Positions 1 to 64,000 of a stretch of 64,000 bases of DNA are shown in pieces. This stretch comes from Vitrella brassicaformis CCMP3155. Lineage: Eukaryota > Protista > Chromerida. The stretch covers positions 124,001 to 188,000 of the forward strand of contig CDMY01000897.1 of the NCBI GenBank assembly GCA_001179505.1, in the 5' to 3' direction. The position numbers were made by a program, and so were the translations under genes. Position 1 is the first letter of the stretch, and every line of letters begins with the position of its first letter. The notes under the pieces were generated by a model, which was not told the DNA's origin, did not search any database, and saw only the letters and a list, made by a program, of their open reading frames with translations.

Positions 1-3000
1 TCGACCAAGGGAGGTGAGGAGTTCTGGGTCAAGATTGTGCCCGCGTTCCTCTTCGAGAAGATCAGTCTCGACGCCGTCAACTCCTTCCTCAAGTCCGGGC
101 ACTTCAACAAAATCGTCGGCCTGCTTGTGCAAGGTAGGTGGCCTTTCCAACAATCCGCCGAAGCCACAAACGGCAGCAAAGCATTTGTGACTGTCCAACA
201 GGCAAGGATAATCGGTTCCGCGCGTCATCGTCCGTGCTGTACAGTCTGAGTTGGCTGCACGGCGTCATAGCCAACAGCAACATGACCGAAGAGCTGCCCG
301 AGTTCGACCCTGCTAATGTCGACCTGCTGCCGTTGCTGCGGCTCACACGCACTCTTGTGCAGAAGTGCGCCACGCTGAGGCCCGATGCCAAAGAGTTGGA
401 ACTCATGAGGGAGCATCTGTCAATCACTGAGGTACAGAATGGTTGATGATGAGAAGTGATGGCTTCCGTCAAATTCGTTTGTATGTGTCATCGTGTCACC
501 AGAGAACTCTCTATCGCCTGGCCCAGATATCCAAGTTCCGGACAGCCCTTCTTGGCGGAGAGGACTGGGAGAACCTTCCCCTCTTGCTCGAGATCCTGCA
601 GCACCGCCTCACACCCGAATGGATCGCAGCCATGACGCGACTGCTGGCAGTCCTGCAAGACCATGACCCTGCCAGCGTCCCGTCTGTCTTTTCAGCGCTT
701 CTCCTGTACGTCCCCGAGAGGGCAGAACTGATGAGTGCCAACCGTGCCACCGCAGTTGGGCACGTGCTGAATGCCTATGGCCGTCTGTTGGAGGAAGGCC
801 TCATCCCCACGTTTCTCGAAACGTTCCGGCGGGGTGGCTTCACGAGTGTGACGGGATCAGGCCCCATGTCAAGTGCGCTCAGGGGAGCCGTCGACAGCAC
901 GAAGCGGTCTGACGTGAGCCACGTTGTAAACATGCTCACGTTCCAGGAGGACACGGCCGTGCGGGCCAGCTGTCTTCGAGTGCTGCGGGCGCTGGGCACA
1001 CGGAGATACCGCGAGCAGCCGATTCTATCTATCTGCCGCCTGCACAACCTGTCGATGCAAAACGCAGCCGCCAGCTTCGCAGCAGCCAAGAATCAGACGG
1101 GCGAGGGACTTCCATCTGCCGGCCTGGCATACCCCCTTCCGTCTGAGTGCCTGGTCATGCCTCCCTTCGCCTACTCTGTGTGGGTCTACCCCGTGCAGCC
1201 CATCACCCAGGCCGTCAAGTCGCAGTTCGTCTTTACTCACGTGTCAGACTCGCATGCAACCTGGCCAATCAGCCTCGTCGTGACACCCATCGGCACTCTG
1301 GGGGTCCGGATCGGCCCCGAGTCGGCGCCGAGCGGCCGCACAGAGCTGGTGGTTAGGGAACTGCAGTGGTCGCATCTCGTGCTGGTCGTGGAGCGCAAGA
1401 AGGCCGTCGCGTACGTCAACGGCATCAAGGCGTGCGAGGCCCACCTAGCAGCGCAGGATGCTCAATCTGACATCTCTTCGACTCAGACCGCACGGACGTC
1501 GAGAAGATTAGGGGGCGTGTGCTATGTTGGAGTCCCTCCACCGGATGTGGTGGGTTTCAGCACGGCGAACTGGTTCTTTCCGGGATACGTCTATAGGCTG
1601 ACATACCATGATGAAGGGCTCGCGGCGCAGGTACACGAAAAACGAAAGAATGCATGACTTCGGGAAGCTTGCCAACATCACTTGTCCTGTCTCTCTCACA
1701 GGACGTCGAACAGATCTACGACATGTCAGTAGCCAACACGTCAAGCCTGCCGTCCGCCGAGGAGCTCGAGGCCCTCGAAGGCCATCGCCGCACCCTCACC
1801 TTCCCCAGTCATCGATTCCTGCCCAACCCACTCTACTATGTCACATCCAGCGACTCGTGGGACCAGCTCAGCCCAGTCATCAGAGACACGCTAGCGTCGC
1901 GAGCTCATTTGACTGACGAAGGGAGAAGCGGCCCCATAGCTGAGCTGCGAAGAGAGGGCGGCGGGCTGTTTGCAACGCTTCTGGACCTCGAGAAGCAGAT
2001 CAAGCCGTACCAACGCAGCTATGCGGCCAACTTCTCAAGCCTCGTCGGCCCGAGTGTGCTGCGCCTCAAGATCATGCCAGACTCGCCCGAGGACTCGGAC
2101 TTCACTATCGAGACCAAACTGAGGTGGCGACAATACCTCGCGCAGAACGAGAACGTGCCAGTGCAGACCATCCTTGCGCAATCTGGATCGAAGGGGCGCT
2201 TCGACGCGGGCAAGGAGGGAAGACAGTGCCTCTTGACACTGGAGACAGGCCCGATGCCCGCGGATGGCAGCGGCATGCCGGCAGGAGACGGCGAGCGAGG
2301 CTGCTGGCAGGTCGTGTTCCGCTACTACGGCTTCGAGCACCGACTGGCCATCCCGCCGATCACTGGTGAGTGGCTGCACATCGTGGTCATGAATGACGGC
2401 AGCATATGTAAGCTGGCGGCCGACTGGGACGGCAAGCAGCAAGCCATTTACGAAGGCCAGCACGGCACCAGTGACGTCCGGATGAACATGAACTGCACCA
2501 TCGGGTGCGACTTTGACATGACGACCGACAAGCCCCTGCACCCCCTCATGTGCGACATGGCCTTCCTTCGCGTCTGGTCTGGGCCAGAGGAGCCCACCAA
2601 GTTGGTGGAGTATGGGTTGCCGACGGCAGAGCACCCCTACGTGACAGCCACACTTACGGACGTCGAGTGGTCGCTCGTGCCATTCGTCAAGCGAGACGGA
2701 AAGGCCTGTCTCCTACAGCTGTAAGACAGATGTACACAATGCATCTCACATTGTCAACACACGTCTTTGTCTATGTCTATCTCCCTGGCTGCAGTGCACC
2801 AAGACGGTATCACCCGCTGAAGGAGGACGACCGCGAGCTCTTTCCTGGCGTTGCTCTAGTGTGCAGCGACGCAGACATCCCCGGCCTCACAGTGTGCCAC
2901 GCTGACCACTCGACCGACTTTTTCCTCGCATCGTCCGCAACCCGAAGCAGAGCATCGCCTCTCGTGACCGGCGCGAGAGACAAGGGCCTATATATCGGGG

Positions 3001-6000
3001 CACGAGAGCTGCGCGAGCAAGCCTTCATCCACCAGATCGAGTGCTGCATCCACGACAGCGGCCATCGATACGCCGCTGAGAACATGGTGCAGGACCACCA
3101 GCGGGCCAGGAAGCTGCCCGAGTGCTGGATCGGCCTCTATGCTACAGAGGGCGGCAGCATCGACAGCAAGCAGCCCATGTACAAGCTGAACCTCGTCGAG
3201 TGCCGCGCGCAGCCCGACCAGAGGCTCACCACACCCGTGCAAGACTCACGCCTGGACGATGAGGCAGGCATCAACTCGACATTCAAGCAGCTGACGCGGC
3301 GGGGCTGCACCGTGACGCTCCAGCTGTGTTTCGCCGATCAAACGCTCTGGGTGTCAGCGTTTGTCAACCGGAAAATCGTTCACTCCGCGTACATTCGCCT
3401 GAATGCCTTTGCCAGGCCCATCACGGCCGTGGTGCCGGCCGCCTTCGTGTCTGACCGCAGCCACTGCATCCACTTTCTGCCCACCCTCTTCACCAGGCTG
3501 TCGATCGGGGCGCTGGAGGTGCGCCTGCCCGACAAGGGCACCACGAGGAAGCTGGCCGCCCATCTGCCGCACTACATGATCCCGGACATCTCTGGCAAGG
3601 CGATGCCTCCCAGGCCAGAGACATTCACGTCGGTCTTCACGGTCTACTGTCCTGTCTCGGCCAGCGAGGCCAAATTCTCGCACCACGACACCGACAGAAA
3701 GATCTTTCAACGAGTGGCGCTGCAATACGAAAACGCGGCTGAGGGTGGGTGCAGGGGGGTTTTGGAGGTGCTGCGTGAGGGGCTGCGAGTGAGACGAGGG
3801 GCAGAGATGCCCGTGACTTTCCCCGAGGATGCCATCGTCCTGGCGGCCCTGTGCAGGAGCCAGAGTGTGTGGCGTCAAGTCAGCCAGGAAGGTGAGTGCA
3901 TTCGGGGGCCCGTGTGCTTGTCTAAACATTGATGTCACCCGTCTCTTGTCTCCGATGCCCCAGATACCCTGCTGCACGACTGTCTGGCTGAGATGGCGAC
4001 AGTAGAGCTGAGAGGGTCTATCGAGCAGGTCTTCACCGCTCTCAAGCAGAAGGTGGCCGTCGTGTCGTCCCTGCAGATCCTCATCCGCATACAGCACACC
4101 CACCGGAGCCTCGTCGACCAGGGCTACGACCGCATCCTCAGAGACATCTTGCGGGAGGGGCTGGAGGATCTGCGCGACCAGGTGTCTGCCATCACGAGTG
4201 TGACCAACAAGATGGCCAATCGCGAGCAGCGCATACAGGGCTGGAGGATCAAACGGATGGCAGCAGAGAGCATGTACCGCCTGCTCAGGTGAGACATGTT
4301 GTCGGCATCCAATTTCTGAGTCACTTTCTTGTACGATCCTTGTCCGTGTTTAGATCTACGTCGACGTACCTGAAGCCTCAAGTGACTCCAGGTAGGCAGC
4401 CGCACACAAACCAGGGATTCGACATGTCTTGTCGCTGTGTGTGTTGTGATGTCAGTGCTGATGGACGACTTCATGCGTCTGAGCCAGGGAGTGCCCGGCA
4501 CATCCGTGGACCAGCAGCTCATCCGAGACAGAATCGCAGACTGCAGGGAAATCATCGCGTCAGACCTCAGCCTGGTAGGCTGGGCAGGCACACATGGACC
4601 CACGAACAAGTGGAAGCAGAAACACATTCACGTTTTGTCAGTTCATTGAGGCCTTAACGACGGAGCGTCACTTCCAACAGCTGAGTCCCGGCCTGCTGAA
4701 GAGCGTCCTCAACACTCTGGTTTTCATGATCGCCTACGATCCCTTCCCCGTCAAGATCGTCGAGTCCGACCATAGCCCATCGAAGCTCAAGGGCCTCAAG
4801 ACGGGCAAGAACCCATGTGAGGTCAAGGGCGCGTCGCGTCTTGAAGTCACATTCGACAAGGTGACGACCGACAGACGGCGAAAAACCACTCTCACGCCAA
4901 GGACGATACACATGATGCGCATCGTCTTTTCAGGGTTTTGAGATTATGCAAGGGTGCGTCAACTTCTATGTGGGCAGCGACCTGGTGGCCAAGTATGGCG
5001 CTCAACAGCACGCCACACCCGACTACGTCCTCCGCATCCAAAACGACTCATTCGATTTCGAGTTCATCGAGCGGCCCGACACCACCAGCACGTCTGGCAG
5101 GGGGGAAGGCGGCGAGCGGTTGAGTACCGCGGGAGAGTGCAGGGGGTATCGCTTGTTGGTTCGAGCCTTCTACGACTCGGATGACGAGCCGCTGGTGCTC
5201 AAGAAGCGGCAGAGCATTCTTGAGAAGAAGGGATTTGTGTCTGCGCTGGTGGGCATGCACTCGGACTTCTCGGGCGGCGGGAGGGACAAGGAGCAGCAAG
5301 AGATAGATGAGTCGATCGAGAACATCCTCTCGCACCTCACAAATCTAGGTATGCTTGCACACTCTGAGCGTTTGTCGCGCGGTCCTTTTCACACGCGTGT
5401 CTTCTGTGGATATCTGCAGGCCCAGACCCGCCACACACAGCGATTCTTTCCGAGCCCCGCGTGTTCCGACTGATGCAGGGCATCTTGGAGCATCGCCCCG
5501 ATCTGTCCAAGAGCTCGGCCTCCGGCTCGCGTCAAACCTCTCCCCTGCTGTCCAAGCACGTGTCGGCTGCTCGCCTCTACTACGGCCTGTCCAAGACGGA
5601 GGAAGGGCGGGCATTCTTCGCCAATCATCGCAAAGTCCTGGATTTGATCGTCAAGATATCTGCCGAGGCGTCAGACGAGAGCACGGTGGACGATGAGGGC
5701 CTGGTGCCCTACCCCCACACGGCGACCTGGTTCGACCGCCCCTACATCATATACACGCTGACCTCTTTCTCAAACAAGCCTTCCACGTGGTTCCTGCCGA
5801 CCAAGCTGACCTACATCGCCCCCAGCCAGCCCACTGCCCAGCTGCAGTGCGACTTTGGACGGGGCGTGACGGTGTGGACCATGTCGTTTCATTTTTTCTT
5901 GTTGGCTGACCTGGGAGAGGAGGCGGGCAAGGGGGGCTCCACGCGATCGTTCATCATCTACAAGGGCACGGGGCCCACAGACGTGCAGATCGCCATCGGC

Positions 6001-9000
6001 TTTGTGTCGACAGCAGAGTCGGCTGGTACCACCCGCGGCAACCCCCTGTATCTCCACTGGATCACTCAAGTGAGAAGCGGTTGCCCGAGCAGAGAGACAG
6101 GCAATCCGCTGCTGCTGTTTGTCCCCTGTTCAGGATCATCCGATTGAGAGGGTCATTCCGGCCGCGTCCATCAGCCTATACGAGTGGAGCCACATCGTTG
6201 TATCGCTGGACGACAAGAACCTCACGGTCATGAAGAACGCAGATGTGGTCTTCCGCGAGCGACTGGACGCACCCATCCCCTTGCAAGCATCGTCCATCCC
6301 TGATCTTTACCTCGGTGCACTCCTGTCGCCTCACCCGATTTCATGCAAATCCTCTGTTTGATCCATGTAGGTTGCCCCGAGTGGGTTGAGGAGAGCGCCA
6401 CGGTGCCCCACGGGTGGCTCTACAGTTTCTCGGTCTACTCCAACCAAGCATTCGACCAAGTCAACGCACAGGCAGTCAAGTACAGAGAAGAGAGCGCTGC
6501 ATGGGCCTCCACACCTGTCCAGCACACGGTGTCGGACCTGCACGGCATCGACGATGTTCCCGACCCCATCCACATGCCGATCGACACCATTAAGGTGTTC
6601 GACTGTCGTGACCAAGTGGCCTCAGACGAGGGCATTGCTGTGCTTGTCGACCTGCTGCGAAGTGACCTGGAGACACAAGTGCAGGCGGCCGCCGATGCGC
6701 TCAAGAATCTTGCCGATCCCACAGTGGCGTCAGGCATGGCGCGGATAGTGAAGGTGCTGCAGAAGTCTGGCGGGCGCGGGTCTCGAGTGCAGCTGCTGGT
6801 GTCGGTGATGGAGAATACAACCAATCCAAAAATCTTCGCTGCCGTAGCTGAGCTGGCAAGCAGCATCCTCAACTGGGAGAATCCGCCGGGAACGCCTGGT
6901 CTTGACATCGAAAATAGGGAGCTGCTCATCTCGAAGATCCTGCGGCCGCTGGAGAAAGACAAGGGAATGAAGAGAGCTCGCGAGCCAGTGATTGTCCTGC
7001 AGCTCCAGGCGTGTCTCGGCAACCCCCGGAACGCAGACATTCTGGCGCGCGACAACATGGGCACTGTGCCGACATTGTTTGAGTTCCTGCAGTCGGAGAA
7101 CCCCACGACGGTCGCCAGGACTCTGCAGCTGATGCTCAACATGCTGCAGCACCCTAAGGGCGAGGCCTGGGCCAAGGACATCTGCTCCAGCGCCAACCTC
7201 AAAACACTCATGCAGCGAAGGGAGTCGGGGGGCTCGAGAGAGATCAAACAGGGATACGAGCGCCTCCTTAACCGGGTCAGTTAGCTCATTCTGATCGATC
7301 GATCGATCGGTGATAGTCATCCATTTGTCTGTTGTCTTTCAGGTGTTGCGGGTGGCAGACTCTGCGACGGTTATGAACACACTGATCAACATGGAGGGCC
7401 TCAGCCCCGAAGAGGAGCGCTTCGTTGCCCAAGTCCTCTACTGCTCCCTCGCTGTGGTCGATGCCTCCAAGAACAGCGGTCCCATCGAGGTTCCACCGCC
7501 CCAGGAGGCGCGAGAGAGCGTCGACGGCATGGCGCCAGTCAAAGTGCTCACGCTTGCTGGCGCCCCGGGCATCAGCGTGTTTGTGCAGCCGATGGTCAGC
7601 ATGCGGGCCCTTGGATCGCGAGTGTACCTGCGCGTCTACACCGACTCGCGAGAGCCGGTGGCTAACGATCCCAACGAGGTCTACTTGTGGGTGGCGCCAT
7701 CTGAATCGGACCTGGAAAGGAGCAAGAACTGCATCATCATACACGTGAGTCATGCCCACAAGATAGCTCTGCAGTATTGTGAAAACGAAGAGAACTGCAT
7801 GTGTGCAGGCTGTGATGCGTCCACACGACCCCCGTGAGGGCGGCAAGGGTGAACGGTGGTCGACGGGACAGATCCACGTCCGCGACGTCCACTTCAGCGA
7901 CAAGGTCTACTACCGGCTGCAGTACCTGGGAGGTAGTAGGCTGCAGCAGTACTACGAGCAGCTCGGAGACCGCAGCGGCCAAGACCCAGACTCACCCGAC
8001 GAGCCGCCACGCCTGCAGCTCATGGCACAGGCACTGGTGAGCCTCAAAATGGACGTCAATGTGGTTGTTCCTGGATTGTGTGTCTCTGTGCTTGGACAAC
8101 AGGACATGGTGATCAATCTTGAGGCCAGAAGGGCTCAGACAAATTGTCAGGAGGTCTTCAAGGTGCCCTTGGGTTTCCCGCGCAACCGCACGGTGGCGTC
8201 GTGGATTCTGCGTCGTCTGGAGGAGATCGAGGATGACATCAGAAAGGAGATGGAGAAGACCAAGAAAGAGGACGAAGAGGAGGAGGGTACGCGCCTCAAT
8301 CTAGTGTGGATCTGTATAGCACGGCAGAGTACATAATGTCTCCTGTTATTGTCTCTTGATGTATGTCGACGTCAGGGCACGAGGGCATCAAGGAGGGCAA
8401 AGAGCAAGAGGAGGAGGCCGAGACAGAGGTCGACGAGTCGGGACTCATCCTTTTCCACCATCGCCTCTTCCGCGCTGCCGGCATGGCCAGGGCTGCCGGC
8501 CAGTCACTGGATGTTCTGCGAGACGGAGAAATAGCCGCATCGGGGCAGGACATCGACGCCGAGGCCCGTGTGGAGGAGCAGAAATCGCAGAAATCGACTT
8601 TCGCATCGTCCTTCAGCCTTTCTGTGGAGGCCAGAAGAAAGCGAGAGGTGCAGCGGTGGATCGCCCAGTGCCTCACGGCCATCACCAAAGGCAACCCCAG
8701 GAAGGTGGCCGAGGACGCCTTCCGCAACCGCGTGCTAAAGCTGATCGACTCGACGGATCCCTTCATCTCACAAGCCATCTGCGAGTGCCTCAACGTCATT
8801 CTCTCGACCTCCTCCCAGCAGTCGTCCGTTTTGTCGGACGAGAATGTGCAGAAGCTGTTGGCGAGCATGGCCAAGGCCTTCGAGCAGCCAGACACCGCAG
8901 AGCGGTCGCTGCTGTCGATGGCCAACATCCTGCAGCGCTACGTGGAGCACATCTCCGCCGGACAAGTTCGGGTTAGCGAGCTGACGAATGAGAAGGCCTC

Positions 9001-12000
9001 TGTGCGAATCGTGCGGCCGCTGCTGGAGCTGTTGAACCGATACGGCAAGTCAGCTGTCTTCTCGATCATCCGGCAGGGCATGGCGCACGACATCATCACT
9101 GCAGACAGCTTCATGTCCGTCTCAGCTGCCAGAATGGTCAGCAAGCGATCGACAGCGAAGGAATCCGCGGAGACGGAAAAAGCGGCACAGCTAAATTTGA
9201 TGCTCGCACCAATGGAGAGGGCCGTCAAACACCTCACGTCCAAGACGCATATCGATGCCACCGCGGCGTATGAGGACCTTGAACTGCTGTTCAATGCCGC
9301 ATCGGTGCTCAAGAACATCTGTCGCACAAGCAGACGAGAGGAACATGCCCAACTGATTCGTTCGGGAATTGTCGGCCGCCTCCTGTTCCTGCTTGACGGG
9401 CTGGGACAGGTGATCCCCAGATGCGCCGATCGGCGACATTTCGACTACGTCGTGCCCGACAATCTGAAGACGCGCGAGGGCATCTTCGAGCACCCAACAT
9501 ACATCGTGCTGCCATACACAGCCAACGTGCGCATCTTCCGGGGCGCGTGTGCGGGCGTCTCCAATATCTGTCAGTGCCTGAGCAACCTGCTCAAGACCGA
9601 CTGCCTGGCACTCATACAGATGCTGTCGCACAACGATGGCGAGGGCATGCAGGCGCTCTACGGCATCCTCCCCGAGGTGAACGTCGATGCCGGCTGCAAC
9701 GATTTTCAGATCACGTCGCGGCCGACCGGGATTGAAGAGATCCGCCTGATGGTGCAAGCACTCATGGCCATCAGCCGTTGCTGCCTGCGGAAGATCCGAG
9801 CGCGAGCGGTGGAGGTGGTGTACCACTGTCTGCACCCTTACGGGCCGAAGGTGCCGCAGTGCCCGGCCAAGGTGCAGGACGTGGTAGAGCCTTGTCACGA
9901 CTACCGTATCTACTACGGCATGCAGGGCGGCGACCAGGCTAAAGACCATCCCGACCCGATTATCCATCTGCCATCGAGACACGAGCGACACTTCACATTC
10001 ACCATGTGGACGCGAACCGACAAGCCGTTGAGGACCGTCATCGATGTGGTTTACGACTGTCATTCCACGTCGATGACCAAGCTGGACCTCGACACAGCCA
10101 TCGAGAAGCACGAAGATAAGGGTCCCATACGGGCAAAACTCAAAGTGCTCAAGAGACAGGACACATACTGGTTCCGATACGAGGAGGAGCGGATCGCCGG
10201 ATACCTGCAGCTGCGGCGGGAGTGGACGTGGCACGGCAGAGACACACAGGCGGTCAAGCTCCTCACAGGGCACAAGGGATGGACCTTCTTCGCATTCCAA
10301 GTCAAGGTCATTGAAAGCCCCATGAAGGGCCGCCCTGACGACGAAAAGACCACAGGTGAACTGAGCCGGAGAAGACGCCATTGATTTAGATGCACCGGTG
10401 TGTCTCTGTGTATATATGTTTGTGTCTCAGCGCATCGTGGCGAGCTGGACTTCCAGGACACCCATGCGACCGCCTACCTGAAGTGTTTCTTCTTCGCCCC
10501 GCACGCCAGATCATCTGCCACGCAGATGCCCAAGGTTGATGAGTTCGAATTTGGCCACCCCAAATACGAGTACTTCAAGCCTGTCGACACGCGAGCCTGG
10601 AAGGCGTCGGCGGCCCTTGAGAGGCGCGACTCACAGATGTCCGACGAGGTGCCTGAGGCGCGGCCCAGCACAATGGTGACTGGCACACTGCCTGGCGTGA
10701 GGAGCAGGGGAGAGCTGTCGGCCGAGCGCGCCAAGTCTGGCATGTCGCTGGGCGGGGTCACCTCCGCGACACAACAGAGGATCCAAGAGCTGCAGAGGTA
10801 TGTAGACACGCTTGGGTGTATATGCATGTTCATCGATCGCTGGCTCTCTCTTCCTCGGTTCTTGTTGGTCGTGCAGCCGCGGTCTCGACTGGCCGACACA
10901 ACGTGAGCCAATGGAGGTGTTCATGCCCCTCCTCTTCCCCTTCCAGATGGAGAAAGACGCTGTGGCCGGACTGGTCGAGAAGTCCCCTCTCACGGTGAGC
11001 GTCCCGGTCTCCTTATGATCGGTTGACGCTTCTGCCTCCTGTTTCTCTGCATGACTTCGATCAGATCCGCATCGGCGAGAAGCGCGAGGAGGTCGTGAAG
11101 GCCATCCGCATGCCCGACGTCTTCGTCACCCACGATGTGGTGCAGCTGCTCGCGCCCTTTTGCGAGAAGCACATGAGCACCGACCTCCTCTCGCGGCTTT
11201 CGTGTCACTGCCTCTACCTCCTCCTCACAGCATTCGCCCGTCCACAGGGCACCGACGCAGGGGAGCTGCAAGACCGGCCCGAGGCAGCCGAGCTGCAGGA
11301 GCGGCTGCGGCAATTCACTTTCCTGCTCGTCCAGTTCCAGCACGTCATCACCAACACGCAGCGGCCGGATGAGCGGCTCGGGGCTCTCAGGATCGTCTGT
11401 GACGCACTCTGGAAGCTCTTCACGCGGGCTCAGAACTTTTACAGCGAGCAGGAGCTGGCCAACCGGCAGAAGAACATCGTCAGCGGCCAGGCGGACAACT
11501 ATTACGACATCCCATTCGTCGAACGGATCATCTCCCTGCTGGCCGAAGTTTGTGTGAGGTAAGCTGGAACACAAAATTACAGAGGACGCCGAAAATCATG
11601 TACGCCGAAAATCATTACAGACGGGACGGGAGCGCCATTCGGCCAGTCCAGGATTTCATAGCACAGGAGCTCCTTGTGGTTCACGAGAAAATGGCCATCC
11701 AGCGCCGTCCCGAGCCAGAGGCATCACACAACATCTACACGCGGTTTCGACAGCAGCGGCTCAAGGACGCCATCAGCGAGATAGACGACAAGCAGGCCAG
11801 CAGAGTTCAGGCCATCCTTATGGTAAGGCAACACAGAGACAGAGACACCTCATTGGTTGATACGTCTTCTGTCTGTCTGTGTGTCCCTTGTCAGAAACTC
11901 GTCGGCAGTCTCAGCGAGAGTAGCATCTTCACTCTCATCCGCATCGGCACATCGATCTTCTTCGAGCCCGCAGAACTGAGCGGAGTCGACGCCGAGTTCC

Positions 12001-15000
12001 ATCCGAGGGCCGACGAGAGGAGGATCCTCTGGGCGCACGACCGGTCGCAGCCAGAAAGGGGCAATGGCGGAGGTAGAGCCACATTCGCCACGGGATTCAC
12101 CAGGAACTTCAGCAGGTACAAGTGGATTCATGGATCCCCCTTTCTTATGTGCAAGTGTGTGTCGCTTTGTTCTGACCTTCATACAGGCTGATGTCCGGCA
12201 GCGTGACAGATGAGGACCGGACTGAACGATCAGTGGCCCTCCGCTATCTCTATCACTCGATGCTTCGTTTGCTCGCGGCCATATGTGCGGACCGCAATGA
12301 GACCAACTCGCTGCGGCTGCGGCAACTCATCCCCCTGCCGGTGGTGCAGAGCCAGCTCGTGCAGCGGGAGGTGCTGGGCTACGCCGGACACAAGTTCGAC
12401 TCGCCTGCCAGGATGGCCAGAGAACTCATCTACCAAAAGGTCCAATTGAGGTCTGTCACAATCAAAGTCTCTGCTTGATTTGTTTCTTTGATCAGACCAT
12501 GTTGGCTCGCTCAGACACCGGTCGACTCAGCCGAGCTCGCAGCCGGGCGTTCTCGCGTGCGTACTCGCAGATCAGTGGGCTGACTAGTCTCGGTGATCAG
12601 CTGGAGGGCGAGGGCCCGCGAGACAAGGCCGATCTGTCAGACATGAACGCCGTCTCAGCCAACATGTCGCTGCTGCTCCATGCTTTCCTCAATCAACCGC
12701 CTTTTGCTGACCAGTCGCACCGCAGCGTTGTGAAGCGCCAAGTCTATCTCGATGGGAGCAGAGCCGACGACGAGGCAGTGACAGAGGTGGTCACTGGCGG
12801 GATGCTGGTGATGAATGGCATGACAATGGAGGACCTGAAGCGACTCTGCTGGATGTGCTCGTGGCAAATGGCGTCGCTGGCCCTGCTGGTCACCGACTTG
12901 TGCGACAAGAAGCTGCTCAAGAAGGCGCCCAGGCAGACCTACACCGACACTTTGTTCGGCTACATCCGGGTGCTCGCACAGGTGATGGCCAAGCTGATTG
13001 GCCTCGGATTCTTCGAGTGCTTCAAATCTGAGGCGGAGAAGTCGTCGGATGCCGATGAGAAGCGGTCCGCAATGCAGATATACGACATGTCGCACGTCAT
13101 CGATTTGTTCACGGCCATGCACAAGGTGCAGAGCTGCTGGGACACAGTCATCTCGCCCGAGTCGAAAGCAGCAGTGACGGAAATGTGCCAGCTCATCAGT
13201 GTGGTGTGCTCGCTCATCATCAACAACCACATCGACCGATTCATGTTCTCGTTCAACTTCTACGTGCCTCCGAGAGTGCGGGCCAGCTTCCCTCCTCGCG
13301 GCCGCAATGTTGCCCTGGAGCGCTTCCAGCAGATGGGCGTCAAGCAGATCGACGAGAAGTGGATGCAGCTGGACCCGATCTTCAGGGAGACGATACAAGA
13401 GCTGACCATCACCTCACTGCCGTGGGAGCGACCCGACGCCACCGAAACCGAGTCGAGGCGCAACCTGTCCCAGTTCGTGCTTGCGCTGCTGGATTTCGCT
13501 GCAATGGGAGACTCCGCTCTGGCTATTGAGGTGACTCACTCAACGTGCACAAAAGGCATTCTTCTCGTTCACAGTGCCATGATTCCTGTCCTCTTTCAGT
13601 CAGTGAAGCTCCTGTCCCATCTGTGTCGGCGCCGGCGTGACTTGATACAGGCGCTAGACGATCTGCAACTGCTGGACACGGGTGATCGGGAGAAGTTCGT
13701 CGCTTTGGAGCCCTGGGTCAAGGAGACGGCCGTGGCCATCAGGGGCATCCAGAACGTGGAGCGAGTGCTGGAGAAGGAGAACCAATGGATAGTCCAGGAG
13801 AAACTCAAGAGCTACACCGTGCCATCTGAGAGCCTGGTGAGCGGGTGCAACGGATACATGAGTGATCGACACGTCTCGGCCTGAGTGTCTAATGGTCAGG
13901 GCGGAGGCGCCTGGCACGAAGAGGACCTTGCTGACGGGGCTGTTGTCCAGGTGGACGAGGAAGGAGCTGCCAGCTACGTGCAGCGCAACCAAACGGTCGT
14001 CATCATACTGCGATCGGCACACATGGCCGGCCTGCACGAGGAAATGAACCAGGACTTTCACATCAGAGGTGTCTCGAGGCGGCGAAAAGCGTTCGGTGCT
14101 GAGGCGGAGGACGTCAAGTTCTCGACCGATCCCCTCATCCTCGTGGGTGCAGCACCTGGCAGAAAGGTGAATAGTCACACACTCACTCAGTCCACCACAT
14201 CAGCTCGCATTTCTCTGACGCTACAGACGCACATCGAGGCCACTGCGGGCCAAATTCCTCTTGGCTTCACCGGTGGCGACGAAAGGGGCCACCTGTATGT
14301 CAATGGCGCTTTGTGGGAGAGCGGCTTTGGCGGCTTCACGACGGGCAGCTATGTTGGTGTGGAGCTGGACTACAGTGAGGCCACCAACCCCGTCATGTAC
14401 CTGTATGTCGACGGCCTGAGAGTGGCGGTGATTCCTCGGATCGAGTCGGAGCTCGTGCCTTGCGTGGGTCTGTCTGGAATGGGGCAGTCGGTCAAGATCG
14501 CCAGAGGACGGCCCAGAAGGGGAAAGGGACTCTTGCTGACAGGGGAAGACGTGAGCACTGATTTCACAAATTTCAAGAGAATCGATGCGTCTCTTTTCCC
14601 CTTGACTACATTTATATGCGTGCAGATGTCTGAGGAGACCTACACTCTTGACTTGGAGTACGATCCCGCCAAGGAGTGTTTCTTCCTCTCATCAACGGGC
14701 GCCACGCAGGAGGTGCCTACAGAGGAGGGCGCGGAGGCCCGACGGCTCCTCTATGAGGGATGGAACGCAGGTACACGGAAAGAGACACACATGCACAAAG
14801 ACAATGTTGTCCTGTGTGCGGCAGCGTATTCAACAACGAGCGGGTCTCGTCGGCAGGAGTGGCTCGACAAGATCAAGGCATTTGGCAAGGGGCCCCGCTT
14901 CATGGTCAACCCCCGCAAGAGCCACACCTGGTGCCTCAACGTCATGACCCTGTCGGACGCATTCATCGAGCGGGCCGAAATCACACGAGGCATACAGGCT

Positions 15001-18000
15001 GCGTCGCGCAAGGCGTCCATGTCGGTCTTCACCGACCGCACGGGACATCTCAGGCGCAAGGTCGTGCGCAACTGGGAGCCTGTCATCCCGGCAAAGGAGG
15101 GTGAGACATCAGCACCGGGCGGCGGCAATGTGACCGAGGTGCGCACGGAGGTGTTGCCTGAGTTTGTATACGGCGCCCGGAAGCTCTTCCTGGTCTTCAA
15201 CGAGCTTGACGCGCACCCCGTGACGCCTGAGACGGACCCGAAGGGTGTGAAGGTGCGGCTGTACCTGACACACATGCTGCCCATCAAGACGGAGAAGGAC
15301 ATGCTCATGAAGCTCTTCGACCACTTCATATCCATCTGCCAGCTGGGCAACGGACACCTGCTCTACTACCACAAAGTGGAGATACTCGCCCTGCAGACTC
15401 TCTCCTTCGTCCTCTCCCCCCTGCCGCACTTGCGTGAGTCTATCCTGGACGACCCCAGCAATCAGCATCTTGCCAGCGAGGACCAGCGCACGCCTTTCCA
15501 CTCTGTCACCCGATTCCTGCGGATCTTCTGCAGCCGCAATCCACAGTATCGTTCGCTGTTCATCCGTCCGGACGTTTTTGAGCTGCTGGTGACCTGCATG
15601 GCCAAGGGATCCAACATGGGCGCGCACATCGGCGTCAGCTCCTTGATGGTGGAAATCTTCGAGAAGAACCCCCACGCCAAGGACTTCGTCACCCAGCAGT
15701 TCGTCAACCAGATGTTGGACGCCCTCCTGCATAACTTCATGACACGGCCCTCGGTGGTGCTGGACTGCATCCGCGTCCTCAACTCGATCGTCACTACTGA
15801 GCGCGACTCCATCAGGAGCAGAGACAACGGCAACATCATCCTCCTAGAACTCCTGAAGCGCAACTCAAGGGAGGCGTCCGATCTGCCATGGCTACCCATC
15901 ACCATAAACGGGTTCGGCATCGTGTCGTCAGCCCTCAAGGAAGACCAGAACGTCATCGTGAGCCAGCTGAGGCGCCTGGCCAATCTGGAGGAGGCGAGGA
16001 AGGCCCTGGCCAAGAGGGGCGAGGAGATCATGTACGAGGAAGAGGCCGACCAACAGAGGCCCCAGCCGCGCCAGAGAAGGGGCGCAGTGCGGTACTCGAG
16101 GGCCCCCAGGCCGAGCACCGCCCGATCTGAGTTTGAAGCCAGCGGCACATACGAGCAGGAGGGCACGCTCACCATGGCTGAGGAAGCGTACGACGAGGAA
16201 GAGGAGTCTCTGAGCCTCAAGACCGCTCTCAACCTCTCACAACTCTTCGTCACGGCCTTCCAGCTGCAGCTCATCGAGTTGGTGCTGCGTTGCTCCTCCT
16301 TCGGACTCAACAAGACCGTCCTCCGCCAAATATCCAACAACATCCACGAGATGCAGGGCGCCCTCGAGCACAAGGGCAAAAAGGGCCGGGCAGATGATGC
16401 GGAAGAGGCGCTGCATCTGCTTAGGGCGCGACAGAGGTACTTTGTGCAGATTGTGCTGTGGCTGTCACAAGAGGAGACGGAGAGCGAAGTGCCGCTGGTC
16501 GTGCAGGACGCCTACCTTCGAATGGCCATCTTCCTCTTGAAGCCGCACGAGATCGAAGAGGTCCTCGACACATACTGGGAGGACGCCCTCGACAACATCG
16601 GACCCACAGAGGTGAGGAAGAGACACACAATTCCGTGAACCTGGGAACAAGCATGCTTCCCGGAACTCTCAGATGGTGCTGCTGCTCCTCCGTTTCTTCG
16701 AACGGTACTTCGCGAGTTTCGCCAGCCAAGCACATCTGTTCAGCCCCCGCATATCGACGGTGGTGGAGACGATCGACACGCGCATCTGCTGGGAGCGGTC
16801 GCCGTACTTTGTCCGTGACCACATCCTGCTGCTGTTCATCCAGCTGCTGCAGATCTACAACCGGCAGAAGACATGGACGGCTGGCTTCCTGGGGCAGGGG
16901 TACATACACAGGGGAGGCAGCATGGAGAGACCGCCCCCACAGACAGCCATCAAGCATAAGTTCAAGTAAGCCAAACAACACATACATGCACAATGCATTC
17001 GTGGATCCGGCGACACTGACTGCGGGTGGGCATTTGTTTGCGTGTAGGGCGACGTTCCACGGTGAGGGCTTTTTCGGAACATCACCTGCTGACGTCACGC
17101 AGGAAGAGACGGCGCTCATGCTGGCAGAAGGGGCTGCCCTCGTGAGCACTGACCAAGAGACAGATGAACCAGACATCACCCCCTCTCCCGTGTGCTTTCT
17201 GTCCAGCCCGAAGAGCAGACGACCGAGGCCAGCACGGGAGCCGGCGGCATCACGCGGCAGGAGACAATGGAGGAGGAGATCCAGTCGGCCGACAACCTGC
17301 TACTGGCGGGGCTTTTCAAGAGCCTGCTGGACCAACGCAAGTGGCGGCACGAAGAGTGGGGCATCAAGCAGGAGATGCTCATCGTACTCCGCATGCTCAC
17401 AAACATGAAACTCACACGCAACCTGGTTGGCATACGAACATCCACCCAACACCTTTCTCTCCTTCGAGCTTGGAACAGCCCTCTTCTCCTTTCATCTGTC
17501 AGCCGACGGAGCCCCAGGGCTTCCAGGAGACCACAGAGCTGCGCAACTGCATTGCTGTGCTGGAGGGCCGCAAGCCACCGTCACCCACAGAAAAGGAGGA
17601 AGAGATCGAGGAAGTGGCGGGTTCACCCACTGCTGGCCCGCCAGGGGCGCCCAGCTCGGCTGGCGTCGATGACGAGCTGTACACTACCCTTACTCAGCCG
17701 CTGCTCACAGGAGGAGGCCCGGATCGTACCCAAGTGGGCATCGGGGGGTCGATTGAGCTGGCGGAGAGACGGGGGCCGATGGCCGTGCCGGACACTGTGG
17801 TGCGTGTGGAGGGGGCCGACAGGACACACAGGAGACGGCGAGCCTCAGGGACGGACGCCGGTGGCCCTGGGGCGGAGGAGGACGACTATGCCGACCTGCT
17901 GTATGAACTCATGGAGCTGCCCGATCAGGTAGGGACATGGGAGATAGACATGCAGACGAGACATGGCACGATGATCGGCTGTGTGCGTGTGTGCACAGGA

Positions 18001-21000
18001 GCTGAACGAGCGGCTGAACGTCGATGTGAACTTGTGGCGAAGGCAGCAGCTGGTGCATCCCACGTTCTATCTGGACCACACGGCAGACAAGATATGGAAC
18101 GTCGAACAAGAGCTCCGCAGGACCCTCTCGAACGTACGCAAATACCACGGCACCAGTAGCCAGATGTTTCTATACATGTGCATGTCCATGCATCGGTCAG
18201 GTGAATTTAGAGCTGTGGAACTCTCAGTATCTGCTGATGGAGTTCCGGTGCGAGGTACACATCAACATCGGAGCGTCACGTGCCGTACACGGCATCTCCT
18301 CGGCCCTCGTGGCACAGCAATCCGACAGGTGGACAGCGGGGCGTCAGGGGGGGAGCAAGGCGACGACTGTTCCATTGAATTCACGTTCTGTGTGTGGCGT
18401 CTGCGTCTAGCCAAGGAGCGGGTCAGCCGACGACGGTTGATGCGATGCCCAGGCAGTATCAGCTGTACTTCGAGATCGAGGCCAACGGAAAAGACACCCT
18501 CTACCTCGAGTGCCTCTTGCCATGTAAGCACTCCATTGATCTACTGAACACGGCGCGTCTGCTTCCAATGCGATGTATCCATGTGCGTGTGCAGCCGAGG
18601 AGTCTCGGCGCAAGATCCGCCTGCAGCTGCTGGGAGTGTCGAGGCTCACCTTCCGCACCCGGTCACTGCATATGGATGCCGTGACGTCTACAAGCGTGAC
18701 GGTGGCCAATCCACGGCTGATGGTCCTGTCTGCGCCCAAGGCCTTCGACCCGGCTGTGGTGCGGGCCGTTGTGGAGGAGGGGCGGTCGCACATGTCGACC
18801 AACTACAGGGAGGGGTCCAAGCAGGTCATTCACTCGCTGCTCCCGCAGTACATACACATGGCCGTCGACATTATCGAACGAGACACTCTCGGTCCGTGGC
18901 CAATCACGCACACAGGCACGTAAAGGGACACGAGCACACAGGTCTCTCTCTGCCTCCTCCTACCAATCAGACTGGAAGCAGCCGCGCTCATCAGGGCGTT
19001 TGAGCGTGTCGGAGGACGCTCAGCTGGAAAAAGAGCACCGGGAGGTGGTCAATATGCTCAGCAGGGCCCTCAGCCATGTCATGAAGAACGAGATGCTCAA
19101 GCGACTCGACGTCAAGGATGAGGAGCAGCTACGGCTCTCGGCCTCAAAGGACCTCTACCCCGTCTTTGAGATACTGACTGAGAAGGCCAGGCCGGGGACA
19201 GACGTCAGTCACCCTACAGCACACACACACAATTATACAACCCTAATGCATGTATCCGATGTCGCCCTTTTGCTGTCTCAGGCGCCGGACCCTGCTCTTC
19301 GTGACGTGCCCGCTCTGTTTTGGGACGTGGAGCCCCACCGGCAAGCCGAGACTATGCTTGGCTGGATCCTCCAGATGTGCCACGTGGTGCGTGTGGTGGC
19401 GTTCCTCAAGGACGACTCGAGAATCGACTTCAGCAAACAATGGGTATCCGAGCGCACCACAGACATCTTCGCGGCACTCCTGTCGACAGGGGAGGATCGG
19501 GCGGCGCGTGCGTCCTGTGTGGCACTCCTCAGCATCCTGCAGGTAATAGAGACGTGCTCATGACATTCACATAGCCTGCTACTGACATCTGTCCAATCAG
19601 GAGCTGCTGGCGCGTGATGAAGATGTGGAGCGTCGTTGGCAAGAGTTCAAGTCCCTCGCGCCAGAGCATGACGTCCTGGAGCCGTCGTTCGCCGTGCAGA
19701 AGGCCCGCTTCCTCTGCCCCTTTTCGTGTCCTGACGTGGGCCCTTCCTCTGTGCATCTCGCCCACCACCTGCGGATGTTCTTCGAGAAGGCTCAGGTGGA
19801 CGTCATCGATCCGATTCGCCTGGTGGAGGTGCTGCTGCAGAGTGCAGACACCACACTGCGCTTCGAGTCGTACAAGCTTGGCTGCAAGATCTTGCAGGAC
19901 GCGCAGCTGAACCTGCAGAATGCCTTTGTGGACGACCCAGACGAGAGAGATCAGCTGCGCAAGTGTTTCCGCTACGAGTTCGAGTCCTTCCCAGACAGGT
20001 TCAACGGCACGCAGCACCAGTCCAACACCGAGGTGCTGAGCATCCTCCTGCGGTTCATCCAGCACCTGTGCGAGTTCCACAACAGGGATCTGCAGGAGTT
20101 CTTTGCATACCAGCTGGAAGGCTACCAGCTGTCACTGCTGGCCGCTGAGGGTGAGATGCTGCCTGGCCGGCAAACCCATCCGGCGGCTGCTGGTGCCCTC
20201 GCGATCGAGGATATCACGGAAAGGGGAGAGGGCAAAGAGCCATCGGCAGCAGAGACGCCAGAGAACCTCGTGCAGTGGAAGTGCGAGACGCTAAAGAGCG
20301 TAATCAGCAAGATAGTGGCTGACCAGGAGTGGCAAGTGTCCATGGGCAACCGCAGGGCGCAGTACATCCTCCTCCAACAAATATTTGAAACCGGCACAGA
20401 GATGATTCAAGGTCACACACTCTCACACCCCCTCACACACATAATGGGCTGCATCAATGGTGCGTTGCTGTTGTCCATTGATGTTTCAGGCCCTTGCACG
20501 CAGAACCAGCGCATCTTCCTTCGCAAGGGCATCTGTCGCGACATCGAAAAGCTGTTCGAGCTCCAGAGGAAAGACGAGGAGGCGTTTCGTAACCTGATGG
20601 CGGACAACGAAGACTTGCGCGAGTCCTGGATGGACCTCTGCAAGACCATGCGGCTGATGGAGATCGCCATCCTGCGGTTCCTGTACTCCCTGCTGGAAGA
20701 GGATCTCCTTAATGTGGGCGACGACAACTTCCTCGAGAAGCAGCAGAGCATCCTGCAGCACAAGAACGAGACCATCCGGCGAATGGTGGAGGAAATGAAC
20801 CCCCGCACGATGTGCAGGAAGATCATCACTCATTGGAACCTGAGCTCCGAGGGCGCCGACGACCAGATGAAGGTGCCGCACATCGACGACGCCGCTTTTT
20901 TGCCCACCACTGAAGGAGACATAATCCGGCCGAAGACGGAGATAGAATCTAAGGTGACCAGACCGACCAGAACACATCCATCTGTGTCTTGCCCTGACTG

Positions 21001-23290
21001 GCTGCGGCTCGCTGTTCGTCTTCAGGTGTATCCTCTGGCCGAGCAGGAGGTCCATTCGCTGGAGATCTGCTTCTGGTGCTACTCACTCTTCGACGCCATC
21101 TACAACGAGTCCCTCCTGGCCTACAATGTGGAGCTGCCGCGAGAGGTGCTCATGACATTCCACTCGGAGGGCCCGCGGTTCCAGAAGGGCGACTGGGCGG
21201 CAGCCAAGGCCAAAATATACGACTTCTTCAAAGAAAGCGTCACCAGGAAGGTACGAGAGCCGTCCGTCGAGTGCGTGTCTCGTGTCTCATCCCTCTTACG
21301 TGTGTAGACGCACGCCAAGTACTTGCACTATCTTTTCGGGCGTGTGGAAGTGGTGCGCGGCACACGGCTGCAGCGGCTGTACTTCCTGGTGCCCGAGTCT
21401 GTCAGAGCCCTCAAGGACCACTCACTCGTTAAAGCGTGGCAGGAGTCCTTCGTGCAAGAGGTCAAGAGGTCGTCGCCCGAGGAGAAGATCGATGGCTTTT
21501 CGGATCGTGTGATGAGCGAGTACATCACATTCGTGGAACACCAATACGAGCTGCTCAAGCGCCCATGGCCCCTCAACAGGGCGGGAGAGGTCATTTCCTT
21601 TTCTCTCAATGCCATTATCTTCCTGACCATCCTGATCAACATTTTCCTTATCGCCTTCTACAACAAGGCCTACACCGCCGACGATCCGGAGGCGCAGTGG
21701 CACTCCTTCGGGGAAGAGGCGTGGAAGAGCATCCTGTTCAGCACACTGTCCTACAGCCATTTACTGTTCTCGCTCTTGTGGACGCTGTTCTATATCGTTT
21801 CCTATAGTGGGTGGACGATGTCGGCGCAGATGCAGCACTGGAAGGCAAACCACCCGAAGCTGTCGTATATACTCACTTACTGGCCGATCCGCTTCGCCCT
21901 GAGTCTGTACTTCTTCTTTGCGGACAATGTGCTGCTGTATCGCTTTATATACGTGACCTTCTCGTACCTGGGCTGCCGAGTAAGGTTCTGCCCATTTGCC
22001 TATCCGTCGGTCCCCATTTCTCTGATGTCTTGTGTTTCAGGTGAATCCGCTGTTTTTCTCTTTTCACGTGATCGACATCTGTACTCACTTCCAGATCTTG
22101 CAGAAGGTCATGGAGGCCGTCATGAGCACCTACACACAGCTCATGGGTCAGTTACTGAGGTGGATGGATGCAGGGGGATGCAGACACACTCCAAGAGCAA
22201 ATCGTGTGCATGCGTGTGTGTGTGTGTGTGTGTATGCGCCAGGTACGATCTTCCTGGGGTTTTCTGTGTCGTACTGCTTTGTGGTCGTCGGTTTCATGGC
22301 ATTCGGACATGGATATGACTTCGCCGATAAGGACAATTACGAGTGAGGGAGTGAGAACCGCCACACGGCCCGGCTACTCGTGTCTCTCTGCTTATCTGCT
22401 TCTCAGGTGCACGAGTCTGGTTACGTGTCTGAAGGGCCATCTGGACTACGGTTTCCGCTCCGCGCCTTTGTGGCGTGAAAGCCACCAGGACTGGACGACC
22501 TTTTTCTTCGACTACTTTTACTATTTGTTCATCATCCTCATCCTGTCGGCCATCATCAGCGGTATCATCATCGACACCTTCGCGGAGAAGCGAAACGAGG
22601 CCGCTGCCAAGAGCGACGACATGCTCGGCAAGTGCTTTATCTGCTCGCTTGATAAGACGCTGCTTGAGAGGAAGAGAATACAGGTATGTGGTGCGGTGCC
22701 CCACCACCACACCCACACACACAGAGAAAGAGAGAGAGAGAGAGACAACGCAACACACGCCACGCCCCCCCTCTCCCCTCCCTCCCTCCCTCCCTCCCTC
22801 TGTGTCTCTCTCTGTCTCTCTCTGTGTGTGTGTGTGTGTGTGTCAGTTTTCCGACCACATATATGAGGACCACTACATGTGGGCGTACGCGCGTTTCCTC
22901 CTCTACCTGCACCAGACCAGCGCAGCCGACCTCACCGGCCCAGAGAGCTACATCAAGGAGCAGTGGCACAAGAATGACCGCAGCTTCTTCCCACTTGGCC
23001 GCTGCATGGCGCTAGAGGCACGGGAGCTGTCCGAGACGGCCTCGCTCATGGACAGGGCCGTCACTCTGAAGGATTTCGAGGGCTTGCGTGCGAGCATGGG
23101 TCGGCTGACCGATGATGAGGAGACGATAAAGCACAAGGTGGATGTGCTGGATGGGAAGATCGGCGAGCTGGCCGGCAGGATGGCCGGCCTCATCAGCGAA
23201 CAGAAACGAATGATGCAGCAGCAAGGTGGGTTCGTCCGTGAACGGGACACGCCCATGGAGGCGCAGGAGCTTTCTGTGTGCGCATTCGTG

Positions 23291-23326
<36 letters not shown>

Positions 23327-23401
23327 TGGATGTGTGTGTGTCTATCAGAGATCATGGACGTCCCTGCTTCTGCACTGGGGCCGAGGGACTCCATCAGATA
23401 A
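1..23401 (+). CDS. Giant multi-exon IP3R/ryanodine-receptor-superfamily Ca2+-release-channel-like protein (5' end outside the window; roughly 6000+ aa encoded here)
   Basis: Reading frame is open from base 1 (STKGGEEFWVKIVPAFLFEK). The GT-AG junctions I checked join in frame (e.g. introns 134-201, 433-502, 1631-1701, 7276-7342, 14167-14226) through to TAA at 23399-23401. The C-terminal part has IP3R/RyR hallmarks: RIH-associated LLRFIQHLCEFHNRDLQEFF and TEMIQGPCTQNQ; GRVEVVRGTRLQRLYFLVP; several TM helices; pore helix ECTSLVTC; inner helix ILSAIISGIIIDTFAEKR; zinc site KCFICSLDK...FSDHIYEDHYMWAY; coiled-coil tail. Confidence 0.88.
1160..1625 (+). other. LamG/concanavalin-A-like jelly-roll domain 1 of the channel
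   Basis: FAYSVWVYP...WSHLVLVVERKKAVAYVNG...CYVG...FPGYVYRLTYHDEGL follows the LamG pattern (F-T-x-S-x-W, W-x-H-V-x-V, Y-V-N-G, G-x-I-x-x-V-x-I-Y). Confidence 0.7.
2060..2600 (+). other. LamG-like domain 2 of the channel
   Basis: GEWLHIVVMNDG...WDGKQQ...CTIGCDF...CDMAFLRVWS pattern. Confidence 0.6.
3110..3480 (+). other. SPRY-like beta-sandwich (tentative)
   Basis: GCTVTLQLCFADQTLWVSAFVNRKIV...VVPAAFVS...IHF resembles the SPRY core (G-D-x-I-G-x-x-L-D...F-Y-x-N-G...Y-P-A-V-S). Confidence 0.4.
5860..6460 (+). other. LamG-like domain 3 of the channel (split by introns)
   Basis: WTMSFHFFL...EWSHIVVSLDDKNLTVMKN...DLYLG...HGWLYSFSVYSNQAF. Confidence 0.65.
6620..7275 (+). other. Armadillo/HEAT-like helical repeats in the channel
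   Basis: GIAVLVDLLRSDLETQVQAAADALKNLA and GTVPTLFEFLQSENPTTVARTLQLMLNM match ARM repeat spacing. Confidence 0.6.
9960..10500 (+). other. Possible fourth LamG-like domain
   Basis: RHFTFTMWTR...KGWTFFAFQV...GELDF pattern; weaker than the other three. Confidence 0.4.
11430..12450 (+). other. RIH (RyR/IP3R homology)-like domain
   Basis: ANRQKNIV...ERIISLLAEV and YLYHSMLRLLAAICADRNETNSLRLRQLIPLPVVQSQL resemble the IP3R RIH segments ([39 protein letters not shown]). Confidence 0.55.
14230..14520 (+). other. SPRY/B30.2 domain in the channel
   Basis: LGFTGGDERGHLYVNG...GFTTGSYVGVELDY...MYLYVDGLRVAV...LVPCVGLSGMGQSVKI. Confidence 0.7.
20030..20700 (+). other. RIH-associated domain
   Basis: ILLRFIQHLCEFHNRDLQEFF and QQIFETGTEMIQGPCTQNQRIF match IP3R [20 protein letters not shown] and QTLESLTEYCQGPCHENQ. 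Confidence 0.85.
21590..22900 (+). other. Ion-transport TM/pore region and C-terminal C2H2 zinc site of the channel
   Basis: Hydrophobic helices, pore ECTSLVTCLKGHLDYGFRSAP (GFRSAP at about 22450-22467), inner helix GIIIDTFAEKR, CFIC...H...H. Confidence 0.85.
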
Positions 23402-24001
23402 TGTACCCCCACACCACACCCGCTTGCCTTGCCAGTTTTGGAAGGAAAGCGTTTGTGTGCGTGTCCATTTGTGCGAGCGTCTCCGTGCACTCATCTCATC
23501 TGTGCACTGTGTATGTGTTGACTGGACTGTGGGGGTGCGTTTGTCCATTTGTATTGATCAGTTGCCTCGCTGGCCACAGAGCGCGGCTGGTGGAGTGGAT
23601 TGGGTGAGGGGACGCAGTAATGAATGCATTTATTTATTGTGGCAGTGGGGCGTGACTGTGGACTCATTTCTTTGTGAGTGTGTCCCTGTTCCTTATACGC
23701 TCAAAAACACGCACCCATCAATTGCATGGCCTCAACACGCAGAAATAGCAGCATCCGAGCATCGATCTGCAGCGTGAAGAGAAAGACTGCTGGAGAGAGA
23801 ATCGCCAGCAGCTCTCTCGGTTGCGAAAAACGATTGCCACGTACGTCAATATTATACGGAAAGATCAGTGACACGAAAGCATCTCGTATGTATGTGGCCA
23901 CAAGAATGCAACAATGTTGCAAAAAACGATTGCGAGACATACAGATAGACTTGACGACATGCAGGCACGCACCATGTCGCTAGCACAGCACCGTCATGTC
24001 A

Positions 24002-24994
24002 TCACTCGAAGCTGAAGTGGTCCAGGACGCGCTCCCAGTGGTCGAGGTAGCTCATCCGCACCTCGTAGGGGATGCGGAGGGCGCTCTCAGGGGTGAGCTC
24101 CTCTTCGTACAGAGTGGCCTTGCCGCTCGAGCCGTCAAAGTCCACGCCAGTCACGTGCACCCTGAGAAAGGCGACGGTCGTCTCGCCATGCCGATGGCCG
24201 TGGAGGATGACGTACCTGGACAATACACAGAGACAAAGATTCAGTCACTCAAGTCCGCCATCCTGGCTCTTGGCATTCCCATCCCAGTACCGGTGAGGTA
24301 AACAAGGGACGCGCAGGCCGACGATGCGGGCTGTGGGGCGGAAGTTGTCCAGCTGCCCACGGTCGTGGAGGACGTCGAGGGTGAGGTAGTCGCCGATGTC
24401 GATCGGCTGCGTGTTGAGTGCGAGGAATTTGTCATCGACAGCACCGTCGTAGCTGATGGCCTCGTCATGTCGGGGCGACCTCTCGAAGGGGAGGGTGATG
24501 GTCATGGCGAAGGCTGTGAATGAGGGGTGGATCGTCATACCCAGACCCGACCGGATGACAGGGTCGTCCACGCTGTACGACGCCTGAAGAGGTGAAAATG
24601 AGGATGGATACAGACAGAAAGAAGAACACATAACAAACTCACCTTGAAGGGATGGTCGTCAGGCAGATCGCTGTAGGGGACAATGTGGAATGCCTCCCCG
24701 CACAGTCGATAGCTGTCCGCCTGGGTGTCTGCCCCGTAGTCGAGGCTGTCCTCAGAGCCGGCCTCCGACTCGGTCTCCTCACCTTCGTCGACGCCCTCAC
24801 GCTCACGCTCCTCCTGGGCTGACAGAGAGGGAAGGAAGGAGAACAGAGAAATGTGCTCTCCATCGTATGGCTGGGGGTCGTCTTCACACCTTTTGTCCTG
24901 AGCATATCCCGGCGGCCCCTCAGCCTCGTTCTAGTGAATGGGCACACAGGCATACCCACGCGAAGGGGGATGGGTGCGTGTGTTGTGTTGGGTG

Positions 24995-25039
<45 letters not shown>

Positions 25040-26150
25040 ACCGCTGCGACGGGTCGAGTTGGATGACCTTAAGGATGTCCCTGAATGCGAGCCGCCACTT
25101 GTCCTGCGCCTCGTACGCAGTGCAGCGGCGGTGGTAGGCCTACACACACACCACAGACATGAAGGCCTGAATGCAGCGTACCGTATGTCGTGATCGCTCT
25201 AGTCACCTTGACGTATTGCTGATCGTGCTTGATGCTCTTTGTGCAGTCCTTGATCGCTTCGTCGTAGTGGCCCTGCTGCATGTGACACGCACCCCTGACC
25301 GACACACAAGACGACACAACACAGTACACAGAGTCTGTCCAGTTGATGTTTTTTCCTCCCTCTTTTCCTCCCTGCACACACACCTGTTGGCGAGTATCAT
25401 GGCTTTGAGGCCTCGCTGGTCCCGCGGACACACACGCACTGCATCTGCCCAACGGACACACACACACCATACACATGTCTTGGTTCCCACCACCCCCACG
25501 CACCCACGCCCCCACCTGAGTAGAGCTTGATGGCGTCGTCGTATCGCCCCTCGCGGTATTGCACATTCCCCGCCTCCTTGAGCCGCTCGCACGCCGCCTT
25601 GTCCATCAACACCAGGGTCTGCGGGTGGCCGTTGTTGGACACCAGCTGGCGAATGTCTTGTAGATGCCGATGGCCGGCGGCAGCTGTTTGAAGGCCGTTG
25701 TGCTGGGGATGGTGTCCATGATGCCCTGGGGCGGCAGGCGTATCCGTAGCTGCTCCACCACCTCGAAGTTGTTGGCCACCCGGGCGTACGGCGCCATCGA
25801 CGGCCACACGGCCGCGCCTTCTTCAAACACCCAGGCGCAGCGGGAGAGGTACCCGAAGTAGGTGAGCCCATCGGGCATCACCACATCAGCGTGTGCATCT
25901 GTCGGGGCGCTCGCCGGGGGGGCTCCAGCTTCGTCATCACCTTGGCTGCTGTCCTCATCTTGATGCTGCCGCTGGACGTCGAAGAGTCCGTCAGGCCGTG
26001 GCGGGTCAGGGATCTCTCGATGCGGCGGAGCATCACCGTGTTGTCGATGAGAGATCCCTCAGTGCCGGAGATGCACCTGAAGGTGAGCATGTCATGGATG
26101 GTGCCGAAGCGGCTGCTCCGCCACAGATCCAGGGGCACCTGGTACGACAT
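24002..26150 (-). pseudogene. F-box-like lineage-family protein with an internal three-TPR module; two 1-nt frameshifts (pseudogene or assembly errors)
   Basis: ATG at 26150 (MSYQVPLDLWRSS...TIHDMLTFRCIS, F-box-like). A coherent GC3-rich frame needs one base restored at about 25986 (GLTD/LFDVQRQ) and at about 25650 (IYKTF/GQLVSNN). TPR exons follow: ERLKEAGNVQYREGRYDDAIKLYS, ILANRGACHMQQGHYDEAIKDC, AYHRRCTAYEAQDKWRLAFRDI. Further exons end in HFSFE-TGA at 24002. Confidence 0.7.
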
Positions 26151-26422
26151 GATGACGCTTGGAAAGAAATGAGTGGGGAGGTGGGGGGGAGAAACTGTCA
26201 GAAGTGCAAGTCGGTCCAGGGTTTAGGGTCTAGGGGTCAGAGGCGCGCAAGGTGCGAGCTTGAAACAGCTCTTCCGGGGCTTTGTGGCGATTTTCTCGCA
26301 AGCGACAGCTGTGTGAGGTAGCTCTGGGCGTGAGCTGTCAGGGTGATTGATCGATCTGGGGAAAATGGCGGCCTCAGCGTGGCGAAAGGCGTCTGTTGTG
26401 GTGCGTGGGAGAGAATCAAAGG
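26151..26422. promoter_or_regulatory. Bidirectional promoter (TPR gene / MFS) with a telo-box-like AGGGTTTAGGG and TGCGAGCT
   Basis: Divergent ATGs at 26150 and 26423; AGGGTTTAGGG at 26218-26228; TGCGAGCTTGAAACAGCT at 26253-26270. Confidence 0.55.
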
Positions 26423-28034
26423 ATGGCGATACGGCGTGTGCAGAGCGTGTGTGCTGCTGTTGGTGCGCAGGGCAGCGGTTTTCTGTTCAATTTGACAGCG
26501 GGATCCATATACACCTTCGGTAATAAGGGTGGGTGCTAGAAGAGAGGCCAGAGGGGCGACTTGTCTGTGTGTGTGTGTGTGTGGTATCCAATTCATGTTT
26601 GTTCTGTCAGCGAACATGAATGTCTACATCTGTTCCTACCTCAGGAAGGTGAGGCAGCCAGCCAGTCCACACACACACGCACACACACACACACATGCAT
26701 AGCCGCCCACCCCACCCTTGTAGGCGTGCCGCATGTCCATCCGGACAAAGGACACGGGGATGATATACGCATCAGGTCAGGCAGACAGACAGACAGACAG
26801 GCAGACAGACAGGCAGACAGACAGGCATGTTCGTGAAGCGGTGTGCCCACCACCATACTGTCTGCACACGTGTTCCCATGTGTGTGTGTGTGTGTGTGTG
26901 TGTACAGGTTGGCGCAACGGCCCAGATATGGGGCGACTCGGGGATAGACAGCGACCTAGTGCGGAGCAAAGATCTCTCGCTCTGCTACGCATTGGGTAGA
27001 TGTAGACTCATTGATTGATGCACACACACACACGCACCTGTGGTCACCCATGCCCTCAGCTGTGGTGGGCATTGGCCTGAGCGTCTTCATCGGCGGCCAG
27101 CTGGAGAGAAGAGTCGGGCCCAGGTCACACAGACAGCACACACACACAGAGGATCCACACACGCAGCCCGTGTGTGAGGTGGTGTGGTGTGGTGTGGTGT
27201 GATGTGTGTGCAGGGTGGGTGCTCTGGTCGGCGGGTGGCTGATGTCCCTGGGTGTGGCGCTGTCTGCCCTGACCATACAGCACTCGTACACCATGTTCCT
27301 GTTCACCTATGGCGTACGTCAGCCCGCTGCGAGGAGGGAAGACGCCACGCCCACACACACGCAGATGTGTGTGTGTGTGTAGATCATGTTTGGTGTGGCC
27401 AGTGGCCTGGCGTACCCCTGCCCACTCAGCTGTGCGTTCAAGTGGATGCCTGGTACACACACTCACTCGCGCCACGCGGCAGCCGACATATTTGTGCGCG
27501 AGCATGTCGGCGCGTGTGGGTGTGTGTGCAGAGCAGAGGGGCCTGGCAGGTGGACTGATTCTCGCCGGCACTGGCCTGTCGCCGCTCATATTCGGGCCGC
27601 TGCAGGTCAGTGAGTGAATGCTCCACACACGCACTTGTGGTGTGTGGGCATGACCAGACGATCTTTGTGAATCCGCACAACAAGCCGCCCACTTCTGTGC
27701 CGTACCCAGACCAACCTGAGGGTACGCTGCACTTCTGCGCAGTAAATATGATCTCTCTCTCTCTCTCCGTGTGTGTGTGTGCGTGTGTGCAGAAAAGTAC
27801 TATGAGGACAGCGAAATAGTCGATCGTGTGCCGCTGCTCCTGCTCCACCTGGCCGCCATATACGCAACGGTACGATCCGTTCCACTCACGAAGGTTTGTA
27901 TGATGTGTCTTTGTCTGTTATATACACACACAGATCCAGTTCATAGCGGCGATGAACTTTGTCAGCCCACCGGAGACACTGCCACCCCCGATGCCGCACA
28001 GAGGACCACCACGGGTAGGGTACCCATTCACACA

Positions 28035-28070
<36 letters not shown>

Positions 28071-29691
28071 TGCATACACATGTTTCCACGGTGTGCTGCA
28101 TGTCATGTGCAGACGGTGCCGGAGCCAGCAAAGAGGTAAGATGACAGCGACACAGCACCCGATGGGTGTACTGACAGGCACAGACACTCATCTCATCTGT
28201 GAGTGGTCGTGTCGTGTTGTCGGTTCGTGTCGTGTGCAGCAGCCCTTTGGTGCAGATATCTCCCGTGTCGATGGTGCAGTCACTGTCCTTCTGGACGCTC
28301 TGGCTGCTCTTCTTCTTCAACGGGCAGATCGTGTCCTTCCTCACCACCTTCTGGAAGGTATATGCATGCATAGATAGCTACCCGCCCGTTGGATGGATGT
28401 GTGGTGCGCGTGTTGTGTTGTGTGTGTGTTGTGTGTAGGTGGTGGGATATCGGCACCTTGGCCTGAGCGATCAGGCACTGGCCTATATCGGTGAGTAGGT
28501 CGGTGGCTGAAACACACTTAAGGCCTCTCTCTCTCTCTCTCTGCGTGTGTGTGTGTGTGTGTGTGTCGTGTGTCAACCAACAGGCAACAGTGTGGTGGCG
28601 ATGTCGAGTGCGGCTGGGCGGATTCTGTGGGGCATGGCCAGCGATGCATTCACATTCAAACGATGCATGGTGGGGGTGGGGTGGGGGAGGAAAGGCGTGG
28701 CGTGCACTGCATCGTCCACTTTGCCTGCCTGTCTGTGTGTGGGCGGGGCGGGAATGGGTGTGGGTGTTGTGTCGTCAGATCTACATAACGCTCCTGACGG
28801 GCTTCTTCGCCTTCACTCTCACCACGGCCGCAGAGTAAGCACGCACACTACAGACAGCCATGCCATGCACACCTTAAGCATAGCGTGACTGCAATCACTG
28901 CACAGGTACGGGCCTCCTGCGTTTTTTGCGTGGCTGGCGGTGCTGTACTCGTGCATCGGGGGCAGCTTCTCAATGTTCCCTGCCGTAAGGACGTCAGAGG
29001 AGAACCCATCCCATCCCATCCCTATGATGTGTGTGTGTGTGACTCTGTGTGTGTGCCCTGCGTGCCTCGTGTGTGTGTGTGTGTGTAGGTCACGGCCAAG
29101 ACATTCGGACAGACATACTTCGGGACCAACTACGGTAGGGACACGGTCACACAGACAGACACACACACACAAATGAGAATGTGTGTGTGTGTGTGTGTGC
29201 AGGTGTGATGTACACTGCCCGCGTGGCCAGCGCGGTCAGCCAGGCGATTGTACTCGGCCAAATCTATCACAAGGTGGGCAGCCAGAGGGTGTGCAAGAGA
29301 ACCACACAGTGTCGTGTGTGTGTGCAGATCGGTGATGAGGGCGTGATGCCCATCCTGGCTGCCTGCAGCTGCATCAGCCTCATGCTCACGCTGCTCTTCG
29401 ACCCACACGCAGCCATAGAGGCATGCACTGCACCGACTCACACCACGCACCCCGCACAGCACATGTCAGCCTCCCTCGGTGTGTGTGTGTCTGTGTGAAT
29501 CAGTATCACGACAAGGCCTTCCGGCAGTCGGCCGAGGCCGCCAGGCGGTATCTATCGGACGCGGCACACTGCACCAGCAGGGACAGAGAAAGAGACAGGG
29601 CCAGATGATGCATGTCGTGCATGGGTGGAGACATAGGCAGTCAGCTGCTGTACACAGGCATGTACGTATGTCAGCCTGCAAAAGGCGATAG
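26423..29691 (+). CDS. MFS transporter, oxalate:formate antiporter (OFA)/SLC16-like, multi-exon
   Basis: Spliced product MAIRRVQSVCAAVGAQGSGFLFNLTAGSIYTFANMNVYICSYLRK...GGQLERRVGPR (MFS motif A)...IMFGVASGLAYPCPL...RGLAGGLILAGTGLSPLIFGPLQ...SAAGRILWGMASD...IGGSFSMFPAVTAKTFG...NYG. The last one or two exons and the stop are uncertain. Confidence 0.85.
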
Positions 29692-30007
29692 GCGATTTGA
29701 TTTGGCACCCGATGGGCACTTTTCTGATGGATGGATGGATGGATGGATGGGCCTCTGGGCGTTCGCTCTTGACATATACCGACCGACATTTGCTCAGTGT
29801 CTAGTCCGCGCCTATCAGGTGGCCCTCAGTCAAATGGACAATACCAAACAGTGGGGGGAAAGTCCCTTGCTCCCTTAGTTCATATGTAACGCAATTATCG
29901 TCATCCCATGCAGTGCGGCACCCATCATCAGCAAGGCGTCCACCCCACCTGCCCGTCTGCCTTTCGTTCTCTCTGCCGCTCGGGACGGGCAGCGAGCTAC
30001 AAGTTAG

Positions 30008-33000
30008 TTATGTCTGCTGCGACCTCCCCCAGATGATGATGAACAGCGTGACGGCCCCGTAGAAGAACAGACTGCCGAACAGCAGCGCCTGACACACGTC
30101 GGCGAAGAACTCCCGAGGGTAGAGAGCCGACAGCTCACGCTCGAACTCACGCACACTGACACTCACACAGATCGACACAGAAGCATGTGTGTGTGTGTGT
30201 GGATGCGTGGAGGTACCCGCTGTAGACAGAGAAGAAGTTTCTGAGGACGTCATCTCTGTCTGTGTCTGCGCCCTGGCCTTGCCGCAGCGGCACCTCGAGG
30301 CCCGTCAGCCAACCCACCAGCTGGTGCAACCGGCCTGAACACACACACACACACAACACACACAGGTCCACACCCCTTCACCGGCAGACGGCAGAGCGAC
30401 AGACAGACGTACCTCCTCTGGGCGGTGCTTGGAAGTCTCTTGTTGGTGTCTTGGTTGAGTAGAGGGCCATCAGCCGCCGGTGGCCCTCTGCAGACTGAGA
30501 TGACGACCCGATTTGCTGGTCATCCTCACACAGCACTGACAGACACACACACTGTGTGTGGACAAACACACGTACGTCTTAGTGTGGGCGTGTGTGTCTG
30601 TGGTGTGGGCGGGTACGGTCTTCGATGAGCGTCCGTCGTCTGCACATTCGTTTCTCCTCCATCCGCTGCGCCGTCTCGGTGTTCCGATGCACCGCACACA
30701 AACTCTGCACACACACACACACGTGCATTTGTGTGTGTCTGTCTGTGTGGCCATACACACATACACACACACATACTTCGAGGTCGATCGGCTTTGTGAG
30801 GTGTGGGAGTGCGTGTGTGGACAGCCGAGAGAGCGGCCGCGAGAGGTCGCAGGCCTCCCACACTGTGTTGGTGGCCGCCACACAGGTGAGCAGCAGGAGG
30901 ATGAACGGGATGAAGGCCTGCTCCACCACACGGAAGTGCAGCAGCTGCAGCGAGTTCCTCTTCTGCACACACACACACACACACACTATCTGGAGGCGTG
31001 TGTGTGTGTGTGTGTGCCTATAGGGACCTCCGCTTCCTGTGCCGGATTGGCGAGGCTGGCTGCCGTGGTGCTGTTGTTGGCTGCACACACGGACGGGCAC
31101 ACACACGCACAGACGGATGGATGAGCAACAACGAAGGTGTGGATGCGTGTGTGTGTGGGGGGGGGGAGGGGGAGGTTGCGTACTTCGGATGGGGTTGTCG
31201 TTCTCCTCGAGGATGCCCTTGTCTTCGAGATACTTGAGCAGCCACAACTGATTAAAATGTGACACACACGCACAAAGGGACAATGACAGTCCCGCAGGCA
31301 GGGAATGAGAGACACAGAGAGGGAGAGAGCTCCCCCACTCCCCCAACCCACCTGCACCAGGGCAGGCGTGTGGCTCAGCTTGCACACCACCTGTATGGCA
31401 TCACATGCATCACACAGTCAATACGATTCAGTCAGTCGCCCAGTCAGTCGCCCACACCCACACCCACACACTGAAGTGTGTGTGCCCTGCCCTACCAGCA
31501 GGACGACGAGCGACAGGCGAGCCAGCTCGAAGCCACAGCCGCCCATCCACCCCTGCCCCACAATGATGTCCCGTGCCATGGGTTTGACCCACATGAGAGG
31601 GCAGAGCAGCGGCAGCGTGTACGACAGCCACGTACACATGCTCGACGGGGAACGCGAGTCGACACTGCAGCCAGCCAGAATGTCAGGATGGACAGAGAGA
31701 TCCACACTGCTGATCTGATGCTTACGCGTGTGTGGGTGGGAGGGGGTGGGGTGTGTGTGTGTGCTGTGCTGTGCTTACAGGTCCGCCACTTCTCGCTGGC
31801 AGAGGCCTCTCATCTGCAATACACAATGAGTGCACAAACGCGTCACAGACAGGTATACAGGCTGGCCAACAGACACAGGTGTGCGTCAGGTGTGTGAGAG
31901 ATGGTGCCTGTGAGTACCGACCGGGTCGGCATGGTAGAGCTCCAGCAACGTTGTCTCATAGTAGGCGTTGAAGGCCGCCGCCTGCACACACATACACACA
32001 CCCACACACACAGATGGTGCGAGCACATCAACGAACCTGTCGCCAGAAATGCACGCACACAACGAGCGTATCTATTTTACCACGGCAAAGACGACCAGGA
32101 ATGATGAGATGAAGATGAGCAGCATCTCGCCCTGCAGCAGCCACACCCCCAATGTCACCGACCTGACATCCATCCACATAGCATTACGATAGATGACACA
32201 TACATTTGGATATATGCGCCCGTCCATCCATCCATCCGTCCATCCATCCGTCCATCCATCCACTCGTACGTGCCGAGGTTGAAGGGCCGCATGGTCGCCA
32301 CCCAGCGGTTCTTGAGCTCCTGAATCCCTACGCCCATCCATCCCACACGCACACACATTCAAATGTGATCCACACGCACACACTCCTTCCTACTCATGGG
32401 TGCGGTGCGTACCAGGTTGAATGGTGTAGTCGAACCATGGGCTGAGCTGTGGCTCCTGCTCGACGCCCACCAGGATGGCCCAGCAGAACAGCGAAGCCAT
32501 CAACGTGCACCTTCACACACGCACACACACACAGAGATGCACACACACAGGCGTGGGAGGGATGGTTCGTCGTTAGTTACAAAATGAGCAGGAAGCAGAA
32601 GAGGTAGGTCCGCTTGAGCTTCTGCATCGTCACCCAGCTCAGGTGAGACCTGCAGTCAGTGAGTACACACAAACCGCCCGTGTGGTGTGGTGTGTGTGGT
32701 GTGTGTGGTGTGTGTGGTGTGTGTGGTGTGTGTGGTGTGTGGTGTGTGTGTGGGTGTGGTGTGGCTTGCTTACAGTGCGATGAGGATTGCGGTGAATGAG
32801 TGCATCGGCACGAACCACGAGTGCGTCCTGATCGATCCAATGCCACAGACAGACAAACGTACGTGTCCTCTGGCTGACTGACCTGTGCCCCTGGACGGCC
32901 CACTTGACAAACATGATCACCGACGCCATGACCGAAGTGCTCACCTGCGGGGGCAACACACGAATGAATGCATGAGCCCGCCCACTGCACACCACACTGT

Positions 33001-33699
33001 CAGTCATTACTACCGACCAGTATGAGAGTCGTGTTGAAGTGCGTCCTCAGGGAGGTCCAGGGGAAGTGCGACAAGTCGTAGCCGTAGCACTCGTAGACCT
33101 ACACACGACACACACACGCACGCATTGCAATGCAAGCAGATGCATCTCAGCCAAGCCATGAATTGAATGGATGTGTGTCCTTAATTGCTGACCTTTGCGA
33201 GCTTCATTCGGTCCCACCCCTCGTCGGCCGCACTGACAGTCTCGAAGGTGCGCGACGGCTCCAGCGGACGATTCTGCGGCTGCTGACGGGCCGCACGGGA
33301 CCTGCTCATGAACACACGCCGAGGAATGTTCGTGTCAGTCGGGGTGGGGTGTGTGTGTGTCCGCCCATAGGCACCTACCTTCTCTTCTCGTTCAAGTGTA
33401 TGTTGGCCATCCTCTTGTGCGTGAAGGCAGCGCACGGCGCGTGCCACAGACTGATCGGCCGATGGACCGACCAGTACGCCCAGACAGACAGACAGACAAT
33501 CCTTTCTTCATCCACTCATTCATGGGATGGCTGTCCCAGCCGCCTTCCCACTTACTTACCCGAGGATGAACATATCTCCCATGTTAGCGAATTTGCTGAG
33601 CGCCATGCCCAGCAGGAAGGGGAAGGTCCACAGGTCGATAGGGAACACATCGCGAAATATGTGCGGGAACCGGAAGGAGGACGAACTTGAGCCCGCCAT
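30008..33699 (-). CDS. Hypothetical multipass membrane protein (many small exons, family not recognised)
   Basis: Phase-compatible exons from MAGSSSSSFRFPHIFRDVFPIDLWTFPFLLG to ...FYGAVTLFIIIWGRSQQT-TAA (30008). Many hydrophobic segments: RTYLFCFLLI, CTLMASLFCWAILVG, EMLLIFISSFLVVFAV, AFIPFILLLLTCVAA, QALLFGSLFFYGAVTLFIIIW. Confidence 0.7.
32678..32762. repeat. Intronic (GGTGTGTGT)n / GT-rich tandem repeat, representative of the many intronic microsatellites
   Basis: Tandem GGTGTGTGT-type units. (GT)n, (CA)n, (CAGA)n, (GATG)n and (GA)n tracts are common in introns from about 22 kb onward. Confidence 0.9.
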
Positions 33700-34083
33700 C
33701 ACCTCACGCACCGCACCTACGGAGTGATGCGATGAGCGATGCTCTCTCACTCAGCGGCCTCCTGCACACCATACAGAGAGAAACAAATCAATCTGCATGT
33801 GATCCATTGGTGTGCGGATCTGGTTACTTGTAATCGACTCTTCTCGCAGATTTCACACAGGGCGAATGCAGCGCGGCATTCGTCCCTTCCCCAGAGCTCG
33901 CAGATGCAATGGCTCGCTGGGGCGTCAAAAGCTGAATCTCCAGCGACGATGAGAGCCTGAGAGTGTCGTCCGGCAGGCGGCCGAGGCGAATTAGCGGTAG
34001 CAGCAGCAGCAGGGGGCCATAAGTGAGAGCGGCGCTCTCTGGGCACTTTGGGCGTCGATTAGGGGCAGCCTGGCGCGGCCACT
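33700..34083. promoter_or_regulatory. Bidirectional promoter (membrane protein / methyltransferase) with TGCGAGCT on the minus strand
   Basis: Divergent ATGs at 33699 and 34084; AGCTCGCA at 33895-33902. Confidence 0.5.
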
Positions 34084-35693
34084 ATGGCACAGGTGAGTCG
34101 AGGACGCAAAGACAGGCACGAATCATGGCTGTCTGTCTGTTTGTTGCCTCGTTTGACTTTTGGTGTCTTGTGCTGTGGCTGTGTGTGCGCGTGTGGATCA
34201 GTATGGGAAGAAGGAGTATTGGGACGAGCGGTATACCAAGTAAGCAAATGGGAAAACGGATGCTCACGTGGACAAAGGAGTGCGTCGGCGTACATGCCGC
34301 TCATGGGCTCTCTCTGCGTGTGTGGATGATATGTGTGTGTCAGGGATCCCGATGCGTTTGATTGGTACCAGCGGTATCCGGCGTTGAAGGAGATCCTGGG
34401 CGACCTGGTGCAGGTCTCGCACAAGATACTCAACGTCGGATGCGGCAACTCAAGTACGCACAACACACACAAGGACCAGAACGACACACAGAGAGAGGGA
34501 GGGTGGGTGTGTATTCCTGGACGTGACTGACGTATCAGGGTTGTCTGAGGACATGTATGAGGACGGGTACCACAGTATAGAGAACGTTGACATATCGAGC
34601 ATCGTCATCAAGGGCATGCAGGAGAAACACGCAGACAAACCCGGAATGGCATGTAAGACAGAAGACCGTCGGGGACACAGCCCAGCCCACCCAACGCTCT
34701 GTGTGTCCGTGTGTGTGTTTCGGTGTGTGTGCTGGTCGGTCGGTGTCTGTCAGTTCGTCAGATGAATGTGTTGGACATGAAGGAGTTTTCTGACGGCCAG
34801 TTCGACACGGTTATCGATAAGGGCACCATGGACAGCATTCTGGTACGGCGGTGCCTGCAGAGAGAGCATGGCGTCAAAGCAATGCATGGGGGGCAGAGCA
34901 GAGAGCACCTGGGCTGAGGCGAGCAGACAGAGGCGTCGGTCGCCGGACTGGATGTCTGTCTGCTGTCTTGCGTCCATCAGTGCGGGCAGGATTCGACGCG
35001 CAACGTGCAGACGATGCTCAAGGAGATATTTCGAGTGCTCAAGTAAGTAACCAACCAGGTGGAGCAGACGCACGAATGGGCTGTGCGTGTGTGATGATTG
35101 CTCACATGTGTCAGGCCAAGTGGTCAGTACGTCTGCGTCACGTATGGGCAGCCATCGTACCGGATGACGTACCTGCAGGTGGGGGTGTGTGTGTTACATT
35201 GATTTAATTGCTTCTGGGATGCATGTGTGTGTGGGTTTCTGTCTGTCTTGCGTGGCGTGCAGCGTCCCGAGTTGGGGTGGAAGGTTGACATCAAGACGGT
35301 GCAGAAACAGACCATGGCCGTCTCAGGTGCGGGGCGGTGCGTGCGAGGCTGTGGCCGGGGCCCCCCCCACACACACATCACATCAGTCAGTGTCTTGTGT
35401 TCTGTTTGCCCTGTCTGTCCTCTGTGCTGTGTGTATCACACAGCCAACATCCAGGCAGACGAGAAGGACAACGTCCACTACATCTACGTCTGCACAAAGG
35501 TCGGTCGGCGTGTAAACCAGACAGACAGACAGACAGACCAACAGACAGACCAACAGACAGACGGACGGACAGGCTGCTCTGCTCTGCGTGTGCCTTTGTG
35601 GATGGCTGGATTGGATGAGTGCAGACGGCAGAGGGTGAGCACAAGATCCCGATGGACTCGGAGAACAGCCCCACAGAAGAGGTCGTCGCGTGA
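34084..35693 (+). CDS. Class I SAM-dependent methyltransferase, EEF1AKMT4/METTL13-N-like
   Basis: Spliced MAQYGKKEYWDERY...FDWYQRY...ILNVGCGNS...NVDISSIVI...MNVLDM...FDTVIDKGTMDSILCG...MLKEIFRVLKPSGQYVCVTYGQP...HYIYVCTK; stop TGA at 35691-35693. Confidence 0.9.
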
Positions 35694-36542
35694 TCTGATC
35701 TGATCGGGCTGGGCTGGCTGGTCGGACCGACTGACTACCCAGCCCAAGACACTGACATACGAGTGCATGCGAAGCGAATGCACACCTAGTGTGGTACACC
35801 TCTCTCTATGCTCATATATGTGGTGGATCGATCTGATGTGTGTGGTGTGCAACACGAGATGAGATGGAATGACTGACACGGGGTGGACGACATGCATGCC
35901 GGCTGGCCGGCCCTTTCCCCCTCCCCTCACAGAGAGAACAGAGGCAGGCCAGGTGTGTGTGTTGATATGCTTGATGGTGACCAACGACAGACAGATCGAC
36001 GTACGAGTACTTAGTAGTCTTCGTAAAGGGAAGGACGGACGGCCGGATGCATGGTGAATTCGATCGACATGAGTGCTTGCTTGTCTGCGGGGGCAGGGTG
36101 TGTGGGGGTTGACCTACTCCGCTGCTTGCTGCTTGCTGGTCTGGTTGTGCGCCTGCGTGGGCTTCCTTCCTTGTGTGACCGACGTTTCAATGCAATGCCC
36201 CCATCTATTCTATGAGTGTGTGTGTGATGTGTAAAGCCCTTGGTTGTTTGTTCGTTCCCTTCCCCACCGACCACAACGTGCAGTGCAATGCATCAATGCA
36301 TCATTGGAGTGTATGAGCAACAGGGAGGGATACACTCACACAGAAATGAGTCCACAGTCACCGATCAAGCGTGTGCCAATGAAAATGGTTAACGAACGTG
36401 TCATTCGTCCATCGATGCATCCATCCATTCAGTCATTCATTCAGTCAATCCGCCCTTCCCGCCTCTCAATCCTCAGTGTGCATCTCTCTCTTGCGCCGTG
36501 TTTGTCGTGTCGGCCGCACTCACCTCACTCACTGTCAGACAG

Positions 36543-37703
36543 TCACTCGAATGAGTCGCTGATGTATTCTCTGATGTCTTGCGTCTCGTGTGCGGGATCG
36601 TCGTATGTGATGCCTTCCACATTGAGGCCAGATGGGGGCCCGATCGGCAGCACTCCGCCACCTCTCACACGCAGCGACGGGTTGCTCTTGTACAGCAGCG
36701 CACGCTCCTTGTCCTGCATGATGCTCGAACCCAACACAGTGCCAGTCGTCAACTGCACACACACACATACACAGTGACAGACAAGGATAGAGGGAGATGG
36801 TGTGCGTGTCTGTCTGTCGTCTCTCTCTGTTAGGTACCTCTGACGGCGGCTGCGGTGGGATCACGGGGCCGTTCTGGGCGATCTGCTGCATCTGGAGCAT
36901 CTCCCGCAGTGCGAGTCAGCTCCTCTATCTCTGGCCAACGACACACACACAGGAGGAGAAAGTGTGTTCGTGTCTCTTGTCAGTCAGTGTGTCAGCCGTC
37001 CATCCATCACGCTGTTTCTGGCTGTCGATGAGGAATTGAATGTTGCGCCGCCAAGACCCTGATCGAACAGAGACAGAGAAAGTGAGTGGACTGGCCTGTA
37101 TGTGTGTTTGTCCACTCACTGAGTGATTGAGTGGTTGACTGACTGACCGAGTCGTGATGTTTGCTTTCGCAGCTCTCTGTTGAATTTGATTGCGCTCTCC
37201 CGTCTGTTTCTCCTGTCGCGCACGTCGCGGATCTGCCGATCGTAGTCGACATTGAGCACGGGGAACTCTCCTGAGAGGGACGCACAGATATATACCCTTC
37301 TCTCTCTGTCTGTCTGTGTATGTGTCTGTGTCTCCCACCGTCGTCCATGTCCTTGCCTGCAATGCATTGCCATGCCACCACACACGACGTGACTGACTGT
37401 GTGTGTGTCTATGTGAGAGTGAGTGTCTCTGTCTCCCTCTCATTCTGCTCACCCAGCCACGGCCGGTACATGAGTCCGCGGCCGCCATTCACCGGATCAA
37501 CCATCGGCGCCTGCAAACCAATGGACGCCACACATCGATTCGATTGGTTCGCTCTTTCATGTCAGTGGCTTGCTTACAGGCCGCAGAGAATTCGGCGGGA
37601 AGTTCTCGTCTTCTCTTCTCTCTGGGTTCACGCCATCGGCTCGAGAGCCAACGACAGCCAAGGCCAGCAGAACCGTAACGACACACACACACGCACGCGT
37701 CAT
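36543..37703 (-). CDS. Hypothetical signal-peptide protein (about 200 aa) with an apparent frameshift near 36913
   Basis: MTRACVCVVTVLLALAVVGSRA-DG is signal-peptide-like. Phase-matched exons give ...LRP/APMVDPVNGG.../GEFPVLNVDYDRQ.../GSWRRNIQFLIDSQKQ/QIEELT. The GC3-rich continuation ALREMLQMQQ...ISDSFE-TGA (36543) lies in a different frame. Confidence 0.6.
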
Positions 37704-38141
37704 GACGGATGTGTTGGTCACTTGTGTTCTTTCGTTCGGCCTTTGCTTCTCAAGGCGCCTGATCGATCGATCGACCAACTAATGTGTCGCCTTCTTTGTA
37801 TCGATCATACAAACACAGACATACAGACATACAAAAAGATGGGCGGATACTGTCAGTGTATCTGTGCAGTGCACGCATCGATGTCACAATGGTTTCCCGT
37901 CGGATTCTCCCAGCAGACATCAATTGACACCTCCAACCCATTCATTGATACATACAGAAAAAACACAAGTCGTCATTGTTTTCACACACACACCCGCACA
38001 TCGGTGCAATGTAACACACGCGTGCACACACACACACACACACACACATAGCGTGCACAGCAGAGAAAGAAAGGAAACATCCCGCCCGCAAGCTCCCCAA
38101 TCTCCCTCCCTCCCTCCCTCCCTCCCTGTGTGTCGATCGAG

Positions 38142-38813
38142 CTAGAACCAGCAGAACTTGTCTCTGTTCTTCTTGACCCGTTTGTCGAGCAGCTCCTCGG
38201 CCGTCAGCTCCCTGTCCATCTTCTCCTTGATGGTCTTGTAGCCCATGCCCGCCTTCTCGCGGTAGGTGAGGATGCTCTTGGTCTTCTTGAGCTTCTTCTC
38301 CAGCCGCTTCGATATCTCGTCCTTGAGCATCGCGTCTGACAGCCCCTCGCCATCGGCCACCGCCGCCTCCCCCTCCCTCTCGGCCAGCGACCGCTCCGCC
38401 GCACGCTTGATCTTGATGCTGTCCTTCTTGATGTGGTAGGCCGTGGTCGACAGCAGGTCGGAACTGAACTTGTCATGGAGAGTGAGGCTGCGCTGGCCCA
38501 GCACGCCCACGACAATGCGATCCTCCACCTCGAGCGATGTCGGGTGGTGCACCAGGATCTTGTCGCCGAGCTCCACCTCCTCTTTGAATTTTGTCTCGAA
38601 GCCGTTGACCGTCATGCCGGAAGTGACCAGGCGGCCGCTGCCCTCCTCCACGGGAACCTCCTCGTCCTCGTCGTCGTCTTGGTCCTCTGCCGCTGCCCTG
38701 CTGGACTCCTGCTCGGCAGCCTGCTCCTCCCTCTTCCTCTTCTTCTTGGACTTCTTGAGCACGTCGCCCTTCAGCTTCAGCTTGCCGCCGACGGCACTGC
38801 CATACTCAGCCAT
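38142..38813 (-). CDS. Single-exon 223-aa basic (probably nuclear) protein with FRG1-like N- and C-termini
   Basis: N-terminus MAEYGSAVGGKLKLKGDVLKKSKKKRKREE resembles FRG1 MAEYSYVKSTKLVLKG...KKRKREE. C-terminus LLDKRVKKNRDKFCWF resembles FRG1 LLDRRAKLKADRYCK. Intact GC3-rich ORF. Confidence 0.6.
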   Translation of the reverse strand: MAEYGSAVGGKLKLKGDVLKKSKKKRKREEQAAEQESSRAAAEDQDDDEDEEVPVEEGSGRLVTSGMTVNGFETKFKEEVELGDKILVHHPTSLEVEDRIVVGVLGQRSLTLHDKFSSDLLSTTAYHIKKDSIKIKRAAERSLAEREGEAAVADGEGLSDAMLKDEISKRLEKKLKKTKSILTYREKAGMGYKTIKEKMDRELTAEELLDKRVKKNRDKFCWF

Positions 38814-38918
38814 GACGAGAACCGGTCTACAAGGCCAGGGTGCCGCCGATGGAAGGCTTAGGGTTTGGATTGAAACCTTTTGCGAGCTGGACAGAGCTGG
38901 GAGGACGTGTGTGCCACG
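38814..38918. promoter_or_regulatory. 105-bp bidirectional promoter (FRG1-like / RPL7A) with a telo-box and TGCGAGCT
   Basis: Divergent ATGs at 38813 and 38919; TAGGGTTT at 38859-38866; TGCGAGCT at 38881-38888. Confidence 0.65.
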
Positions 38919-40426
38919 ATGGTAAGGAGAGATAGAGGTGAATCCAGTCAGTGTAGCCAGGAAAGCTCGAGAGAAGCGAGAAGCGCTTTTCTGAGGCAGG
39001 GTGGTAGATCAGGCGGGGGGATGGCACGATCTGCGTGTGCCTTGCCGCTGGCGCACAGCTGTCGCGGAAGGGATCTGTGCACTCTGCGTGTCTGCTGCAT
39101 CTCACCTCTCTGTGTGACTGGTGTGACCTGCGTGTGTTGGGTGCAGGTGAAGGGCAAGCCCACGACCAGCTCCAAGGGCAAGAAGGCCCCCCCGCCCGAC
39201 CCCTTGGCGGAGAAGCGCCCAAAGAAGACTGTAAGCAACCACTCTCACATGTGGCGCACACACGAGTCTCATCTGAGCGTCGGTGTGTTCTGTGTGTCTA
39301 TGTGCGTGCAGTCGAAGGATCCGATCTTTGAGGCCAACAAGCGCAGCTTCCGTCTTGGTGGTGACATCCTGCCCAAGCGAGACCTCAGCCGGTGAGCGAA
39401 GACACTGGCAGGGTGTGGTACGGAGGAGAGGTTTGGTGTCCCTGTGTGTTGGTTGTATGTGTGTGTGTGTGCATCGATCAGTTACGTCAAGTGGCCGCAC
39501 TACATCAAGTTGCAGCGTCAGCGTCGCATTCTGCTGGCGCGCCTCAAGGTGCCCCCCGCACTCAACCAGTTCAACAACACATGCTCAAAGGAAATGGTAT
39601 GTGCGTCCCGGCGGTCGACACACACACACACACCATTACACCAGTCAGCCACTCGATGACCGTCGAGCACGCTTCTGTGTGTCCCTGTCCTCGATGCAAC
39701 TGTCAGGCTGGCCGCGTGTTAGCTCTGTTCAACAAGTACAAGCCGGAGACCCACGCTGAGCGACGGCAGCGGTGAGGGACCACACTGAGTGACGCACTCG
39801 TGACGACCAGCTGTGCACATCTCCTCCTCGCCATCTGTGCGTGTGTTTGGGTGTTGGTGGGTGCAGTATGCAGCGTGAGGCTCAGCAGCAGGCGGAGGGC
39901 GGCGACGTGACCATGGGGAGCAGGAAGCCCTACCTCATCAAGTTCGGCCTCAACCACATCACCGACCTCGTCGAAAACAAGATCGCGAAGCTCGTTGTCA
40001 TCGCTCACGACGTCGACCCCATCGAACTGGTTGGCATGCAAACACACACACACACACCTCTGCAGAGAATCCTCCATCACTTCGTATGCCTGTTTGTTTC
40101 TGTCCACTTGTGTGCAGGTCGTGTGGCTGCCTGCGCTGTGCCGTCGCAAGGACGTGCCGTACTGCATCATCAAGGGCAAGTCCCGGCTGGGCCAGCTGGT
40201 GCACCAGAAGACGGCTGCCGCCGTGGCGCTGTCGGAGGTGCGCAAGGAGGACACGGCGGCGATGGAGCAGCTGCGCAACGAGTGCCGCATCATGTTCAAC
40301 GACAACACCAAGGTGCAGCGTGAGGGCAGCAAGGGCAGCAGGGGCGTCAAGAGCCAGCACATCCAGGACCGCAGGGAGCGACTCGCCAAGCAGGAGGAGG
40401 AAAAGAAACTCAAGACACGCATCTGA
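38919..40426 (+). CDS. RPL7A: 60S ribosomal protein L7a (eL8), divergent
   Basis: ATG|gtaag at 38919-38921, then exons: [112 protein letters not shown]; TGA at 40426. Confidence 0.93.
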
Positions 40427-41354
40427 AGGACCACGCAGATGGAGGGATGGATGGACGTGATAGACAGACGTGATGGACGGGCTGAATTCGGTCCGGGCGT
40501 CTGGATGGCTTCCCCTTTCGGTGCTTCCCTCCGAAGGGGGCAGGGGTCCAGGCAGGTGGGCGGTGTTCGGCCATCCATTGGTCTGTCTGTTTTGTCTTGT
40601 CTGTCTGGTGTGTGCACGGGACGCGTGTGCGAGACAGACGCTGCTGCGTGGCGTGTGCTCGATTCCTTCGTGTGTGCCTGCATTCATTCATCCAAATGAG
40701 TGGACCGATTTGAATGAATGAAATGGATGAATGTTGGAGTTGGCGTTGAAGTAACCGAAAGCGACCAGAGCGTGAATCAATGTGTGGTGTGGTTGTGTGT
40801 ATGGTGCAGAGGATATACAGCTGCACCGACGCACCGTGGGTGAATCCAACAGCGTGGTTTATTCATCATCCACACCATACGACAGCCAGCAGAGCGTCAT
40901 CCACCCATCATGAAAGAGTTTCGCCCAGTGTCCACCTTCGTGTGTGTAATGTAGATGCCATGTGAAAATTGCGTGTTCCGTCTCGTAGCTCGTCACTGCC
41001 CCGATAGACAGACAGACAGACATTTTCCTTGCCTCTTCATTGGCACAGACCTCCCCATCCACCCCCCTCCCCCGGCCCATCGCGACTAGAGACAGAAAAA
41101 GGCAGGTACCAAAGACTTGACGGTCGTCAGGTGTGTGGCGATGCAATGCAGCTCGGCCAGTGAGTGGGTGGATGGATGAATGTGTCACATATACACATAT
41201 ACACATACATATGTACACCACAGTTAAGTCATTCGTTGCGTAAAGTGTGGTCCCTCTCTCCCCCTCTCCCCGACCAGACCAACGCCCCCCCAGAAAAAAA
41301 AAAAGGAAAGAAAAAACCCCGTGTTCGCTTCCCTCCACCGCATCAAATCCATCC

Positions 41355-43538
41355 TCATCTATCGCCCGACGGCACACCGACGGATGAATCCATAGAGATC
41401 TCTGTCAAGTCGCCCTCTAAGCTGCTGGCGGCGTCGGTGTGCGCCACGCCCATGTCACCGGCCGGCCGGGCGGGGATGCCGTCGACCTCTGCTGCCCGGG
41501 GAATCTCAGCGATGGCCTGCTTGCCGCTGAGGGAGTCGATCTTGGCCTTGCTGGCAGCAGTGGAGTCGGATGGGCGGCCCTTCAGGTAGGGCGACTCGTC
41601 GATGGACACGCCGCTGGTCTCCAACACAAACAGAAAGACGAACACACACGCGAAGAGACTGCAGCCTGCACACACAGAGGGGTGAGAGCAAATGTGGGTC
41701 CATCCGTTCCTGTGTGTGGGTCGGTGTATATGTGTGGTGATGTACATGAGAAGATGGAGAAGATGAGTGTGTTGTTGAGCACTTTGGTCAGGAAGACCAC
41801 CGCAATACACGCCACCCAGTTGAGTGCCGATGCACTCCCCACAGCAGGACCCTTGATCTCCACCGGGTATATCTCGTTGAGGTAAACCCACAGCACCGGC
41901 CCGTACGCAATGGCAAAGAACACCACATAGCCGAAAACCGAGGCCACCGGCAGCCATATCATGACGCCGGCACTAACGGCGCCCGACCCGATCAGCAGCA
42001 GCACGGCGGTCGGGGCGGTGGCGACGAACTGGCCAATGGTGCCAATCACCAGGAGTTTCCTCCTCCCCGCCCAGTCGATGGCTTTGACAGTCACCAGGGT
42101 GAGGATGACGTTCATGACGCCCATGCAGGTCGACAGCAGGGTGGCCCGGCCGCCCGTGAAGCCCGCCTGCTCGAAGATGTGATTAGACGCTGCGATGAAG
42201 GCGTTGATGCCGCTCAGCTGCTGAAAGGCAGACAGCACCCAACCCACCAGCAGGGCGTATCGGTACCAGGGGTCGCGGAAGGCATCGAAGAGCCCCACTG
42301 TCTTCTTCTCGGATGCTCTGCGCTCCTCCACATTGCGTTGAATGTCGTCCAGCTTCGCCTGGGCCGTCTGTGCCTCGGCGTCTGCCTCGCCCGACGTGCA
42401 GTACATTTTCTCGAGGATGGGCAGGGCCTGGTCGGCCTTTCCCTCCTCAACCAGGAAGTGGGGCGTCTCGAAGGGGAAAACGAAGAGGAATATGGTGAGA
42501 GAGATGATGGAAGGCACGGCGCTGAAGCCGAGCATGAAGCGCCACCAGAGGGCCTCTCGCGTCGGGATGGTGTCAGGCGATGGCCAGTCCTGGGGATCGT
42601 TGCGCTGGACGTTGCCGAGGGCGATGGCCACCATGATGCCCACTGTGATCAGCAGCTGATTCATCACGCTGACACACACATACACACACAAACAGAGAAG
42701 AGTCAGGCATTGACCACCTCCCTCCCTCCCTCTCTCTCTCCCTCTCCTCCCTCACCCGTAAGCGCCCCTCTTGTCGGCGGGGGTGACCTCAGATATGTAC
42801 ATGGGCACAGCGACGGTCGCCACGCCCACACCGACACCCACAATGATGCGGGACAAGAGCAGCGACCAGAAGTCCAGTGAGGCGGCCGACAGCAGAGACC
42901 CCACAATGAAGAGGAGGTGGGCGATCATCAGCGTCCGCCTCCGCCCACGGTGCATCCACCTGCCGCCCAGCAGGCACCCCACAGCTGCGGAAACAAGGAA
43001 AGCAGGTTGGAACCAGTGTGTGTGTGTGTGTGCGCTTTCTGACCTGCGCCAACGAAGACCCCCGCGGTGATGGCACCGTCACGATTGCGGGCGGCATCGC
43101 ACTCTGAACGAGAAGCACGAACACAGCTGTCCATACATCACTTCTCACCAGCCAACGAACTCACCAGCTGTGAGTTCGTCTTGGCCGCACCATTTCATCA
43201 GCAGGACGATCTGACCAACACAACACACGGGAAGCACAAATGCGCCACGTGGTGAGGGCTCTCGCCCCTTCCCTCCCGCCGATCACCTACCATCTTGAGG
43301 CAGGTGTTGAGGACAGCCAGGTTGTAGCCGAACTATACACATAGGCACAAGCACACGGTGAATTGTCCAACATCCCACGCATCGGGCGGCATAGAGGCAC
43401 ACAGACAGACGGAGAGCCGCCATGCCGCCCCTCTCCCCCTTCTCTCACCTGGAAGGACCCGAGTGTGGCGTTGGTCACAACCTGCAGCAGCCACCACTTG
43501 GAGGGGCCCGAGACCTCGCCCTTCATGGCCGTCATCAT
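41355..43538 (-). CDS. Sugar porter (hexose transporter, PfHT1/TgGT1-like)
   Basis: LGSFQFGYNLAVLN, GRR, PMYISEVTPADKRGAYGVMNQLLITVGI, WWRFMLG, PFETP, FQQLSGINAF, IDWAGRRKLL, YGPVLWVYLNEIYPVEIKG, FVLETSG. Confidence 0.93.
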
Positions 43539-44186
43539 GATTTCCTCTTCTCGCGGGAAAGTCTCACCTTTTTCTCAGGCCGTTAAACCGTTGAGATGGG
43601 AAGGGAGTTTTTTCCCTGTGTGGCATGATGACATCAACGGCGCTTCCCAGATGTGGAAACGGCGCTGGGGGACCAGTGGGCGACCACCGAAAACTCACTT
43701 TAATTGTTTTGTCTTGATCGAATCATCGGCTCTCCTTGGGCTCTCCCTCACAGCACAGCACGAGGCATCCGCTGGGCAGCCAGCGCCTCATCGACCTGGC
43801 GCGGCCCTCCCATGGCGTGGCCCTCCCATCCTGCCTGCCTGCCTGTCTGTCTGTCTGTCTATTTGACTGTCGGTCTCTGTCTGCACACGCATGTCTCCCC
43901 AGGTAAAATTCGACCATTTCCGGCCACAACCGCTCACTTCACAACTATCGGCAGGTAGTGTCATACAGCTGTGCACAGGTCACCTTACTGCAAACCTTAC
44001 TCGCTTCAACAACAGCAAGCACATTGCCGCAGGCCAAACAAACAGGTCTGTACACAGGGTAAGTTGACCAAACTTCATTCGTCTGTCGGTCGGTTGCAAG
44101 CCGGCACAGACCGTCCTTTATTGTCAGGGACACCAACGACACAGCAGCTAGGCCCGCCATCCACCCTCCCCTTGGCCATCATGATT

Positions 44187-46544
44187 CTATCTGAAGTCCT
44201 TCACCTCGACCGAATCGCTCGTCACACTCACCATACGGCTGTCAATCTCTGACAACACCCAACACATACACACAGACACCAGCAACATATCATCGGGCGA
44301 TTCATTGGCTGCCGTGTTGAGCTAAAGGCATACCGCGATACAGCGGCGCGAGTCGGTCTTCGTGGTCGTGGAAGCCGCCCTTGGGGCAGGTCCGCAGATA
44401 GGCCAGGCCGTAGTCAGTGAGCATGAAGTAACCAACCCGCCCAGCACCGCCGGCCATCTGTGGCGCCACAACTATGGCGATTGACTCGGGAAGCAGCGCC
44501 TGCAGCCAGCGAGACCGGCAGCCAGCACAGCATGTGTGAGTGTGTGTGTCATGAGGGAGGGTGTGTGTGTGTGTGCGTGTGTGCGTGTGTGCCGTGTTGC
44601 AGTTGGTGACATACCTGGTATGCAAAGTGGTTGTGAAGGTCGATGCTTGACATGAAGCACGTCTGAGAGGGAAAGACATCAGCACCGTCGATGAAAATGT
44701 CGACAATAACAATCTCACTCACCTGTGTCGGGTGGGTGTGTATCCACCCCACGGTCATCAGGCCCCGCTCCATTTGCCACGCGAACAGCTCCTCCTCGTT
44801 CAGGGCCTCTGACACGACACGACCACAAACGATACATTACCAGCACACACGCGGGCGGAGATACGATTGCACAGGCGTGGTATGTGTGCATTAGGCCTGC
44901 CTCACCGCAGGTGTTAGCGGTGCCCTTCTGACGAGGGAACAGCAGATGACTTATTCGCACAACTGTAGAAAGCCATACACACACGCGCGCAGCGGGACCA
45001 ATGACCCATCCCGACCGACAGACAGACTCACACACCTCCCTGAATGCCTCCCGCTTGCTGACCTTTTGGTGATGTCGTGCCATCCACATGGCCTGATAGG
45101 ATGGCACATGTCTCGATCTCCTGGCTCGTGTTGGGGTAGGCAATCGCCACAAAGGTCTCAATCAGGTCACTCGGCATGACAACAGCCAAGTTCTGCTCGC
45201 CACCCACCGCCCAGTCACACCCAGCAGCAGGCGCCGTCGCCACCGGCTGCTCATCGGCCCAAGGAGGGGCCGTGGGCATCACCTGACTGCACACAACATA
45301 TACAGACAGGCAAGTGCATGGGGGAGAGAGAGATATCTCACCTCATCATGACGGAGGGCTGCGATTGGTTGGCCGCTGCTGCGGTTGTCGGCTGGTTGGG
45401 CTGACCGGCGCCGAGCTGCGACAGGTGGCGCAGCTTGGAACTCGCGAAAGGGCTGCTGGCCGCCGTAGAACTGATGGATGGATGGATGAGACAAAAGAAG
45501 GCAGACAAACCCACATCAATCCATGGTGCATCAAATCACGGCGTTCCACTCTGTTCGCTCACTCATGCGATGTAGGCGACTTCGCCGACGTTGCCAGCGC
45601 CACATGGTCGTGCATATGGCGCCCCCGCAGTCTATTCGGCTCCAGATCGTCCCCATCGAACGGCCCGGCACCCGCAACACCGAATGTCCTTCTCTCATCC
45701 GAAGCGCGGCCAGCACGGGGAGCCGCTCCATTGGACAGAGTTGGCGGTGAGGGCGCGTCCTGGACGACGGACGGTGCGACGTCGGGGGTTTCTGTCAGCC
45801 GAAGTCCGATCTTCTCCTTCAGAGCCTGCACACACAACACGTTCGACGGACAGACACTCTCAAGCGAGCAGGTCGTGTGTGTTGTTTTACCTCCAACTCG
45901 GTCAGGTACGCCTTGACCTTCTGCTCCTTGGCGAAGTTCTGACGATGAAACGATGAACAACACACATACACACACCCAGGCCAGGGAGGGAAAGAAATAG
46001 GCGGGGAGAGATGCAGTCATGCTGTGTGTGTCGCATCGATCGCATGTCGGCCAGCAGGGCCTTGCCGCTGGTTAGCTTACGTCTTTTCTGTACTGTGGCG
46101 TGTTGTAGGCGTTGTGCTTTTTGATGACAGAAGTGAAGAAGCGGCAATACTTGTACATGTCCAAGAACAAAGAATCCATCTCCTCAGCCCGGTTGCTCCG
46201 CGTGTCCTGAACACACACACGCGCCACCACCTCGTAGAAACGGCCGTCCTTCTGCAGAGTGTGTATGAGTACTTACATTGATTTTGAGCTCCAGTCGGTC
46301 CATTGTCTGGTGAAGCCGCGACAGGAGAATGGTGTTGTTGGGACTGAAGGACAAGCAGACACGACGGACGAACAAACAAGCAAACAAACAAACAAGCGGG
46401 GGAGTCGTCACAGTATGACGCGTTATATGCACTTGTGTGTGCCTTGTGTGCCATCATGTGCCACACTGACGTGAATGTGTCGGCATCGACGCTGTCTTTC
46501 AGTTTTCGAATGTACTCATCCAACGCTGGACGACCACTGCCCAT
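44187..46544 (-). CDS. AMSH: AMSH/STAMBP-like JAMM deubiquitinase with an N-terminal USP8-dimer/MIT-like domain
   Basis: JAMM motif [18 protein letters not shown]; also [33 protein letters not shown]...CPKGGFHDH. Last exon [23 protein letters not shown] (44187). N-terminal [22 protein letters not shown]. Confidence 0.9.
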
Positions 46545-46711
46545 AATCACGACGCAATCACGAGATGAAAAACCTTCAGTTTTCGCTTCTCCACGGGAAT
46601 GGTGTGGTGGGAAGCCCTTTTTCCCCGCAAGAAGTGAGTTGGGGTGCTTCCCCGCTCAGAAGGGAGAGAGAAGTGCGAGCTCAGATGTATCGCTGGGAGG
46701 CAGATCAACCC
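46545..46711. promoter_or_regulatory. Bidirectional promoter (AMSH / small coiled-coil gene) with TGCGAGCTCAGATGT
   Basis: Divergent ATGs at 46544 and 46712; 15-mer at 46674-46688. Confidence 0.55.
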
Positions 46712-47251
46712 ATGACATCGCCGAGCTCGTCTTCAGCGCCGCCACTAGCAGCCTCGTCGGCAGACGTCAGGGCGAACAAGATCCTGGTGAGTAGAGAGAG
46801 AGAGAGGCCGAGAAAGTGCCCTTTCCTCATCTGTGTGCCGAACGTGTAGGACATCGTTCGGCGTGTCCGGAGTGAGCAGGCGCAGCTGTTTGAGGCCCAC
46901 ATGAAGCTGGAGCTGGGGCTGCCCGACCTGCAGCAACAATACGAAGAGCAGACATCAGGTAGGTAGGGGAGAGACGAGGGCAACGCCGCCAGACAGCCAT
47001 TCTCCCGCACTTCCTCCGTGCAGATCAGGAGCGGCGTTTCTGTTCAGATGCGGATTCGTCGTTCGAGGTCAAAGGGGCCGCCATGAAGGCACTCATACAA
47101 AAGGTATGTCAGACAGACAGACAGACAAGGAGAGCGGCGGGCCCTCCACATGACCGATCTCCTCGTGTGTGTCTTGGCGTGGTGTTGTCCATCCATCCAT
47201 CCATCCGTCCATCCGTCCTCTCAGATGCAGGAGATAAATCAGCTCCTGTAA
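46712..47251 (+). CDS. Small four-exon coiled-coil hypothetical protein (about 105 aa)
   Basis: MTSPSSSS...RANKIL|DIVRRVRSEQAQLFEAHMKLELGLPDLQQQYEEQTS|DQERRF...MKALIQK|MQEINQLL-TAA with canonical phase-matched introns. An alternative upstream ATG lies at 46685. Confidence 0.7.
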
Positions 47252-49160
47252 GCTAAGCTGCACGTCCCGTCCGCCTGATGCACTGCACGTTCAAACACTC
47301 ACTGCCTTCACATTAATGCCTTTCTGTCCTTTTCCTCTGTCTCCCTCTCTGTCAGGGGCACGCTTCCCTCTCTGCAGCAGCCGCCTTCCCTCTCACACGA
47401 GCAGGCGGCCAAGCCGGGCGACACACACGAGGCGGCGGCCAGCAAGGGCCCAGCGGTGCCTCCAGCGCAGCAGCTGCGCTGAGGCCCAATGAGGGATGGC
47501 AGTGAGGGAGGGAGAGGGGGACGAGCGTGTTGATATTGAGGAGAGGCGGGATTCTCTGTGTGCGCATATTGGGTGGGAATGGGATGGTTGACTTGAGTTA
47601 ACACATTGCACTTACTTAGCAAACATATGATGGCATGGACGAAAAGTTCCGTCGCCTTGTTTGTTACTAAATCTGTCAGTCAGTCAGGGCACTTCGATCA
47701 CTTGACAGACAGACACGGCCGACCACAATAAAAGCGGCAGATAGATCGACTTGTCACACACCACACCACACAGCACACCACGGCAGGCAGGCAGACACGG
47801 CACGGCACGAAAGGAAATACAAACCAACGAGAGGGAGGGAGGAAGAGAGAGGGAGAGGGAGAGGGAGGGAGGAAGCATCAGGCAACCGTGGGAGGCTTTG
47901 CGGCCTTTCTGTCCATTTCCTTATCATCCCATACCCACACTCATGGACACACACCCACCCAGCTACTCTCCGGCAGACAGACAGACAGCTGCACACACAT
48001 CCATCCATCCATCTCCACAGCCACCCGCACCCGCACACGCGCCATTGCCCTGGGCTGCCTGTCAATATTGTTGCATTACGGGAAGAGCAGACGAGAGAGA
48101 GGCAGAGAGAGACCTCAGTTGTAAGTGTGCAGGCCAGGCGTGTAAGTGAGTGAACATAGTCAATAAAAAAGTAAGAAGCCGTGGAAGTACGTGTGGATGG
48201 ATGGATGGATGTGTGTGTATGTGCATCGCTGGGCGACCTGCCTGCCTGCCTGCCTGCTTGCCTGCCTGCTTCAACAGAGAGAGAGAGAGAGAGAGAATGA
48301 GTGGGGGCGTTGGGTGCGATGGAGCGATCGATCGGTGAACCCGGCGGGCAGGCGGGCAGGTGGCTATACACACACACACACACACATTCACACACGCACG
48401 GTGTGGATGAGGGCACGCCGTCAGTCACAGATAAGATACGAGCAAACAAAGAACATGGTGGCGTGGCGGATGAATGGATGAGGGTGTGGGTGAGGGTGTG
48501 GATGTGTGTCTGCATCACATCACACGCAGGCGTGACAAACACGCCTACCTACCTACGGGTGTGTACCAGCCAACCAAGGACACGACCTAGGAGTGTATGT
48601 GTGTGTGTATGTTAGTTCCCCGTCCGTCCGTCCGGCCCTCTGGGACCCATTGCATCCACTCACTCACGTCCGACCCTTCACGCAGGCAGACCAGGCAGGC
48701 AGCTATGCCCACCCTACCCTACCCCACCCTCCCCCCCTGTGCTGTCCTGTGCGTCAGTCAAAAAGTGCCCCTCCCCTTTTCTTCCCCACAGTCCGTCCAT
48801 CCATCCCTCCCTTACTCACTCAACTCACTCGGCCGGCCAGTCGAAGCCATCGTGCAAGACAGACCGCAAGGCAAGCCGACACACTGACTGATGGATACTG
48901 CTGCCAGGCCATATGCTATGTGCGTGTGTGAAGCGACGTCGCACCTACCGTACGCCACGCCACCCAGAGAGAGGGCTAGGTAGCCAGCTAAGCTGCCCAA
49001 AAACAGCACAGCAGCTCGGCTCGCTTGACCAATTGAATTAACAGCAATGAAGCTACAAACGACAATTAAGAAACAAAAGAACCATCCACACACACACCCA
49101 TCCATCCCTTCAGACAGACAGACAGACAGGGCCACCTGTCGTGCCAATCAAGACAGTCAG

Positions 49161-50452
49161 TCACTCTGATACGGCCCTGTCCACCCGGGTGGCGGGTGGC
49201 TTCAGGTACGTCACACTCACACCCACTCCCCCCCTCTGCTGCTGCTGCTGCTGCTGCCCACCAGACAAGATTGTCAGTGCATCCCTATCCCCCACAGCAC
49301 CATCCCTGTTAACCCCACCCTGCCCGAGTGCTTGCAGAGCCCCACCAAGGCGCTGTCGCACCTCAGCGGCAGTCAGCCCCGCAACGGCGGGATCGCGAGC
49401 CGGCGACCGAGGCGGAGACGGCGGTGAGTGCATGTCACGCCGTGGCGTGACGATGGCTTCTGTCGAGGGCGGCGAGAGAGCGGAGGTGACAGAGGGCGGG
49501 GAGAGGGCGGGGTCGTCTCCTTGGGCCTCTTCGAGAGGGGGTGGGGGGCAGGACGGTCCGATGCGGGTGATCGCACCCATGCTGCGTCCAGGGGCCCCCG
49601 ACTTGAGCATCTTCTCCCTCAGAGTGGCGACCGTGACTGTCGCCGGCGGCCGACTGGCTTGCCGATGGCTCGTGGGGCCTTTGTGCTGCATCATGGGATT
49701 GCTGCTGCGGTCACTCCCGGGGGTGTTCTTCCGCTGCAGCATGGCGGCCTCGGTCATGGCGATGGATGCAGGCGGCCGGGGGGGCAGTCTGTGTTTGTTG
49801 GCCTGGCGCATCATGAGGGCGATGTTGTGGGGAATGGACACGGGCGACTGTGCGGGAGCGAGCGGGAGGGGCGGGACGGCTGGGTAAGGGTGGGCTGACG
49901 TGTCGTTGGAGGGCGGGGGAGGGGGCAGCCGCGTGGCCAGCCCGGCCAGCATCCTCGACGCGCTCACAGAGTTGAGCGACCTGGACCTCTCGAGCTTCTC
50001 CTGCCTAACGAGGCCGGCTGGGATCGACATAGGCATGTTCTGGTGAGAGGTCGCGGGGTGCTGGCTCTGCCTTGACTGCCCGCTGCCGCCCAGCCCTCCG
50101 AACAAGTTCATGTCGAATCGCTCGAAGAAGGATGCCTCTCCCCTGCTGGTTGAGGCGGGGGTGAGCGAGGCCACCCGCGGGATGCGCGAGGCGGATGAGC
50201 CGAGTGCCTCGCCCTTGCTGTTGGTGCGAGGGGTGAGGGGGTTGTGCTGCGCGAGTTGGCCGCCGGTGTTGGCGGCCCGGAGGGAGAAGGGGAGGGAGCC
50301 GACGTTGGAGACGTACGAGTCCTGCGCCGCGACGGGCTGGTTGTAGTAGGGCGACTCGCTGTCGTTGACAATGTACGAGTTGACGGGCCGGTCCACCACC
50401 ATGACCTCCTTGTGGTACTTGAACACAAACCGACTGCAGTGGTGGACATCAC

Positions 50453-50484
<32 letters not shown>

Positions 50485-53400
50485 CTTTCTCTTTGCGTGT
50501 GTGTGTGTGCATGTGGGCGTGGGTGCCGTACGTCTGTAGGTGCGCCTGTGCCTCGACGAACTTCTTGAGTGCCTCTGATGCGACAATTTTGCCGGGCACG
50601 CCGTTGCTCTCCATCATGTTGCCGGTGAGGACATCGATGCCCCAGATGTCGTAGCGGATGCGCTGCGTGCCGATCAGTCCCCCGACGCAGTTCCCGAAAT
50701 GCATGCCTATTCTCATGTTGAGATGGGGGATCTGCTCACACACACACACACACACATACATCTTGATGAGTGAAGGGCGGGTTGTGTGAGTACCTTGAGT
50801 CTCTCCCGCACTTGGTGTATCTTGTTGAGCATCGAGTGGGCCATCTTGAACATCTTCTCGGCCCCCTCGACGCCCTTGCTCTTCCGCACACTCACACTCT
50901 TGGAAATCTCCACCACCACTTTGCCCACGCCCTTCTTGCCACCACCACCACCACCACTATTCGGCAGCTGCTCACTCTGACCGTCCTTGCCGCCTGACTG
51001 CGTGGTGCCGGTGGCCTGGGTGTGCTGTGACGCGGGCGACTGGCTGCCGCTCGCACGCGGGGCGATAGCATTGTTGCTGCCAGCTCCTTTGTCCTGGCAG
51101 CTGCACTCGTCGTTGATTGCTATTGCTTTGGTGGGTGCGTGTGGGGGCGACTCGGTGTCCGGGGAGGTCGAGTGCACCGACCCGTGTGTGACGGCGACGT
51201 AGGCGTCGCCGATGGTGCAGACTTTGTAGACGCCGAGGTCGGTGGTCTCCTGGTCGAAGATGGAGAACAGCTCGGTGAGGAGCTCGACGACCTGCCGGGG
51301 CGGCACCCCCTTGGCCCAGGACGTGAAGCCTACTATGTCGGCAAACAGGAAGGTCACCTCCTTGTGCTCGTACGCCAGCTGGATCGCCTCGCCCTTTATC
51401 ACGCCACTCAACACCTGCAGTGCACATCACAGCCACATACACGCGGGAATGGATGGATGGATGGCCCCCGTCTCGTGTGTGTGAAGAGTGGTGGTAGGGA
51501 GAGAGGAGGAGATTTGTGTGTAGTGTACCTGTTGCGGCAGCACTCCGTCGAGGATTTCGTTGGCCCTCCGCTCGTTGCGCTCGGACTTCTGCTTGTTGAC
51601 CCAGTTCAGCCGGTCGTAATACTCCTGCACACGCACACACACATGGGGAAAAGAGCGAGCCATCAGCCATGCACACATACACACACACGATCGCCCATCG
51701 CTCTCTCCCCCTGCCGCAGTGAGCAAACGTGCCTTGTAGTATGACGTGATGGCGTTGATGACCATGAACATGGGAATCATGAGGAACGCCTCCCTGGCCG
51801 CCTGCCCGTTCGGCCCGCTCCGCCAGCGCGTCCACAGCGTCAGGTACGTCAGCACAGCCGCACACACAATGAAGTCCAGCAGCAGGATCCAGCAATACAG
51901 CAAACCCGAGGCGTGGTGCAAGATCGTTATCCTGCAGACAGATGCGCACGCATCGATCAACTCAGCGGTGGGGGCATACCATACGTGCCATGGGCCAGGT
52001 CAATGTGTGTGTGTGTGTGTGTGTGTACCAGAAAAAGACGTCGATGGTGTTGACGAACTGGTAGTAGGCGAAGGTGGGCTCGGTGTTTTCGAACATCCAT
52101 GAGGGCTGCGAGAGGCTCGAGATGGTCCCCGCCAGCACCGCCACCGCCAGAGCGATGATCAGCGGCCGGCTGTTCTTGACGTTCTTCCGCATGCAGGTCC
52201 GCTTGATGTGGAACAGCGTCAGGAGGGCAATGAAGAGCACCACAAAGAGGCCCCGGATCGTCCACACGATGCTGATGTCCAGCTTTCTCTCGCCGAGGGC
52301 GGTGTCGCCCGTGCCGTAGGCGCCGGGCATGAAGACCATCTCGATGGTCTGGATCACATAGGCCACCTGCAACCACACAGAGAGAGAGGGAAATGGCGAG
52401 TGAGTGCTGTGTGTCGGGTGGGGGTGATCAGGGCTGTTGGTTGGTATGCGATGCTCACGAGCCAGAAGAAGAGGGCCTGTTCGATGCGGTTGACGTTGTT
52501 GCCCTCGTCGAAGAAGTAATCGCGGTACATCTCCTCCTCACGCTTCTCCCGGAAGAGCAGCGTGAACCGATTGTACCGCTTCTTGTCTGCACACACACAC
52601 ACACACACAGATGCCAGCTCAATGCTGTCTGTCTGTCTGTTTGTTGTTTTGTGTGTCTGCCTGGGTCATTTCCTCACCGAGGAAGTAGCTGTCGAACGGT
52701 CCCTTGTCGACCCCCCAGATGCAGCCAAACAGACTATACATCATCCTGGTCAGCACGCCCCTCTCCCTCTCCTGCCCCGCGCCGCCCTTGTCCCCCTCGC
52801 CGCCTCCCTTATCCGCCTCGCGCCACGCCGACACACTCGTGGCGTCGATATTGTCGCCGGAGGGCCACTTCTTGCCGGGAAAGGCCGAATGCAGAGTCGC
52901 GAACGCCTCACGCACGCCCTTTGCGCGTCGTTTCTCCAGCTCGTCCATGCGAGCGCCGTTGTCCTGCAGGTTCAGGGTGGAGTCGAGGGAGCCCCCGCTG
53001 CTCCGCCTCCTGGCCACGACCTCCTCTGCTGCTTGCGCCGGCCGCTCCTCGTCACTGGGACCCACGGCGTTGCGGACCCGTGTGGATGGGTGGAACTTGC
53101 CTGACTCGGGAATGGTGATGGCGACCTGGTCGGTAGCCATGAGGTGGGTGGTGCCGGGCGTCATGGCCGTGGGCGGCAGATGGTTGTCGGAGAAGGACAC
53201 CTTCCGGCTGTTCTGCCGCAGGCCGTTCTTGACCGTCTCGACGAGGGTGCTGGGCGGGGCGGGCGGGAAGGACACACTCGCGGACGGCACCAGGGGCAGC
53301 TGCATCGGCGAGGGAGGGGGCAGCAGCAGCTCCTCGCTTCCCTTCCCTTCGCCCCTTTCCGGTGCTGGCGGGTGGTCCGGGGGTGGGCGCATTGTGAGGA

Positions 53401-56400
53401 CCCCTCTTCTGGCCACCAGGCTCTCGAGCGACCGGGTGACGCGCTCGCCAGGGTCCCTCTCTGACTCGAGCACGATTGCTGACGGGCAAGGGGATGGGAG
53501 CGTGGGGGGAATGCACGGCGGGAAGGGGGGGTTGGTCGTGGTGGTGCGGGTGGGCGGCGTCACGCCCACACACGCCCCGGTGGCCTCCGCGTCTTTGTCC
53601 TTGCCTGTGCTTGTGCCGTTCTCGTCAGCAGCAGCGGTTGGGTGGTCGTTGTCTGCGGCGGAGCGCGTTGCCTCGCGCGACGGCATGGGTGGCGACTGCG
53701 ATGATGTGGTTTTGGTTGGGGGGCGGGTGGTGGTGTTTGTCTTGGTGCTGTGGTGCTCGCTGTTGGTGAGTGCGATGTTGATGGTGGACGAGGTGTGCTG
53801 GGCGGGTGTGGCCTCAGTGAGGAGGTAGGTGTCCATGAGCCCCTTGCCCTTCACGTGGGTCTTGCGCGCCTCCCACTTGTAGCGGGGGTCGGACTTGACG
53901 TGCTCATACCTGACACACCACACATGGACACACACACACTCGCGAGTGTGCAACGACGCACCCCTCAATCTCTCTCTCTGTGTGTGTGTGTGTGTGCGTC
54001 TGACGTTGAGTTGGATATGTGGACGTGGTCGGCCTCGCCTGTCGTCTTCATGCGCGAGGCCGTCTGCACACACACACACACACACAGACACAGAGGGGTG
54101 CCATGCATGCCACCCACCCATCCCATGAACGCGGCAAGCCAAACGATTCACTGACTGACTGACATGTTTCTTTCCTCACTACTCACGTTGACAGTGTCCC
54201 CGAAGAGGGCATATTGGGGTTTCTTGGCGCCGACCACTCCGGCGACCACCTTGCCCGTGTGGACGCCGATCTTAACGTGCAGCACGCACTGCTCCCACTC
54301 CTGCTTCTCGGGGCACTTGCGGTCGTACATCATCTTCTTGGCGATCTGCAGCTGAGCCACGCCCATGCGGATGGCAGTCAGGGCGTCGTTCGAGGGGTCC
54401 GGCGGAGTGGCCGGCGTGGGGGCGCCGGGGTGCAGACCACTGGCCGCCAGGTAGGTCTCTGCCACCGTCTCGATCTTCTGGCAGTTGTAGCGCTCCGCTG
54501 CGCGGTCGAACGCCCTGCATAGACAGACCCACACACAAATGGTGGGATCGATGGCCTGTGCGAGCGTGCATGTGTGGGTGGGTGAGAGTGTAAGTGTCCT
54601 TAGTTAGTAGGCTGCGTACTTGAATACGGTGTCGAGCATTTTGACGAGTTTGGTGGGCTCCATGGAGGCGACCAACTCGTGGAAGGCGTAGATGTCGCAG
54701 AAGATGACTGACACCGTTCCAGGGTCCTCCGAGATGATCGGCCGACCAGGGCCTGAGCGAGCAAGAAACAAACACACAACCGAACCAGCCAAGCCCTCAT
54801 TCACTGACTCACGCAGTGCAGACCGATCAACACGCCGAGGCCCACGTACCTGATAAGTCGAGGTATGTGTCGACGATGTGGTCAGGGAGCGACCAATTGA
54901 GGATCTCCCTCTGCCGCGCGAGTGCGTCCCGCCCCTCGGCCTCGTAAATGAATGCAATCCGCTGCTGGTACTCGAACCGGCGGCCGACGAAGGCCGAGAA
55001 CGCCGTGATGCCCAGGAGAATCGGCATGTAGTCGCAGAGGATCTGCAGCCGTTCGTCCAGTGAGTCGGAGCCGCCCGGGTTGCTCTTCTCGATGTCGTCC
55101 AAGGCATATCTGAGGGAGAAGATGGTCATGTGGGCGACGTTGATCCAGAAGGCGTAGGTGAATGGGATCCGCAGGATCACGAAGGATATCACGGGCAGCA
55201 TTGCTGTCGTCTGCACGCCGTCACTCGTCTGCACAATGGGTGACCACCACACACACGCAAATCGAGAGCACATCAAGACACCGCGAACCGGTGTGTGTGT
55301 GTCCGTGTGTGTGTGTGGGGGGGGGGGGGGGNNNNNNNNNNNNNNNNNNNNNNNNNNNNNNNNNNNNNNNNNNNNNNNNNNNNNNNNNNNNNNNNNNNNN
55401 NNNNNNNNNNNNNNNNNNNNNNNNNNNNNNNNNNNNNNNNNNNNNNNNNNNNNNNNNNNNNNNNNNNNNNNNNNNNNNNNNNNNNNNNNNNNNNNNNNNN
55501 NNNNNNNNNNNNNNNNNNNNNNNNNNNNNNNNNNNNNNNNNNNNNNNNNNNNNNNNNNNNNNNNNNNNNNNNNNNNNNNNNNNNNNNNNNNNNNNNNNNN
55601 NNNNNNNNNNNNNNNNNNNNNNNNNNNNNNNGGGGGGGGGGGGGGGGGGAGACGGTGGCTCACTGACCGAGACAACGTCGATGGTGGCCTTGTAGACGAG
55701 CCCCAGGACACAGATGGTGATCATGATGCGCACGTACTGGTCGACGAAGAGCCTGCTCCAGGTAAATGCGAAGAACATGGCGAGGGCGAAGGAGGCGAAG
55801 TACTGGGCCACGTTGGTCTTCCACTCGATCTTGCCCCCACCCAACTCGAAGATCGTCACGTAGCCCGCGTACATGAAGGTGATCAGGATGGCGAAACCCA
55901 GCAGGACACGGAAGAACGGCGTGTACTTCCTAAAAGTCAGACAGACCACAGACAGACACACCCATGCAGAAGACACGGCCAGAAGGGAGTGCATTCGGTG
56001 TGTGTGCGGCTGTCTGTCTGTCTGTCTGCCAGGCACCCACCCATCCTACCTACCTGATTTTGATTTTGAAGTGCTGCAGGTACTCCTTCTCGATCTGTTT
56101 GTCCTTGAACCGCAGCGAGAAGCGCCAGAGCATCTCGTCGACGTTCCTCTGGCTGCCCGAGGAGGGTGTGCCGCTGACGCTGGTGCTGACGGTGCCGTCC
56201 TTGCCGTGCTCACTGCCGCCGCTGAGCTTCCAGTAGTGCACACCGCCCGTCAGACATGCCCACGACCGATCCACCAGCAGCGACACAAAGGTCCGCCAAT
56301 CACGCTTCTTGGCTGCAAGCACCATTGGTTGACACACAAACAGACAGAGGGAGAGGGATGGAGGGGCGGGCAAGGGAGGGAGGGAGGGAGGGAGAAGGGG

Positions 56401-57988
56401 ATGTGATGTGGTGTGGTGTGTTGTGTACCACTGCATTCGATTTCGACTGTCCGCTGGATGGGGTTGTCGTTGGGGCTGCACTCGATGTGTCTCTGGAGTA
56501 TCCTGCCCAGCTCCTCGGGCGCCAGCAGCTGCAGCAGCTTCCGACGCTCCTCAAACCACTCCTGCACCACCGTCAGGGGCGAACGGTAAAACCTGACAGA
56601 CACACACATCATACAGACAGTCACACAACACATATGATTGATCTCTTGATCTCTCTCTCTCTGTTGGCCTGGCCAGACGCTCCGCTCGCTGACCGCTTGT
56701 AGACGTGCGAGATGCCCAATTCCATCAAGAAACAGGTGGCGCAGCTGAGGAGCGTGGCGAGCCAGTACTGCGTGGCCCCGAAGAGGTGCACAGCCACGCC
56801 CTCCATGGACTTGTGGGGCCAGCCGGTGACCGAGTAGGTGAAGATGGAGGGGAAGAAGAGCACCACCGAGAAGCCCAACGTCACGCCGGCGTATAGCCAG
56901 GTCCACCGCTGGGTGCACATGGCCACCTTGATGGTGACGGTGAGGATGGTGTTGAAGAAGGCGGCTGTGCCGAGGGTCATGATGTCGACGGTCTTGCCGT
57001 TGGGGAGTGCGGTGGAGACGTCGAAGGCCAGGTAGAGGGCGCCTGCGTTGATGAGGCCGTACAGCAGACCCTGGAACACCCAGGCCGCGAAAATCCGCGA
57101 GTTGAAGCACAGATGACGCTGCCCCTGATGCACAAACACACCACACAGCCGCCACAGAGAGAGGGAGAGTGAGAGGCGTGGCGTGCAAAGCACAGCGGAG
57201 AGAGGCTGCCAGTGGTCCATCCATCGGCCATCTAGACTCCTGTGTGCAGTGACTGCACCTCACCTGTTGGTAGAGGATGGGGACGTATGGCAGTATGTGC
57301 ACGTAGATGTCCTCCTCGAGGAGGCCGTAGAGCACTATGGGCAGCGACGTCCACACCACGTTGTACGACATCAGCAGCCAGCTCTCGTACAGGGACGTGC
57401 CGCTGTAGGCGTTCAGGAAGATAAAGTAAAACTGACTCACACACACACGCGGAGAGAGAGAGAGAACCACAGAACAGACACGTGTGTGTTGTGTGTGGGG
57501 GTGTCTCAAAGAGAGAGGGGTGGTGGGTTGTGTGCAGTGCACCATCGCATTGCGTACGTTAGGTAGGATGAGGCAGATGTTCTTGAAAAAGGAGTAGAGG
57601 ATGACGACACTCAGCCTGACGTAGTTGAGCCTCCCGTGGACGAACAGCAGCTTCCTGAGGAACCGGAACCGCCCGATTGCGTAGTCGCTCGCACGCACCG
57701 CCTGCATCCCTTCGTTGCCGATGATCCCCACACCCACGTCAGCCTCCTACACACACAACAGAGACCTGTCATCATCATGGCCCTCCCTCTGTGTGTGTGT
57801 GTGGTACCTGGAGCATGGAGACGTCGTTGGCACCGTCGCCGATGGCGAGAGTGGTTGGGTGCGGTTTGAGGCAGCGCTTGACCATACGGACCAGCTCGGC
57901 CTTCTGCGCGGGCGCTACGCGGCACGCCAGCACAGACTTGCACGCACACGCCATCGTCAGAAACAAGTGCTGCAAGAAAGCATCCACA

Positions 57989-58025
<37 letters not shown>

Positions 58026-58938
58026 GAAGCATGCACCTCAGAGCAGAGCAGTGCCGTGCATGTGTGTGGATGTGTGTGTACCTTACCTTCATTTCGTCCG
58101 AGTGCAGGATGTTGTAGAGGGTCCTGCCGTCGACGACGAGCACGCAGGGCTCCTTGACCTTCTCCTTCTCGCTGGCCTGGAACTTCTTGTAGACGCACCG
58201 GATGTCCTCGAGGGCAGTGGCCTCGTTGTGCGCCAGACACTCGATGCGCCGGAAGTGCGCCTGGATCAGCTGACACGCGTAGCCCACATTCACAGCCGTC
58301 TCGCGCTTGTCGCCTGGACACATACACCGGGGGACATCGATCCATCCATCCATCCACCCATACTGCCATGGTCGTGTGTGCGCGCGTGTGTGTAGGATGG
58401 TACCGGTGAGCATCCAGACTTTGATGCCGCCGTCAAGCAGCGCCTTAATGGTTGCGGCCACGCCCGGCTGCAGCTTGTCCTCAATCGCCGTCGCACCCAA
58501 CAGCTAACACACACGTCACATGACACAGAGAGAGAGAGAAAGATGCGCGTATGTGTGTGTGTGTGTGTGTGTGCAAGGCCCAGTGAGTGCGTGTGTGAGT
58601 ATTGACCCACTACCTCGAGATTTGCCTCGAAGTCTTCGGCGACCTTTTCGAGCCGCTCCTCCCTCTGCAGGAGAGAGCTCCTGGCGTCGTTGTACCGCTT
58701 GCTGAAGCTCTCGTACTCACTCTGGTCCAGACGACGGCGAGCCAACACTGCACACACACAGACAGACATAGAGAGATGGATGGTGCTGCCAGGGACGACC
58801 GGGTGTGAATGTCTGGACGTACCCATTGTCCTGAGTCCCTTGACGGCGAACTCGTTGATGTGCCGGCGGACCTTGGCGATCTGCTCGTTCTGGTTGGGCG
58901 CCAGACGCTCAAGCATTGCACTGTCGGCACCCTGCACA

Positions 58939-58978
<40 letters not shown>

Positions 58979-61900
58979 AGACACAGAGACAAACACAGAG
59001 AGAGGGAGAGGGAGATCCACCCACCAGCCCATCCCATCACACCACACCGTACCTTGCAGTAGAGCATGGCGCCCTCCTTGCCATGTTCCCTGACGACGAT
59101 GCTCATCCTTTTCCTGTTGCTGTTGAACTCGTTGATCCCCACGATCTGCACGGTCTGCGGCTCCCCCTGGATGTCCAAGGTGAGAGTGGTCGAGGTCCGC
59201 GGCGGGATGAGCTGGTAGCCAAGGCAGCTGGCAGCCACCACAAAGGCTTCCTCGTCAGGATTGGCGGCCTGGTAATGGAACTGAGTCCTGCCCTTGTCGA
59301 AGTAGCTCTTGCGGATCTCGTGCACGTTGCTCGCCATCCTGATGGGGGCGGGGCGGGGCTTCTCCTGGTCGTAGTACTGGGCCGACAGCACGTGGGAGTC
59401 CACACTCATGCTGAAGTTGGCAACGTTGGTCGCGGAGCTCACGTCAACTGCCGTCGCATTGCTCCCGCCCGTCGCGGCCATGTCATGTTCGTGTTTCTCC
59501 TGCTGCTGCTGCATGATGGCGGCCATCGAGGGATGCATCTGCTTGAGCCGCTCGGTCAGCAGCTCGCGGCCCCGCTCGATGGTGTCGTTGGTGGTGCTGT
59601 TGTTTGCGTTGACCTGGCCGGCGTGTGTGTGCCGCTGCATGCGCCGCGAGTGTGAGAGGGGGGAGAAGGGATTGCAGTGGGAGAGCGTGCAGGGGCCCTC
59701 CTGGCTCTCTGGTCGAGATACGGGGTGCCGCTCGGAAGGGATGACGGTGTGGCAGAGGGCCATGACTTTCAGAAACGCGTCGATCTTCTCGCTGCGCTCG
59801 TCGTTGGCCTCCAGGTCCCTGTGTGACAACAGAGAGAGAATTCACACAGATGGATTGAGATGAAATGAGATGAGATGGGTCAGTCAGTGAAGTGCACTGG
59901 CGCAGTACAGAACGTGTGCCTCTGGTTCCCCTAGCTACCTGAGTATCCGTGGATCTTTGAAGCGGCATCGAGGGTGCGTCCGGATCGACGCAGGAGCTGA
60001 CCACACACACACGCACAGACACACACACACATGCATCTTCAGTCTGGGGGATGAGTGCAGTGCGTCTAGTCTGTCCCTCCCTCCCTCCCACTTTTGCTCT
60101 CACTTACATGCTCTAGTTGACCTGGATCCCTGCGAGAATGGCGAGGGCGGGCTCTTGCCCCGTACCACCCCGTTCACCACCTCCCCCCCACCCCCGTCAG
60201 CACCCACAGGGGCCACCACCATGCAGGCCCCACACGCCTCGTCATACATGTCGCTCTCCCTGCTGGTGTACAGACCCGGGTCGGTGTAATGGTGCACCGA
60301 CCGACGCACAGCCGAGTTGGCGGGCGACGAGGCGGCCGAGGCGTCCTCGCCGTCGCCCCTGCGAGAGGACACGCCCATGTCTGGCTCGGTGGTCAGGGCC
60401 TCATTGCCCACGTCCTCATTGCCGATGTCCTGCATCTGATCGTCCAGATTGTCAGACTCGCTGGAGCTGTCGGACGAATGGTCGTCCTCGAAGGGCTGCG
60501 GGACGGGGGCGAAGGAGTGGAAGAGGTCATCCTGGCTGAGTGGGGCGGTGAGGGGCATCTGGTCGGAGTGATCGGGCATGACGATGTCCTCCCCCTCGGC
60601 GTGGTCGAGCGCGTAGTGCACCCTCGACGCCACGTTGTCCATGTCAATCATCTCCTGGCTGACCTCGTGCGGCGGCCGTCTACCCTGGCCCTGAGAGTCG
60701 TCGTCCACAAAGTGGCGGCCGTCGTAAGGACTCAGGGCGTGCGCATCGTGCCAGGGGGTGTACTCCTCCAGTCCCATGTTGTCGCGGGAAGCCGACGCAG
60801 CATTGGTCATGGGGAGGGAGATGGGCAGCGCGGGGCTGTGGCTGCTCTCGAGCTCGTCTGCCTCCTGGGGAGTCGCGAGTCGTGGGTTGAGAGCCATCGC
60901 CAGCCCCAAATCTGGCGCAGTGGCCGTCCGCTGATACTTGCCGAAGGCAACGGCGTCAGACTGAACACATACAAACACATACACACACACATCGCCCATC
61001 CACACAGCAGATCTATCTGCGGATCGGGGCCGTGTGCGTGCCTGTGTGGCGACGGGAAAGCTTCGTGGGGGTCCGTCGTCTTGTCCGTCCATGGGCATGG
61101 GAATTGGGATGAGGGGGTCGGCGACGCGCGGCTGGGGGTGGGGATGGGCATGGGTGTGGGGGTAAGGGGGCGGCGGGGGCGGGTGTCTTGGGAGCTTGAT
61201 CCTCTCCTTCTTGCCGTACTTGCGGCCAGCTATCGAACACATCGCAAACTCCATCTCGTTCTCTGCGACAGGGGGACAACACAACACAACACAACACACA
61301 TAGGAAATGTGTCAGTCAGCGGGCTGGTCAGTCAATTGCTGCCTTGCCCTGCCCTGCCCTGGTCTGCTCTCACCGACCTGTGATTGTGCCGGTTTTGTCA
61401 GAGAAGACGTATTCGATTTGCCCAAGGTCGTCGTTGAGGTTGGCCGTCCTTGCCTGCGCCTTGACCACCGTCGACTCGCCCGGACTGCCGTCGCGCCCAG
61501 GCTCTGCCGCCCCCTTGACGTACTCCAGATCGGGGTCGTTCTCGATGAAGATAGCCTGGATGAACCGGACGAAGTCGATGGTGACACAGAGGGAGATCGG
61601 CACGAGGTTGTTGTAGAGGATGGCGAATGTGATGATGCGCAGCCAGTCGTGGTATCGTTTGACGCTCTCGCCCGCGAAGTAGAGGAACACCTCTGGCTCC
61701 TTGTCGGTGAACCGGAAGGACAGCCACACCGAGATGGCCACCATGATGGTCAGCACCGCCGCGATGATGAAGAGGTACCAGTTGACGTCGCGCTCAATCT
61801 TGGACCGCTTGTTGCGCGGCGGGCGGGAGTTTCGGTGAAGGCGCGTGTCCACCCCTGCACACACACATCGACGACATCGACAGACGAGTGAGGGAGCTAA

Positions 61901-63696
61901 GTGCCAAACATCCAGCCCACCCCACACCCTCCTCTCTCGCCCAGCTTGGCTCACCGGTGTAGATGACGACACCGTAGAGGTACTCGGTGTTCCTGAGCCT
62001 TGACCCCTTGAGGATGAAGTTCTTGGCGTCGATGGACGTGTTGCGCGGATACTCGTCCAGCTTGAGCGTCCCAGTAAAGGTGTCCAGCCGGTTTGACGGC
62101 GGCTCGCAGCTGATCTTCCCACGCTTAGACTTGAGCGTGCCGTGCGTCTCGGCTGACGGACGAGACAGACCCCAAATCCATTCAACACGCACACAAACAG
62201 CAGTGCAGTCTGTGTTGATTACTTACTCTTGGTGTCTTCAACGGCGTTTTTTGGTTTGAGGCTGGTTTCTCCGTCGAGCATGGCGGTCTCGACGTAGGCA
62301 ATGCCTTCGGTGGGGTCGTTGGTGGCCAGGATGACCATGTCGGCAGGCACGTCGTCGCCGTCCTCCAGACGCACAATGTCGCCCACCTGCACACACCATA
62401 CCATCCACACACACACACACACACACAAGACACACACCCATGTCCAGTCCACAGTACTGAGTGTGTGTTCATTGTGAGGGTCGATGGGATGGGCGTGTAA
62501 GTGAAGTGTTTATGGTATGGTGTGTTCAGCTGACACGCATGAAATACATAATATCAACACGATAGATCTAATGCCTCGCTGCACCACCGGCGCAGCTTAG
62601 ATTCAGTGCCCGTAATCATCCCGACCACCGCCAACGCACTCCACTCACACACATGCCCCTCCATCCCATCTCATCTCTCTCCCCTCCCCTCTCCCCCACT
62701 GCCCCCACTGACCTTGACGTCAGCCCATCTGGCCCGTTTCAGTTTGTTGGAGTTTGGTTCGGGGTCGAGAATGTCGCACTTCCTGTTGTTGACCTTGACG
62801 TCGTTCTTGTACCGACGCCAATCCTCGTAACCGTCCTTCACCATCTGATAGAGATAGAGGGATTCATTGACACACATGACATATATGACCCCCCACAGAC
62901 AGACAAACAGGCAAGCCACGCCATAATCCCCTGGCTGCCCTGCCGCCTAGTTCTGCGAACGTACCGTGACGAACAAAACGATACTCAGAGGGACGATCGT
63001 CGCCCATCTGAACCGAAGTATCAAATCAAGACACACACGTACACACACTCATGCCATGCCATGCCATGCCTCGAGCGGCCTGCCTGTCTTCGGGCAAATG
63101 TTAAAGGTGTGCCGGCCCGGCCCCTCCCTGCTCGGCTTACGATGACGTGGGCGAGACGTTGAGCGGCAGCAGCTGCAGGATGGACACGACCAGGAACCAC
63201 CAGTTGGCCCACCGATGGAACTGCTCCCACAAGTTCTTGGGCACAAAGTTCCATACCTACGCCACAGACAGACAGGGGAGCGCCAATCAGCCAACCAGCC
63301 AATCGGTCTGTCTGTCTGTCTGTCTGTCGGTCCTTTGCCCACCCACCCTGTAGCGATTGGTGCGGACATTATTGTCAGGGAAGCTCGCGTTGTGCTCCTC
63401 CTCCTCGTCGCCGGGGGAAGCATTGATGCGAATCTAAGAAACAGACAGACAGACAGACATCAGACACAACCGACAGGGCAATAAAGTAAGCAGTGTTGCG
63501 ATGCAACGTTCTTGGCAATGGGTCAAGTCATGTGTCCGCCGTTGTCCTCTGCTCTCACCCTTCGCCAGCCGTGTCCAAGTCCGTCAGCGGGCTGATGCAT
63601 GGAACTGTGAGTGTGCGACAGGCCGAAGGGGCCGAATCTCGGGGAGGTCCCCGTCTTCCGCTCCGACGACGGCAAACTCACCAGCTCCACACTCAT
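49161..63696 (-). CDS. Bifunctional P4-type ATPase (flippase-like)-guanylyl cyclase, alveolate type
   Basis: ATPase motifs: NRYRVWNFVPKNLWEQFHR, LDGETSLK (about 62264-62275), FSDKTGT (61385-61399), CKGADS, GATAIEDKLQ, KVWMLTGDKRETA, CRVAPAQKA, AIGDGANDVSM (about 57820-57840), GNEGMQAVRASDY. Then TM-C1 (IFCDI, KIETVAETY, KPQYALFGDTVN) and TM-C2 (LFADIVGF, TIGDAY, RIGMHFG, RYDIWG, MESNG), plus a low-complexity tail. The start codon at 63696 is tentative. Confidence 0.92.
55332..55631. other. Assembly gap (300 N) flanked by poly-G runs, inside a cyclase intron
   Basis: N run with G-runs on both sides. The flanking exons join in phase 0 (IDVVS|TSDGVQ) without needing a hidden exon. Confidence 0.95.
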
Positions 63697-63887
63697 CCTC
63701 AAACCACAAGAGTAGCGGACTGCACGCCTCTTGCTTCAAGGACCAGCACCGCACGAGCCTCACTCAGATGACCGAATGGCCCTCCCGCCGCATGATCTCA
63801 CAGCACCTGCTCACGTGTGCTCTCCGTCATCACATGGTTCTCCGATATCAGTCGCAAAGCTCCAATTTCCTCTCGAGATAGATCTGC

Positions 63888-63910
63888 GCGAGCTCACATC
63901 TGAGCTCGCA
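63888..63910. promoter_or_regulatory. Perfect 9-bp inverted repeat GCGAGCTCA-N4-TGAGCTCGC upstream of the guanylyl cyclase
   Basis: Read directly from the sequence. The minus strand contains the same 15-mer TGCGAGCTCAGATGT as 46674-46688. Confidence 0.55.
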
Positions 63911-64000
63911 AATGAAGGAGACCGGAACAAGGAGAAATGGCCACGATGGAGGTCCGGCAGAGGCATCACTGGAGCGCTGCATGATGGCGTAATGCACGAA

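Follow-up and report, generated by a model that had tools for sequence, protein, structure and literature searches.

Background

Release of Ca2+ from internal stores is classically attributed to two channel families, RyR and IP3R. In IP3R proper, the suppressor and IP3-binding core trefoils stand directly ahead of the first ARM/RIH domain, and in both families it is an acidic ring at the selectivity filter that gives the channel its conductance. In RyR1, activating Ca2+ is bound by residues that fall in the motifs C-E-x-H-N and T-E-x-I-Q-G-P-C, and in the T/N before G-P-E-S. Paramecium CRC channels are about 2,500 to 3,100 residues long; some are devoid of an IP3-binding domain, some are located in cortical alveolar sacs, and to our knowledge no LamG/ARM extension has been reported for any of them. 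Caffeine/ryanodine-type Ca2+ release has been reported for dinoflagellates. The CRC families (Ladenburger and Plattner 2011, as cited in PMC5490149) are presented as alveolate IP3R/RyR-like channels that are closest to the animal receptors in the C-terminal pore region (PMC5490149). IP3R/RYR has also been noted as present in Vitrella (PMC8572010).

The window considered here is a stretch of 64,000 nucleotides. Its first 23,401 positions most likely hold the 3' four-fifths, approximately, of one gene encoding a giant channel subunit of the IP3R/RyR superfamily, on a separate branch found so far only in dinoflagellates and in this organism. With RyR (animal RyR1-3; P0038-P0044) the predicted protein shares a homologous pore, the S6 gate motif (IIDTF here, IIDAF in RyR), a C-terminal zinc finger and a central domain that carries the E/H and E/Q motifs for Ca2+ binding; in both, the cytosolic shell is a very large alpha-solenoid into which ConA-clan beta-sandwiches are inserted. 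It differs from RyR in having no Pfam match to SPRY, RyR repeat, MIR or Ins145_P3_rec, in a RIH signal that stays sub-threshold, in the deletion of GGGIGD and in falling into a separate clade. IP3R (P0037) is its best animal match by E-value (8e-20); RIH_assoc is common to both, IIDTF is identical, and the C-terminal motifs H..E.H.MW and TGPESY are very close. Unlike IP3R, however, the visible part of the giant channel has no recognisable suppressor/IP3-binding trefoils or MIR, its filter is deleted, and it is two to three times longer.

Gene structure and relatives

All features described below are on the + strand. Coding potential is unbroken from about 600 to 23,300, and a splice-aware dynamic-programming model divides the gene (1..23401) into 48 exons separated by 47 GT-AG introns of 42 to 163 nt (median 71 nt), 42 of which have a CAG acceptor. 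GC content is 58%, and the largest non-coding gap inside the gene is 163 nt. The frame is open at position 1, where the window edge truncates the gene on its 5' side, and closes with a stop at 23399-23401; the CDS within the window amounts to 19,854 nt, or 6,617 codons, and model residues 6-6616 have colinear counterparts in the relatives L004 and L010. The single continuous spliced frame of more than 23 kb described in the sequence-only reading was thus recovered. Exon borders in this model are provisional, the doubtful ones being those of intron 1432-1560, micro-exon 12496-12500 and the last two exons; the last 45 codons or so, which pass through a (TG)n repeat, are uncertain. Relatives carry at least 2,200 residues N-terminal to the window-equivalent start. 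The protein has at least 6,617 residues, more than 6,600 of them being encoded in the window, and its full length is probably above 8,500, compared to about 5,000 for RyR.

An exhaustive search yielded 23 relatives: the named sources were all dinoflagellates, and the rest were marine-metagenome or Logan fragments. A word-based search returned dinoflagellates and, at a distance, animal RyR and IP3R. Neither search found an apicomplexan relative, and no ciliate protein was present among the homology-search matches. The gene had been proposed as a seed for finding diverged apicomplexan homologues; in these searches it led to none. In the tree, the family makes up a separate clade next to RyR and IP3R (support 100/100), and the window protein is placed outside the dinoflagellate clades. 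This position, the GC content and the short introns would fit the suggested kinship of the organism with apicomplexans. The dinoflagellate fragments of the family (P0005/P0024, P0025, P0026, P0036, P0063, P0066 and P0067) range from 546 to 3,852 residues, and fragments carry automatic names such as 'RYR1', 'itr-1', 'IP3R' or 'RyR/IP3R Homology associated domain-containing protein'. The searchable literature contained no paper describing the full architecture, the filter deletion or the size of the giant channel. So far, the family appears to be known only as automatically annotated fragments.

The channel core

Profile and motif matches show the last 900 residues or so to be homologous to RyR/IP3R, with a central/RIH_assoc domain, a six-helix-type pore domain and a zinc-finger C-terminal domain. 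Outside this part, hhalign of the family against RyR gave nothing significant, the RyR N-terminus included. RIH_assoc (PF08454) was matched at about 20021-20119 (E 2.3e-7; 31.1 bits for a cut-off of 28.5), and the central domain (20021..20600) aligned with RyR 3721-3960 (hhalign probability 92.8%). It includes the Ca2+-sensor motifs LCEFHN (20066-20083) and TEMIQGPCTQNQ (20396-20509, spanning intron 20412-20489); the C-E-x-H-N, T-E-x-I-Q-G-P-C and T/N-G-P-E-S motifs are all retained. The transmembrane pore domain (21308..22683) aligned with RyR 4664-4915, and for the pore together with the C-terminal domain this match reached an hhalign probability of 99.7% (E 5.6e-27). In the hydropathy profile, 21578-21671, 22134-22308 and 22495-22588 stand out as strongly hydrophobic; the last of these is S6 and contains GIIIDTF (22561-22581). 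The C-terminal domain (22633..23401) consists of a zinc-finger motif, made up of CFIC (22633-22644) and HIYEDH (22856-22873), and then a helical tail; it also contains LTGPESY (22931-22951). Relatives have Pfam matches to Ion_trans and RIH_assoc, and animal IP3R and RyR were matched at E 8e-20 to 1.6e-13. An IP3R/RyR-type C-terminus, as first read, is therefore confirmed by the RIH_assoc match above cut-off, GIIIDTF, CFIC...H...H and the RyR pore profile.

Deletion of the selectivity filter

Alignment with RyR and IP3R revealed that nine residues, corresponding to the GGG(I/V)GD filter, are deleted from the window protein as well as from each of the nine aligned relatives. In place of the filter and the acidic residues that follow, the ten aligned members have a shorter loop, DYG(F/N)RS(A/G)PVW, which in the window reads DYGFRSAPLW (22444-22473). 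GGG(I/V)GD being a characteristic feature and not the basis of homology, we file the predicted protein as a divergent branch of the superfamily, not as a typical member.

Since the deletion removes the filter acidic ring, Ca2+ permeation is not assured. The loss of GGGIGD and the following acidic residues from every aligned member would fit a protein that derives from a channel but has ceased to release Ca2+, having either another ion selectivity or the role of a non-conducting scaffold or sensor. We nevertheless consider this unlikely. In this organism and in dinoflagellates alike, conservation extends to the pore helix, to S6 (its glycine hinge and its gate motif IIDTF), to the C-terminal zinc-finger domain and to the Ca2+-sensor motifs, and this is the pattern predicted for a gated working pore. 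Furthermore, the loop at the filter position is also divergent in P0045, an IP3R-like protein from a protist.

As a functional channel, the giant protein would be a tetramer placed in an internal membrane, either the ER or the cortical alveoli. Opening would be triggered by cytosolic Ca2+ (Ca2+-induced release) and/or by partners that attach to the LamG/ARM shell, and not by IP3; cations would pass through the pore, with a selectivity that may differ from that of RyR and IP3R. That gating depends on another ligand or partner is a pure conjecture.

The N-terminal shell

The visible N-terminal 5,700 residues are predicted to be composed of alpha-solenoid/ARM and ConA-like beta-sandwich modules. 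A first beta-sandwich, Laminin_G_3-like, is located at 1163-1459 (PF13385, E 8.2e-6); its score of 26.5 bits is just below the cut-off of 27.6, and Laminin_G_3 was found at the equivalent position in P0062 (1.6e-5), P0067 (4.4e-5) and an L004 ORF (0.027). Exon 1702..2720 had no Pfam match and may contain a second LamG_3-like module, Laminin_G_3 representing 67 of the 100 clusters nearest to its language-model features (score 0.96, recognition 2795). The features of exon 2804..3891 are weakly SPRY/Neuralized-like (clusters at 0.92-0.93 for 2805-3890, with a recognition of 1903, below the reliable range), and this exon had neither a Pfam match nor a PDB profile match. Further on, inside a long alpha-solenoid, an Armadillo repeat (6601..6717; PF00514, 27.3 bits) exceeds its cut-off of 20.6 and recurs in P0029 and P0031. 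Among the LamG, SPRY and ARM modules named in the sequence-only reading, the ARM part scores above its cut-off and the LamG part is recurrent, if just short of its cut-off, while the SPRY-like part is a matter of language-model features: SPRY (PF00622) and the RyR repeat (PF02026) had no Pfam match across window ORFs and exons or family members.

The 1,980-nt exon at 8376..10355 is predicted to encode an alpha-solenoid (about 8378-9830) and, after it, a beta-sandwich-like module (about 9959-10306). An AlphaFold2 model built on a seven-row alignment placed helices at residues 1-485 and strands at 528-643. Both this model and that of the RIH-region alignment were of low confidence (pLDDT 56 and 44, respectively), so that statements on fold in the N-terminal region are weak; Foldseek matched both to generic ARM/HEAT solenoids only, with no domain-level mapping onto RyR or IP3R. 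Profile searches against the PDB with the RIH region, SPRY-like exon and LamG exon alignments gave nothing significant, and when three large ORFs were searched singly against the PDB, the only match was a marginal one to IP3R3 (E 0.064). The language-model features of this exon (8378-10354) are nearest to the ARM + Laminin_G_3 + DUF4704 module of BEACH proteins (neurobeachin, LRBA, Alfy; 0.85-0.87), which we regard as a lead only; P0029 had a faint DUF4704 match (E 0.08). In the BEACH-protein module as in the giant channel, a ConA-like domain is inserted into a solenoid, but the giant channel has no BEACH or PH domain, and no significant sequence or structure match was obtained. The cytosolic part is predicted to be an alpha-solenoid with several ConA-like beta-sandwich inserts, and no MIR/IP3-binding trefoil is recognisable in it.

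No match to MIR, Ins145_P3_rec or other trefoil families was found in the window ORFs and exons (E up to 0.01 for all ORFs, and up to 1 for ten larger exons), and relatives gave none to MIR or Ins145_P3_rec, which bears out the reported lack of a MIR/IP3-binding motif for the visible part, the true N-terminus being outside the window. A first RIH-like domain had been placed near 11.5 kb. There is a weak RIH-like signal at 11065..11822, where the automatic dinoflagellate 'channel' models start (P0005 residue 1 corresponds to window 11095). RYDR_ITPR (PF01365), however, had no match in window exons; it was found in relatives only, below threshold, in P0028 (935-969; E 5.6e-4, 19.9 bits for a cut-off of 22.3) and, in a comparison of ten family members, in two (best E 8e-4). 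Low-confidence models predict the structure ahead of this region to be helical, with one beta-sandwich-like piece.

With the gene open at position 1 and at least 2,200 further residues upstream in relatives, an ordinary trefoil N-terminus could lie beyond the window, in which case the protein would be RyR-like and the LamG/SPRY-like modules would be an expanded RyR SPRY region. RyR, too, inserts ConA-clan (SPRY) beta-sandwiches into alpha-solenoids, and some fragments were automatically named RYR1. This explanation seems to us improbable. In relatives, some 1,570 residues that precede the equivalent of the window start could be inspected (L004 upstream ORF, P0063-P0066), and they contain no match to MIR, Ins145_P3_rec, RYDR_ITPR, SPRY or RyR-repeat; nor did the far N-terminal pieces of relatives give any profile-profile match to RyR or IP3R N-termini, and the family as a whole has no RyR repeat or SPRY match in Pfam. 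The absence of trefoils therefore applies to the visible part and to these 1,570 residues or so.

One gene or two

Comparison with relatives and splice structure support the view that positions 1-23401 correspond to a single giant gene. P0031, from a Symbiodiniaceae-like organism, is an uninterrupted ORF of 5,345 aa present on contigs of up to 367 kb. It matches window 4122-23132 in a single HSP (33.6% identity), and identity is even along the protein (31 to 45% in every 400-residue bin), which argues that the N-terminal extension is constrained as much as the core. The LamG part is joined to the rest by a 72-nt intron (3892-3963, GTGAGT...CAG, read directly in the sequence, with an in-frame TGA at 3930-3932), and the residues on both sides of it are conserved with L010. 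Gene model P0067 bridges this 3.9-kb junction. Across 9896-11685, P0028 and one Polarella ORF (L002 14146-15804) are continuous.

Dinoflagellate annotations divide the locus into two or more genes. In Polarella, an upstream gene of 3,685 aa is followed on the same strand by a channel gene of 3,331 aa, and ORF callers begin three relatives (P0031, P0034 and P0035) at one methionine, equivalent to window 4104-4150 approximately. A LamG/ARM protein and a downstream channel could thus be adjacent genes whose order is kept across several lineages but which are transcribed, or else processed, independently, as would happen if a polycistron were trans-spliced in the dinoflagellate manner. This is very improbable in our estimation, since in the window only the canonical 72-nt intron divides the two parts, and the junctions are bridged by P0067 and P0036. 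The shared methionine was rejected as a true start or gene border: in L010, the frame stays open until it reaches a short, intron-like segment that contains three in-frame stops and ends in a CAG 12 nt before the called ATG, a conserved ALFE/D precedes the methionine, and what terminates the Logan contigs is a (TA)n repeat and no spliced leader. A second possible border, around 11 kb (P0005 residue 1), was also discarded, as P0028, P0031 and the single Polarella ORF run through the site. The raw sequence suggests that the split annotation is due to fragmentation. We conclude that the LamG/ARM part and the channel probably belong to one gene, as initially proposed.

A pseudogene or an assembly artefact, for which one could invoke the uncertain exon borders and the terminal (TG)n repeat, can hardly be credited against 6,617 codons with no unavoidable stop, even identity to relatives, and two independent DNA assemblies that agree without a single difference over 8300-14200, where the contigs are unspliced and have no joints.

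Implications

The giant channel would represent a third, deeply separate branch beside RyR and IP3R, conserved between dinoflagellates and a probable chromerid. It is far larger than RyR and has an N-terminal shell made of other modules, with the canonical filter missing and the Ca2+-sensor and gate motifs retained. For store release in dinoflagellates and chromerids, it provides a specific candidate; the puzzle of the apicomplexan IP3 receptor is not solved by it, as no apicomplexan relative was found.

A more ambitious reading, unlikely when taken as a whole, would combine the largest ion-channel subunit known, a myzozoan-specific third RyR/IP3R branch, a coupling shell and a novel mode of conduction. 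If such is the case, the subunit would have at least 8,500 residues and the tetramer would exceed 3.5 MDa; through its LamG/SPRY-like/ARM shell, the channel would be linked, mechanically or via partners, to cortical membranes such as alveoli and plasma membrane; the filter-deleted pore would conduct unlike any RyR or IP3R studied; and the giant channel would be the molecular basis of caffeine/ryanodine-type Ca2+ release in dinoflagellates. The family also provides a natural experiment in which the roles of the GGGIGD filter and of the trefoil ligand-binding core can be examined.

Gene structure

The DNA is eukaryotic, with a GC content of 54-61% over window 1-24 kb. Coding potential was measured with a codon-usage log-odds score, for which homology-supported stretches served as the training set. 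On the + strand the score was positive in some frame from about 600 to 23,300, almost without gaps, and it exceeded 15 in 51 of the 77 bins (300 nt each); the minus strand did so in 9 of 77. The first model obtained by splice-aware dynamic programming had 42 exons, and splice-site matrices were then trained on it. The second model (window 1-23401, + strand) consists of 48 exons and 47 GT-AG introns of 42 to 163 nt (median 71), 42 of which have a CAG acceptor. Its CDS is 19,854 nt long, that is, 6,617 codons, with the stop at 23399-23401; at window position 1 the reading frame is still open, and the gene therefore begins upstream of the window. The sequence-only reading had proposed one continuous spliced frame of more than 23 kb, and this is borne out by the unbroken + strand coding potential and by the 48-exon model.

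The exon borders are to be taken as provisional. Doubtful places include intron 1432-1560, where read-through gives a higher LamG Pfam match score, the 5-nt exon 12496-12500, and the final two exons, which adjoin (TG)n repeats. Near the 3' end, (TG)n/(CA)n microsatellites are found in introns 22147-22242, 22684-22846 and 23226-23348; their in-frame reading produces the CVCVCV runs of raw ORF translations, and because of them the last 45 codons or so of the model are uncertain. At four sites (3930-3932, 10382-10384, 13882-13884 and 21305-21307) a lone stop codon splits two long ORFs of the same frame, each time within a short intron of a length divisible by three. Several further introns, such as 20412-20489, are in frame and stop-free, and easy to overlook. 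A run of 300 N at 55332-55631 marks an assembly gap.

The C-terminus and the pore

The C-terminus had been read as IP3R/RyR type, and this proved correct. RIH_assoc was found above the Pfam cut-off (E 2.3e-7), and the motifs GIIIDTF (S6; 22561-22581), CFIC (22633-22644) and HIYEDH (22856-22873) were located in translation on the + strand. When the profile of the family (the window protein and its relatives) was compared with a RyR profile, the pore and C-terminal domain matched with a probability of 99.7% (E 5.6e-27), and the central domain with a probability of 92.8%. Animal IP3R and RyR were matched at E 8e-20 to 1.6e-13, over 4-8% of the dinoflagellate query, the Polarella model P0005.

In published structures of RyR1, the ligands of the activating Ca2+ are E3893 (C-E-G-H-N), E3967 (T-E-Y-I-Q-G-P-C) and T5001 (before G-Q-E-S). 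The window protein has retained each of these motifs, as LCEFHN, TEMIQGPCTQNQ and LTGPESY; the second reads through only after removal of intron 20412-20489.

The pore loop was aligned for the window protein, nine relatives, two RyRs, one IP3R and one protist IP3R-like protein. Whereas RyR and IP3R carry the GGGIGD filter and acidic residues, the window protein and all nine relatives share a conserved 9-residue deletion that removes the selectivity filter: DYG(F/N)RS(A/G)PVW, present in every family member, replaces G(V/L)R(A/N)GGGIGD and the acidic residues. Retained are the pore helix and, in S6, the glycine hinge with the gate motif IIDTF.

One gene or two

Window 1-23401 is very probably a single gene. 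The case rests on comparison and splice structure: the sequencing runs containing the gene sequence were DNA assemblies with unspliced contigs of 28-32 kb, and no match to it was found in the one RNA run. P0031, an uninterrupted Symbiodiniaceae-like ORF of 5,345 aa with 32 near-identical copies on contigs of up to 367 kb, would by the tree come from a Durusdinium-like symbiont. It aligns with model residues 1210-6570 (window 4122-23132) in one HSP at 33.6% identity. Identity to P0031 is 31-45% per 400-residue bin in all bins, so that constraint on the N-terminal extension equals that on the channel core. The Symbiodinium necroappetens gene model P0067 covers model residues 118-2054, and two loci of further relatives, L004 and L010, are colinear with residues 6-6616, on one strand throughout.

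If there were two genes, a border would have to be placed between them. Besides position 11,095, the only candidate was 3783-4104, where the ORFs of three relatives begin with a methionine. This border was rejected, since intron-like DNA precedes the methionine, with a CAG 12 nt before the ATG. In the relatives' sequence a conserved ALFE/D stands directly before the shared methionine, and at this site Logan contigs end in a (TA)n repeat, with no spliced leader. In L010 no stop interrupts this frame between the equivalent of window ...FPEDAIVLAALCRSQ and an intron-like stretch of about 120 nt with three in-frame stops. The corresponding junction intron of the window (3892-3963, + strand, 72 nt, GTGAGT...CAG) includes an in-frame TGA, and the residues directly 5' of it, SVWRQVS, match QIWRFVS of L010. 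A border at 11,095, the start of P0005, was rejected as well, this position being inside P0031, another relative (P0028) and the Polarella ORF L002 14146-15804.

The two Polarella loci differ in structure: the equivalent of window 9.9-11.7 kb is one ORF of 1.66 kb in L002, and is spread by introns over more than 10 kb in L001. They may be distinct paralogues, or one may be a retro-copied version.

N-terminal modules and full length

The N-terminal part had been described as LamG, SPRY and ARM modules, followed by an RIH-like domain; the LamG and ARM assignments stood, the former just under the cut-off. Laminin_G_3 was matched by Pfam at 1163-1459, at the same position as in three relatives (P0062, P0067 and L004), and an Arm repeat was found above cut-off at 6601-6717. 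Language-model features of exon 1702-2720 were strongly LamG_3-like (0.96), and those of exon 2804-3891 more weakly SPRY/Neuralized-like (0.92-0.93, low recognition); all these features are on the + strand. SPRY had no Pfam match, and RYDR_ITPR (RIH) matched below threshold only. For exon 8376-10355 (+ strand), the prediction was helical over about 485 residues and then beta-sandwich-like (pLDDT 56); a resemblance of its features to the ARM, LamG_3 and DUF4704 module of BEACH proteins is a lead only. The P0031 equivalent of 10.4-13.8 kb was predicted to be disordered at its start, then helical throughout (pLDDT 44). Foldseek on the predicted models returned only generic ARM/HEAT solenoids.

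In the window ORFs and exons and in the relatives that were scanned, no Pfam match to MIR, Ins145_P3_rec, SPRY or the RyR repeat was found, and profile searches against PDB and against RyR and IP3R N-termini matched nothing. The claim that an IP3-binding/MIR core is not recognisable therefore holds for the 5,700 visible cytosolic residues and, in relatives, for some 1,570 residues more on the upstream side.

ORFs upstream of the window-equivalent start bring the relatives' protein to at least about 8,700 residues. L004 has an ORF of 2,093 aa, of which only the final 285 residues or so match the window; in another relative contig, ORFs of 824+, 2,005 and 576 aa abut a P0031-type ORF with gaps of 20, 143 and -13 nt; and fragments from relatives (P0063-P0066) extend up to 611 residues past the stored end of L004. 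The Polarella model at L001 1-8491, immediately upstream of P0005 and in the same orientation (3,685 aa; faint EF-hand, faint Laminin_G_3, RRM_1 match), probably represents the N-terminal portion of that giant gene, into which another gene may have been merged; within the 8.5 kb compared, no significant similarity to the window was found. Another Polarella model, P0024 (3,852 aa), has a DUF3431 match at residues 226-304, in an N-terminal part without window match that is probably a neighbouring gene fused by annotation.

Distribution and nature of the family

A maximum-likelihood tree built on the C-terminal 1,000 residues put the family in a clade of its own with 100/100 support, next to RyR and next to IP3R. 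In it, the window protein is on its own branch, its fork with two dinoflagellate paralogue groups being unresolved. Dinoflagellates have at least two such groups (P0003 and P0013 versus P0031 and P0025), Symbiodinium being in both, and P0012, from a JGI metagenome, is an additional deep branch. When the RIH_assoc exon was searched exhaustively with HMMER against 1.84 billion representatives, only 23 proteins were recovered: those bearing a name came from Polarella, Symbiodinium and Polykrikos, the remainder being fragments from marine metagenomes, marine metatranscriptomes and Logan assemblies. Apicomplexan and ciliate proteins were absent from the matches of this search and of the protein-relative search. 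Reciprocal BLAST had previously placed IP3R/RYR in Vitrella, and found it absent from Toxoplasma, Plasmodium and Cryptosporidium (Mallo et al. 2021, PMC8572010). Four of the ORF fragments from the HMMER search, equivalent to window 19.6-21.3 kb (P0001, P0002, P0006 and P0009), share 91-99% identity with the window protein. The contig that carries P0001 (2.5 kb) belongs to an ENA metagenome assembly; at least one environmental sample thus seems to contain a close relative of the organism. The public names of the relatives ('RYR1', 'itr-1', 'IP3R', 'RyR/IP3R Homology associated domain-containing protein') are automatic, and a full-text literature search found no description of this channel architecture.

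The giant spliced gene ending in an IP3R/RyR channel is thus confirmed as a whole. The interpretation first attached to it is supported in part, in that the channel is a non-canonical superfamily member. Partners may gate it via the LamG/ARM shell, and the conducted ion may be other than Ca2+. IP3R and RyR are defined by N-terminal features that the visible part of the window protein does not have; by these features it is neither, and it is also without the canonical selectivity filter. The protein is a genuine and conserved IP3R/RyR superfamily member of giant size and non-canonical build; among the mechanisms inferred for its gating, activation by Ca2+ has the best support.

What the first reader, a model, noticed from the sequence alone, without database searches (positions are those of the whole stretch)
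22407..22590. Pore lacks the GGG(I/V)GD selectivity filter: GFRSAP instead
Seen: ECTSLVTCLKGHLDYGFRSAPLWRESHQDWTTFFFDYFYYLFII. Established: IP3R reads C-x-TLLMC...HGLRSGGGVGD and RyR GVRAGGGIGD, and this loop forms the filter. Here the flanking pore helix and inner helix are conserved, but the GGGxGD is replaced by AP and the loop is shorter. Inference: different selectivity or conductance, or a non-conducting subunit.
Basis: partly seen in the sequence, partly recalled or inferred. Interest (0 to 1): 0.7.

Follow-up and report, generated by a model that had tools for sequence, protein, structure and literature searches.

The report
Calcium-release channel with a rebuilt pore loop
This exon of a giant IP3R/RyR-type channel in an alveolate alga really lacks the classic GGGxGD pore filter, and its short substitute motif is shared by a large, ancient group of protist channels whose ion permeation nobody seems to have measured.

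Summary
Exon 22407-22683 (+) encodes CTSLVTCLKGHLDYGFRSAPLWRESHQDW, then S6 and a CxxC. S6 and the C-terminal domain match RyR and IP3R structures. GGGxGD is absent, and the stretch from G-x-R to S6 is 8 residues shorter.

It is not an artefact. Spliced contigs from two studies and one MMETSP transcript read through the loop unchanged, so no hidden exon restores the filter.

It is not private to this gene. Of 128 aligned channel domains, 97 carry H-x-D-Y-G-Φ-R-x-x-P-Φ-W (Φ = hydrophobic residue) and 31 carry G-Φ-R-x-GGG[IVL]G[DE]. With the loop columns removed, holding the short-loop rows as one clade is not rejected (p-AU 0.74). Members come from dinoflagellates, a ciliate, Rhizaria, Rhodelphis, CRuMs (the protists Diphylleia and Rigifila) and choanoflagellates.

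The motif is as conserved as the S6 gate. The S6 gate residues, the zinc finger and the Ca2+-sensor motifs are kept in this gene.

Best reading: a working, probably Ca2+-activated cation channel with a differently built luminal filter. A dead subunit is unlikely. Its selectivity is untested.

Paramecium CRC-V and CRC-VI were already reported to have aberrant filters. I found no description of this motif or clade in the papers I could search. I class it as a new variant of a known kind.

The parts
22407..22683 (+). Pore exon. It holds the pore helix, the short filter loop, S6 and the CxxC half of the C-terminal zinc finger. Codons are in phase from 22408.
   Evidence: Translation. PDB matches to RyR and IP3R at E about 1e-8. 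Spliced contig X6 record 14 covers it with 0 differences.
22438..22473 (+). Clade signature H-L-D-Y-G-F-R-S-A-P-L-W (residues 11-22 of the exon). It takes the place of ...G-L-R-S-G-G-G-V-G-D.
   Evidence: Column counts in A1: H 45/51, D 44/51, Y 41/51, G 51/51, R 39/51, P 47/51, W 38 plus F 10 of 51. Across 97 short-loop rows: H 77, D 78, Y 71, G 93, R 64, P 85.
22417..22455 (+). Predicted pore helix (exon residues 4-16).
   Evidence: AF2 model of the exon with a 51-row alignment, helix 4-16. The same element is helix 88-98 in the relative's model, mean pLDDT 86.7.
22456..22491 (+). Twelve-residue loop RSAPLWRESHQD between the pore helix and S6. The part after W varies between relatives but is enriched in D, E and S.
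   Evidence: coil 17-28. Column entropies of 3.2-3.7 bits at positions 23-31.
22492..22629 (+). S6 inner helix, including the gate region SGIIIDTF and the cytosolic acidic residues D56 and E60.
   Evidence: Helix 29-74. D56 is invariant and G52, I53-55 and F58 are at least 90% conserved. It aligns to RyR2 4843-4895.
22633..22644 (+). C-F-I-C, the first half of the C-terminal zinc finger.
   Evidence: C76 and C79 are invariant in A1. It aligns to the CFIC of RyR and IP3R.
22243..22342 (+). Exon with S5 and a very short S5-to-P linker (…GFMAFGHGYDFADKDNY, then the split E codon).
   Evidence: ORF reading. Joints 22146|22243 (inferred from 206 nt of contig length) and 22342|22407. The Y-x-F of the linker is nearly invariant in A2.
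22041..22146 (+). Exon with S4 and the S4-S5 linker (VNPLFFSFHVIDI…).
   Evidence: Joint 21979|22041 in X1 and X6. Profile match to IP3R2 2348-2424.
21308..21979 (+). Exon with the pre-TM region and TM1-TM3.
   Evidence: ORF. Spliced contig piece 21306-21979 with the cut shifted by 2. Colinear with Polarella P0008.
22847..23223 (+). C-terminal domain exon. It holds H-x4-H (22856-22873), LTGPES (22931-22948) and a coiled-coil tail.
   Evidence: P0001 alignment. Contig pieces 22853-23223. H180 and H185 are invariant in A2.
23347..23401 (+). Last coding exon (EIMDVPASALGPRDSIR, then the stop).
   Evidence: P0001. Contig pieces of X1 and X6.
20066..20083 (+). L-C-E-F-H-N. This is the first Ca2+-sensor glutamate motif and lies within the RIH_assoc match.
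   Evidence: It aligns to IP3R3 LLCE(1882)NHN. Pfam RIH_assoc E 2.1e-7, 31.2 bits against a cut-off of 28.5.
20396..20509 (+). T-E-M-I-Q-G | P-C-T-Q-N-Q. This is the second Ca2+-sensor motif. It is split by the in-frame 78-nt intron 20412-20489.
   Evidence: ORF reading and motif comparison with P0164 LTEYCQGPCHENQ. The GT..AG joint skipping 78 nt is seen in X1.
5036..23401 (+). Minimum extent of the gene. It is colinear with a 5345-aa dinoflagellate-type relative.
   Evidence: tblastn of P0158 residues 226-5281 onto window 5036-23092, in order. Polarella P0008 (3331 aa) is colinear with 11095-23227.

Best explanation
The exon belongs to a giant gene of the IP3R/RyR superfamily. The gene is colinear with a 5345-aa relative, is RyR-sized, has introns and is transcribed. 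It comes from an alveolate, probably a chromerid such as Vitrella; the organism was not verified.

Shown:
- The protein keeps the S6 gate (G-I-I-I-D-T-F), the cytosolic acidic residues D56 and E60, and the C-x2-C…H-x4-H zinc finger.
- It keeps the three sequence motifs that form the activating Ca2+ site in RyR and IP3R structures: LCExHN, TExxQGPC and TGPES.
- Its pore loop lacks GGGxGD, is 8 residues shorter, and reads H-L-D-Y-G-F-R-S-A-P-L-W.
- That motif defines one large, taxonomically wide clade and is as conserved as the gate.

Inferred:
- The protein forms a tetrameric, Ca2+-activated intracellular cation channel that gates like RyR and IP3R.
- Its luminal mouth is built differently. 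The short stretch after the pore helix (R-S-A-P-Φ-W, Φ = hydrophobic residue) forms the narrow part. The Pro-Φ-Trp is pinned to the conserved Y-x-F of the short S5-P linker. The conserved Asp of D-Y-G, not the Asp of GGGxGD, is the candidate negative ring.
- Conductance and Ca2+/monovalent selectivity are therefore expected to differ from the canonical channels, but conduction is expected.
For: - Sequence and splicing. RNA-type contigs from two studies and MMETSP protein P0001 read through the loop.
- Homology: the exon matches RyR and IP3R at E about 1e-8. The clade profile A2 matches IP3R2 at 1.7e-69 and RyR1/3 at about 1e-66. RIH_assoc scores above its Pfam cut-off.
- Fold: the AF2 model of a relative's S4-to-CTD segment has pLDDT 86.7. 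Its best Foldseek matches are IP3R3, IP3R1 and RyR1, with TM-score 0.6-0.65 and probability 1.0.
- Clade: 97 short-loop rows against 31 canonical rows. With the loop columns dropped, the free tree needs 5 changes of the trait against 27.7 for shuffled labels. The tree that holds all 91 short-loop rows together is 21.8 lnL better than the free tree, p-AU 0.738.
- Taxa: Polarella, Durusdinium, Protocruzia, Paulinella, Amorphochlora, Rhodelphis, Diphylleia, Rigifila and three Salpingoeca species.
- Conservation of the motif and the gate.
- Ca2+-sensor motifs.
- Mini-sheet: in the model, P-V-W (104-106) and Y-G-F (75-77) are both scored as strand or bridge.
- Full IP3R/RyR N-terminal domains occur in clade members from Rhodelphis and Salpingoeca.
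Against: - No functional data exist for any member that I could find.
- No acidic residue is conserved in the loop after Trp, so Ca2+ selectivity may be weak or absent.
- Only monomer models were possible and I had no coordinates, so which residues face the pore axis is inferred.
- HMMER and MAFFT place the 8-9 residue gap differently, so it is unresolved whether the filter was deleted or substituted.
- The tree rests on 147 columns and a quick search. Its sample is biased to the best 150 hits of a short-loop query, and it holds no true RyR.
- A few canonical rows (P0118, P0139, P0106, P0168) fall among short-loop rows in the free tree.
- No IP3-binding core, MIR or RIH domain was detected in this gene's own ORFs, so the activating ligand besides Ca2+ is unknown.
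Confidence: 0.68

Rival explanations
1. The clade conducts, but not Ca2+. It would be a monovalent-cation (for example K+ counter-ion) or otherwise differently selective channel that has kept RyR/IP3R gating.
For: The GGGxGD aspartate, needed for Ca2+ permeation in IP3R according to the literature cited in PMC3213138 and PMC7399828, has no conserved counterpart. Positions 23-31 after Trp are highly variable. The loop is 8 residues shorter.
Against: A conserved Asp (D13, 44/51) sits one turn before the loop. Acidic residues are enriched, though not fixed, at positions 24-26. The cytosolic D56 and E60 and the Ca2+-sensor motifs are kept. Canonical RyR and IP3R are themselves poorly selective cation channels (PMC7399828).
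Confidence: 0.2
2. It is a non-conducting or modulatory subunit. It would either co-assemble with a canonical-filter paralogue or act as a scaffold.
For: The canonical filter is absent. Another IP3R/RyR-family gene is noted elsewhere in this genome (earlier finding s1-218477; not examined). CO.IP3R-B of Capsaspora is reported not to bind IP3 or release Ca2+; I recall this from Alzayady 2015, which is not held in the library.
Against: The replacement motif is as conserved as the gate across very distant eukaryotes, which is not what a relaxed, dead pore would show. The gate isoleucines, D56, the zinc finger and the Ca2+ sensor are retained. The loop is modelled with high confidence (pLDDT about 87-90).
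Confidence: 0.1
3. It is an artefact: a mis-assembly, a missed micro-exon or alternative exon, or a pseudogene.
For: None was found. The only weakness is that the reads tool served contigs, which drop rare isoforms.
Against: Two genomic assemblies (X2, X3) and two spliced assemblies (X1, X6) agree base for base over 22407-22683. P0001 gives the same protein. The loop lies inside one uninterrupted exon. Ninety-seven relatives have the same architecture.
Confidence: 0.02

Closest known systems
Mammalian IP3 receptors (IP3R1-3; e.g. PDB 9ymz, 3jav, 6dqj)
   Same: They share the S4-S5-P-S6 channel domain, the S6 gate G-[IV]-I-I-D-T-F, the C-x2-C…H-x4-H zinc finger, the TGPESY motif, LCExHN and TExxQGPC, and a C-terminal coiled coil. 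The clade profile matches at E 1.7e-69 and the fold matches at TM-score about 0.63.
   Different: IP3R has G-L-R-S/N-G-G-G-V-G-D and a long S5-P luminal loop. Here the filter block is missing (8 residues fewer) and the S5-P linker is only about 14 residues. No IP3-binding core, MIR or RIH domain was detected in this gene. This protein is about twice as long.
Ryanodine receptors (RyR1-3; e.g. PDB 5gky, 5go9, 9c1e)
   Same: They match the profile about as well as IP3R does (E about 1e-66). The size class of about 5000 aa is shared. The pore helix pattern C-x5-C-x3-H-x3-G-x-R resembles RyR's CDDMMTCYLFHMYVGVR (RyR string from memory). The S5-P linker is short in both.
   Different: RyR has G-G-G-I-G-D-E. 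No RyR-repeat domain was detected here, and the only SPRY-like signal is a sub-threshold Laminin_G_3 hit (26.5 bits against a cut-off of 27.6).
Paramecium Ca2+-release channels CRC-V and CRC-VI (Ladenburger & Plattner 2011, PMC3213138)
   Same: They are alveolate members of the superfamily. CRC-VI is reported to have 'practically no similarity' in the filter region, and CRC-V a shortened distance between pore and TMD6. A ciliate, Protocruzia, has members of the short-loop clade.
   Different: Whether CRC-V or CRC-VI carry H-x-D-Y-G-Φ-R-x-x-P-Φ-W or belong to this clade was not tested, because I had no Paramecium sequences. That paper describes no conserved replacement motif.
Salpingoeca rosetta 'cardiac ryanodine receptor' XP_004992365.1 (P0045) and its paralogue P0180
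   Same: They are members of the short-loop clade (…HLYYGFYSSPVF…) and carry Ins145_P3_rec, RIH, MIR and RIH_assoc domains. This shows that the short loop occurs in otherwise complete IP3R/RyR architectures.
   Different: They are about 2500 aa, the D of D-Y-G is replaced by Y, and the LCExHN and TExxQG motifs were not found by pattern search. The database name is automatic and is not evidence of RyR function.
Polarella glacialis CAE8725672.1 (P0008) and dinoflagellate relatives (Durusdinium P0159; P0158, 5345 aa)
   Same: These are the nearest relatives. They are 52-57% identical over the pore exon, colinear with the window gene over 12-18 kb, and fall with it in a 20-row clade with 98% SH-aLRT support.
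   Different: They are unnamed or uncharacterised proteins with no functional data.

Membership tests
IP3R/RyR superfamily of intracellular Ca2+-release channels | RIH-associated domain ahead of the channel domain | tested here: met
   PF08454 RIH_assoc, E 2.1e-7, 31.2 bits against a cut-off of 28.5, in window:19625-21307.
IP3R/RyR superfamily of intracellular Ca2+-release channels | C-terminal six-TM channel domain with a homologous S5, pore helix and S6 | tested here: met
   The exon matches RyR and IP3R at E about 1e-8. The clade profile matches at E 1e-66 to 1e-69. A relative's model matches IP3R and RyR transmembrane domains at TM-score 0.6-0.65.
IP3R/RyR superfamily of intracellular Ca2+-release channels | C-terminal zinc finger C-x2-C … H-x4-H after S6 | tested here: met
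   CFIC at 22633-22644 and HIYEDH at 22856-22873. These columns are invariant in A1 and A2.
IP3R/RyR superfamily of intracellular Ca2+-release channels | Activating Ca2+-site residues (Glu of LCExHN; Glu and Gln of TExxQGPC; Thr of TGxES) | tested here: met
   The window has LCEFHN, TEMIQG|PCTQNQ across a confirmed intron, and LTGPES. The motif identities were checked against goose IP3R P0164. Their role in Ca2+ binding is taken from published structures, from memory.
IP3R/RyR superfamily of intracellular Ca2+-release channels | Selectivity filter G-G-G-[IV]-G-D after the pore helix | tested here: not met
   The window reads G-F-R-S-A-P-L-W-R-E. The 8-9 residue filter block is absent here and in 97 of 128 aligned relatives.
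IP3 receptor proper (IP3-gated) | N-terminal suppressor domain and IP3-binding core (Ins145_P3_rec, MIR, RIH) | tested here: inconclusive
   None was detected in 19 long ORF segments of the gene. The closest relative, Polarella, also shows only RIH_assoc and Ion_trans, while Rhodelphis and Salpingoeca members do have these domains. Divergence beyond Pfam's reach is not excluded.
Ryanodine receptor proper | RyR repeat domains and SPRY domains in a protein of about 5000 aa | tested here: not met
   The size class is met, since the gene is colinear with a 5345-aa relative. No RyR-repeat or SPRY hit was found. There is only a sub-threshold Laminin_G_3 hit and one Arm repeat.
Short-loop clade defined here (H-x-D-Y-G-Φ-R-x-x-P-Φ-[WF]) | The motif itself, plus an 8-9 residue shorter stretch from pore helix to S6 | tested here: met
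   The window has H-L-D-Y-G-F-R-S-A-P-L-W. In the tree, P0001 (the same gene) sits in a 20-row short-loop clade with 98% support.
Short-loop clade defined here (H-x-D-Y-G-Φ-R-x-x-P-Φ-[WF]) | Single origin of the trait on a tree built without the trait's own columns | tested here: inconclusive
   The constrained one-clade tree is not rejected and is 21.8 lnL better than the free tree (p-AU 0.738). Support rests on 147 columns, a biased sample, no true RyR and no root.
IP3R-B subfamily (Alzayady et al. 2015) | Orthology with Capsaspora and invertebrate IP3R-B | not tested
   The paper is not held and no IP3R-B sequence was available. No metazoan protein appeared among the named short-loop members.
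Paramecium CRC-V / CRC-VI | Sequence membership of those groups | not tested
   I had only the paper's text. No Paramecium sequence was fetched.

The most novel reading that the evidence does not exclude
The H-x-D-Y-G-Φ-R-x-x-P-Φ-W proteins are an ancient third lineage of the IP3R/RyR superfamily, possibly as old as the split of the main eukaryotic supergroups. Their selectivity filter would be structurally distinct and glycine-free, giving ion selectivity or conductance unlike any characterised Ca2+-release channel. In some alveolates (dinoflagellates, Vitrella-like algae) they would be the main store-release channel.
Probability: 0.3. Interest if true: 0.75.

Novelty: new variant of a known kind. 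Interest (0 to 1): 0.58.

Why it matters
Every solved RyR and IP3R pore, and nearly all mutational work on permeation, rests on the GGG[IV]GD filter. This finding shows a large natural group of homologues spread across at least five eukaryotic supergroups. These homologues keep the gate, the Ca2+ sensor and the zinc finger, but replace the filter with a shorter, equally conserved motif built around Pro and Trp.

That is a ready-made natural experiment on how this superfamily sets conductance and Ca2+ selectivity. It yields concrete targets for cryo-EM and electrophysiology in Salpingoeca rosetta, Polarella and this alga.

It also bears on Ca2+ signalling in alveolates. Apicomplexans have no recognisable IP3R or RyR, while their free-living relative Vitrella does (PMC8572010). 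Knowing that one of that relative's channels is of this divergent type sharpens what should be looked for in parasites. It also warns that pore-motif-based searches and annotations will mislabel or miss such proteins; the Salpingoeca members are currently named 'cardiac ryanodine receptor'.

Tried and rejected
- Hidden or alternative exon restoring GGGxGD: rejected. There is no joint inside 22407-22683 in the spliced contigs of two studies, and P0001 is continuous.
- Pseudogene: rejected. The frame is open, the gene is expressed and the motif is conserved.
- My first regex classing of 'canonical' against 'short' rows was wrong. It caught GGG strings outside the loop. I replaced it with classing by alignment columns.
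- Word-index searches (search for homologous proteins) reached few distant relatives and no IP3R-B, so the link to IP3R-B could not be tested.
- Alzayady 2015 could not be read. Searches for chromerid IP3R literature gave only the presence/absence statement in PMC8572010. Reviews of ER Ca2+ evolution and of diatom channels do not discuss this pore.
- The ESM Atlas feature search returned only generic Ion_trans clusters.
- Pfam on 19 ORF segments found no MIR, RIH or SPRY domain.
- Resemblance of P-Φ-W to the E-x-W of Cav/Nav P-loops: considered and dropped. Pro sits where the selectivity Glu would be, and the weak Cav matches of the profile lie in S4-S5, not in the loop.
- Organism identity: not established by any tool. 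Run and organism names were coded. 'Vitrella-like chromerid' is inferred from GC of about 58%, presence in MMETSP, other readers' notes and PMC8572010.
Full report
**1. The observation**

Window 22408-22683 (+) translates without a stop to CTSLVTCLKGHLDYGFRSAPLWRESHQDWTTFFFDYFYYLFIILILSAIISGIIIDTFAEKRNEAAAKSDDMLGKCFICSLDKTLLERKRIQ. The surrounding DNA is eukaryotic. It has about 58% GC, GT..AG introns, and (GT)n, (CT)n and (CCCT)n runs inside introns.

The exon alone matches the S6 and CxxC regions of RyR1/2/3 and IP3R1/2/3 among solved structures at E about 1e-8. An upstream ORF carries Pfam RIH_assoc above its curated cut-off. The gene is therefore a member of the IP3R/RyR superfamily. It has no GGGxGD. 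From the conserved G-x-R to the F-D that opens S6 there are 18 residues, against 26 in IP3R.

**2. It is real and expressed as written**

Four public runs hold this stretch. Two of them (X2, X3) are genomic contigs of about 30 kb that run straight through. The other two (X6, X1, from different studies) are contigs with GT..AG joints, which means spliced RNA.

Allowing for the tool's '+2' cut shifts, X6 record 14 joins these exons:
- …20953 | 21026-21250
- 21308-21979
- 22041-22146
- 22243-22342
- 22407-22683
- about 22847-23223
- 23347 onward

It covers 22407-22683 with no differences and no internal joint. A 224-aa MMETSP transcript product (P0001) reads DYGFRSAPLWRESHQDW…S6…CTD…stop and maps to the same exons. 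Because contigs drop rare isoforms, a minor alternative form is not excluded.

**3. The gene**

A 3331-aa Polarella glacialis protein is colinear with window 11095-23227. A 5345-aa relative is colinear from 5036 to 23092. The gene therefore spans at least 18 kb and encodes an RyR-sized protein.

Pfam finds only RIH_assoc, a weak Ion_trans match, one Arm repeat and a sub-threshold Laminin_G_3 match in its ORF segments. No MIR, RIH, IP3-binding core, SPRY or RyR repeat was found.

The gating hardware is nevertheless present:
- The S6 gate reads G-I-I-I-D-T-F, with D56 invariant in the clade.
- The zinc finger is C-F-I-C … H-I-Y-E-D-H.
- All three motifs of the activating Ca2+ site known from RyR1 and IP3R3 structures are kept. 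LCEFHN aligns to IP3R3 E1882. TEMIQG|PCTQNQ is split by an in-frame 78-nt intron that an X1 contig removes. LTGPES is in the C-terminal domain.

The corresponding motifs in a goose IP3R (P0164) are LLCENHN, LTEYCQGPCHENQ and TEYTGPES.

**4. It is a clade signature, not a private change**

An exhaustive phmmer search of the exon against 1.84 billion cluster representatives gave 1358 hits, and 150 were returned. I aligned 128 channel-domain segments running from the pore helix into the C-terminal domain.
- 97 have the short loop. Counts for H-Φ-D-Y-G-Φ-R-x-x-P-Φ-W (Φ = hydrophobic residue) are H 77, D 78, Y 71, G 93, R 64 and P 85 of 97.
- 31 have G-Φ-R-x-G-G-G-[IVL]-G-[DE] or close variants.

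In a 51-row alignment headed by the window exon, G15 is invariant. P20 is 47/51, H11 45/51, D13 44/51, Y14 41/51 and W22 38 (plus 10 F) of 51. These entropies equal those of the gate residues. Positions 23-31 are highly variable (3.2-3.7 bits) but rich in D, E and S.

A maximum-likelihood tree built without the loop columns needs 5 changes of the trait, against 27.7 for shuffled labels. When all 91 short-loop rows are held as one clade the likelihood is 21.8 units higher than in the free quick search, and the AU test does not reject that tree (p 0.738). The window gene (as P0001) sits in a 20-row clade with 98% SH-aLRT support, together with the dinoflagellate proteins.

Named members come from:
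- Polarella and Durusdinium (dinoflagellates)
- Protocruzia (a ciliate)
- Paulinella and Amorphochlora (Rhizaria)
- Rhodelphis
- Diphylleia and Rigifila (CRuMs)
- Salpingoeca rosetta, S. urceolata and S. kvevrii (choanoflagellates)

The Rhodelphis and Salpingoeca members carry Ins145_P3_rec, RIH, MIR and RIH_assoc. The short loop therefore occurs in otherwise complete IP3R/RyR architectures.

Caveats on the tree:
- It has only 147 columns and used a quick search.
- The sample is biased toward the query's kin.
- No true RyR is included and there is no root, so 'deleted' and 'ancestral' cannot be told apart.
- Four canonical rows lie among short-loop rows in the free tree.

**5. Structure**

A profile of the clade matches IP3R2 (E 1.7e-69) and RyR1/3 (about 1e-66) about equally well.

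AlphaFold2 on the Polarella S4-to-CTD segment with a 55-row alignment gives mean pLDDT 86.7. The elements are S5 (46-70), a short strand at Y-G-F (75-77), the pore helix (88-98), a coil G-F-R-S-G, a short strand at P-V-W (104-106), and S6 (113-158). The loop has pLDDT of about 87-90. Foldseek puts IP3R3, IP3R1 and RyR1 first, with TM-score 0.6-0.65 and probability 1.0.

The window exon folded on its own (pLDDT 78) gives a pore helix at 4-16, a loop at 17-28 and S6 at 29-74.

The models suggest a compact luminal mouth. In it, the Pro-Φ-Trp after the pore helix pairs with the nearly invariant Y-x-F of a very short S5-P linker. I had no coordinates and no tetramer, so which atoms line the pore is inference. 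MAFFT treats the difference as a deletion of GGGxGDxxR. HMMER instead aligns S-A-P-V-W-x-x onto N-G-G-G-V-G-D and shortens the later loop. This is unresolved.

**6. Mechanism and rivals**

The most likely reading (about 0.68) is a homotetrameric, Ca2+-activated intracellular cation channel that gates like RyR and IP3R. Its filter would be formed by R-S-A-P-Φ-W, possibly with the conserved Asp of D-Y-G as the negative ring. Conductance and selectivity would therefore differ from the canonical channels.

The rivals are:
- A channel that conducts cations but not Ca2+ (about 0.2). In its favour, no fixed acidic residue follows the Trp.
- A non-conducting or modulatory subunit (about 0.1). Against it, the motif is as conserved as the gate, and the gate and sensor are retained.
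- An artefact (about 0.02).

None of the permeation claims can be tested with these tools.

**7. What was known**

The canonical filter is GGGVGD in IP3R and GGGIGD in RyR. Some oomycete homologues have GGGLG[GS] (PMC7399828).

In Paramecium, only three CRC-IV proteins have the full motif. [quoted passage not shown] The authors left permeation open (PMC3213138).

Apicomplexans lack IP3R and RyR homologues (PMC3194816). Vitrella has IP3R/RyR, while Chromera and the apicomplexans do not (PMC8572010).

I found no paper in the searchable library that describes the H-x-D-Y-G-Φ-R-x-x-P-Φ-W motif or treats these proteins as a clade. Alzayady et al. 2015 (IP3R-A, IP3R-B and RyR) and Mackrill 2012 could not be read, so prior description there is not excluded. 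The relation to IP3R-B is untested.

**8. Verdict**

This is a new variant of a known kind: a conserved alternative pore loop in the IP3R/RyR superfamily, found here in a giant alveolate channel.

Interest is moderate to high for ion-channel and protist Ca2+-signalling specialists, because it defines concrete targets for structure and electrophysiology. It is tempered by the prior notes on aberrant ciliate filters and by the lack of any functional evidence.

Exons were used one at a time by reference, and the natural transcript product P0001 and database relatives stood in for the joined protein.

Noticed in passing
window 20412-20489 and about 20954-21025: Two short introns (78 and 72 nt) are multiples of three and hold no stop, so the ORF 19586-21304 stays open through them. 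An ORF-based reading would add 26 and 24 spurious residues. The first intron splits the Ca2+-sensor motif TEMIQG|PCTQNQ. Retaining either intron would give in-frame insertions.
   Followed up: partly
window 430-11000 (+): The long ORF segments upstream belong to the same gene at least from 5036, where they are colinear with residues 226-2200 of the 5345-aa relative P0158. They hold one Arm repeat (in 6304-7281) and a sub-threshold Laminin_G_3/ConA-like match (in 443-1657), not MIR, RIH or an IP3-binding core.
   Followed up: partly
window 22202-22243, 22697-22852, 23281-23346: Introns of the channel domain are filled with (GT)n, (GA)n and (CCCT)n microsatellites. The reads tool skips them, and genomic contigs of X2 and X3 break there.
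   Followed up: no
P0118, P0139 (unnamed proteins): Two proteins with a canonical G-L-R-[AS]-G-G-G-[VI]-G-[ED] filter have a short-loop-type S6 (…IAIVSGIIID…). They fall among short-loop rows in the free tree. They may be intermediates or a sign that the trait changed more than once.
   Followed up: no
model m4d0a68767c09 (P0008:3017-3308), residues 75-77 and 104-106: The model scores Y-G-F (S5-P linker) and P-V-W (after the pore helix) as strand or bridge. This suggests a two-stranded mini-sheet at the luminal mouth. Y75 is at least 90% conserved in the clade.
   Followed up: partly
another piece of the same genome (earlier finding s1-218477): A second IP3R/RyR-family gene is noted in this genome. 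Its filter type, canonical or short-loop, would bear on the heteromer hypothesis.
   Followed up: no
P0151 (Polarella glacialis CAE8599927.1), residues 226-304: The longer Polarella model has a DUF3431 match in an N-terminal 520-aa extension that has no counterpart in the window. It may be a gene-model fusion.
   Followed up: no
P0045, P0180 (Salpingoeca rosetta): Both short-loop choanoflagellate proteins are named 'cardiac ryanodine receptor' in NCBI and UniProt, although they lack GGGIGD and RyR repeats. The automatic name is misleading.
   Followed up: partly
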